This document shows, one piece after another, positions 1 to 32,000 of a stretch of DNA of 32,000 bases. Positions within the stretch are counted from its first letter, which is position 1. Each line of letters opens with the position of its first letter. The notes beneath the pieces were generated by a model. That model was not told the DNA's origin. It saw nothing but the letters and a program-made list of their open reading frames with translations, and ran no database searches. Both the position numbers and the translations under genes were made by a program. Source of the DNA: Cuniculiplasma divulgatum (GTDB lineage: Archaea; Thermoplasmatota; Thermoplasmata; Thermoplasmatales; Thermoplasmataceae); NCBI RefSeq assembly GCF_900083515.1, contig NZ_LT671858.1, positions 1,080,001-1,112,000 of the forward strand, given 5' to 3'.

Positions 1-583
1 ATATTCTGTTAGCTAAGTTTATGTCATGCATTACAAGCAGAACACCCTTTCTCTTTTCCTTTAAAGAATTAAGAATCTTAATAAGAGTGCTAATTTTGTC
101 AAGATCAAGAAATGACGTAGGTTCATCCATCATTATATAATCTGCATTCTGATAAATACCGCCGGCTATGGACACCATTCTTTTTTCTCCTCCACTCAAC
201 GTAGAGAAATCCCTATCGATGAACTTTTCTACGCCACATAGTTTTAGAGCATCTACAATTTCTTCATCACCACCCATTCTTGTAAAGCCAGAAATCTCCA
301 TAACATCCCTTACTGTAAAACCCATGGGGTCCGGAATTTCCTGTTGAACATAGGAAATTTTTCTTGCTACAACTGATGGCTTCAATTTCCTAAGATTGTC
401 GCCATCCACAATTATGGAACCTCCAATCAGGGGTATATAACCACTGATTGCTGTGAGTGTCGAAGTTTTCCCTGAACCATTTTTTCCGCAGATTGAAAGG
501 ATTTCTCCAGGGGAAAGTTCCATGGAGACAGGACCTATCTCAAGCTCACCTCGCCTGAAACGAATGTCATTCAGTTCAAGCAC
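1..583 (-). CDS. ABC transporter ATP-binding subunit (iron-chelate/cobalamin type); C-terminal end runs off the window
   Basis: My translation of the minus strand from GTG at 583 gives VLELNDIRFRRGELEIGPVSMELSPGEILSICGKNGSGKT (Walker A). Further on come LSGGEKRM (ABC signature) and YIMMDEPTSFLD (Walker B). The GTG overlaps the stop of the upstream permease (GTGCTTGA). It is absent from the ORF track because it is open at the window edge. Confidence 0.85.
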   Translation of the reverse strand, partial: MLELNDIRFRRGELEIGPVSMELSPGEILSICGKNGSGKTSTLTAISGYIPLIGGSIIVDGDNLRKLKPSVVARKISYVQQEIPDPMGFTVRDVMEISGFTRMGGDEEIVDALKLCGVEKFIDRDFSTLSGGEKRMVSIAGGIYQNADYIMMDEPTSFLDLDKISTLIKILNSLKEKRKGVLLVMHDINLANRI

Positions 584-1649
584 TGTAATACCCCCTTTTT
601 GATATTTTTGCCATAAGAATCATGAAAAATGGTACACCAATTATGCCCGTGATAATACCTATGGGTAAAACCTCTCCCTTTATGATCAAATGTGCAAGAT
701 CATTGCTGAGAATAAGGAATGTTGCACCAAGAATAGCAGAGGAAGGGATCACATACTTATTGGAACCACCATACAATAATCTTGAAACATGTGGGAATAT
801 TAGACCTACAAATCCGATGAGACCGCTAATTGAAACACATGCAGATACTGCCACTGTGGTAAGCCCTATAGCAGCGAGTTTAGATTTTTCGGCATTTACT
901 CCTACAGACTTTGCGTAAATCTCTCCCATCTGGAGTGCGTTTAACTGCCTGTACATTGACCCCAGTATAAGGGAAGTTACAATAACCAGAGGTACAACGA
1001 TCATGTCATCAAGCCAAGAAATACCTGAAAGCGATCCAAGAATCCAGTAAAATATCCTATTCTCAAGAGCCGGTTTCGAATAAAGCAATAGGGCCACAAA
1101 TGATGTTGCAAAAAGTGATATGGCGATACCTGTAAGCAGGAATACAACAGGAGGAGTTCTCCCATTTCTAAAGGATAAAACATAAACACCTGAAACAATA
1201 AGTATTGCGAATATAAATGCAAATATGGGTAATGTGAAAATTCCGAAAACTGTTATTCCAAAAACTATTGCAATGACAGCTCCAAGGGTTGCCCCACTGG
1301 ATACTCCTGTAATATATGGCTCAGATATGGGGTTCCTAAAAATACTCTGGATAACAGCACCTCCCACGCCTAGGGAAGCTCCAACAGCGGCTGCCCCAAG
1401 AATCTCGGGTTCTCTCAGCTGAGTTACTATAATATAATCAGAATATTTTACGGAACCTACATTGATTCCGATCTGCTCTCCTACTGAGCGCAGTATGGTA
1501 AAAAATTCAACATTTACCGACCCTACCCCCAGAGAAAGGAAAAATGATAGGAAAAAGGCTATAATTGAAATTGAAAATATGGTATACGTTCTACCATGTG
1601 ATACCATTAATTTCCTAATCTGTTTATTTTTAAACATTAACATCCTCAT
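576..1649 (-). CDS. FecCD/BtuC-family ABC permease (iron-siderophore/cobalamin type)
   Basis: 357-aa polytopic ORF with FecCD-like stretches (GAAAVGASLGVGGAVIQSIFRNPISEPYITGVSSGA; GLIGFVGLIFPHVSRLL). Its start region overlaps the stop of the binding-protein gene and its stop overlaps the ATPase start. The true start may be one of the ATGs at 1643 or 1637. Confidence 0.88.
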   Translation of the reverse strand: MRMLMFKNKQIRKLMVSHGRTYTIFSISIIAFFLSFFLSLGVGSVNVEFFTILRSVGEQIGINVGSVKYSDYIIVTQLREPEILGAAAVGASLGVGGAVIQSIFRNPISEPYITGVSSGATLGAVIAIVFGITVFGIFTLPIFAFIFAILIVSGVYVLSFRNGRTPPVVFLLTGIAISLFATSFVALLLYSKPALENRIFYWILGSLSGISWLDDMIVVPLVIVTSLILGSMYRQLNALQMGEIYAKSVGVNAEKSKLAAIGLTTVAVSACVSISGLIGFVGLIFPHVSRLLYGGSNKYVIPSSAILGATFLILSNDLAHLIIKGEVLPIGIITGIIGVPFFMILMAKISKRGYYSA

Positions 1650-2622
1650 AGATACTCTGAACCTTTGGAGGTTCTGGATTGTAATTTAATTCAAATGGAA
1701 ATTTAGGAAGTTTGACTGTTATGTGATATACTTCATAGATCATCCATTCTATGGCAAATATATTTCTGAAGTTAGGTTCTGAGAAAAGATTTGTATTAAA
1801 TGCGGTATAGATCGTATTATTCTTATAAGCACCAGTTGAATCAAAGGGTTCTTTGTCAAGATCGGATTGATTAAAGCATGTTCCAAGAAGTATTACCTGA
1901 GGATTTGAGTTTACTATGTTTTCATTTGATATCTCATAGAAACCAGATCCATTTGCTATATTATTTAAATGAGAGTAATTGAACATAGCATTCACAAATG
2001 TACCTTTTCCAGTGGTCCATGTTGCACCATTCTCAACACACATTGCATATAGCAATGTCTTGCTGACAACACTTACATTAGAGAATTCATTCAATGATTC
2101 CCTCATCCAGTTATTGAGAAGTGTTGCATTCTTCTGGTTGCCAGTTAATTCACCCAGCAACGTGTTCTGAGCCATTATTTGTGTAAATGTAGAATTCAAT
2201 CCTGCGCTGAGAAATATATAATCAATACTTGCGTTCAGAAGTTCCTGCACCTCACCTGGTGGATAAGAGCTAAATGAAATAACCGCCTGTGGAGAAAGAT
2301 TTACTATCTGTTCAATACTCATATCTGGATAACATGTCATATTTGGTAAATTACTCTTTGGATATGTTGTGTAAGGACCCTTTCCCAGAACATCTTTGAA
2401 TGCCCCTATGGCATAAAGTGTAGCACTTGCCGCCGGATCGAGTGAAACGATCCTGTTCAGATGAATGCCAGAAACGTTTGAATTTACAGTTATTATTCGT
2501 CCCTTTTTCGAGCTGGAAATGTGCTCATATTCAATCGCACCAATTGCTGATAAAATCACAACAATAACAACAATAGTTGCTATTATTTTCTTGCTGCCTT
2601 TCATTCTGTTATTTGTTTCCAT
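1630..2622 (-). CDS. ABC transporter substrate-binding protein (iron-chelate type), membrane-anchored
   Basis: 330-aa ORF with an N-terminal hydrophobic anchor (KKIIATIVVIVVILSAIGAI), then a periplasmic-binding-protein-like start (RIVSLDPAASATLYAIGA). It sits in an operon with the FecCD permease and the ATPase. About 11 N-x-S/T sequons by manual count. AAGGAG lies 8 nt upstream of the ATG. Confidence 0.75.
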   Translation of the reverse strand: METNNRMKGSKKIIATIVVIVVILSAIGAIEYEHISSSKKGRIITVNSNVSGIHLNRIVSLDPAASATLYAIGAFKDVLGKGPYTTYPKSNLPNMTCYPDMSIEQIVNLSPQAVISFSSYPPGEVQELLNASIDYIFLSAGLNSTFTQIMAQNTLLGELTGNQKNATLLNNWMRESLNEFSNVSVVSKTLLYAMCVENGATWTTGKGTFVNAMFNYSHLNNIANGSGFYEISNENIVNSNPQVILLGTCFNQSDLDKEPFDSTGAYKNNTIYTAFNTNLFSEPNFRNIFAIEWMIYEVYHITVKLPKFPFELNYNPEPPKVQSIYEDVNV

Positions 2623-2721
2623 ATGAAGTCTCCTTTACAAAAGTGAAATTTAATTCATATTTATAAAGTTATCTTCATAACAATTATAGTGTTCGTCTAA
2701 ATAAAATATCTTTAACAAAAA

Positions 2722-2730
2722 CTTTTAAAT
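2722..2730 (+). promoter_or_regulatory. TATA-box-like element (CTTTTAAAT) about 25 nt upstream of the GTG start at 2751; implies a leaderless mRNA
   Basis: The A/T motif matches archaeal TATA consensus (TTTAWA). Its spacing to the start codon equals the normal TATA-to-TSS distance. Confidence 0.45.
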
Positions 2731-2750
2731 GGATAGCTAATACCATAAGT

Positions 2751-3737
2751 GTGCCAGAATCCTTCACTCAACAATTGAAATATTATGAGCTTAAAAAGAG
2801 CCAAAAAGCCCTAGTATCACTTAGTTTTCTATGTCTCTTCAAGGGTAAGGAAACTCTTCTTGAAGATTCTCTGAATAGCATTGTTGATATAGCTGAAGAG
2901 TCTGGAATGGATTATGAAATAATAATAGTAAATACCACGCTGCTCCCAATTAATTCAGTATCCACTGAAGGAATAAGAGTTGAAAAGCCACTGAAAATTG
3001 CAGATTATGGATATTATAAAAGGGGTCAGGCTAAAAATGAAGCCTTTAAAAAAAGCACTGGAACACATATAGTTTTATTTGATCCTGAAAAAGTTTACGA
3101 TATTAAATTTTCAGATGTCCTGTACAATTTTGTAAATCAGCGTGAGAAAAGGATGTTATACAGTGAATTCATAGTTATTCCCAGAGAAATACTTACAGAG
3201 GTAAATGGGTGGAACGACCTTTCTGTTTCAGAAGATTTAGATTTATTTGCAAGGATAAGTCAGGAGTATAACATCCTTTTTTATATAACAAATGGTCAGG
3301 AGTCAATTGAGAGATTCCTTACTTACAAACCAACCCAGATATTCGCATCGAAAGAATTTCAGCGAATGATGAAGGAGAAAAGGAGTAAAGTAATTACTGA
3401 TCTTTTCATGGGATGCAATTATGGACTTAGAGATGCACTTCTCTTATCCCATAATGAGAATGTGAAACTCAAGATAAGAGATTATATGTCCCTTTATGCC
3501 TCATATTTCTTGGTAAAAATAAGAAGATACAACCGAGGAAAGAAGAGTAACTTTACCACAATAATGGAATCCATGTTCGAATCAATCATCCTTCAGGAAT
3601 ACGAAAAGGTGAAAATAGAGAGTTATCCCCTCAACATAAGTCTTGGAAAAACAGAGATTCGATATCTCATGGTTAAAAGCGACATATTTCCCAAGATATC
3701 AAAAACCCTTGACAAAATAATAAAAAGAGAGAATTAA
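2751..3737 (+). CDS. Degenerate GT2-like (GT-A fold) glycosyltransferase-like protein
   Basis: 328-aa ORF with a GTG start. GT2-like layout: ALVSLSFLCLFKGKETLLEDSLNSIV ... YEIIIVNT ... RGQAKNEAFKKSTGTHIVLFDPEKVYD. The usual DD and DxD acidic positions read VNT and DPE. Confidence 0.5.
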   Translation: MPESFTQQLKYYELKKSQKALVSLSFLCLFKGKETLLEDSLNSIVDIAEESGMDYEIIIVNTTLLPINSVSTEGIRVEKPLKIADYGYYKRGQAKNEAFKKSTGTHIVLFDPEKVYDIKFSDVLYNFVNQREKRMLYSEFIVIPREILTEVNGWNDLSVSEDLDLFARISQEYNILFYITNGQESIERFLTYKPTQIFASKEFQRMMKEKRSKVITDLFMGCNYGLRDALLLSHNENVKLKIRDYMSLYASYFLVKIRRYNRGKKSNFTTIMESMFESIILQEYEKVKIESYPLNISLGKTEIRYLMVKSDIFPKISKTLDKIIKREN

Positions 3738-4768
3738 ATTTTTTCGAAATCTCTTCCCCTATCCTGTCTCTTTATCATCCAGCCTGGGTAAAGTTCCCTA
3801 TCTTCAGAAACATCATCCAGTCTCTTAACCTGCTCTGCTGTTAGATTCACATCAAGAGTCTTCATGTTTTCTTCAAATTGCTCCAGAGTTCTTGCACCAA
3901 CCAGAACTATTCCCTTTTTTGCTATTACCCATGAAAGTGCAACATTTGAAAGTTTGCAATCCTGTTCTTTTGCTATTTCTTCTGCGACCTCAAGTACAAA
4001 TCTTGCCTTTTCCTGATCGAATGGTGGAAATACCCCTCTATCGCCAAACCTGGTACCTGCTTTCGCTTCAACTTTCTTGCCATACTTTCCTGATAAAACT
4101 CCACCGTGAAGTGGACTCCATGCAAGCAGTGATAGTCCATCATGATTCATGTATGGCAACACCTCCTGCTCTATATCCCTGTTCAAGAGAGAATAATTCA
4201 TCTGTGCCGAATGATACGCCTCAAAGTGGTTTTCTCGGGCCACAGAATTGAATAGTGCCATTTGCCATGCCTGAAAATTTGAAAATCCTGGATAATCAAT
4301 ATCCCCTCTTTCGACAAGATCCTGAAGTGTTTCAATCGTTTCTATTATTGGCACATGATAGTCAAACGAATGCATTTGATAAAGCTCCACGTGATCTGTT
4401 TTCAATCTTTCAAGACTTCCCTTTATGGATTCCCTTATATGATGTCTTGTTAGACCAATCTGATTTATGCCTTTTCCAGTTCTCCCTCTTACCTTTGTGG
4501 CTATGTGAATCTCATCTCTAAACGACTTCAGGGCCTTTCCAAGAGCTATTTCAGATTCTCCTTCATCATATACGTCCGCAGTATCGAAAAGGTTTATTCC
4601 ATATTCGTATGCTCTCTTCACCATTTCATTTGTCTGTTCCTGGCTTAATCCACCGAGTTTCCAGCTGTTCTTGTCGCCAAATGTCATTGCCCCAAGAGCC
4701 ATTACTGAGACATACAATCCTGACTTTCCCAGTCTTACATACTTCATAAATGAATAATACAAGTGCAT
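3734..4768 (-). CDS. Aldo/keto reductase (Tas/YajO, Kv-beta-like subgroup)
   Basis: MKYVRLGKSGLYVSVMALGAMTFG, DTADVYDEGESEIALGKAL, LYQMHSFD and LLAWSPLHGGVLSGKY are classical AKR blocks. The real start is probably ATG at 4747 (MKYVRLG). Its stop overlaps the convergent gene's stop in TTAA. Confidence 0.9.
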   Translation of the reverse strand: MHLYYSFMKYVRLGKSGLYVSVMALGAMTFGDKNSWKLGGLSQEQTNEMVKRAYEYGINLFDTADVYDEGESEIALGKALKSFRDEIHIATKVRGRTGKGINQIGLTRHHIRESIKGSLERLKTDHVELYQMHSFDYHVPIIETIETLQDLVERGDIDYPGFSNFQAWQMALFNSVARENHFEAYHSAQMNYSLLNRDIEQEVLPYMNHDGLSLLAWSPLHGGVLSGKYGKKVEAKAGTRFGDRGVFPPFDQEKARFVLEVAEEIAKEQDCKLSNVALSWVIAKKGIVLVGARTLEQFEENMKTLDVNLTAEQVKRLDDVSEDRELYPGWMIKRQDRGRDFEKI

Positions 4769-4813
4769 ATTAAACCGTTATGACATAATATTTTTAAGGA
4801 GAAAAAATCACGA

Positions 4814-7126
4814 ATGATGAATGCAATAAAGATTCTTCTCCCTGTGGTCCTTGTTTCAATCTTAATACCTCTTATACCAATTACCGGTGAGATTAATAGT
4901 CATAATATAAAATCCCCGGAACAGCAAGTGACAAATTCCAATACATTAAAAAACATTTATATTTATAATAATTTTACTATAAATACCACAAACCAGAATA
5001 TTGCAAAGTCTTACATGCTGATATTTGAGGGTCAAAAACATATATTTCTTCAAATCCGGACTAATCTATCATTTGAGAATGAGATAATAGTTACCAAGGG
5101 AACGAATCTTACAATCGAAACACCTTCCGCAGGATACGAAGTTGGAATTTGCAACTCTGACTTTCTCTTTAATGGATCCTTGAGTTTTGATGGTGATAGA
5201 GTTCAAGTTTCTGATTCCATAATTGGTAATAATTTAAGTCATATCAGAATGTATTACGCCAAAGACATGATGGTTTTTAGAAATTCAACTTTCAGGAACC
5301 TAAATTCATCAAAAGTAGTATACAGAAATGTTGATTCGCTAAGACAAAGTTCCCAACCGATTAGTGCTGCTGGTAGTTTTACATATAGTTATATCCAAAA
5401 CACAACCCATAAATTCCCCATAAGCGAGATTAAATTTAAAGGAAATTTTTCATACAATGGAAGCGGTATTTACCTAGGAATGGCATTCACCTTTGGTTGT
5501 AATTCCATAAGCAATAAGATTAATATTACAGCGGGAAATGGCAATTTTGAATCAGCTATCTACATGGTACATCCAGTTTATCTAAAGAGTATTTGTAATG
5601 ATGATAAAATTGTAAACATCAGTATGCCATATGGTTCAAACCTAACTATCTGGAAATCTTCTATATGTTTTATTTCCAATTCAACGTTCAATATTACTGG
5701 ATTTAGTACGAACTACATTGTGCTGAATGACACACATCTGGTTACACTTAACTCTTCATTCTCTGCTAATTCATTGCCTTTCACAAACTCGGGCTTTTAT
5801 AATCTGAAGAAAGAAGGATTTCTATTGAACAATGGATCAGAACTCATAATGATAGGATCGTATTTCTCTGGAAACAATCTCAGTTCTGAATCTCCGGTTA
5901 TAACAACAGATAATTCATTATTTTACTTCCTACCCTTACTGAGTGTTACTTATTCCATGTACCATAAAATTATATATTATCGTCCTGTGGGGATTTATCC
6001 AGCAGGTACGGTTAAACAAGATTTTAACCTAAGTTGTATCCTCGACAGTAATACTTATTCATATGGTACTAACACTTCCATTATCATCCCGGCGTATAAA
6101 CAGGGGAGTAACAAATGTATGAATTCTATATTTTCCTTTACAATGTTTAACAAAACACAATATTTTTCAATATCGTCAAATGATATTTTTAAATTAGGGT
6201 CTTATACATACACAAAAACATATTATGATATTCCATATGTGAATGTAAAAACTGAGATCTCATACAACAACTCATCCATTTTTCTAAATATATCTGCAAA
6301 TGAATCTATTTACAAACCAATCAACGTAACATATATTACCAAATTAAGTTATGATAATTCAACTGAGATATCCAAATATGACCTAAAAATCACTTCAGAG
6401 AAAAACTACTCATACGCTTTTAATATTCCCAGAAAAAGGAGCCTATACTATGAAAACATTGAGGTTAACTCTGAACTAAGATACTTCAACACCGTAAAGA
6501 ATGTGACTGAATATTATATGAAAGTTTTCACTATTCCCCCTCTTTTTTCAGTTTTTATTCTAAAGTCAGTCAACCTTTCATATGGTTCCAATTTCTCGGT
6601 TTACATTGGTAGTCACTTATATCAAAGCTCCAATGGAATCATTGAATTCAGAAATGTGAAACAATGTCTAAACGTTCTAACAATGAATTCAGGCTTCATG
6701 GCACCAGAGGAAAAGAACATTACAGTTCACCCAGGTTTAAATTATATCAAATATAAGATAGAGTCAGGCAAGGTGGTTTTTACCGGTACTCTTTCTGAAA
6801 AACTTATAATAAGCGTAGGCAACACGAACTATGAATATTCAAATGGGCTATCAATTACCCTAACATATGGAAACCACACAATAATGTTGAACAATTCCGG
6901 AAAAGTTACATTTATGGATATTTTCGTACATAGTAATATGACAAGTATTTACCTGTATCAAAGGAATTTAAAACCCCCAATAGATTGGAGCGCTGAAGTT
7001 CTTCCTATATTGCTTTCTTCCCTTGCCATATCTGCAATATACAATATTTCCAGAAAGAAGTTAAGAAGAATTTGTCCTGTTTGTATGCAGGAAGTAACTT
7101 TTGATCGTAAACACTCACACGAGTAA
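4814..7126 (+). CDS. Large exported surface (glyco)protein with signal/anchor sequence, C-terminal TM helix and short Cys/His cytoplasmic tail
   Basis: 770-aa ORF with an N-terminal hydrophobic signal (ILLPVVLVSILIPLIPITG). About 37 N-x-S/T sequons by manual count. C-terminal helix VLPILLSSLAISAIY followed by SRKKLRRICPVCMQEVTFDRKHSHE. AAGGAG lies 12 nt upstream of the ATG. I recognise no family. Confidence 0.8.
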   Translation: MMNAIKILLPVVLVSILIPLIPITGEINSHNIKSPEQQVTNSNTLKNIYIYNNFTINTTNQNIAKSYMLIFEGQKHIFLQIRTNLSFENEIIVTKGTNLTIETPSAGYEVGICNSDFLFNGSLSFDGDRVQVSDSIIGNNLSHIRMYYAKDMMVFRNSTFRNLNSSKVVYRNVDSLRQSSQPISAAGSFTYSYIQNTTHKFPISEIKFKGNFSYNGSGIYLGMAFTFGCNSISNKINITAGNGNFESAIYMVHPVYLKSICNDDKIVNISMPYGSNLTIWKSSICFISNSTFNITGFSTNYIVLNDTHLVTLNSSFSANSLPFTNSGFYNLKKEGFLLNNGSELIMIGSYFSGNNLSSESPVITTDNSLFYFLPLLSVTYSMYHKIIYYRPVGIYPAGTVKQDFNLSCILDSNTYSYGTNTSIIIPAYKQGSNKCMNSIFSFTMFNKTQYFSISSNDIFKLGSYTYTKTYYDIPYVNVKTEISYNNSSIFLNISANESIYKPINVTYITKLSYDNSTEISKYDLKITSEKNYSYAFNIPRKRSLYYENIEVNSELRYFNTVKNVTEYYMKVFTIPPLFSVFILKSVNLSYGSNFSVYIGSHLYQSSNGIIEFRNVKQCLNVLTMNSGFMAPEEKNITVHPGLNYIKYKIESGKVVFTGTLSEKLIISVGNTNYEYSNGLSITLTYGNHTIMLNNSGKVTFMDIFVHSNMTSIYLYQRNLKPPIDWSAEVLPILLSSLAISAIYNISRKKLRRICPVCMQEVTFDRKHSHE

Positions 7127-7133
7127 GCTTTTA

Positions 7134-9410
7134 TCAAAACCTGATGTTTGAAACGCTGAAGTTCTGTGCTGATGTTCCATTGGTATAAAGTTCGTAGTTA
7201 AATACTGTTGTAACGGGAACAATATGGAACATATTGCTTATTGCATATATCCTGGTGAAATTTATATTTCCATATCTTTGAATAAATATGTACTGGTTTA
7301 TACCTGAATAATACGTATTTCCACTTACTGTTCTATTCATCCCAATGTAAATATCATAGATTCCATTTATAGTCATTTCTACTCCAACAAAATTTTTAAT
7401 CTTGTCATTTGTCACAGAGGTCCCATTTCCTGAGTAGGAATAATTAAAGTTAAGATTATCCCCTGAATTCTTTAAATAAGATAGGTTTACTGCAGAATTT
7501 GAAAGCCTTATACAGTTAATCTTCGAGATATTATGATCGGGTGAAAGGGAAATCGTAAAACCGTTACCTGATTTACCATTCCCGTTATTTAAGTGGTAAT
7601 TAAATCGATTACTGATCTGACTTGTGTCAACACCCCAGCATAAAAATGGAGATTTCAGGTTGTTTGTTGGATATTGAAGATTGTAGTTTGCAATCCCTAT
7701 TCTGTTTATCTTTGGAGCTTTGACAGTAATATAATCACTAAGAAAGTTATAGTATGCCTGAATCCTAAAGGTGGTACCCTGTTTCAACAGATATGCATAT
7801 GATTCAGGATATGCGGTTACATAATTTTGCCCAACATGAAGTGATGAAGATGCGTACCAAAGCATGCCATTATAGTTACCTTCCGTAGCGGTACTGGGAA
7901 TTATTCTAAAATAAATTGGAGAGGTAAGATTAGAACCTAGCGCTGGCTGGTAAGTGATGCTGATATTCATAGATGTTATGTATCCAGGAATGCACTGCTG
8001 ATCTGACATATTTTCAACTGCATTTATGTGGTAAATATTACTATCATTATCATTGTATGATAAATAGATCGACCCGGCAGTCGTTAAAGATATAATTATT
8101 ATAACTATTACTGCGAACGTTATATTCTTCTGCAAATATTTCCTGATACCTGTTATATAAATACCTGTGTTTAGTGGCTTTGCCCTAATATCAGAGAGCG
8201 TTGGTGGTTTTATGTTTTCTTCTCTTAAATAATCTGCAAAACTTATAACGATTAAAAGCGACCAGTCAACAATATACCCAAGCAGTACCCTGTAATTTAC
8301 AAGGAACATGAGCATAGGAAAGATAAATAGTGCGTACTTCAGCTTACTGTAGAAACGTACATAAAAGAGGAAGGTAATTATTATCGTTGCTAAGAATATA
8401 AGTGTAAAAACAGTGGATGGAATTTTAAACAATCCTGTGAATGAAAGTTCCGAAAAACCTATGCCTATACCAAGAACAGGCTGGAATTCGGCTTCGACGA
8501 TGTTCCTAAGCCAGTCATAAGGCTGCATAATTATAAAAGGAAGGTTGGTGAGGAGAAAAGAAAACGCGGCGAGACTAAAGAAGACGAAAGACTGCTTGAA
8601 AGATTTTCCTTTTTCCATGAAAATCATAAAGATAAGAAACGGAAAGGCAACTATAGCCAGCTGCTTGGATGAAATTGATAAGCCGTAAAATAGGCCAGAT
8701 AGCCAGGGTTTTTCCCTGAAGATATAGGCCAACACAAGAAAGAAAATCCATAGTATATCAGTTGAACCTCCTATTGAAAGCCCGAATGTATATACACTTA
8801 ACATTATTATTAAGGAAAAATAAGGTAAAATCTTCTCCATATGAGTTTTCCTTAAATATAGAAAAACAGCCAGAAAATTAAGGGCTGAAAATATGAATAA
8901 GGTTGTATAATCAGGAAGATGGAAATATACAACTGGTAGAAATGCAAGAACCGACATTCCAGGATATAACAATATTTCCACCAGTTTACCATTCAATCCC
9001 GGTGTTACATAAAGTGAATATGGCTTTATGTAACTGAATGCACCAAGCATGTTGCTTTTAATATATGGGTCTTTGCCCTCAAGAAAAATTTTCGCAGCAT
9101 ATGTTTGAAGTATAATTTCATCGGTTAATGCATTGGGATATAATGTTGATATAACAAAGAAAAGTTGTACAATTGATAACACAAAACCAATATAAGGAAG
9201 GTTTTTGATAATTTTTGATTCTTTTATGCTGGTTAGAAAAACAAACATAAGAATAATTCCTAGAACGACTAGGATTACTCCATTAATTATTGAACCATAA
9301 TCTAGATAACTCGTATAATTTATAGATATGAATGGTAAAATAATGAATACTAAGCCAAAAACAAAATAGCGGATTCGGCTCAACTTCTTAACTTCGGTTT
9401 CTGACTTCAT
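7134..9410 (-). CDS. Polytopic GT-C-like membrane glycosyltransferase (GT87/DUF2029, PimE-like) with large C-terminal sequon-rich ectodomain
   Basis: 758-aa ORF. The N-terminal ~400 aa are multi-TM with a first-loop motif TDEIILQTYAAKIFLEGKDPY, then TDILWIFF and LSISSKQLAIVAFPFLIF. After one more TM helix comes a ~300-aa Asn/Ser/Tyr-rich extracellular domain. It is a paralogue of 10715-12304. The CDS call is firm; the family call is motif-based only. Confidence 0.6.
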   Translation of the reverse strand: MKSETEVKKLSRIRYFVFGLVFIILPFISINYTSYLDYGSIINGVILVVLGIILMFVFLTSIKESKIIKNLPYIGFVLSIVQLFFVISTLYPNALTDEIILQTYAAKIFLEGKDPYIKSNMLGAFSYIKPYSLYVTPGLNGKLVEILLYPGMSVLAFLPVVYFHLPDYTTLFIFSALNFLAVFLYLRKTHMEKILPYFSLIIMLSVYTFGLSIGGSTDILWIFFLVLAYIFREKPWLSGLFYGLSISSKQLAIVAFPFLIFMIFMEKGKSFKQSFVFFSLAAFSFLLTNLPFIIMQPYDWLRNIVEAEFQPVLGIGIGFSELSFTGLFKIPSTVFTLIFLATIIITFLFYVRFYSKLKYALFIFPMLMFLVNYRVLLGYIVDWSLLIVISFADYLREENIKPPTLSDIRAKPLNTGIYITGIRKYLQKNITFAVIVIIIISLTTAGSIYLSYNDNDSNIYHINAVENMSDQQCIPGYITSMNISITYQPALGSNLTSPIYFRIIPSTATEGNYNGMLWYASSSLHVGQNYVTAYPESYAYLLKQGTTFRIQAYYNFLSDYITVKAPKINRIGIANYNLQYPTNNLKSPFLCWGVDTSQISNRFNYHLNNGNGKSGNGFTISLSPDHNISKINCIRLSNSAVNLSYLKNSGDNLNFNYSYSGNGTSVTNDKIKNFVGVEMTINGIYDIYIGMNRTVSGNTYYSGINQYIFIQRYGNINFTRIYAISNMFHIVPVTTVFNYELYTNGTSAQNFSVSNIRF

Positions 9411-9467
9411 ATACAGATCAAATAAAACTAAATTTAAAAGAAGTTGTTAAAGATTGTTATTGTATCA

Positions 9468-10457
9468 TTATAAATGCCATACTACACCCTGACTTCCCCC
9501 GAAGTTTGTCGAGAACGAAGCCAGAATGCCGATACCCGTAGCAAGCATATAATTTACACTGAATGCAGTTAAGAGAAATATCATTGCAAAATATATTGCA
9601 GATCCAAGACTGCTCATCATATTATATCTTGCGTACTTTCTCAGTACTGAGCCACTACTCCTTCTTCTGCGATATGTCCAGTAATTGTTTAGTATGAAGT
9701 TGCTGACAATCGATGCTTCTAGAGCCAGTATGGCTCCCATATATAGTGGATCATGAAAACCACCTACTATTAACTTCATCATCAACAGGTTAAGAATTGC
9801 CCCTGAGATTCCAACAACAAGAAATTTAACCATCAGGTAGTCTGAAAGATTGAGTAATAATTTAAGGTATCTTATAAATTCCTTGATTCCAAACTTACTC
9901 TTTCCTGCAGCCCTTTTATTGAATCTGTATGGAACCTCAACAACATTCCTGGTGCCAGATGCAACCAGCACTTCTAGAAGAACCTTGTATCCGTTTGACT
10001 TGATCTGTTCTGGTTCTATAATGTCCCTTTTGAACCCAAAAAATCCTGACATTGGATCTTTTATTCCTTCTGTTTCCTGTAAGTTTATGTGAGCTAAAAG
10101 TGTAGCTACTTTAGATATCATTCCCCTTGAGAAGCTAAAATCGCTTTTTCCTCCCCTAATATATCTTGATGCAATTGCAACATCCTTTCCCTTCTTTAAC
10201 TCTCTTAAAATTCTGGGAACTACCTCTGGAGGATGCTGTAAATCACTATCCATTACAACTACGTATTTACTGCTGGATGCCAGCATTCCATCCCTAATGG
10301 CTGTGGCAATACCCAGCTTACCTTCTCTTTTGACCAATACAATATTCGTGTATTTCGCAGCAAGCTTTTCTACAACATTTGACGTACCGTCAGGGCTGTT
10401 GTCATCCACAACTACTATTTGATGATCAATATTCATATCTTCCAAACGGTGTATCAA
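9468..10457 (-). CDS. Dolichol/polyprenol-phosphate mannosyltransferase-like GT2 with C-terminal GtrA-type 4-TM domain; N-terminus probably extends upstream (see findings)
   Basis: IVVVDDNSPDGT, VVVMDSDLQHPPE, IASRYIRGGK and DPMSGFFGFKR are DPM1/Dol-P-Man-synthase-like blocks. The C-terminal FLVVGISGAILNLLMMKLIV... resembles GtrA. The track start is a TTG at 10457, but the GT2 PxYNE block (SIIIPTYNE) is encoded in frame upstream of it. Confidence 0.85.
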   Translation of the reverse strand: MIHRLEDMNIDHQIVVVDDNSPDGTSNVVEKLAAKYTNIVLVKREGKLGIATAIRDGMLASSSKYVVVMDSDLQHPPEVVPRILRELKKGKDVAIASRYIRGGKSDFSFSRGMISKVATLLAHINLQETEGIKDPMSGFFGFKRDIIEPEQIKSNGYKVLLEVLVASGTRNVVEVPYRFNKRAAGKSKFGIKEFIRYLKLLLNLSDYLMVKFLVVGISGAILNLLMMKLIVGGFHDPLYMGAILALEASIVSNFILNNYWTYRRRRSSGSVLRKYARYNMMSSLGSAIYFAMIFLLTAFSVNYMLATGIGILASFSTNFGGSQGVVWHL

Positions 10458-10520
10458 TATAGGTATGTTGCGCGATTCGTTATATGTCGGAATTATGATA
10501 GATAGTTCAGGAATAAAGCT

Positions 10521-10526
10521 CCCCCC
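10521..10526. repeat. C6 (G6 on the coding strand) homopolymer between an out-of-frame ATG (10539) and the GT2 reading frame
   Basis: Read directly: ...gct cccccc atat... . Loss of one base would fuse ATG-TTG-ACT-ATA-TGG-GG to the SFIPELSIIIPTYNE frame. Confidence 0.9.
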
Positions 10527-10609
10527 ATATAGTCAACATAATATCTTTTAGGATATTAAATTTTTTCTATGTCAATATTTAAAAATATATTGCTAGTTTA
10601 AAAGAGTAT

Positions 10610-10625
10610 TTATGCATCTGCATAA
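10610..10625. repeat. Perfect 7+7 palindrome TTATGCA-tc-TGCATAA in the intergenic region upstream of the Dol-P-Man synthase gene
   Basis: Read directly. The arms are 10610-10616 and 10619-10625 with a 2-nt spacer, which is too short for a hairpin loop. That favours a dimeric protein-binding site. Confidence 0.6.
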
Positions 10626-10714
10626 GAATCTTTATCAACATTTATTAGATTAGCTGCCTCGTGTCTGACTGATTTCCACTCTAATTTGTTTTTAAAACGA
10701 TTAAAGTAATTCTC

Positions 10715-12304
10715 CTAAACATTTATATTCTTTCCTATATCTATATGGTACCAGGTTTCAAGATTTGAGTTGTAAGCTATGATTACATAGCTGTTGTGCT
10801 CTTCAAGAAAATATGATGTGTCATTGGTGTGTATATGAAACGATGTATACAATTTTCCTGAAGCGGGTTTAAACTCAGTAGAATTCCAGAAAAAACCATT
10901 TGGATTGTTCAAAAAACCATCTTCAAGTATTCTGAATCTTAATGAAAGATTTTTAATCTCGCTTGAATATGTAACATTAACATAGAGACAATTAACACTT
11001 CCAGTACTATTCATACCTTCTGGTGTTACGGATTCTATTTTTATTTTTTGCTTATATGAACTGTCATTCTCCAGAAATACAAAGGTTGGGAGCAATATGA
11101 TCAGTACCAACATCACCGGCACCATTATCCGGTAAATTTTCTTTATTTTATTGCTGTTTAGATGTATTGCCTGGTAAAATTTCTGAATAAACTGAAATGA
11201 AAAATCTTTCCTTTGCTCTATGGTATTTCCCTTTCTAATTATATATGGCAATGTTGAAAGAGTCAGTATTGGCCAGTACATTAAATAATTCTCCAGAAGT
11301 CTGAAATTGAATATCAGAACTATAATAGGGAGGGCTGTTAAAGAATATTTTAAGGTGTCAAATTTATATGCATAAATCAATACAAAGAAGAGCCACACGG
11401 ATATCATTAGAGTGGTAAAGAACTCCCTGTCTGCAAATGGTATATATCCAGATATATAAAATTGAGATAAACCAAATCCTATACCAATTATTGGGGCATT
11501 TTCAGGTGCAAGGATCGAAGTGAAGAATGTTGTGGGACCCCTCATGATAAACGGTAAATTTAATAAAATAAAAGAAACGGCTGCCATTAAAGTAAATTCT
11601 AATAATTTCCTACTCCCGTATCTTTTGTATATAAATATTAGAAGAAATGGGAGGATAAATATGGGTAGCTGTTTGGATGCAAGAGAAAGACCAAAAAGAA
11701 TACCAGGAATATAACGTTTTTGAAGTAGCATCAGAGAAGAAGCAAGAAAAGTAATCCAAATTATATCGGTTATCCCATTCAATGAGAAAAATATCAAATT
11801 TATATTGAAAAGTGAAACAGCAATAGCCAATGGAGCCATAAAAGCTAGGTCTCTTTCTATAAATTCCAGGGCAATAAGACTTAGGAGCAATAAAGTAAAG
11901 AAGAAGAGGACTACTTCAGGATTTACGTGAAGAAGTATGAATGGTATAAGAATTAAAAATGATAAATCAGGATATTGAAGATTTGTGACGTACCCTCCGG
12001 AAAGCTTTGGAGTGAGGCTTGAAAGTGGAACACCATAGGATTCCATACTTTTCAACGCGTACTGAAAGCCATAAGGATTTAAACCAGATAGAAATCTCTT
12101 TGCCGATAGTACCTCAATGGCGAATTCGTCTGTATATGTTTGTTTCATTGACATGCCTATTAAAAAGATTACTGAACCAACGCTAATTATTGCAATTATG
12201 ATTACTAGCCTAAGAAATCGTTTGGTTATTTCCCTTCTTTTACCCGATAGCGTAGAAAGTACTATAAAGAGAAACCCGAAGATAGCGAGAAGAAATTCAA
12301 TCAT
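10715..12304 (-). CDS. Polytopic GT-C-like membrane glycosyltransferase (GT87/DUF2029, PimE-like) with C-terminal ectodomain; N-terminus probably extends upstream (see findings)
   Basis: 529-aa ORF. Motifs are shared with 7134-9410: TDEFAIEVLSAKRFLSGLNPY, TDIIWITF, LSLASKQLPIFILPFLLIF. After a late TM helix comes a ~120-aa sequon-rich domain (VNVTYSSEIKNLSLRFRIL...NGFFWNST). Confidence 0.6.
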   Translation of the reverse strand: MIEFLLAIFGFLFIVLSTLSGKRREITKRFLRLVIIIAIISVGSVIFLIGMSMKQTYTDEFAIEVLSAKRFLSGLNPYGFQYALKSMESYGVPLSSLTPKLSGGYVTNLQYPDLSFLILIPFILLHVNPEVVLFFFTLLLLSLIALEFIERDLAFMAPLAIAVSLFNINLIFFSLNGITDIIWITFLASSLMLLQKRYIPGILFGLSLASKQLPIFILPFLLIFIYKRYGSRKLLEFTLMAAVSFILLNLPFIMRGPTTFFTSILAPENAPIIGIGFGLSQFYISGYIPFADREFFTTLMISVWLFFVLIYAYKFDTLKYSLTALPIIVLIFNFRLLENYLMYWPILTLSTLPYIIRKGNTIEQRKDFSFQFIQKFYQAIHLNSNKIKKIYRIMVPVMLVLIILLPTFVFLENDSSYKQKIKIESVTPEGMNSTGSVNCLYVNVTYSSEIKNLSLRFRILEDGFLNNPNGFFWNSTEFKPASGKLYTSFHIHTNDTSYFLEEHNSYVIIAYNSNLETWYHIDIGKNINV

Positions 12305-12441
12305 TATGTAGAATGGGCCTGAATAACCAACATAACCATATATGCTATATGGAAGATAAATCAGGAGAATACCAAGAGCAAGGAATCCAATCCTCTGGAT
12401 TATAAGATCAAAGTTCTCAAGATTCTCCCTTTCTATTTAAA

Positions 12442-14277
12442 TCACCTGCTATTAGCGCTGTACTGCTTCAATTTAAGTTCCTGCTTAATAACTGTAATTG
12501 AATCGAGACTTAAATAAATTTTTATATTACGGAAGTATGAATTCGATCTTATTTTTATGAAATCGTTCCCTTTCCCTATGACAGATATCTCCTTATTCAG
12601 CGATAATAATGAAAGATTGTTCTTTCCGGATAACCCCTTTAGAGTTAGATTATAGCAACCGGGAGCAATGAGACCTACATTATAATAGCTTATTCCCTTA
12701 TCTTTCTGGATTACTGATGATGAATTCTCATTCAAATAACCGTATATTACTGGTGATAAAACTGAATTAAGCTGATAAAGGGCGACTCCCTTATAGAAAT
12801 AAGTGAGTTTATAATTAAAATTATTTAGCAGGTAATTTATTTTAATTATGGGAGAATTATTAACATGAATCCCTGTTGCAACAGGCGATGTGAAAAAATA
12901 ACTGTAAGGATCTGTTATGATATAATCTGGAATAGTTGTATTGAAATTAGAATTTAAACAGACTGGCATATATCCCTGTTCCAACTCAGGTAAGTTTCCT
13001 GCTATTAATACTGAAGAACCATGTGGAATATTGTTGATGAATGACATTAGATAGCCATCAGCCTTTGTTGGAATTATCTTTTCATATGTGCTATAAAGGA
13101 TGGTTGAAGACCCCACGACGTATTCTTCCTGAGGATGATCATTCTGCTGTGCTGGAATTAAATTTCCTATAGGCGTAAAGAGATAGAAAAGAATTATGTT
13201 TAAAATTAGTATAATCACAAGCAATTTTCTAATATTGAACCTCTTTCCTGATATTTTAATGAATCTTCTCAACCCAAATATAAATGCAATGAACAGTGTG
13301 GATACATAAAGACTTGGATACTGGAAAAACATCTGAGATTCATAAGGTAGGTATGAATTTGTAAAGAGGAGTAAGCCATAGGGTAAGAGTAAAATCAAAA
13401 ATTCAATTCCAAGAAGAGGTATAAAGAGAAATGGTAACATGATTCTGACAAAAAATTCAGCCTTAAACCATACATTACCATAAATCCCAGGGTTAAGATT
13501 TATGCCAATATAGTGGGAGGGGTAAAATTTTAGGTAATATATGCTTGGGAGAATAAATATTATTATCGCAAATATTGCCTCTGATAATTCATACTTCATA
13601 ATATTGAATTTACCAGATGATATCCATCTCTGCATAACCATGATAGCAAGGAACAGGAATACAATCACTGGAGACATTAGGTCTGTGATAGAAGCCAGAG
13701 AGAGGAAAATCAACCACTTTGATGTATCTCTTCTAATATAATAATATACTCCTAGCAGGAAGAATGTTGGAAAGAATGCCATATAATGGAAATCAAACCA
13801 GAATACACCTGATAGTGGATAATAGAGATAAAATATTAAACTGATCAAAAGGGCAAATTTTTTTGACTTTAACACTTCGCTGGCGATCAAATAAACTACA
13901 ACTCCAGAAAATGATAGAAAAAAATCCTGTAGAAAAAGGAGAAAATATTCTTTTGGAAATAGAGCATAAATAAATCCAATAGGGATATATATTAGCTTAT
14001 TTGTGGCTACTCCACCACTCATTACCTGTCCAAGAAAGGTCTGCCCGTAAATTACGTTATATGCAAGGGATGCATTAACTCCCAGATCATAAACATTCTC
14101 TGAAAATGATAAATATCTCAAATATGAAATTGATGAGTAAATTACTGAAAAAGAAATAAAAAGAAATAAAACCCATCTAATTTTCCATATTTCCGTGTAG
14201 ATCTTTCCAATGCTAAAGTTTCTTTTGGATTTCTGATTTTTAGGGATATCCTCTTTATCACCTTCATTATACATCAA
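12442..14277 (-). CDS. Large polytopic membrane protein, DUF2079-like (putative GT-C-type glycosyltransferase) with C-terminal extracellular domain
   Basis: 611-aa ORF with about 12 hydrophobic helices. The first loop after TM1 reads LRYLSFSENVYDLGVNASLAYNVIYGQ, resembling my recollection of the DUF2079 FDLG-type loop. The C-terminal ~230 aa are non-hydrophobic and Asn/Tyr-rich. The track start is TTG 14277; ATG 14274 is more likely. Confidence 0.5.
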   Translation of the reverse strand: MMYNEGDKEDIPKNQKSKRNFSIGKIYTEIWKIRWVLFLFISFSVIYSSISYLRYLSFSENVYDLGVNASLAYNVIYGQTFLGQVMSGGVATNKLIYIPIGFIYALFPKEYFLLFLQDFFLSFSGVVVYLIASEVLKSKKFALLISLIFYLYYPLSGVFWFDFHYMAFFPTFFLLGVYYYIRRDTSKWLIFLSLASITDLMSPVIVFLFLAIMVMQRWISSGKFNIMKYELSEAIFAIIIFILPSIYYLKFYPSHYIGINLNPGIYGNVWFKAEFFVRIMLPFLFIPLLGIEFLILLLPYGLLLFTNSYLPYESQMFFQYPSLYVSTLFIAFIFGLRRFIKISGKRFNIRKLLVIILILNIILFYLFTPIGNLIPAQQNDHPQEEYVVGSSTILYSTYEKIIPTKADGYLMSFINNIPHGSSVLIAGNLPELEQGYMPVCLNSNFNTTIPDYIITDPYSYFFTSPVATGIHVNNSPIIKINYLLNNFNYKLTYFYKGVALYQLNSVLSPVIYGYLNENSSSVIQKDKGISYYNVGLIAPGCYNLTLKGLSGKNNLSLLSLNKEISVIGKGNDFIKIRSNSYFRNIKIYLSLDSITVIKQELKLKQYSANSR

Positions 14278-14332
14278 ATCTACTTCGTAACTGTGATCAA
14301 TTCAATGATTTAAAATTATGCAATATCGAAAA

Positions 14333-14342
14333 CATATATAAT
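14333..14342 (+). promoter_or_regulatory. TATA-box-like element (CATATATAAT) about 25 nt upstream of ATG 14362; leaderless GT operon promoter
   Basis: Motif and spacing were read directly in the 84-bp divergent intergenic region. Confidence 0.45.
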
Positions 14343-14361
14343 CAGAGGCAATGCTGAACCA

Positions 14362-15474
14362 ATGTCGATAGCCATCTTTCTGACAACTGACCTAAAAATG
14401 GGCGGAGGAGTGGAAAGATGGACTTTGAATACAGTAAAAGGAAGACCAAATGATCAAAAGATAATAATTATTTCGACAGATTATGCTGATAGAGCCAGAT
14501 TTTCAGTGGTCAATCAAATTTCACAAATTGACCATGAACAAAAACTTAATTTGATTGAAAATAAATTTAATTTTTTGAGAAGATCTAAAATGCTTTCTTT
14601 CCTCTTAGATAATGCAATTATACCAATTATGCTGACATTTTTTAAAAGATCATATTCCAAAAAATTAAATTTGTCGGGCGTTGAAATAGTATATTTAACA
14701 AAGAACCAGTACTGGAAACTGTTTAAAGGAAAGAAGATAGTTGGAAGTAATCATACAGAATTTGGCAATGATGGTTTTATCTCCAGACTAAAGGCAAAAC
14801 TGTACAGAAGTGGTATAATCTACAGGGATATCTCATATTTTCACGTATTTCCAGGCAGGGAAAAAATAGAGAAAATTATAGGAACGAAAGCCGAAGTTGC
14901 AGTCATTCCAAATGGCACTACATCCAGAAACTGTAATAAAAAAACAGGAGATTTAACCAGATTTCTCTTTGTTGGGAGACTTGAAACAATAAAGGGTATT
15001 CAAATTCTGCTTACTGCATGGACAAACATCAAAAGAGAAGATTGTTACCTTGATATTGTTGGTGCTGGAACACTGACGGAGGATAGCTATTTAGGATTAA
15101 AAAATGTAAATTTCCGGGGAATTGTAAGTGATGAGGAACTAAATAAAATATATTGCAAAAGCGATGTTTTTATTTACCCTACTCTCTGGGACTCATTTCC
15201 AAACACAATTATAGAAGCGATGTCAGCGGGCTGTAAGATAATAACCTCCAGATTTCTGAAAGGAGCCTTTGGTGGAAGCGGAAACGAATCGTTTCTGACT
15301 TTCGTAGAACCGAATACAAGTTGCATTATAGAAGAGATAAATAAGGCTGCAGACAACCTGGATGAAACCAGAAAGCAGGGAGAACTAACCTATGAATTCT
15401 TTAGAAAGAACTATGAATTAGCCATGGTCAATGAGAAATTTTTCAACTTTTTAAACAAAATAAGAAACGAATGA
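14362..15474 (+). CDS. GT4-family (GT-B fold) glycosyltransferase
   Basis: FLFVGRLETIKGIQILL and SDVFIYPTLWDSFPNTIIEAMSAGCKIITS form the typical GT4 C-terminal nucleotide-sugar domain with an E-x7-E block. Confidence 0.85.
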   Translation: MSIAIFLTTDLKMGGGVERWTLNTVKGRPNDQKIIIISTDYADRARFSVVNQISQIDHEQKLNLIENKFNFLRRSKMLSFLLDNAIIPIMLTFFKRSYSKKLNLSGVEIVYLTKNQYWKLFKGKKIVGSNHTEFGNDGFISRLKAKLYRSGIIYRDISYFHVFPGREKIEKIIGTKAEVAVIPNGTTSRNCNKKTGDLTRFLFVGRLETIKGIQILLTAWTNIKREDCYLDIVGAGTLTEDSYLGLKNVNFRGIVSDEELNKIYCKSDVFIYPTLWDSFPNTIIEAMSAGCKIITSRFLKGAFGGSGNESFLTFVEPNTSCIIEEINKAADNLDETRKQGELTYEFFRKNYELAMVNEKFFNFLNKIRNE

Positions 15475-16310
15475 CTGTTTTGGGAAAAATGAAGGCAACT
15501 AAAAGATTTTTACATATGAATAAATTAGCTTCTATGAATATACTTGTTACGGGAAGCAAAGGGTTCATAGGAACAGAGATCATGAAGTGCCTTCAGGAAA
15601 ATGGTTATAGTCCGGATGGCGTAGATATTGGAGATAGTGTAGATGAAAAAAAGAAATATGATATTATACTTCACTTTGGAGCCAGAACACTCATAAGGAA
15701 TTCATTTTCTAAACCATATGAGTATTTTGAAGATGGATTAGGTCTTACCATGAAATATCTTGAGCTTGCCAGAAAACATGATTCACTATTCCTCTTCCCT
15801 TCATCAGGATCAACTGCTGAACCTTCTAATCCCTATTCCCTAACCAAAAAACAGGCTGTAGAATGGATAAACCTTTACAGAAAACTGTATTCCACAAGAG
15901 TAATCATCTTCCGCCTTTTCAATATATATGGAACGACTGCAAGAAAGGGTGCAATATATCTTTTTACCAATGCAGCACTTAAAGAACAGACCGCAACAAT
16001 CTATGGAGATGGAAGCCATGTAAGGGATTACGTCAATGTGCTTGATTTAGCCAAAACAGTTCTTGAAGTTGTAAATGGAAATATAAACCCGGGAGATTAT
16101 GAAATTGGTTCTGGTGTGGGAACGAGTGTTAATGAAGTTATATCAATGGTAGAAAAGGTAACTGGAAAAAAGTTAAAAACAGAGAAAAAGCCGTTCATAG
16201 TTGATGAAGCAGACGAATTGATAGCCCATAATACAATTGTAAAGAACCCGATGAAACTTATTGACGGTATAAAGTTAATAAGGGACAGTCTTGTAACGGA
16301 AAACAAATGA
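15471..16310 (+). CDS. NAD-dependent sugar epimerase/dehydratase (short-chain dehydrogenase fold, UDP-glucose 4-epimerase-like)
   Basis: ILVTGSKGFIGTEI (GxxGxxG Rossmann motif) and PYSLTKKQ (YxxxK catalytic pair). ATGA overlaps the preceding gene. The functional start may be ATG 15534 (MNILVTG). Confidence 0.85.
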   Translation: MTVLGKMKATKRFLHMNKLASMNILVTGSKGFIGTEIMKCLQENGYSPDGVDIGDSVDEKKKYDIILHFGARTLIRNSFSKPYEYFEDGLGLTMKYLELARKHDSLFLFPSSGSTAEPSNPYSLTKKQAVEWINLYRKLYSTRVIIFRLFNIYGTTARKGAIYLFTNAALKEQTATIYGDGSHVRDYVNVLDLAKTVLEVVNGNINPGDYEIGSGVGTSVNEVISMVEKVTGKKLKTEKKPFIVDEADELIAHNTIVKNPMKLIDGIKLIRDSLVTENK

Positions 16311-17395
16311 ATATTGCACAAACCAGTCATCATTACTACCCACATTCCGGTGGAACTGAAACTGTAGTAAAGACTGTGGTAGATGCATTGGCTTTAAGGA
16401 ATAATACGGTTCATGTTTTTTCCGACTATGAAGACCTGAAGCAATTAAAGGATGAGAAAAACATATTATATCACGGTATTAGACTAAAAAGAGTGGGGAA
16501 GTTCAGGTTCCCGGCATCCGGATACTGGAAAGAAATTGAAGATTCTGATTGCGATATTCTTCATGTGCAGGGACAGAGGGTATGGAGCTCTGATTACCTT
16601 TATACTCACCTGAATAGAATCAAATCAAAGAAAGTTTTTACTGCTCATGGCTATTATCAGCTAATTTACGGCGGTATGATTAACAGGCTTTATTATGGCA
16701 GGTTTATGCCCTCATTTCTCAATAAATTTGATAAGATAATCTGTCTAACAGATGTGGAAAAGCGAATTTCTGAGAGAATGTTTCCTAAAATAACAAATAA
16801 AATAACTGTTCTTCCAAACCCTGTGGATTTCAAAAGGATGGATGAAATTTCATTAGACAGGGGTGTTCTGGAAAAATACAATCTGGTTGAAAAAAACTTT
16901 TTTATACATGCAGGTGGGCTTCAGAGGAATAAAAATATTGAATTTATACTGGAAGCAATGAAGGGGTTAAAAATTCCATTAGTTCTATGTGGAAACATAC
17001 CAGATACTAATTATTTTGAAGAAATTAAGTTAAAAGCCACTCAGATGAAAGTGGAGATAAGGGTACTGGGTTCCATAAATGAGGATGAACTATTTTCACT
17101 TATTAGAAAAGCGAGGTTTTACCTATCTGGATCTATCTTTGAAGGATTCGGCATATCCATGGTTCAAGCATCCTATCTTGGTACTATGGTAATCGCAAAC
17201 AACGCAGGCATTGCCACCGAACTACAGGAGATGGGGGGTCTAAAAATTGCAAATAGCCCAGAACAGATGCGAAAGATTATTGATAGTGAAATGAAGATAG
17301 AGGATCATGAACAATTGAAAGAATCTCTAAAAAAAAGATTTTCAAAGGATGAAATAATAGACAGACTGATAAAGCTCTACGGAGAGTTGATATGA
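16307..17395 (+). CDS. GT4-family (GT-B fold) glycosyltransferase
   Basis: FIHAGGLQRNKNIEFILEAM and YLSGSIFEGFGISMVQASYLGTMVIANN are GT4-type blocks. The second acidic residue of E-x7-E reads Q. ATGA overlaps occur at both ends. Confidence 0.8.
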   Translation: MNIAQTSHHYYPHSGGTETVVKTVVDALALRNNTVHVFSDYEDLKQLKDEKNILYHGIRLKRVGKFRFPASGYWKEIEDSDCDILHVQGQRVWSSDYLYTHLNRIKSKKVFTAHGYYQLIYGGMINRLYYGRFMPSFLNKFDKIICLTDVEKRISERMFPKITNKITVLPNPVDFKRMDEISLDRGVLEKYNLVEKNFFIHAGGLQRNKNIEFILEAMKGLKIPLVLCGNIPDTNYFEEIKLKATQMKVEIRVLGSINEDELFSLIRKARFYLSGSIFEGFGISMVQASYLGTMVIANNAGIATELQEMGGLKIANSPEQMRKIIDSEMKIEDHEQLKESLKKRFSKDEIIDRLIKLYGELI

Positions 17396-18384
17396 TAGAA
17401 AAAGTCTCTGTAGTAATAACTGCCCATAATAGAAAAAAATATCTTTTGGAAGCAGTTAACTCAGTGTTGCATCAGGTGAATCCTGGTGTTGAAATTGAAA
17501 TCGTGGTAGTGAAGAATTTCGTTGACGATAAAATAGATTCTTTCCTCATGAATTCTGGTGCAGTGAACATATATACAGATGAAGAGAGTTTTGGGAGTAA
17601 ACTCTCCCTTGGAATCAAAGCATCTTCAGGGAATATAATCTGCTTCCTTGATGACGACGACATGTTTAATCCTATTAAAATAGCACTAATAAGAAAGATT
17701 TTTGATGAAAACAAGGGGCTTTTATTCGTTCACAACGATATCCAGATCATTTCTGAGGAAACTACATGGAATACCGCTCGGGCTACTAATGAAGAAGCGA
17801 CTAAGTTTAAAGTATACAGTAGCGAGAAACTAAGTGGGAGAGAATGGGGAAAAATTCTATCTTCCAGAGCAGACTGGTACGTATCATGTGCTTCCATGGA
17901 TGCGCCATTCGCAAAATCTATTTCACAAATAGTGTATCAATCTAATAGAAGTTTAGATAAGATCCTGTTTCTTCTTGGTACAGGTAAAGAGGCATCGTTT
18001 GGGCTTTGCAAAAATCGACTTACTATGTATAGAAAGCATGAAAGTATTACTGGACTTAAAACGGATGTCACAGATTTTAGAAACAGGAGGCTAAAGTTCA
18101 CCAAAGAGTCAATTGAAAATCTAAGAAGAACTTTCAAGAGTTATATAAAAGGAGTGAATAATTTACCGTATAACTATATGCTTTTGAAGATGAAGGGAAA
18201 TTTAGCAATATACGATAAATATAGAAGGGGCAAAACTTTTAGAATAATGACCTCTGAATTAAAACATTTTATAAGATATGGTGGGGAAGAATATGCCTTA
18301 CTGTCGATTCTTCTATTTCTAAATATTTTTTCAAACAGGCTCTCTATTAGAGTATTTCGGTATATCCAAATAAGAGATATCTAA
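17392..18384 (+). CDS. GT2-family (GT-A fold) glycosyltransferase
   Basis: VSVVITAHNRKKYLLEAVNSVLHQ and GNIICFLDDDDMFNPIKI (DxD region). ATGA overlaps the upstream gene. Confidence 0.85.
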   Translation: MIEKVSVVITAHNRKKYLLEAVNSVLHQVNPGVEIEIVVVKNFVDDKIDSFLMNSGAVNIYTDEESFGSKLSLGIKASSGNIICFLDDDDMFNPIKIALIRKIFDENKGLLFVHNDIQIISEETTWNTARATNEEATKFKVYSSEKLSGREWGKILSSRADWYVSCASMDAPFAKSISQIVYQSNRSLDKILFLLGTGKEASFGLCKNRLTMYRKHESITGLKTDVTDFRNRRLKFTKESIENLRRTFKSYIKGVNNLPYNYMLLKMKGNLAIYDKYRRGKTFRIMTSELKHFIRYGGEEYALLSILLFLNIFSNRLSIRVFRYIQIRDI

Positions 18385-19139
18385 ATATTTCTGGAAAAGA
18401 ACTCTGATTCGATCTTATCGATTATTGTCTTGATCTTGCTAGATTTTTTGTGCTTATTTATAATCCACATACCAAAAACTGAAAGAAACATTTTTGGGAT
18501 GGTCTTGAAGACCCTAAGTTTTGAACCGTGCTCGTTGTTCCATTCTATACCCACTTCAACCGGCTCAAGGCCATATTCCATGGAGTGATAGATTACAGAG
18601 ACATCAAATGCCCAGTCAAAAACCCTTACCTTCTGTATTATCTCCTTCAATGATTTTGATCTGAAAACTTTAAGGCCACACTGTGTATCCTTGATGTCCA
18701 TTCTGAATAGAAAAAATACGAAATAATGGAATACCCTTCCAAATATGATCCTGTAACCTGGTTGCCTTACTTTTATTTTAGAACTTCTCATCCACCTTGA
18801 TGAAACAACAAAATTTCTATCCGTTAGAAGGGTTGACAACCTATTCACTTCTGAGGCGGGAATAGAACCATCTGCATCAACATATGCTATTATATCTCCA
18901 GTAGCCTTTTCTATTCCTTCCTTAACCGCTCTCCCCTTTCCAAGCCTGTGATTGTGCTGGATTACCTTACAATCAGGACAGATAGATTCTACGATTTCAG
19001 GTGTTCTATCCGATCCGTCAAAAACAACAATAATCTCCTTAAGATTTTCTACAGAACCCTTAATGTCTTTAATGGTAGAAGCAATGCGAGATTCCTCGTT
19101 GTATGCAGGGATAACTATAGATATTGTCTTATTTTCCAA
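18381..19139 (-). CDS. GT2 polyprenol-phosphate glycosyltransferase, Alg5/Dol-P-glucose-synthase-like
   Basis: ISIVIPAYNEESRI, IIVVFDGSDRT, GDIIAYVDADGS and DIKDTQCGLKVFRS are Alg5/GtrB-like blocks. TTG start at 19139 with a TATA-like element about 26 nt upstream. Confidence 0.8.
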   Translation of the reverse strand: MENKTISIVIPAYNEESRIASTIKDIKGSVENLKEIIVVFDGSDRTPEIVESICPDCKVIQHNHRLGKGRAVKEGIEKATGDIIAYVDADGSIPASEVNRLSTLLTDRNFVVSSRWMRSSKIKVRQPGYRIIFGRVFHYFVFFLFRMDIKDTQCGLKVFRSKSLKEIIQKVRVFDWAFDVSVIYHSMEYGLEPVEVGIEWNNEHGSKLRVFKTIPKMFLSVFGMWIINKHKKSSKIKTIIDKIESEFFSRNI

Positions 19140-19160
19140 GTTGCTGAGTATTAATTGAAT

Positions 19161-19170
19161 GGTTTTAAAC
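19161..19170 (-). promoter_or_regulatory. TATA-box-like element (GTTTAAAACC on the minus strand) about 26 nt upstream of the TTG start at 19139
   Basis: Motif and spacing were read directly; they imply a leaderless transcript. Confidence 0.4.
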
Positions 19171-19212
19171 TTTATTACGAATTAAAGAAATAAATAAGCA
19201 TATTATTATTTT

Positions 19213-19255
19213 TTAATGTGATTTAACTGCTTAAAACTGATTGTGCTCACATTAA
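19213..19255. repeat. 9-bp perfect inverted repeat TTAATGTGA ... TCACATTAA with a 25-nt spacer
   Basis: Arms are at 19213-19221 and 19247-19255. It lies between the stop of ORF 19310-19882 and the promoter of the GT2 gene at 19139. Confidence 0.6.
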
Positions 19256-19309
19256 TTTTAGTTTATGAAAACTCAGCGAAAAGTGGGATTTTTAATATTA
19301 TGGTCATAA

Positions 19310-19882
19310 TTAATTTCTCCCAAGATACTTCCTTGGAATTGCTACCAGAAACAGCATTAGAAGTAGGAAAGCAACAATAAGAGAAATATACTGATTATCT
19401 AACTCCAGTTTTGGCATATATACGTTGGTTGCGCTGTGCCTGGTTGATTGAAGAATAACGGGAACTGAAGTGTTACCTTCTATTGTTATATTGAGATAGT
19501 ATGGCAAATATGTATTATTACTGAAATTTATTTGAAATCTATAAAACCTGTTTTCGTCCACTTTAAAACGTAGATCTGAAAGGTTGGATCCTGTTACATT
19601 CATTGCCAGTCCTCCATTGATGTAGAATCTTCCCGATGGAGTTATATTTGAATTTGCCTCAATTAGGATAAATTTTATTTGCGTGTGTTTCAATGGAAGT
19701 AGCACCTGATGAGATGAAACCTCCGTAGACACGTTTATTTTAGAAATGGAATCATTTATCCAATTCGTTCGATCTCTTAAAATGTTATGATCCTGTGTCT
19801 GATACAAATATATGGATGATAACCCGGAAATAATAATCATAGAAATTAGAATGATTGTTATCAACCTTGGCAACCTGTTCAT
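19310..19882 (-). CDS. Small bitopic exported protein (N- and C-terminal TM helices, sequon-rich middle), function unknown
   Basis: 190-aa ORF. It has ITIILISMIIISGLSSIYLY at the N-terminus and ISLIVAFLLLMLFLVAIPRKYLGRN at the C-terminus. Several N-x-S/T sites are present (NDS, NVS, NIT, NVT, NLS, NFS, NNT, NIT, NTS). A TATA-like TTTAAGTATT lies about 28 nt upstream. Confidence 0.6.
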   Translation of the reverse strand: MNRLPRLITIILISMIIISGLSSIYLYQTQDHNILRDRTNWINDSISKINVSTEVSSHQVLLPLKHTQIKFILIEANSNITPSGRFYINGGLAMNVTGSNLSDLRFKVDENRFYRFQINFSNNTYLPYYLNITIEGNTSVPVILQSTRHSATNVYMPKLELDNQYISLIVAFLLLMLFLVAIPRKYLGRN

Positions 19883-19967
19883 CAGAATAAGGAATTTAAA
19901 CTAATACTTAAACTGCATTGTCCATTGAGAGCAAGAAATATTTAATCCCATTGGCTGTGCTTTAATA

Positions 19968-20495
19968 CTACAGCTTTTCAAACTCATCTTTGAACCAGTA
20001 TGCGTCCCAAGGAGAAACAATAAGCAGATCACCATGTTCTATTTTCTCGTGTACTAATTTTCCAAGGATGCACATCCTCCTATCTTCGTACAGGATTTTG
20101 TAATCTTCTGGCATAGCATTTGAGTAAAATATAAAAAATGCCCTGAAAAGAGACATTGTAATCTCAGAATTTAAGGATTCAACAGATTCGTTGATATTTT
20201 CCACGTACTTTGCAATCGTTTCAAGACCTAGTTCAAGGACTTTCCTCTTTACCTGTAGGTCAGTCGATTGTCCTTTGTCTGGAACTTTTCCTGCAAAATC
20301 GCATTCTACAACATTGACTGGAATATTCTTGAATTCCTCGGTCAATTTGTTCCCCACAGATTCACTGTTAGATTCCAGACTAATGAAAATTCTTCCGGGG
20401 TTCAATCCACTTATTAAACTAACAAGCTCTTTTAATGATTTTTCCCTGTTTTCCTCCTTTCCTGGTGCATATATAATAACTTCAAGTTTACTCAA
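19968..20495 (-). CDS. Hypothetical cytoplasmic protein, 175 aa, immediately downstream of aCPSF1
   Basis: The ORF starts 9 nt after the aCPSF1 stop on the same strand. It has no TM segments and no motif I recognise. An antisense track ORF (20191-20508) is its shadow. Confidence 0.6.
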   Translation of the reverse strand: MSKLEVIIYAPGKEENREKSLKELVSLISGLNPGRIFISLESNSESVGNKLTEEFKNIPVNVVECDFAGKVPDKGQSTDLQVKRKVLELGLETIAKYVENINESVESLNSEITMSLFRAFFIFYSNAMPEDYKILYEDRRMCILGKLVHEKIEHGDLLIVSPWDAYWFKDEFEKL

Positions 20496-20504
20496 TTATT
20501 TCAC

Positions 20505-22427
20505 CTAGTATAGTCTAATGGTTTCAAGATTCCTCAGTGCATGAGATTCTATTCCGAATTTCTGTCTAATCTGCCTTGCGAAATCCTGTGCATTTTCACT
20601 TTCACCGTGATTTACAAGTATTCTCTTTGGTTTTGGCATCATGGTTGCAATATATGCAAGTAATTGCTTTTTATCCGAGTGCCCAGAAAACCCTTCAGCG
20701 GTCTCAACGTTCATATTTACTTGATAGGTTGTCATCTTACCACCCTCACTCAGGCTTACTTCCTTTGCTCCTCTCTGCAACCTTTTACCGAATGTTCCTT
20801 CAGCCTGATAACCGACAAACACCAGAGAATTTTTTGGAGAATCTGACCATGCCTTGAAGAACTCCATAACTGGACCACCATTCATCATGCCTGAAGTTGC
20901 AAGAACAATATTACTTTCAGATGAATCGCATATCTGCAATCTCTGTTCTCTAGTTTCTACCTTCTTAAAAATAGGACTCATAAATGGGTTTTCTCTCTGA
21001 ATCATGATCTGTTCCCTTAGATTTCTGTTTAGGAACTCTGGGTAAGCTGCATGAATTGCTGTAGCCTCCATAATCATTCCGTCGAGATATACAGGTGTCT
21101 GTTTTATTGCTCCTGTTCTCATGGCTTCTTCAAGAACCATCATTACCTCCTGGCTCCTTCCTACTGCAAAAACAGGAATTAGGACTGAACCACCTCTTTC
21201 AAATGTACGATTTATTATATTGACAAGAATTTCAGATGCATCCTTTCTTGTCTTGTGGTAATCATCCCTTCCTGAATAGGTACTTTCCGTCATGAACGTT
21301 TCCACTCTTGGAAACTTATTATTGGCAGGATTAAAAAGCCAGGTCTTTTCAAACTTGACATCACCACTCAACACCACATTGTATAATCCATCTCCTATAT
21401 GCAGATGTACAGATGCTGATCCAAGAATATGACCAGCATTGTAAAATGTAAGTCTCACATCGGGAGTAATGTCAGTTGTTTCGTTATTTCTCAGTACTAT
21501 AGTTCTCTTCAATTCCTCCCTTATGTGCTTTGTTTCGTATGGAGCTTTATAACCCTCCATATGCGCTACCTTTATGAAATCGTTCTGGAGCAATACTGCA
21601 AGATCTCTTGTGGGCTGAGTCATATAGATTGGACCCTCATAGCCATACTTGTATAGCATTGGTGCCATTCCTGAATGATCTAGATGAGCGTGCGTTAGAA
21701 TTACTGCGTCAATTGAACTCAATGGCTGAACTTCTGGAAGATATAAATATGGTGAACCTTCCCACGGCTTCTCTCCTGCAGTGTTTGTGTTCATCATTCC
21801 GCAATCTATGAGTATTTTGGAGTTATTTGTTGATACCAGGGTAGCGCTTCTTCCAACTTCCCTATGACCACCAAGAGCAGTTAACCTTACCCAGGTCTCA
21901 CCAATCATAACAGGAGAATTCAATTTCTGCCCCAATGAATTGAGGAATTTCTTTCTTTCATCTTTGACCTCCCTCATGAATTCCCTTACTTCTTTTACAG
22001 TATGTGAATGCATTGGTGGTGCCCTGATTATCCTTGGAGACCAGTTAGTATTGTTTTTTATTGAATGTACATATTCGGAATCTTTCTGTGAAATAATAGA
22101 AGGTTCTTCAAGCTCTATTACAACCTCACCGGTATCCGATTCAAAATAAATATCCTTGAGTCCCGCCTCTTCGGGGATCGTATCTTCAACGATCTTCCTC
22201 ACCTGATCCTCGTCCTTGAGAATTGATGGATCTGGCCTAATGAATATCCTTCTTCTGATTTCCTGTGCTACCTTTATTGCAATATCATCCCTGTTCGCAA
22301 AAAGATCCTCATTCTTTGTATAAACAACGATATTTGGCCCTTCATAGACAACTTCTGTAATTTCGTTATCCGGAACAAGTCTCTTGAATATGGATTTTGC
22401 ATCCTCAATATAGTCTCTGAATACCAT
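20505..22427 (-). CDS. fttA: aCPSF1 / FttA: KH-domain beta-CASP metallo-beta-lactamase ribonuclease (archaeal transcription termination factor)
   Basis: 640-aa ORF with an N-terminal KH-like region and the MBL motif AVILTHAHLDHSG. It also has a beta-CASP region and C-terminal GFSGHSD and VNHGE motifs. Length and domain order are typical of aCPSF1. AGGAG lies 9 nt upstream of the ATG. Confidence 0.92.
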   Translation of the reverse strand: MVFRDYIEDAKSIFKRLVPDNEITEVVYEGPNIVVYTKNEDLFANRDDIAIKVAQEIRRRIFIRPDPSILKDEDQVRKIVEDTIPEEAGLKDIYFESDTGEVVIELEEPSIISQKDSEYVHSIKNNTNWSPRIIRAPPMHSHTVKEVREFMREVKDERKKFLNSLGQKLNSPVMIGETWVRLTALGGHREVGRSATLVSTNNSKILIDCGMMNTNTAGEKPWEGSPYLYLPEVQPLSSIDAVILTHAHLDHSGMAPMLYKYGYEGPIYMTQPTRDLAVLLQNDFIKVAHMEGYKAPYETKHIREELKRTIVLRNNETTDITPDVRLTFYNAGHILGSASVHLHIGDGLYNVVLSGDVKFEKTWLFNPANNKFPRVETFMTESTYSGRDDYHKTRKDASEILVNIINRTFERGGSVLIPVFAVGRSQEVMMVLEEAMRTGAIKQTPVYLDGMIMEATAIHAAYPEFLNRNLREQIMIQRENPFMSPIFKKVETREQRLQICDSSESNIVLATSGMMNGGPVMEFFKAWSDSPKNSLVFVGYQAEGTFGKRLQRGAKEVSLSEGGKMTTYQVNMNVETAEGFSGHSDKKQLLAYIATMMPKPKRILVNHGESENAQDFARQIRQKFGIESHALRNLETIRLY

Positions 22428-22478
22428 TTCTGATGACTCCTGAAAAATTTATTTTTTTAAAGTAATTAATAATAATAT

Positions 22479-23123
22479 TTAAAGATTTAATTTTAGCTTT
22501 TTAATTCTGCTCAAAACGTCTGATTCTTCGAGTTGAACATAGCCTTTATCTTTGGTAATTACGGCTACATCTATCATTCCACCTGATGCTGAATCCCTTG
22601 ATTTAGCTGCAGATATACCCTTAATTACAAGGTCTACCCCTTCATCAACTGTCATGTCTTTGTTATACATCGATTCAAGAACGCCGTACACAAATGGAGA
22701 TCCTGATCCTGTGCTGACAAATATATCCTCCACCGATCCTCCTGCTGCATCTACCGAAAAGATGTGTGGCTTTGAATCAACCCCACCTATGAGAATTTGT
22801 ACCATATAAGGATAGAACTTTGTCTGGTTTAGTATATTTGAAAGTAACGTGGCAGCGGCGCTGATTGGAATGTTTATTTTTCTTTGCATCCTGTATAGTT
22901 CTAGCTCTGCTTTCATGTATCTTACCAGTACCTGAGCATCTCCTACAAGTCCAGCAATGGTCATTCCAGCGTAGGTGTCAATTTGAAATAATTTCTGCCC
23001 GTCCTTGTGTGCTATAAAATGCTCCATTGTAACTCTTCTCTCTGTTGCCATTATAACGGCATCTTTGAGAGTGATAGCTACAGTTGTTGTTCCAGTTTCC
23101 ATTAATTTTTCCATTAATTCCAC
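22479..23123 (-). CDS. psmB: Proteasome subunit beta
   Basis: A propeptide ends in ETG, followed by the [19 protein letters not shown] active-site Thr. Blocks such as [17 protein letters not shown] and [15 protein letters not shown] closely match my recollection of the T. acidophilum beta subunit. Start is GTG 23123 (TATA about 28 nt upstream) or ATG 23114. Confidence 0.95.
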
Positions 23124-23146
23124 TCCATTCAGTCAATAGCTATGTG

Positions 23147-23156
23147 TATTAAATAC
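23147..23156 (-). promoter_or_regulatory. TATA-box-like element (GTATTTAATA on the minus strand) about 28 nt upstream of psmB GTG
   Basis: Motif and spacing were read directly. Confidence 0.45.
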
Positions 23157-23472
23157 TTTTTAATTTTTTTAGCTCCTCGGACTTTTGTACTCACTGGGAC
23201 TGCATAATTCACTTAGAAACACAATCTCTTATTTGATCCCAGCATAAAAATTGGTAGAGATATAAATTTTGAAATATTCGTGGTTTAATTTCTAATAAAA
23301 TTCAATATTAAGCGATGATAATTTTCCATTGAATCTTTATTTTTACTTTAAAGAATTGGAAGAAATCTTTAAAATTGTTAAAAAAGAAGAATAATCTTTC
23401 AAAATAATGATAAACTACATTAAATAATATTTTTTCCTTAAATCCCTTAAGAAGCCATTTTAACTTACATTG

Positions 23473-23482
23473 ATTTTAAATA
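23473..23482 (+). promoter_or_regulatory. TATA-box-like element (ATTTTAAATA) about 25 nt upstream of ATG 23503
   Basis: Motif and spacing were read directly; they imply a leaderless CBS-protein mRNA. Confidence 0.45.
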
Positions 23483-23502
23483 TCTTATGAAAATGACAGG
23501 TT

Positions 23503-23925
23503 ATGGTACTAAATGCTGAAGATATCATGTCACCAATTCCATCGCCTCTTCCAGAGGATCTTGATGTGGCATCAGCCACAAAGCTAATGGCAAAGGATCA
23601 TAGAGGATACGTTCTCGTAGGAGAAAATGGTACCATAAAAGGAATAGTTACAGAGTGGGATTTTGTCAGTAAAGTTATGGCAGCAGGAATAAATCCTGAG
23701 AAGGTAAAACTTGGTGAAATAATGTCAACCGATATCAGAAGCATTCCTGAGGACACACCAACAAAGAAGGTTACTGTAATAATGAGCAAAAACGGAATAA
23801 GAAGGATACTGGTTGGAAGAAATGGCAAATTTGTAGGGATTATAACTTCAAGGGATATTCTTAGAATTTTCGAAGACTATGTAGAAAATGTAGAAAATGT
23901 GGCAGGCAAATATGGCCTGCTCTAA
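23503..23925 (+). CDS. CBS-domain pair protein
   Basis: 140 aa holding two CBS repeats (IMSPIPSPL...GYVLVGENGTIKGIVTEWDFV and IMSTDIRSIPED...RILVGRNGKFVGIITSRDIL). Confidence 0.88.
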   Translation: MVLNAEDIMSPIPSPLPEDLDVASATKLMAKDHRGYVLVGENGTIKGIVTEWDFVSKVMAAGINPEKVKLGEIMSTDIRSIPEDTPTKKVTVIMSKNGIRRILVGRNGKFVGIITSRDILRIFEDYVENVENVAGKYGLL

Positions 23926-23940
23926 ACATTCATTCGTAAA

Positions 23941-23954
23941 TTTTCATTTTTTTT
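23941..23954 (+). terminator. Oligo-T tract (TTTTcaTTTTTTTT) 16 nt after the CBS gene stop; archaeal-type intrinsic termination signal
   Basis: The T8 run at 23947-23954 was read directly. Archaeal RNAP terminates at oligo-T tracts. Confidence 0.5.
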
Positions 23955-23984
23955 AGAATGACATTTTGCTCAACATGAAGATTG

Positions 23985-23990
23985 AAAAAA
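23985..23990 (-). terminator. T6 tract (minus strand) about 20 nt after the stop of the exonuclease-like gene
   Basis: The A6 on the plus strand at 23985-23990 was read directly. This is a weaker signal than the plus-strand T8. Confidence 0.3.
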
Positions 23991-24011
23991 TGAATTGCAA
24001 CAAATTTCGTT

Positions 24012-24635
24012 TCAATATTTAAAAATGGATTTGTAAAGTTCTATAACATCATGAACATCACCAAGGGAATATTCACGTAGTTTTTTAGAATCATTTTTCC
24101 ACAAAAATTCAACGGCTTCAGCTGGATTCATACCATCAATCTGAATATTTTCTTTGACTCTCATTAGGTCAAGTTCATTATATAACTCGGAATTTACTAT
24201 TTTCCTGAGGCTCCTGATATTGTAATCTCCTGTTTTTACTCTCATATCAAGAGCGCAGGCATACATCATGTCAAGTAAATAAGATGTGCCAAAGAAAAAT
24301 TTCAATGCAAACAACTGTTTGGAGTATGGTAAGCTAACCAATTTTGTGTTTATCAGTGTAATATCATAACTCACGTGGTTATAGCCGATGATAACTTCTG
24401 GCTGATATGAATCCACAAAATCCTGTAACTGGAACAGGAGATCATATTCGTTATAATTACTGGGATCAGCCATTATTACATCATATTTTCCCTGAAGCGT
24501 TCCTACAGATACTGCTACTATTGATTCATTTCTCAAAAATCCTTCCTTCACCAGTGTTTCCAGGTCGAGGGCAAGGACACGAGTTGCCCCATTTATTCTT
24601 CTTCTGATTCTAGAAAGTCCTATATCAATGTCCAT
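24012..24635 (-). CDS. Standalone DEDDy 3'-5' exonuclease-like protein (RNase H fold, PolB-exonuclease-domain-like)
   Basis: 207 aa. Exo I-like LALDLET (DxE), Exo II-like IIGYNHVSYDITL (Nx3-YD) and Exo III-like EYSLGDVHD (Yx3D) occur in the correct order and spacing. Confidence 0.6.
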   Translation of the reverse strand: MDIDIGLSRIRRRINGATRVLALDLETLVKEGFLRNESIVAVSVGTLQGKYDVIMADPSNYNEYDLLFQLQDFVDSYQPEVIIGYNHVSYDITLINTKLVSLPYSKQLFALKFFFGTSYLLDMMYACALDMRVKTGDYNIRSLRKIVNSELYNELDLMRVKENIQIDGMNPAEAVEFLWKNDSKKLREYSLGDVHDVIELYKSIFKY

Positions 24636-24685
24636 TGAGTATAATTGTTTAGATAATATTATAACTATTTCTTTATTTCCCGATC

Positions 24686-25078
24686 ATGCACTTCACAAAT
24701 AGAATATACCTGAATGAACAGGTAGATATGCAGAAACTTGGAAATCTTGTATTAAGCTTCTTCAAGGAAGAGGGATTTATTACTCAGAGAATTAATCTGG
24801 ATCACACTCAAATTATTCAGGCAAAGAAAGGTGGTATAATGAGGGCTCTTCTTTCTACAAATAAGGCTTTCACCATTATAGTTAAAGGTGATCCAAATAA
24901 TATAGATGTAATTATGGGAATACGGGAGTGGATAGAAGAAGATTCAGAGTCAAAGTTGAAAACGGCAATAAAAACTCCGATTTCATTCTTTGAATCGGTA
25001 CCAGAGGCAATCTGGGCCTACGAACTTGAACACCACCTTTGGAATCATCTTGAAACCAACATTGAACTAGGTATATAG
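24686..25078 (+). CDS. Hypothetical small protein (130 aa; possibly starting at the internal Met, MQKLGN)
   Basis: The ORF is divergent from the exonuclease-like gene across a 50-bp spacer. I recognise no motifs and it has no TM helix. Confidence 0.5.
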   Translation: MHFTNRIYLNEQVDMQKLGNLVLSFFKEEGFITQRINLDHTQIIQAKKGGIMRALLSTNKAFTIIVKGDPNNIDVIMGIREWIEEDSESKLKTAIKTPISFFESVPEAIWAYELEHHLWNHLETNIELGI

Positions 25079-25109
25079 AGATTGCAATTTCCAAAATATG
25101 TAGGAATAT

Positions 25110-26000
25110 TCACCAGTTTTGACCGGTGATCCTTTCGTACATTGTACGATATAATTTTGATGTTGATTCTATAATATTTTTTGGTAGGGCTTCAATATCT
25201 GGTTCCTTCTCCCCTTTTCCTCTTGCCTCGTACAGTCTATCGTAATAGCCATTGTCCCTGTAATATTTTCTGACACTTTCCTTTGAAAGTTCCACGATTT
25301 TCCCATTTTCATATTCCTGCATTTCCCAGAACCTGTCCTCATCCGCCGTCCCGAATGTGTCCACAATTATTATTTCCCTGCCATCTCCAAGCGCAAATTC
25401 CTTCTTTCCATCTGCATGAATTAGTCCTCTTTTTCCTACTTCGTCCTGAATCTTTCTATCAATTTTTGCAATGATATCACGTATTTTATATACTTCCTCT
25501 TCTGTCAATCCACCAATTTCTGAAGCTTCTCGAAAATTCAGAGGTCTATCAGTTTTTTCAAATTTTGTTGTCATTTCAAAAAAAGGTTCATCTAGCTTCT
25601 CTCCCTTTTCAGGAATATGATTCATCCCGAGGTCTTCCTTTTTGATTTTTCCAGACTTAATTCTATCAACAAGTGTACCAGCCGCATAATGTCTCATTAC
25701 AAATTCCAGTGGGATGAGAAAGTTGATCCAGTGTTTAGATCCACCAGACTCATTTACTCTGTATTTCCTGACCTCCATTTCATTATTTGCTTTCAGGGAG
25801 AGAAAATGAGTTTTGATTCCCAGGTTCTTCTGAACAAAATCAAACCAGTAAGCAGAAGTTCTGCAAACTGATTCCCCCTTATTGGGCACATTGACCGGTA
25901 TAATTTTATCAAAAACAGAGATCCTGTCCGAAAATTTAAAAATTAGAGTGTTTCCATTGTCATATACATCCTTAACCTTTCCCTTTCTGATCAGTTCCAT
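25110..26000 (-). CDS. purC: Phosphoribosylaminoimidazole-succinocarboxamide (SAICAR) synthase
   Basis: The N-terminal GKVKDVYD...LIFKFSDRISVFD, IPLEFVMRHYAAG and LIHADGKKEF are SAICAR synthase blocks of the long (~300 aa) form. Confidence 0.88.
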   Translation of the reverse strand: MELIRKGKVKDVYDNGNTLIFKFSDRISVFDKIIPVNVPNKGESVCRTSAYWFDFVQKNLGIKTHFLSLKANNEMEVRKYRVNESGGSKHWINFLIPLEFVMRHYAAGTLVDRIKSGKIKKEDLGMNHIPEKGEKLDEPFFEMTTKFEKTDRPLNFREASEIGGLTEEEVYKIRDIIAKIDRKIQDEVGKRGLIHADGKKEFALGDGREIIIVDTFGTADEDRFWEMQEYENGKIVELSKESVRKYYRDNGYYDRLYEARGKGEKEPDIEALPKNIIESTSKLYRTMYERITGQNW

Positions 26001-26033
26001 GGAGGTATATTATCATCCTTTAGATTTAGATTT

Positions 26034-26342
26034 CTAAATTTCCTGTATGATTTCATGAATTTTGAGTACTGGACGATCAAGTATTGCCCCCTGTGGCATT
26101 GGCATAGAATGTGATTCTTTGAAGTCAGAGGAATCTGTCCAGGTATCAAAGTCCTTCCTCGAGTCCCACAGAGTCATAACAACGTATTCGTCATCATTTC
26201 CCGTTGGTTTAAGTATATAATTCCTGACAAAACCGTGAAATTTCTTCAGGTTAGACTGTCTATTCTTGAATCTTTCCTCAAATTCATTTCTGAAGTCCCT
26301 GGCAACCCTGATCCTGTTTTCAACAACAATCATAATTATCAA
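26034..26342 (-). CDS. Antibiotic-biosynthesis-monooxygenase (ABM, ferredoxin-like) domain protein
   Basis: About 100 aa with the pattern FEERFKNRQSNLKKFHGFVRNYILKP...YVVMTLWDSRKDFDTWTDSSDFKESH, typical of the ABM/IsdG-like fold. The track start is TTG; ATG 26333 (MIVVENR) is likely. Confidence 0.75.
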   Translation of the reverse strand: MIIMIVVENRIRVARDFRNEFEERFKNRQSNLKKFHGFVRNYILKPTGNDDEYVVMTLWDSRKDFDTWTDSSDFKESHSMPMPQGAILDRPVLKIHEIIQEI

Positions 26343-26431
26343 TAGTTAATTGTTATATTATAATTTCCAGATCTTTGGGAATAGAAGTTAAAAAGAATTT
26401 GCCATAGATATGGACAGAACATCTAATAATA

Positions 26432-26914
26432 TTGATTGCAATAGACCCCTTGGTACGTATGAAGGTAGCTGAATTTAAAACAACGGCTGGAAATTTTAAG
26501 GTACAGTTAGATGAGGAGAACATGCCCATAACTGCAGGAAATTTTATTACCCTTGCAAAAAAGGGGTTTTACGATGGTACAATTTTTCACAGAGTAATTG
26601 ATGGGTTTATGATACAGGGAGGAGACCCTAAGGGAACCGGAATGGGTGGACCAGGATATACGATCAAAGATGAATTCTCCAAGGACAATCACAACAAAAA
26701 GGGAACCATATCAATGGCAAATGCTGGGCCGAATACAGGTGGAAGTCAATTTTTTATAAACCTTGTGGATAATATTTACCTTGATGGAAAACACCCAGTA
26801 TTTGGGAAAGTTATTGAAGGGATGCCAGTTGTTGAGGCCATAGGAAAAACAAAGACTGACAGAAACGATAGACCTGTTTCCCAGGTCAAAATCATCAAAT
26901 GCACTATTCTTTGA
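26432..26914 (+). CDS. Cyclophilin-type peptidyl-prolyl cis-trans isomerase
   Basis: [25 protein letters not shown] and [17 protein letters not shown] are cyclophilin signatures. The likely start is ATG 26459 (MKVAEFKT). The 3' end overlaps the convergent pncB by 11 nt. Confidence 0.93.
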
Positions 26915-28079
26915 ACTGATTCATCAGTTCCATAGCCATTTTTATACTTCTTTCTCTGATTTTCCCAGCGTTAAGTTTTGGTGAAGTCCTCTTCCCTTTA
27001 TGAATGATCTGTTTAAGCAATGGAGTCATTTCACCGTGATCCTTGCAAACCTGTTTTTCATTGAACAACCCTATGGTAGTGAAACTGCACTTATCACATC
27101 TATACACGTTCTTCATCCCAGATAATTTTCCCCTCTTTGTTATTGGCCTGCCATCAATTTCAACGATATCCATTGCAAAATCAATTGAACGAGCCGAAGC
27201 AATTGAGGTTCCTACTCCAAAACTATCAACTCCTGCATCTTTTAGTTCCTGGATCTGTTCCTTCTTCAAACCTCCAGATACCATTATTTTGATTTTGGAG
27301 AAACCTCTAATATCAAGCTCCCATCTAATTTCCCTGATTATTTGTGGAAAATTTCCCCTCCTTGATGAGGGTGTGTCAATCCTTATGAAATCAATTTGTG
27401 GGAACTTTTCAGCAGCTTCAATTGCCTTGAACTTTTCGTCACCAAATGTGTCTATCAAAAGAGTTCTTGTGCCAGCTGGAAAATTATTTGCAATATATTC
27501 CCATGCTCTTTCCTCTCCCATTAAAAGAGCCACTGAATGAGGCATTGTACCTGAAGGTTCAATTCCAATTGCCTCGGCACCGAGTATTCCGGATACACCG
27601 GCGGCTCCACCAATATATGCTGCCCTGTCAATCATTGGTGATATGCCTGGATGCATTCTCCTAATACCAAAGGAGACATATGGCTTTGGATGGCAGGCCA
27701 TATAGACTTTTGTTGCCTCTGTACTTATTCCGGACGATTGACATATAAAACCAAGAATAGAGGTTTCCAGTTCCATTATTTCAGAATAATTCCCCTTCAT
27801 TACAATAAATGGAATTGACCTACCCAGGGAATCCCTCGTTGCCATAAGAGTACCCTCTGGAATTGCCCACACATCGATATTTCTGCCTTCTAACAGATTA
27901 GTTACCTCCTCCAGACCTGTAAAGTTAATCCATTGTTCGATGACAGAGGATGTAATTTCAGCAACTACAATCTTCTTTTCTGGCATTACAAGATTCAGTG
28001 TTCTGCTGAAATATACATCGCTTGCCTTTCCATCAATTATCTCCTTCTCTGTCGCAATAAAGAACTTTCCTTCACTCAT
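26904..28079 (-). CDS. pncB: Nicotinate phosphoribosyltransferase (archaeal ~390-aa type)
   Basis: 391 aa. [10 protein letters not shown] at the N-terminus, [18 protein letters not shown] and VSGGL...DSFGVGTS are type-II PRTase (NAPRT/QAPRT-like) barrel blocks. The size matches the Thermoplasma-type NAPRTase. It is operonic with a nicotinamidase. Confidence 0.8.
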
Positions 28080-28644
28080 TTAGATTCACCAGTTCACCTG
28101 ATTTAATTGTTTTAACACCGTATAGCCTTTTCATCTGATTAAGTGCCAGATTGTGATCTTCCTCTCTAAGGGATGCGCACAGGTCATCGATTATTGTGAT
28201 ATTATAGTATCTAAAAAATGCACCTGCAACTGTATGAAGAACGCAAATATCTGTACTTATACCGAAAATATAAACTTCCCTTATTTCCTTAGCTCTAAGA
28301 AAACCGTCAAGATCACTTTGAAAAAATGCATCATAGAATCTTTTTTCAATGTGGTATGCATTTATTTTATCCAGATTTCCATAAAGGTATGAACCGGGAG
28401 TATTTCTTAAACAGTGTTCACCCCAAACACGAAACTCTGGATCATTTGTCATGTGTGAATCCAGTGTAAGTACGACTGTTTCTGATGAATCTATTTTTTT
28501 CAGGAATTCTTCAGCCTTTGTTGCAACCTTTCTCGCATTTTCTGACCCGAATTTCCCATCTACAAAATCTACTACAAAATCAACACCGATGAAAGCCCTA
28601 TCTGAGTTCATAATGCCACCCTGATTTTCCCTGGCCATCCTCAA
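28072..28644 (-). CDS. pncA: Isochorismatase-family nicotinamidase
   Basis: AFIGVDFVVDF (catalytic Asp region), FYHIEKRFYDAF (Lys region) and IFGISTDICVLHT (catalytic Cys). The likely start is ATG 28611 (MNSDRAF), giving a 14-nt overlap with cysS. The stop overlaps the pncB start by 8 nt. Confidence 0.8.
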   Translation of the reverse strand: MRMARENQGGIMNSDRAFIGVDFVVDFVDGKFGSENARKVATKAEEFLKKIDSSETVVLTLDSHMTNDPEFRVWGEHCLRNTPGSYLYGNLDKINAYHIEKRFYDAFFQSDLDGFLRAKEIREVYIFGISTDICVLHTVAGAFFRYYNITIIDDLCASLREEDHNLALNQMKRLYGVKTIKSGELVNLNE

Positions 28645-29968
28645 TTATGACCCCAGATTCCTGAAGTGCGTTTCTAAGTACATCAGAATACTCATATTTT
28701 CTCTCTTTTCTTAGATTTTCCCTTAACTTTACAAGTTCCTCTATTGATTTTTTACTTAAAACTGTGCTTTCTCTTACCAATATTCCCAGATAGGAGTCGA
28801 TCTCATCTATTCTAGTTTTCAATAAATTTGCATCGGTCTCATCCATATTGTCAATGTTTTTATATATCATTGAGCATACTTCAAGTAAACCTGCTACTGA
28901 ACTTCTTGTATTCAAATCCTTTTCCATCTCTCTATCAATTGCCTTAAATAAATTACCGTAATCAAGCTTCTTCCCCTTTCCTCTTACTCCAGAAAGTAGC
29001 ATATAAGCCCTGTTTATGTATTCCACGTTTTTCTTCGCTTCTTCAAGCAGAGATTCGGAGAAATCTGTCTCCGAGGCATAATTATTTGACAGAAAGGCCA
29101 TCCTGACAGTTTCTGATGAATATTTCTCTGATATCTCCTTAACTGTAATGAAATTATTCTCTGACTTGGACATTTTTGTTCCATTAATTTTTAATAATCC
29201 GGAATAAATCCAGAAATCAACCACTCTGCTATTACCCTTCAGTGATGACATTATGGAAAGTTCAGATTCATGGTGAGGAAACAATAGATCTGTTCCGGCA
29301 CCGTGTATATCATAGTGGTTTCCGAAATACTTACCAGATATTGCAGTGTCTTCTATATGCCAGCCTGGTCTTCCCATTCCCCATGGACTCATCCATGCAG
29401 GTTCTTTTTCTGTCTTCTGAAATTTCCATAGAACAAAATCCCTTGTATCTTCTTTGAAATCGGAAACTGTTGCTCTCTTACCCTGTTCGAGTTTATCTGC
29501 CTTTTGACCGGATAAAATACCATAGTTCCGGTCCATCCAGACCCGATAATATATCCCATCCGGTAGTTTATATGTGTATCCACGCCTCTCCAGAATTTTT
29601 ATTTGCCTTATTATTTCCTTAATGTGCTCAGTGGCAGGAGCATAAAAATTTACGGAATCTATTTTTGCGAATTTCATTGCTTCTATGAACTTTTGAAAAT
29701 ATAACGAGGAAAGTTCAAGAGGATTCTGATCCGTTTCCATTGCTCTGTTTATGATCTTATCGTCTATATCTGTAATGTTCTCAAGAAAAAAAACTGAATA
29801 CCCCTTATGCCTCAGATATTTTGCTAGAACGTCAAATGTAATGTATGTTTTAATATGCCCAAGATGTGGTTCATCATAAACTGTCGGACCACAAACAAAA
29901 AGTTTGATAACATTGCCCTTTTTGTTCAATGACTTCAATTTGTCTGAAAGGTGATCGTGTAGAATCAT
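28598..29968 (-). CDS. cysS: Cysteine--tRNA ligase
   Basis: CGPTVYDEPHLGH (HIGH), WHIEDTA, GTDLLFPHHESE and KMSKS are class-I CysRS signatures. Confidence 0.95.
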   Translation of the reverse strand: MILHDHLSDKLKSLNKKGNVIKLFVCGPTVYDEPHLGHIKTYITFDVLAKYLRHKGYSVFFLENITDIDDKIINRAMETDQNPLELSSLYFQKFIEAMKFAKIDSVNFYAPATEHIKEIIRQIKILERRGYTYKLPDGIYYRVWMDRNYGILSGQKADKLEQGKRATVSDFKEDTRDFVLWKFQKTEKEPAWMSPWGMGRPGWHIEDTAISGKYFGNHYDIHGAGTDLLFPHHESELSIMSSLKGNSRVVDFWIYSGLLKINGTKMSKSENNFITVKEISEKYSSETVRMAFLSNNYASETDFSESLLEEAKKNVEYINRAYMLLSGVRGKGKKLDYGNLFKAIDREMEKDLNTRSSVAGLLEVCSMIYKNIDNMDETDANLLKTRIDEIDSYLGILVRESTVLSKKSIEELVKLRENLRKERKYEYSDVLRNALQESGVIIEDGQGKSGWHYELR

Positions 29969-29990
29969 GATTTAGGTTATGATATATGGC

Positions 29991-30000
29991 TTAATATAAT
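29991..30000 (-). promoter_or_regulatory. TATA-box-like element (ATTATATTAA on the minus strand) about 27 nt upstream of cysS ATG
   Basis: Motif and spacing were read directly; leaderless arrangement. Confidence 0.45.
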
Positions 30001-30052
30001 ATTTTCTTCCTTATTAGGATGCATTTCTTTTGAACATAATAAAAGATAGCCT

Positions 30053-30062
30053 AATATTTAAT
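30053..30062 (+). promoter_or_regulatory. TATA-box-like element (AATATTTAAT) about 30 nt upstream of ATG 30088
   Basis: Motif and spacing were read directly. It is divergent from the cysS promoter within a 119-bp spacer. Confidence 0.45.
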
Positions 30063-30087
30063 AGCATAAATTACATGTTACATCTGA

Positions 30088-30633
30088 ATGGACACTCAGA
30101 ATGGAGATAAAGACATTAGGGTGGCTGTAGACAAAAACCAGTCCATACTTAAAAAGATTCAACTTGTAATTCCAGGTTTTAAGGGATACAGGGAAAAGGA
30201 AGATATTAGAACAGCGGACGAACTATTGAGATCACAGATAGGAGGAGTTCTTGGAAGAGCTGTAAGTTCATTAACAACCGCACGTCAGAATGCAATAAAT
30301 TTTAATAAATTCGGTTCTCTGAACTTTATTGGTAATACAATATCAGTGGTTGAGACATTTCAGGGTGATATAGTTCACGGACAGCAGGGATATTCAGGAT
30401 TTGCACCCGCGATTCAGGTAAATACTACAGTTCTTGACAGACTTTATGAATATGACTTTGAATTTGTTTCAAAATGCAAGGAAATTGCGGATACCTGTTC
30501 ACAGCTTGAAAATGTGTCTGGGATGCAGGACCCAGACATACTTGCTTCCCTGAACAGAATTTCTGATATGATTAAAGATGCTAAAAGAGCTTGGTCTCAG
30601 AGAATAGAAACTGTTGAAGGTATAAAAGAGTGA
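30088..30633 (+). CDS. Hypothetical soluble protein, 181 aa, first gene of the SPFH/zinc-ribbon cluster
   Basis: The ORF ends 5 nt before the SPFH gene start. It has no TM helices, looks largely helical and has charged termini. I recognise no family. Confidence 0.6.
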   Translation: MDTQNGDKDIRVAVDKNQSILKKIQLVIPGFKGYREKEDIRTADELLRSQIGGVLGRAVSSLTTARQNAINFNKFGSLNFIGNTISVVETFQGDIVHGQQGYSGFAPAIQVNTTVLDRLYEYDFEFVSKCKEIADTCSQLENVSGMQDPDILASLNRISDMIKDAKRAWSQRIETVEGIKE

Positions 30634-30638
30634 TTTAG

Positions 30639-31760
30639 ATGTTTGGAAAGAAGTCAAAAGATATTCCATATAAGGGAGGAAGCGTATTTGGATCAATAAC
30701 AATAGCATGGGAAACCCAATTTAAGGAAGGAAACGCCATGTGGAAGGTTCCAAGATTAATACGTCTTAATGATAACATTGTAGTAAGAGAGGATGAAACT
30801 GCTGTTTTTTACAGAGATGGAAAAGTGCTGACTTATTTTGATAAGCCCGGAAGATACGCACTTACAGATTTCAATGCCCCAGTTGTAGGCGATCTCCTGA
30901 AATATTTTTCAGGTGTTCAACAACAGGCTGAAGTCTATTATGTACAGAGAAGAATCATGGATGGTAAATATGGTAGTAGCAGCCCTTACCAGTTCATGGA
31001 TGCCGCTTTTGGCATTGTAAATCTAAGAGCATTCGGTGAATACAGATGGAAAATTTCAGATCCTGCATTATTCATAAATCAGTTTGTTGGAACATTTAAT
31101 GTCGATTCAACCACAGACGTAGAATCAAGGTTGAAAGATCAAATAATACTGCTACTTTACAATGCACTTGGAAAGTTAAAGGACACTGGAATGAAAGTGA
31201 CTGATATACCAGCAAATCTCTCAACTATCGAGCAGGCTGTTCTGGGTATGGCGCCTTCAAGCTTTCAGCAATATGGAATTGAGATAGATAAATTACAGGG
31301 AATTAACATATCGCTTCCTGATGAGGTTCAGAAGGCTGTAGACACAAGATCAGAAATGTCAGTTCTTGGTGTTAACTACATACAGTATCAGGCAGGACAA
31401 GCTATGGTTGATGCATCAAAGAATCCCAATGGATTTGCCGGTTTGGGTGCAGGTATGGGAGTTGGAATGGGTGCTGGAGCCGGAGTTGGTTATGCAATGT
31501 CCGGTCCGATGATGGCAAATATGCAAAATGCAAATAACCAAAACGTAAATAACCAGAATGCTGGAACAGCACAGCAGGCTCAAACAAGGACATGCCCAAA
31601 ATGTGGAGCAGCGGTACCCTCAACAAGCAATTTCTGCCCGAATTGCGGAAATGACATGAGAATACAGCAGCCAGCAACAATTAAATGTCCAAAGTGTGGA
31701 TCTGAAATTCCAGCTAATTCAAAGTTCTGCCCAGATTGTGGACAGAAGATAACGGGGTGA
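30639..31760 (+). CDS. SPFH (band-7)-like protein of the YdjI / 'virion core protein-like' type (COG4260-like) with a C-terminal Gly/Met-rich segment, Q/N-rich linker and double zinc ribbon
   Basis: The N-terminal IVVREDETAVFYRDGKVLTYFDKPGRYALT block resembles YdjI-type SPFH proteins. The C-terminus carries CPKCGAAVPSTSNFCPNCG and CPKCGSEIPANSKFCPDCG. Confidence 0.65.
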   Translation: MFGKKSKDIPYKGGSVFGSITIAWETQFKEGNAMWKVPRLIRLNDNIVVREDETAVFYRDGKVLTYFDKPGRYALTDFNAPVVGDLLKYFSGVQQQAEVYYVQRRIMDGKYGSSSPYQFMDAAFGIVNLRAFGEYRWKISDPALFINQFVGTFNVDSTTDVESRLKDQIILLLYNALGKLKDTGMKVTDIPANLSTIEQAVLGMAPSSFQQYGIEIDKLQGINISLPDEVQKAVDTRSEMSVLGVNYIQYQAGQAMVDASKNPNGFAGLGAGMGVGMGAGAGVGYAMSGPMMANMQNANNQNVNNQNAGTAQQAQTRTCPKCGAAVPSTSNFCPNCGNDMRIQQPATIKCPKCGSEIPANSKFCPDCGQKITG

Positions 31761-31764
31761 AAAA

Positions 31765-32000
31765 ATGTATTGTGACAAATGCGGAGCTCAGCTCCCAGAT
31801 GACGCTGTTTTCTGCTCTAAATGCGGAAACAGGGTAGGAACTGCTAGCCAACAGAATGCTGCCGGAAACCAGAATGGACAGCAAAACACAACAGAAGCCA
31901 GAACAGTGATTGCACAGAGTGGCGTCACAGAGCTTAAATGCCCTGGATGTGGCGCACCCATAAAACCCACACAGGGAGAAATGGTTGTGACATGTGAATA
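31765..32000 (+). CDS. Zinc-ribbon protein, N-terminal part only (runs off the window)
   Basis: My translation from ATG 31765 gives MYCDKCGAQLPDDAVFCSKCGNRVGTASQQNAAGNQNGQQNTTEARTVIAQSGVTELKCPGCGAPIKPTQGEMVVTCE. It starts 4 nt after the SPFH gene stop. The 60-aa minus-strand track ORF here is its shadow. Confidence 0.65.
   Translation, partial: MYCDKCGAQLPDDAVFCSKCGNRVGTASQQNAAGNQNGQQNTTEARTVIAQSGVTELKCPGCGAPIKPTQGEMVVTCE

Follow-up and report, generated by a model that had tools for sequence, protein, structure and literature searches.

Here, we examined an island of 13 ORFs lying within a 32 kb window, the whole stretch of Thermoplasmatales DNA that was analysed (Table 1). All 13 ORFs were found at the coordinates listed in a first-pass annotation of this DNA, and the Pfam families of most of them were confirmed. 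Two ORF starts in that list were wrong, as the true CDSs reach upstream to 10514 (DPMS) and 12436 (GTC529).

Table 1. Features of the island (positions counted from the first nucleotide of the window).
Feature	Position	Strand	Description	Basis
328-aa protein	2751..3737	+	possibly divergent GT-A/GT2-like enzyme	Pfam Glyco_trans_2_3, below cutoff
Aldo/keto reductase	3734..4768	-	aldo/keto reductase	Pfam Aldo_ket_red, 242 bits
Exp770	4814..7126	+	signal peptide, large ectodomain with 38 N-x-S/T sequons, C-terminal TM anchor, cytoplasmic CPxC...H tail	
GTC758	7134..9410	-	polytopic GT-C-like enzyme, GT87/ALG3-like family, sequon-rich C-terminal outside domain	Pfam GT87
DPMS	9468..10514	-	type-III dolichyl-phosphate-mannose synthase, 348 aa (corrected CDS), GT2 catalytic domain fused to 4-TM GtrA-like domain	Pfam GT2, 91 bits; GtrA_DPMS_TM, 67 bits
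DPMS start context	10512..10526	-	G6 Shine-Dalgarno-like run (10526..10521), 6-nt spacer, ATT start codon (10514..10512)	
GTC529	10715..12436	-	second GT87/ALG3-like GT-C, 573 aa (corrected CDS), C-terminal beta-sandwich domain	Pfam GT87, 22.7 bits
DUF2079 protein	12442..14277	-	membrane glycosyltransferase with predicted GT-C fold (GT-C_A type), C-terminal outside domain	Pfam DUF2079, 79 bits
Divergent intergenic region	14278..14361	.	84 bp between minus-strand GT-C operon and plus-strand cytoplasmic-enzyme operon	ORF coordinates
GT4a	14362..15474	+	GT4 glycosyltransferase, first of four-gene operon	Pfam Glyco_trans_1_4, 76.6 bits; Glycos_transf_1, 64 bits
Epimerase	15471..16310	+	NAD-dependent nucleotide-sugar epimerase/dehydratase	Pfam Epimerase, 95.9 bits
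GT4b	16307..17395	+	GT4 glycosyltransferase	Pfam Glycos_transf_1, 68 bits; Glyco_transf_4, 64 bits
GT2b	17392..18384	+	GT2 glycosyltransferase, soluble type	Pfam Glycos_transf_2, 57 bits
GT2c	18381..19139	-	small GT2 of polyprenol-phosphate-glycosyltransferase type	Pfam GT2, 105 bits
Exp190	19310..19882	-	small bitopic exported protein, 9 sequons	

At the start of the DPMS gene, the arrangement GGRGGG-N6-ATT-CCT-GAA is common to the window and three related loci (L001, L002 and L003), all four lacking an ATG, GTG or TTG in frame. The ATT of L003 has an in-frame TAG directly 5' of it, the same context is found unchanged in L029-L031, and coding constraint was seen in the upstream extension. Judged from the sequence, the GTC529 CDS probably starts at ATA 12436, 5 nt past the stop codon of the DUF2079 gene, and the two genes are probably translationally coupled. 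Between the window and L001, 8 codons of the N-terminal extension of GTC529 differ synonymously and 0 non-synonymously. AUU (DPMS) and AUA (GTC529) are the apparent start codons of two island genes.

The stop and start codons of the four genes in the plus-strand operon overlap by 4 nt. Pfam searches confirmed their previous assignment as two GT4 enzymes, one GT2 enzyme and an NAD-epimerase, and the best NCBIfam matches of three of them (GalE, 82 bits, for the epimerase; Agl16, 66.7 bits, for GT4b; AglG, 33.6 bits, for GT2b) were far under the respective cutoffs. GT2c had been described as an Alg5/Dol-P-Glc-synthase-like GT2. Its polyprenol-phosphate type was supported, the best solved relative being the catalytic domain of PfDPMS (E = 3.4e-11), but the label Alg5-like is not specific; the best NCBIfam matches of this type (AglJ, Dol-P-hexose transferase and PpgS, about 49-50 bits) were all under their cutoffs. 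By sequence, GT2c may serve as a second synthase of a Dol-P-hexose donor or, like AglJ, as an initiating enzyme. The GT2 call for the 328-aa protein was left unconfirmed: it scored 19.7 bits against a Pfam cutoff of 27, had no match in PDB, and gave a probability of 0.3% in hhalign against the island GT2. Its family alignment contains 'LFDPE' and an invariant 'SED' motif, and the gene is syntenic in L001, L002, L005, L010 and L011. The aldo/keto reductase, which was correctly recognized before, occurs in L001, L002 and L010, is missing from L005 and L011, and is probably a passenger gene.

The previous description of the protein at 9468 as a Dol-P-Man-synthase-like GT2 with a GtrA-type tail was fully supported. 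In addition to its Pfam domains, it matches PfDPMS over the full length (5MLZ, E = 5.6e-69; query residues 4-346 vs chain residues 25-372), its catalytic, Dol-P-binding and polar-pocket residues are conserved, and so are all type-III residues as defined in PMC12992685 except for A90S and I179V. Besides these two substitutions, the difference from the Pyrococcus furiosus enzyme (PDB 5MLZ, 9EP0), with which homology is full-length, includes R341N, as in other non-Thermococcales sequences, and the apparent AUU start. In type-III DPMS, the TM domain is dispensable for catalysis and able to hold flipped Dol-P-Man (PMC12992685), and the GtrA-like domain in the island is a candidate Dol-P-Man translocator. 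Thus, the statement that the locus has no flippase is valid only for a Wzx-type oligosaccharide flippase. Thermoplasmatales were already listed among the orders with type-III DPMS in the same study, which concluded that this enzyme is a hyperthermophile trait (PMC12992685); a non-hyperthermophilic host of this order, whose members grow at 37-60 C (PMC12448462), fits uneasily with that conclusion.

Three large membrane proteins had been proposed to be GT-C-like, and Pfam and Foldseek searches upheld this for the DUF2079 protein by fold and for GTC758 and GTC529 at the family level. The structural model of the DUF2079 protein (pLDDT 79.6, pTM 0.80) is clearly of the GT-C fold: the top 21 Foldseek matches against PDB were all GT-C enzymes (STT3, AftA, PglB, DPY19, ArnT and AglB), at E values of 2.5e-5 and higher and a probability of 0.99-1.0, and residues D64, D162 and H164 are invariant. 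GTC758 and GTC529 are paralogs (cross-matches with 26-30% identity, E 1e-35 to 1e-43) in an uncharacterised family between GT87 (PimE) and ALG3. Their GT87 scores are marginal, 26.0 bits for GTC758 against a cutoff of 25 and just under the same cutoff for GTC529. Within the GTC529 family, Pfam GT87 was matched by 5 of 14 members and Alg6_Alg8 by 3 of 14, and some members of the GTC758/GTC529 family exceed the Pfam ALG3 cutoff. In the GTC529 model, whose confidence is moderate (pLDDT 68.8), yeast ALG3 was the only match to the whole membrane domain (probability 1.0, TM-score 0.56 on target, E = 0.012), and the top 50 structural matches did not include PimE. The GT-C assignment of the two paralogs is therefore a family-level one, based on these Pfam families, on the structural resemblance to ALG3 and on an invariant acidic motif that follows a TM helix.

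This motif is represented by D59/E60 of GTC529, invariant across 15 diverse homologs, and by D97/E98 of GTC758, part of a 'TDE' motif at 96-98 after TM3 in a protein with about 13 predicted TM segments; D64 of the DUF2079 protein also lies just past a TM helix. According to the positive-inside rule, all these acidic residues should face outward. In the GT87-like proteins, we take the place of a conserved acidic residue behind an early TM helix to be that of the catalytic Asp58 of PimE. The C-terminal domains of the GT-C proteins carry sequons (in GTC758, 13 of 14 lie past residue 429), which places these domains outside the membrane. Three family-invariant residues (R458, N469 and Y511) lie in the GT-C C-terminal domain.

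Two exported proteins had been noted as dense in N-x-S/T, and sequon enrichment was measured against 500 shuffles. The 38 sequons of Exp770 compare with 15.6 ± 3.4 in shuffles, none of which reached 38. Its orthologs in five other genomes retain 35-43 sequons together with the Cys/His tail at identities down to 23%, and no Pfam or NCBIfam family was matched by Exp770. It is a candidate acceptor glycoprotein and a candidate component of an exterior protein layer. Exp190 is also enriched in the window (9 sequons vs 2.8 ± 1.4; 0 of 500 shuffles reached 9), but its enrichment is absent from the orthologs, which have 5 sequons in L001 (58% identity) and 4 in L002 (28% identity), neither count being significant. 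Its tie to the island is weak. Sequon counts of the cytoplasmic enzymes were near expectation.

Comparison of gene order showed that the gene set is co-conserved among relatives. The island is collinear in L001, L002, L010 and three assemblies of the same species. The cytoplasmic operon with its divergent GT-C genes (module B below) occurs on its own in L007-L009, L032 and L033, and the divergent arrangement around the 84-bp region is found in all of these as well as in L001 and L002. On the other side, the GTC758 gene is transcribed directly after the DPMS gene, and this pair of synthase/translocator followed by GT-C is kept across Thermoplasmatales: 14 of 16 distant loci (L012-L027) have a DPMS-like or GtrA-like gene directly upstream of a GT-C gene. 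In L018 the two overlap by 4 nt at the GT-C start, and in L024 (Ferroplasmaceae) the upstream gene is cut down to a GtrA_DPMS_TM-only protein that ends 2 nt before the GT-C gene. Between close genomes, glycosyltransferase identity is 72-80%, compared with 98-99% for flanking genes.

As reported before, the window contains neither AglB nor a Wzx/MATE-type flippase: the three large membrane proteins lack not only WWDxG but any WW dipeptide, and Pfam searches covering all ORFs of 100 aa or more in the 32 kb detected no STT3/AglB, Polysacc_synt, MatE or MurJ family. An AglH-type initiating enzyme was also not found in the window, nor an AglB signature in about 600 kb of related loci. With these absences, N-glycosylation is suggested by gene context only; AglB has been reported elsewhere in Thermoplasmatales genomes (PMC10354927). 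A heavily sequon-loaded protein with a membrane anchor accompanies the GT-C gene in conserved order in six genomes and in the cultured Oxyplasma, a distant relative (29-31% identity) in which a 928-aa protein with 50 sequons adjoins the GT-C. The Oxyplasma neighbourhood also includes a homolog of the 328-aa protein, a DUF2079 protein, two Polysacc_synt (Wzx-type) flippases and GmhA/GmhB-like heptose-pathway genes. Heptose is a component of the N-glycan of T. acidophilum (PMC11407970), whereas the Thermoplasma lipoglycan consists of mannose and glucose and does not contain it (PMC12448462).

Given the GT-C fold of the DUF2079 protein, the family-level support for the GT87-like paralogs and the co-conservation of the genes, outer-face elongation from polyprenol-phosphate sugars, as first proposed, is the best reading, and we consider this general mechanism likely. 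From family and fold assignments, residue conservation and gene order, we infer the donor sugars, the acceptor, the direction in which sugars are transferred and a translocating role of the DPMS TM domain as follows; with moderate confidence in the explanation as a whole, we regard the island, which comes from a Cuniculiplasma-related lineage, as a conserved surface-glycan assembly locus of Thermoplasmatales, archaea that are acid-loving and have no wall, with two modules working in two stages. In module A (DPMS followed by GTC758, plus Exp770 and the 328-aa protein), the type-III DPMS would form Dol-P-Man at the cytoplasmic side, the four-helix GtrA-like part of this fusion would probably pass the lipid-linked mannose to the outer leaflet, and GTC758, encoded directly downstream, would move mannose onto an outer-face glycan. 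In module B (the operon at 14362-18384, divergent from the DUF2079 and GTC529 genes, plus GT2c), two GT4, one GT2 and the epimerase would assemble a polyprenol-borne oligosaccharide in the cytoplasm, the DUF2079 GT-C and GTC529 would lengthen it outside, and GT2c would give either a second Dol-P-hexose donor or a Dol-P-hexose primer. The oligosaccharide flippase, AglB and the initiating enzyme (unless this is GT2c) would come from elsewhere in the genome.

The most likely acceptor, which we name tentatively, would be an N-linked glycan, either lipid-linked or already on protein (cf. Haloferax AglS), decorating membrane-anchored glycoproteins at the exterior, including the co-encoded Exp770. 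Circumstantial evidence leans this way, namely the synteny with sequon-rich proteins and the flippase and heptose genes of Oxyplasma, although mannose-rich chemistry would suit a lipoglycan equally well. As the specific product, the mannan-type tetraether lipoglycan of the first proposal gained no support from our findings. It is possible but rather unlikely that the GT-C enzymes act instead on this mannose-rich lipoglycan, lengthening it at the outer face, with GT4s acting like PimA/PimB on the cytoplasmic face, in parallel with mycobacterial Ppm1, PimE and the Mpt enzymes in LM/LAM. Dol-P-Man synthase, GT4s and GT87-like GT-Cs are the enzyme classes of LM/LAM synthesis, no lipoglycan genes are assigned in the literature searched, and the order-wide DPMS/GtrA and GT-C pair, which includes wall-less Ferroplasma and Thermoplasmataceae MAGs, is as expected of a lineage-wide membrane glycolipid. 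However, this lipoglycan is chemically defined in T. acidophilum only, gene order ties the GT-C closely to a sequon-dense glycoprotein, the heptose genes and Wzx flippases of Oxyplasma fit a heptose-containing N-glycan rather than a mannose/glucose lipoglycan (PMC11407970), and the fast divergence of the glycosyltransferases is more in keeping with a surface antigen that varies than with a membrane lipid that is conserved.

Direct mannosylation of protein by the GT87/ALG3-like GT-Cs (PMT-like O-mannosylation of Ser/Thr, with the Exp770 family as dedicated substrate) appears improbable. Although some Dol-P-Man GT-Cs are known to O- or C-mannosylate proteins, the fold matches of the DUF2079 protein include PMT and DPY19, a GT-C gene adjoins that of a Ser/Thr-rich exported protein in several genomes, and R458, N469 and Y511 could form an acceptor-binding site, no PMT Pfam match was obtained, and in the nearest families, GT87 and ALG3, the acceptor is a glycan. 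Moreover, N-x-S/T enrichment far above composition expectation in the syntenic protein points to N-linked glycans, and the cytoplasmic GT4/GT2 enzymes sharing the locus imply prior assembly of an oligosaccharide. It is very improbable that the DUF2079 protein is a divergent oligosaccharyltransferase replacing or supplementing AglB, which would account for the absent AglB and agree with STT3, PglB and AglB as best structural matches, since it has no WWDxG, WW or STT3 Pfam match, has one conserved Asp, not DxD, in its first outside loop, resembles ArnT, AftA and DPY19 almost equally (a similarity only at the GT-C_A class level), and AglB is reported elsewhere in these genomes (PMC10354927).

Outer-face elongation as outlined for the two modules is a variant of the known scheme of synthase, translocator and GT-C. 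Among archaea, AglD/AglR/AglS of Haloferax volcanii provide a precedent alongside other agl genes, with the same order of steps: a cytoplasmic GT2 makes Dol-P-Man, the sugar crosses the membrane, and a polytopic mannosyltransferase adds mannose to an outer-face N-glycan (PMC4973528). Where Haloferax has the separate Wzx-like AglR, the type-III DPMS of the island carries a GtrA-like domain of its own in the same chain, and there are three GT-Cs instead of one, assigned to other families (GT87/ALG3-like and DUF2079). The bacterial three-component system (GtrB-type synthase, GtrA-type translocator and GT-C) has the same logic and adjacent genes, including a synthase of polyprenol-phosphate sugar and a small four-helix GtrA-family membrane module (PMC11127046, PMC8035078), and the Ferroplasmaceae arrangement, where a GtrA-only protein is encoded directly upstream of the GT-C, closely mirrors this layout. 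The island differs in its dolichol-type carrier, archaeal host and combination of synthase and translocator in one polypeptide. Since the polar-pocket residues of type-III DPMS are missing from true GtrA proteins (PMC12992685), its translocation mechanism may also differ.

The ER-lumenal ALG pathway (DPM1/ALG5 donors; ALG3/9/12 and ALG6/8/10 GT-Cs) shares with the island a two-stage assembly, in which GT4-type steps in the cytoplasm and Dol-P-sugar synthases (two candidates in the island) are combined with several GT-C steps beyond the membrane, and the ALG3 resemblance of the GTC529 model and of some family members has been described above. Lumenal ALG enzymes are considered unique to eukaryotes, with only distant DUF2029-type relatives in prokaryotes (PMC4973528); the sequence similarity of the island proteins is marginal and no orthology is claimed, and the DUF2079 protein belongs to another GT-C structural class, that of STT3 and ArnT. 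The mycobacterial Ppm1/PimE route to PIM, LM and LAM likewise uses GT4s on the cytoplasmic face, a polyprenol-phosphate-mannose synthase as donor and GT87-type GT-Cs outside, in line with the weak GT87 matches of the island GT-Cs. The differences are GT87 scores at or under the cutoff, the absence of PimE from the top 50 matches of GTC529, two to four extra N-terminal helices, and a C-terminal beta-rich outside domain of roughly 110-300 residues that PimE does not have.

Thus, the island very probably completes a cell-surface sugar coat outside the membrane from lipid-carried sugars, and it offers testable candidate genes for a surface layer with no assigned makers.

Every ORF that the first-pass annotation had listed in the island was recovered where it had been placed, and most of its family calls were borne out by Pfam (see the table below). 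One call was not confirmed: the ORF at 2751 (328 aa), taken to be a GT2 enzyme, reached 19.7 bits against a cutoff of 27 on the Pfam GT2 model. NCBIfam contained no model for the three large membrane proteins (GTC758, GTC529 and the DUF2079 protein), nor for either exported protein (Exp770 and Exp190). The G+C content of the island (0.32-0.36) was lower than that of its flanks (0.38-0.40), which carry housekeeping genes for a FecCD-type ABC transporter, termination factor FttA and a proteasome beta subunit. Four plus-strand genes are joined by 4-nt overlaps, and a gap of 57 nt separates the gene for dolichyl-phosphate-mannose synthase (DPMS) from the following gene, GTC758. No Rfam match was found in the window, and a scan for sigma-70 promoters and terminators, a model that is uninformative for an archaeon, gave fewer promoter-like sites than shuffled sequences. 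Two further small ORFs were noted. A 175-aa cytoplasmic protein encoded between the island and FttA belongs to no Pfam or NCBIfam family and is 92% conserved in related locus L001 and 66% in L002. The other is a 207-aa ORF in which only residues 61-102 match the exonuclease domain of family-B DNA polymerases (30.5 bits). A gene of equal length is conserved in L029-L031, and the ORF could be what is left of a polymerase or a domain that stands alone.

Features of the island and its surroundings, with positions in the window and the basis of each assignment
Feature	Position	Basis
ORF of 328 aa	2751	
Aldo/keto reductase	3734	Pfam
Exported protein Exp770	4814	
Sequence encoding the C-terminal tail of Exp770	7000-7126	
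GTC758	7134	
GT2 with GtrA/DPMS transmembrane domain (DPMS)	9468	Pfam; GtrA_DPMS_TM 67 bits
Start region of the DPMS gene	10512-10535 (-)	
GTC529	10715	
Region of the N-terminal extension of GTC529	12304-12445 (-)	
DUF2079 protein	12442	Pfam, 79 bits
GT4 enzymes (GT4a, GT4b)	14362 and 16307	Pfam
NAD-dependent epimerase/dehydratase	15471	Pfam
GT2 enzymes (GT2b, GT2c)	17392 and 18381	Pfam
Exported protein Exp190	19310	
175-aa protein	19968-20495 (-)	
207-aa ORF	24012-24635 (-)	

The window was 99.2% identical at the nucleotide level to contigs of three independent assemblies, including the NCBI metagenome-assembled genome GCA_002504745.1; among named organisms, the closest were Thermoplasmatales and Cuniculiplasma. 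When all window proteins were compared by tblastn with 28 related genome loci, the gene set proposed in the first-pass annotation was found to be co-conserved. Collinearity extended over the whole island in L001, L002 and L010 and over part of it in the Cuniculiplasma loci L004-L006 and L011. Identity to L001 was 98-99% for the flanking genes, and also for the aldo/keto reductase and FttA, 72-95% for the glycosyltransferases (GT2b, GT4a and the DUF2079 protein at 72-78%) and only 58-59% for the exported proteins. This pattern of divergence is typical of a surface-antigen locus and, together with the lower G+C of the island, would be expected under diversifying pressure.

Parts of the island were also observed separately. 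Of the island, L007-L009, L032 and L033 contain only the block in which GT4, epimerase, GT4 and GT2 genes diverge from the DUF2079 gene and GTC529. In L032 and L033, which represent a more distant Thermoplasmatota lineage, this block (region 13500-20050) lies a few kb from genes for ATP sulfurylase and PAPS reductase, and also near genes for ComA (phosphosulfolactate synthase family) and a B12-binding radical SAM protein; to tie these sulfur genes to the C-sulfonated sugar of Thermoplasma N-glycans would be pure speculation. A GT-C gene related to GT87 and ALG3 is immediately preceded by a DPMS-like gene in 14 of 16 distant loci (L012-L027), Ferroplasma and Thermoplasmataceae metagenome-assembled genomes among them, and in L018 the two overlap by 4 nt. 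Our scan of the genome collection for this pair used two exact peptide patterns, which could miss copies in Thermoplasma acidophilum, T. volcanium and Picrophilus.

The gene model of the donor synthase at 9468 is too short. In the ORF as called (9468..10457), the GT2 fold is missing its first strand, and the open frame upstream encodes 'IPELSIIIPTYNES'. The extended coding sequence (9468..10514, 348 aa) aligned end to end with the solved and characterized DPMS of Pyrococcus furiosus (PfDPMS; E = 5.6e-69), residues 4-346 of the query corresponding to residues 25-372 of the chain. Type-III DPMS enzymes are defined by explicit residues (PMC12992685). The donor/metal motif 89-DADxQHPP-96 reads D89-S-D-L-Q-H-P-P96 in the window protein, with only position 2 changed (Ala to Ser). 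Residues that bind the phosphate of Dol-P are all present, namely SRY (S116-R117-Y118, with Arg117), Arg131 (R130), Ser135 (S134) and Lys178 (K177), the KIL of PfDPMS at Lys178 being K177-V-L here. So are the polar pocket (Asn248 as N242, Asn277 as N272), the gating Phe338 (F334) and the four-helix transmembrane domain. Arg341 of PfDPMS corresponds to Asn337, and it is replaced by Asn in all non-Thermococcales sequences (PMC12992685). Judged by the full residue set, the protein is a type-III DPMS with predicted GDP-mannose:Dol-P mannosyltransferase activity. The enzyme itself is not new, because Thermoplasmatales are already among the orders given as having type-III DPMS (PMC12992685).

The transmembrane domain of DPMS bears directly on an earlier claim that the window lacks a flippase. 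This claim stood for the known families, since no Polysacc_synt/Wzx, MatE or MurJ match was found among window ORFs of at least 100 aa, but it needs qualification with regard to that domain. In L024 (Ferroplasmaceae UBA567), the corresponding gene (8752-9528) has lost the GT2 domain and kept GtrA_DPMS_TM (64 bits), and it stops 2 nt ahead of the GT-C gene (9530-11383); the same partial match was observed in L021, L023, L025 and L026. Loss of the GT2 domain is what would be expected if the transmembrane domain had a function of its own serving the GT-C enzyme. Such a 'domain deletion' in nature argues that the domain has a role of its own, possibly in translocation. The locus provides comparative evidence on the question, raised in 2026, of whether type-III DPMS flips its own product.

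The other donor synthase proposed earlier, the GT2 enzyme at 18381, had been described as Alg5-like. Its place in the polyprenol-phosphate GT2 class was supported by its nearest solved relative, the catalytic domain of PfDPMS (E = 3.4e-11), and by its best NCBIfam matches of polyprenol-phosphate type (AglJ, haloarchaeal Dol-P-hexose transferase and PpgS, at about 49-50 bits and far under the cutoffs), but the Alg5 label proved not to be specific. This enzyme could supply a second donor, or an AglJ-like Dol-P-hexose base for the glycan.

Two genes of the island are shortened in public gene calls, DPMS to 322 aa (instead of 348) and GTC529 to 529 aa. For DPMS, no in-frame ATG, GTG or TTG lies ahead of the conserved 'IIPTYNE' strand in the window, L001, L002 or L003. 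Common to all four is GGRGGG, a 6-nt spacer and ATT-CCT-GAA, with a Shine-Dalgarno-like run of six G residues ahead of the spacer and ATT in the window; in L003, an in-frame TAG is located directly 5' of ATT. The extension differs from that of L002 by 10 synonymous and 2 non-synonymous codons, as compared with 0 and 11 in the other two frames. A homopolymer sequencing error or a pseudogene was ruled out by the presence of the G-run and ATT in seven independent assemblies from four species-level lineages and by purifying selection on the upstream codons. A programmed frameshift from an out-of-frame ATG (~10528) is unlikely, as L003 lacks this ATG and has the in-frame stop right before ATT. For GTC529, the called ATG is preceded by 44 codons for an N-terminal transmembrane helix that is seen in longer homologs. 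This extension begins at ATA (12436..12434; ATG in L002), directly after an in-frame TAA and 5 nt past the DUF2079 stop codon, which is overlapped by a Shine-Dalgarno-like AGGTGA motif, and it shows 8 synonymous and 0 non-synonymous codon differences from L001. Based on this evidence, both genes appear to start at non-canonical codons, DPMS at AUU and GTC529 at AUA, the latter probably by re-initiation after the DUF2079 stop codon (termination-reinitiation coupling).

The proposal that the three large membrane proteins are GT-C-like was examined by structure prediction for the DUF2079 protein and GTC529. The AlphaFold model of the DUF2079 protein (pLDDT 79.6, pTM 0.80) gave 21 best Foldseek matches in the PDB that were all GT-C proteins, including STT3, AftA, PglB, DPY19, ArnT and AglB (506-779 aligned columns, probability 0.99-1.0, best E 2.5e-5) and covered its whole membrane domain, in agreement with the proposal. 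D64, located just past the first transmembrane helix in the first outside loop, D162 and H164 are all invariant in an alignment of 23 sequences. A full-text search for 'DUF2079' returned no papers.

GTC529 and GTC758 are paralogs, with mutual cross-matches of 26-30% identity (E 1e-35 to 1e-43). Their scores on the Pfam GT87 model (PF09594) are marginal (22.7 and 26.0 bits, respectively, at a cutoff of 25); at E <= 0.01, GT87 was matched by 5 of 14 members of their family, and Alg6_Alg8 was matched by 3 of 14 close members. More distant relatives of ~400 aa match Pfam ALG3 (P0146, 31.4 bits, cutoff 23.6) or GT87 (P0148, 27.7 bits, cutoff 25), and one homolog carries the NCBI name 'glycosyltransferase 87 family protein'. 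The model of GTC529 was of moderate quality (pLDDT 68.8), and its sole match over the whole membrane domain was yeast ALG3 (9s6r_A; 434 columns, probability 1.0, TM-score 0.56 on the target, E = 0.012); PimE was absent from the best 50 structural matches of this model. Fifteen homologs, ranging from Cuniculiplasma to Ferroplasma, all carry the acidic pair D59/E60. This pair should face outward because the preceding transmembrane helix follows a K/R-rich loop, and we infer that it lies in the first large outside loop and supplies the acidic residue for catalysis. The C-terminal beta-rich domains of both proteins hold nearly all of their sequons and contain invariant R458, N469 and Y511. Sequence and profile searches with this family and with DUF2079 against all PDB chains found no match even at E <= 10, so only fold comparison ties the two families to GT-C proteins. 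The fold, Pfam and acidic-motif evidence therefore assigns GTC529, GTC758 and their homologs to the GT-C superfamily, at a position intermediate between GT87 and ALG3 (GT58) and not within GT87 as confirmed members. Both GT87 and ALG3 use polyprenol-phosphate-mannose. By exhaustive HMM search, this family comprised 1,505 representative clusters at E <= 1e-3, of which 245 remained at E <= 1e-30, whereas a word-indexed search had found 23; a second word-indexed search with a broadened alignment returned the same 22 proteins plus one weak match and did not reach cultured Thermoplasma.

With regard to the acceptor, the two exported proteins are indeed dense in sequons, as first described. Exp770 has 38 sequons, compared with 15.6 ± 3.4 in shuffled sequences (none of 500 reached 38), and Exp190 has 9, compared with 2.8 ± 1.4; the counts of the cytoplasmic enzymes were close to the shuffle expectation. 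Orthologs of Exp770 adjoin a GT-C gene in five other genomes and, at identities down to 23%, retain 35-43 sequons where ~14 are expected (0 of 500 shuffles reached the observed count). In the cultured Oxyplasma meridianum (L034; CP133772.1, 616885-638759), the GT-C homolog OXIME_000635 has as its neighbor a 928-aa protein that ends in a Cys-rich tail and contains 50 sequons, where 17.7 are expected, and the same locus holds a homolog of the 2751 ORF, a DUF2079 protein, an epimerase, a methyltransferase, two Polysacc_synt (Wzx-type) flippases and GmhA-like and GmhB-like heptose genes. The tails themselves deserve mention: Exp770 and its counterparts in L001, L002, L005, L010 and L011 end in a short cytoplasmic CPxC...H/C tail that is zinc-knuckle-like, and the Oxyplasma relative (L034:13083-15869) in CxxC...CxxC. 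A metal-binding cytoplasmic tail would be unusual for a surface glycoprotein.

The N-glycan of T. acidophilum contains heptose and 6-C-sulfofucose (PMC11407970), and the lipoglycan has been described as consisting of glucose and mannose only (PMC12448462); we found no genes assigned to lipoglycan in the searchable literature. Cuniculiplasma and Oxyplasma have an unordered exterior layer of ~20 nm that is probably glycoprotein, the identity of the protein being stated as unknown (PMC12448462); the Exp770 family is a reasonable candidate for it. Genes for AglB and an AglR-type flippase have been reported elsewhere in Thermoplasmatales genomes (PMC10354927). The window itself does not decide the acceptor, and this context leans toward N-linked glycans on exterior proteins. 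The main rival, proposed in the first-pass annotation, assigns these enzymes to elongation of the tetraether lipoglycan and appears rather doubtful to us. Direct O-mannosylation of proteins is less likely than elongation of lipoglycan, and we regard it as improbable. The absence of AglB from the window, noted earlier, was confirmed: no ORF of at least 100 aa matched STT3 in Pfam at E <= 0.01, the WW dipeptide is absent from all three large membrane proteins, and the window and 33 related loci (~600 kb), translated in all six frames, did not contain the AglB signature WWD[YWFN]G. It is highly improbable that the DUF2079 protein is a divergent oligosaccharyltransferase, as it fails the motif and Pfam tests, and a hidden AglB was ruled out by the lack of WWDxG, of an STT3 match and of DxD in the first outside loop.

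It is possible, and we propose it tentatively, that the locus encodes both parts of the exterior layer, namely a major sequon-loaded, anchored glycoprotein of the Exp770 family with a zinc-knuckle tail and an ALG-like extension of N-glycans outside the membrane in three GT-C steps. In the mechanism that we consider most likely for the locus, an oligosaccharide would be built on a polyprenol carrier by the GT4 and GT2 enzymes of the cytoplasm together with the epimerase, and a flippase encoded elsewhere would carry it over the membrane. The type-III DPMS would make Dol-P-Man, which its own transmembrane domain would probably deliver to the outer leaflet. Outside the membrane, the three GT-C enzymes would then extend the glycan, either while it is lipid-linked or once it is bound to protein, as Haloferax AglS does (PMC4973528), and AglB, encoded elsewhere, would transfer the glycan to sequons in Exp770 and other exterior proteins. 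Of this scheme, the folds and families, the conserved residues and the order and co-conservation of the genes were observed, and the sugars, topology, acceptor and translocation step are inferred.

The logic of the locus would be no surprise to a specialist. The scheme of a synthase, a GtrA-type module and a GT-C enzyme is well known in bacteria (PMC11127046, PMC8035078), and AglD, AglR and AglS offer an archaeal precedent. Here, these elements were likewise encoded together and co-conserved, with the GT2 and GtrA_DPMS_TM parts in one gene in the window, and the locus also resembles the mycobacterial LM/LAM pathway and the ER-lumenal ALG pathway. It differs from what is known in having three GT-C enzymes in one archaeal locus, GT-C families characterized in no organism, a fused synthase-translocator and a conserved link to a sequon-loaded anchored protein. 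If the tentative proposal for the exterior layer is true, the pathway would be the first in an archaeon to include several GT-C steps on the outer face. The locus also provides a working hypothesis for two uncharacterized GT-C families, DUF2079 and the one between GT87 and ALG3 (1,505 representative clusters). The wall-less Thermoplasmatales live near pH 0-2 with a single membrane, lipoglycan and a dense unordered glycoprotein layer. For these organisms, the locus offers a short conserved list of candidates with homologs in cultured Cuniculiplasma and Oxyplasma. Two questions thereby become testable in cultured relatives: which genes make the lipoglycan, and which proteins form the exterior layer and how they are glycosylated.

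Follow-up and report, generated by a model that had tools for sequence, protein, structure and literature searches.

The genome of Cuniculiplasma divulgatum consists of one contig (1,938,699 bp, 37% G+C), of which we analysed a stretch of 32,000 nucleotides (hereafter, the window). Its minus strand carries a gene that combines a GT2 glycosyltransferase domain with a GtrA-type membrane domain; its reading frame and the sequence elements around its 5′ end are listed in Table 1. The putative dolichol-phosphate (Dol-P) sugar synthase gene lies between two GT-C genes, the second of which is GT87-like with weak Pfam hits. The three genes span positions 7134-12436 of the window, and the same order is kept in every Cuniculiplasma contig examined (loci L102-L130).

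The 5′ end of the gene lacks an obvious start codon. According to the original prediction, the first canonical start on the minus strand is TTG 10457-10455, and the same frame stays open upstream as far as TGA 10535-10533. Both statements were correct when checked in the sequence: the 25 codons ahead of TTG 10457, which encode LYGGSFIPELSIIIPTYNESRNIPI, include no ATG, GTG or TTG. The placements of ATG 10539-10537, which reads MLTIWGELYS-stop in the adjacent frame over the G6 run (10526-10521), and of ATT 10514-10512, located 4 nt past GGGGGGAG, also proved accurate. The claim that the conserved N-terminal block of GT2 enzymes lies upstream of any canonical start was borne out by the PF00535 (GT2) profile alignment, in which profile position 1 falls on residue 11 of the stop-to-stop translation. 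This residue, the S of SIIIPTYNE, precedes TTG 10457 by 15 codons. A second out-of-frame ATG (10528-10526) was absent from the original prediction, and its G is the first G of the G6 run.

Table 1. Features of the synthase locus and the neighbouring GT-C gene (window positions), and other C. divulgatum genes whose Pfam domain begins ahead of the first canonical start (coordinates with the prefix C1).
Feature	Position	Strand	Remarks
GT2 + GtrA-type gene, stop to stop	9468-10532	minus	reading frame
Proposed full CDS, putative polyprenol-phosphate (Dol-P) sugar synthase	9468..10514	minus	348 codons from ATT plus stop (MPELSIIIPTYNE...VVWHL)
TTG, first canonical in-frame start (329-aa version)	10455..10457	minus	judged fortuitous
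ATC, start of the 343-aa public version (MIIPTYNE)	10497..10499	minus	
ATT, proposed start codon	10512..10514	minus	
G-rich Shine-Dalgarno-like element GGGGGGAG	10519..10526	minus	contains the G6 run 10521-10526
Second out-of-frame ATG (10528-10526)	10493..10528	minus	11-codon ORF MGGALFLNYLS-stop; overlaps the SD element and ATT
Out-of-frame ATG (10539-10537)	10507..10539	minus	ORF MLTIWGELYS-stop, across G6
In-frame TGA bounding the reading frame upstream	10533..10535	minus	
A-rich BRE-like run and TATA-like box AAAAAATTTAATAT	10553..10566	minus	conserved
Start region of neighbouring GT-C gene (529/573-aa gene)	12434..12447	minus	SD AGGTGAT 12441-12447, TAA 12437-12439, ATA 12434-12436
trpF	C1:1436126-1436707		CTG; ATG/TTG in eight congeners, stays CTG in three
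NAD epimerase	C1:1014608-1015558		CTG two codons past TGA; TTG in four congeners, stays CTG in two
TRM methyltransferase	C1:1155303-1156418		candidate start ATA
ROK kinase	C1:567032-568033		candidate starts ATT/CTG
Acyl-CoA ligase	C1:1187507-1188916		candidate starts ACG/CTG
Crotonase	C1:1662006-1662752		candidate starts AAG/ATA
MFS transporter	C1:1362305-1363456		candidate start CTG
PIN protein	C1:1149637-1149990		candidate start ATT
Lhr-type helicase	C1:1228762-1233939		DEAD domain start 14 residues ahead of the first canonical start; perfect AGGAGGTG upstream of it

The gene is intact and appears to encode a polyprenol-phosphate (dolichol-phosphate) sugar synthase of the type represented by Pyrococcus DPMS. 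The product matches the Pfam families PF00535 (6.6e-33) and PF04138 (2.4e-18). With a start at ATT 10514, the 348-aa product aligns with the Pyrococcus furiosus enzyme (PfDPMS, 5MLZ; E = 5.4e-69) over residues 3-346, including IIPTYNE and MDSDLQHPPE. The architecture of a type III DPMS is present: an N-terminal PxYNE loop and a DxD motif lie within the GT-A domain, and a GtrA-type four-helix membrane domain comes after it. It resembles that of type III PfDPMS (5MLZ; Gandini et al. 2017, PMC5526996), in which a GT-A catalytic domain with a PTYNE loop is joined to a four-helix GtrA-type membrane domain. The D-x-D-LQH motif reads DSDLQH in the Cuniculiplasma enzyme and DADLQH in PfDPMS. As far as the deposited sequence tells, PfDPMS differs in having a normal start codon. 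The Cuniculiplasma enzyme may differ from PfDPMS in its specificity for sugar and lipid, and mannose transfer from GDP-mannose to dolichol phosphate is a putative activity suggested by sequence similarity; PfDPMS itself shows some donor promiscuity (PMC5526996).

In PfDPMS, only approximately four residues precede the beta-1/PTYNE element; within the PTYNE loop, Tyr10 is in contact with the ribose of the donor and Glu12 holds the acceptor loop locked (PMC5526996). The 348-aa product would have a normal N-terminus by this standard, with the alignment to PfDPMS beginning at residue 3. A start at TTG 10457 or at the next ATG would delete both the beta-1 strand and the donor-binding PTYNE loop.

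The 5′ region was gathered from independent assemblies in NCBI, JGI, ENA and Logan, which derive from different samples and assemblers. The segment ATGGGGGGAGCTTT-ATT is identical in all 18 of them (10 contigs of the same species and eight contigs of a sister species at 95% identity). Four more distant Cuniculiplasma lineages align with it without gaps but lack the homopolymer. The corresponding segment is ATGGAGGGATCATC-ATT in the lineage at 86% identity, ATGGAGGGAACCTC-ATT in the lineage at 82-84%, TAGGAGGGATACGG-ATT in the lineage at 72% and AGAAGGGGGTATAG-ATT in the lineage at 70%. The site of G6 is occupied by GGAGGG in L003, L112-118 and L127-128 and by AAGGGGG in L129-130, with zero indels. 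Because the relatives without a homopolymer keep the frame gaplessly, the relation between the frames is independent of the homopolymer length, and the tract is invariant where it occurs.

A comparison with orthologues had been suggested along with the original prediction, and it came out in favour of the long N-terminus: the SIIIPTYNE block is kept in all of them. Ahead of the IIIPTYNE strand, no in-frame ATG, GTG or TTG was found in the six lineages, except for a private TTG in one contig (L112), which is CTG in six sister contigs. At the position of ATT 10514, the codon ATT is identical in the six Cuniculiplasma lineages, which range from 70 to 95% identity. Such identity at the codon level is rare in this gene. 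In the six lineages, a single codon is kept in just two of the 15 columns that are entirely Ile and in nine of the 191 columns with an invariant residue.

The surroundings of ATT 10514 point in the same direction. The codons preceding it vary freely among the lineages (SF, II, NL, IR and V-stop), whereas the S/P-E-L-S sequence following it is conserved and changes almost only synonymously (CTA/CTG; TCT/TCG/TCC). Conservation at the protein level begins exactly at ATT, with purifying selection downstream. In the lineage at 70% identity (L129/L130), an in-frame TAG immediately precedes ATT, so that translation cannot start farther upstream there.

The counts of conserved codons should be read with two qualifications. 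The six ATT lineages are related, and the counts are therefore not independent. A tree of 14 orthologues gave no clear grouping of the ATT lineages into one clade. In addition, Ile is also kept at this position in L011, which has an ATG two codons upstream, and part of the conservation of ATT could therefore be a constraint at the protein level.

The G-rich element upstream of ATT is a strong and suitably spaced candidate for a Shine-Dalgarno (SD) sequence. The 3′ end of the 16S rRNA of the organism is GGATCACCTCCT, and its full SD complement is therefore AGGAGGTGATCC. The predicted SD/anti-SD duplex has an energy of −9.6 kcal/mol in C. divulgatum and −10.5 to −15.0 kcal/mol in the GGAGGG and AAGGGGG elements of its relatives. 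In all 11 Cuniculiplasma orthologues, duplexes of −9.6 to −15 kcal/mol are predicted, with a spacer of 5-6 nt to the start. A duplex of −9 is reached by 4-5% of random sites or internal ATT codons, compared with 15% of real gene starts. The SD register distance of the canonical genes of the genome peaks at 13-15, which the spacing of ATT fits.

AUU is the best reading in view of the invariant ATT with its SD element, the upstream stop, the onset of conservation at ATT and the fact that six lineages have no canonical start. We infer that translation most likely starts at AUU 10514-10512, giving a protein of 348 aa beginning with MPELSIIIPTYNE. An AUU start is also favoured by the candidate near-cognate starts of other C. 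divulgatum genes at sites that carry canonical start codons in relatives (see below). The recognised archaeal start codons are AUG, GUG and UUG, and aIF1 discriminates against others (PMC7531240, PMC6237735), which counts against the AUU start.

A promoter-like block is located upstream of these elements. In each of the six ATT lineages, the sequence AAAAA(T/C)TTAATA(T/A) recurs without gaps and always at the same distance. At the unambiguous ATG starts of the genome, SD 4-mers peak at −14 to −9, and TATA-like words peak at −28, a signature of leaderless transcripts. From this spacing, the transcript of the synthase gene is predicted to start approximately 23-26 nt downstream of the TATA-like box, at approximately 10528-10532, coinciding with ATG 10528 and the SD element or lying immediately ahead of them.

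Based on these features, initiation might proceed as follows. The BRE/TATA block would direct a transcript with a short leader of approximately 13-18 nt, in which the G-rich stretch with G6 would serve as the SD element and pair with the CCUCCU tail of the 16S rRNA. This pairing would position AUU, which follows the G run by 6 nt, in the ribosomal P site. The initiator tRNA would read AUU with a third-position mismatch and probably place Met at the start of the protein, and initiation at AUU would give a product with the N-terminus (M)PELSIIIPTYNESR. Both nearby ATGs are out of frame and would not be needed; the ATG at the predicted transcript start would yield at most a short non-conserved peptide. 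ATG 10528 may be kept by descent and by partial complementarity to the anti-SD sequence, and it could open a small competing leaderless ORF. A role for this ATG as part of the SD pairing itself was considered and rejected, because the 16S tail ends with CCUCCU and only the A and G of the ATG could pair.

The AUU reading is not new, as it has already been deposited; the present analysis adds comparative evidence for ATT and against its alternatives. The same gene occurs in public records in four lengths (348, 343, 329 and 322 aa). The 348-aa version, which begins with MPELSIIIPTYNE from the ATT start, is found as P0124 (an identical protein) and P0125 (OWP54328.1, Cuniculiplasma sp. C_DKE). The 343-aa version from ATC (MIIPTYNE) is P0134, and the 322-aa version from ATG is the one found on most metagenome contigs. 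Among the four circulating lengths, that of 348 aa alone has the whole N-terminus, and the versions of 329 and 322 aa lack the donor-binding strand. A mass spectrometry study of C. divulgatum lists proteins in its supplement (PMC7285479).

A start farther downstream, at ATC 10499 (343 aa), TTG 10457 (329 aa) or ATG 10436 (322 aa), is unlikely. All three versions exist publicly (P0134, P0002 and P0122), and TTG and ATG are canonical start codons. However, the TTG 10457 column is CTG or CTC in L113, L127, L129 and L004 and TTA in L006, and the Met of MNIDHQ, with which the 322-aa version starts, is replaced by Leu in P0009; neither codon is thus conserved as a start. A protein beginning at this TTG or ATG would lose beta-1 and the PTYNE loop, yet the corresponding stretch is under clear purifying selection and shows synonymous changes only. 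The ATC 10499 column is GTC in the 95% species, and this codon is 21 nt away from the SD element.

As a further alternative, we considered a programmed event on the G run, in which translation would start at an out-of-frame ATG and then reach the enzyme frame through DNA phase variation, transcriptional slippage at the transcript start, or −1/+1 ribosomal frameshifting on G_GGG_GGA. The protein would then begin with MGGSFIPELS or MLTIWGSFIPELS (the MGGSF and MLTIWGSF forms), and the event could act as an on/off or dosage switch of the glycan donor, one of the options left by the original prediction. The position of ATG 10528 lends some support to this model: it nearly coincides with the transcript start predicted from the conserved TATA box, as in leaderless mRNAs, and an ATG is kept there in 10 of 12 Cuniculiplasma lineages. 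In the frame of this ATG, G GGG GGA has the form of a slippery heptamer. The G6 run next to out-of-frame ATGs and the slippery-form heptamer are reminiscent of the phase-variable homopolymer tracts and programmed frameshift sites reviewed in PMC5009743.

The comparison with relatives leaves little room for such a switch, and we consider it very improbable. The tract length shows zero variation in 18 assemblies, and the heptamer is present in only two of the six lineages. L003, L112-118 and L127-130 lack the slippery or homopolymeric sequence, and yet they have the same missing start and the same ATT without an indel. The conserved out-of-frame ATG 10528 was likewise rejected as a real start codon: its position is TAG or AGA in L127-130, and the short ORFs opened at this position encode peptides of 2-11 residues that are not conserved. 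No stimulatory RNA structure was predicted in a fold of 10430-10532 (z = +1.26; 183 of 200 shuffled sequences were at least as stable), and a search of 10380-10760 against Rfam (E ≤ 1) produced no match. In its fixed tract length, the absence of the tract from relatives with the same gene structure and the lack of a stimulatory structure, the locus is unlike the systems reviewed in PMC5009743, and it behaves neither as a phase-variable tract nor as a programmed frameshift site.

The possibility that G6 is a homopolymer sequencing or assembly error, which had also been raised originally, is effectively refuted. Homopolymers are classic sites of indel errors, and a true G5 or G7 would put an ATG in frame: the removal of one G joins ATG 10539 to the enzyme frame, and the addition of one G joins ATG 10528. 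However, exactly six G residues are found in 18 independent assemblies (NCBI, JGI, ENA and Logan), and the relatives with GGAGGG are gapless with the same frame relation, so that the lack of an in-frame ATG does not depend on the tract. In the 95% sister species, TGA follows directly after the upstream ATG, and a G5 run would not rescue the frame there; in L003, ATG 10539 is missing. In addition, the cultured Cuniculiplasma genomes, presumably including that of the window, were sequenced by Illumina HiSeq (PMC5155288), and this technology is not prone to homopolymer errors. The remaining option of the original prediction, a non-canonical AUU start behind the SD-like GGGGGGAG, is the one supported by both the comparative evidence and the deposited annotation.

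There is next to no likelihood that the start has been lost and that the gene is decaying or expressed only as a truncated non-catalytic membrane protein. Although the gene has no canonical start and is truncated by gene callers, six lineages with identities as low as 70% keep the full-length frame including the N-terminal block, with changes that are mostly synonymous, and the synteny between the two GT-C genes is kept.

Orthologues outside the six ATT lineages have other codons in this region. Two outgroup orthologues have an ATG one or two codons upstream of the ATT column. In other Cuniculiplasma subclades, this column is ATC or ATA, 6 nt behind GAGGTG. In L004-L006 and L008-L010, the motif ATGAGGTG is found at the place of the G-rich element of C. 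divulgatum. The GTG within this motif is in frame and might be the start itself, or the motif might serve as the SD sequence for ATC or ATA 6 nt downstream. Since this in-frame GTG is located inside the SD-like motif, the L004-L010 subclade may start at GTG rather than at ATC or ATA.

AUU-initiated genes are known in bacteria, such as infC (IF3) and pcnB of Escherichia coli, and NCBI table 11 includes ATT, ATC, ATA and CTG among the possible starts. The synthase gene resembles infC and pcnB in that a near-cognate AUU replaces AUG behind an SD sequence, is conserved among relatives and is missed by standard gene callers. It differs from them in its archaeal host with eukaryotic-type initiation factors (aIF1, aIF1A and aIF2), in encoding a glycan-donor enzyme instead of a translation factor, and in that its AUU start is predicted from sequence. 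Nothing at the synthase locus suggests a feedback like the autoregulation of infC, and the idea that the level of aIF1 might tune the synthase gene in the fashion of infC is speculation. The probable AUU start of the synthase gene is an unremarkable instance of a known peculiarity, in which an SD sequence compensates for a weak codon. No new mechanism is revealed, and the reading as a phase-variable glycan switch is removed.

To our knowledge, initiation at codons other than AUG, GUG and UUG has hardly been studied in archaea. In ribosome profiling of Haloferax volcanii with harringtonine, approximately 30% of the putative alternative initiation sites were near-cognate, but these sites were left out of consideration by the authors as potential false positives (Gelsinger et al. 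2020, PMC7261190). The two cases are alike in pointing to near-cognate codons as archaeal initiation sites, at which ribosomes were seen in H. volcanii. However, the H. volcanii sites are alternative or internal, whereas the ATT of the synthase gene appears to be the only possible start of an essential-looking N-terminus that is conserved across species. The synthase gene would therefore represent a clean, cross-species conserved case of an archaeal gene that can start only at AUU. Because Cuniculiplasma is cultivable, a test of this start would be straightforward.

Nine further genes of the genome have a Pfam domain that starts upstream of their first canonical start, namely those for a TRM methyltransferase, trpF, an Lhr helicase, an acyl-CoA ligase, a ROK kinase, a crotonase, an MFS transporter, a PIN protein and an NAD epimerase. 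Most of them have a near-cognate codon at the SD distance of the genome behind an exact SD word. In trpF and the epimerase gene, whose CTG codons align with canonical starts in several congeners (Table 1), the SD sequence upstream is AGGAGG or AGGTGA. In the Lhr gene, no near-cognate codon was found at SD distance; the in-frame codons there are GAA and CAT, and a TTG is one base out of frame. In the genes for EamA, a C5 methylase, a methyltransferase, an HD protein, Toprim and ArsB, the Pfam domains begin after the first canonical start and do not bear on where translation begins. Together with the neighbouring GT-C gene described below, these observations support the view that at least nine other genes probably start at near-cognate codons (CUG, AUA, AUU and ACG).

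We also examined, across the genome, the in-frame codons that are located at SD distance (13-15 nt behind exact SD 5-mers) and ahead of the first canonical start. ATH codons alone were weakly enriched behind SD 5-mers, with a ratio of 1.3 compared with 0.87 for other codons. When the near-cognate codons were pooled, they accounted for 37 of 177 sites against a background of 12.6% (p = 0.0013). The pooled excess of approximately 15 sites, or approximately 1% of genes, is a rough lower bound. Since GGGGGG does not count as an exact SD 5-mer, the pooled set does not include the synthase gene. In a score of coding potential (codon usage) for the regions ahead of the starts, the synthase gene obtained 0.55 and ranked 237 of 362; this low rank indicates that the codon-usage score is not a sensitive screen.

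The wider question raised by the synthase gene is whether start-codon choice is generally relaxed in Cuniculiplasma, for which approximately ten genes offer support. Tentatively, the lineage might have a habit of tolerating near-cognate starts (AUU, AUA, CUG and ACG) behind a strong SD sequence. At least approximately 1% of its genes, among them two neighbours in the glycan island, would then have exchanged a canonical start for a weak one. Relaxed start proofreading, for example by aIF1, might underlie such a habit, expression might be tuned by it, and at the synthase locus the out-of-frame AUG mini-ORF could throttle AUU. We regard this broader proposal as possible but rather doubtful.

The neighbouring GT-C gene has no canonical start for its first membrane helix. 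Its ATA codon, which directly follows TAA, aligns with ATG in G003 and has an SD register distance of 14, and ATA 12434-12436 is probably the start of the gene. Together with the ATT of the synthase gene, two adjacent glycan genes would then start at AUH codons. In G010, TAC is present in place of this TAA, and the frame is open to an upstream GTG, which is used by the gene callers (576 aa).
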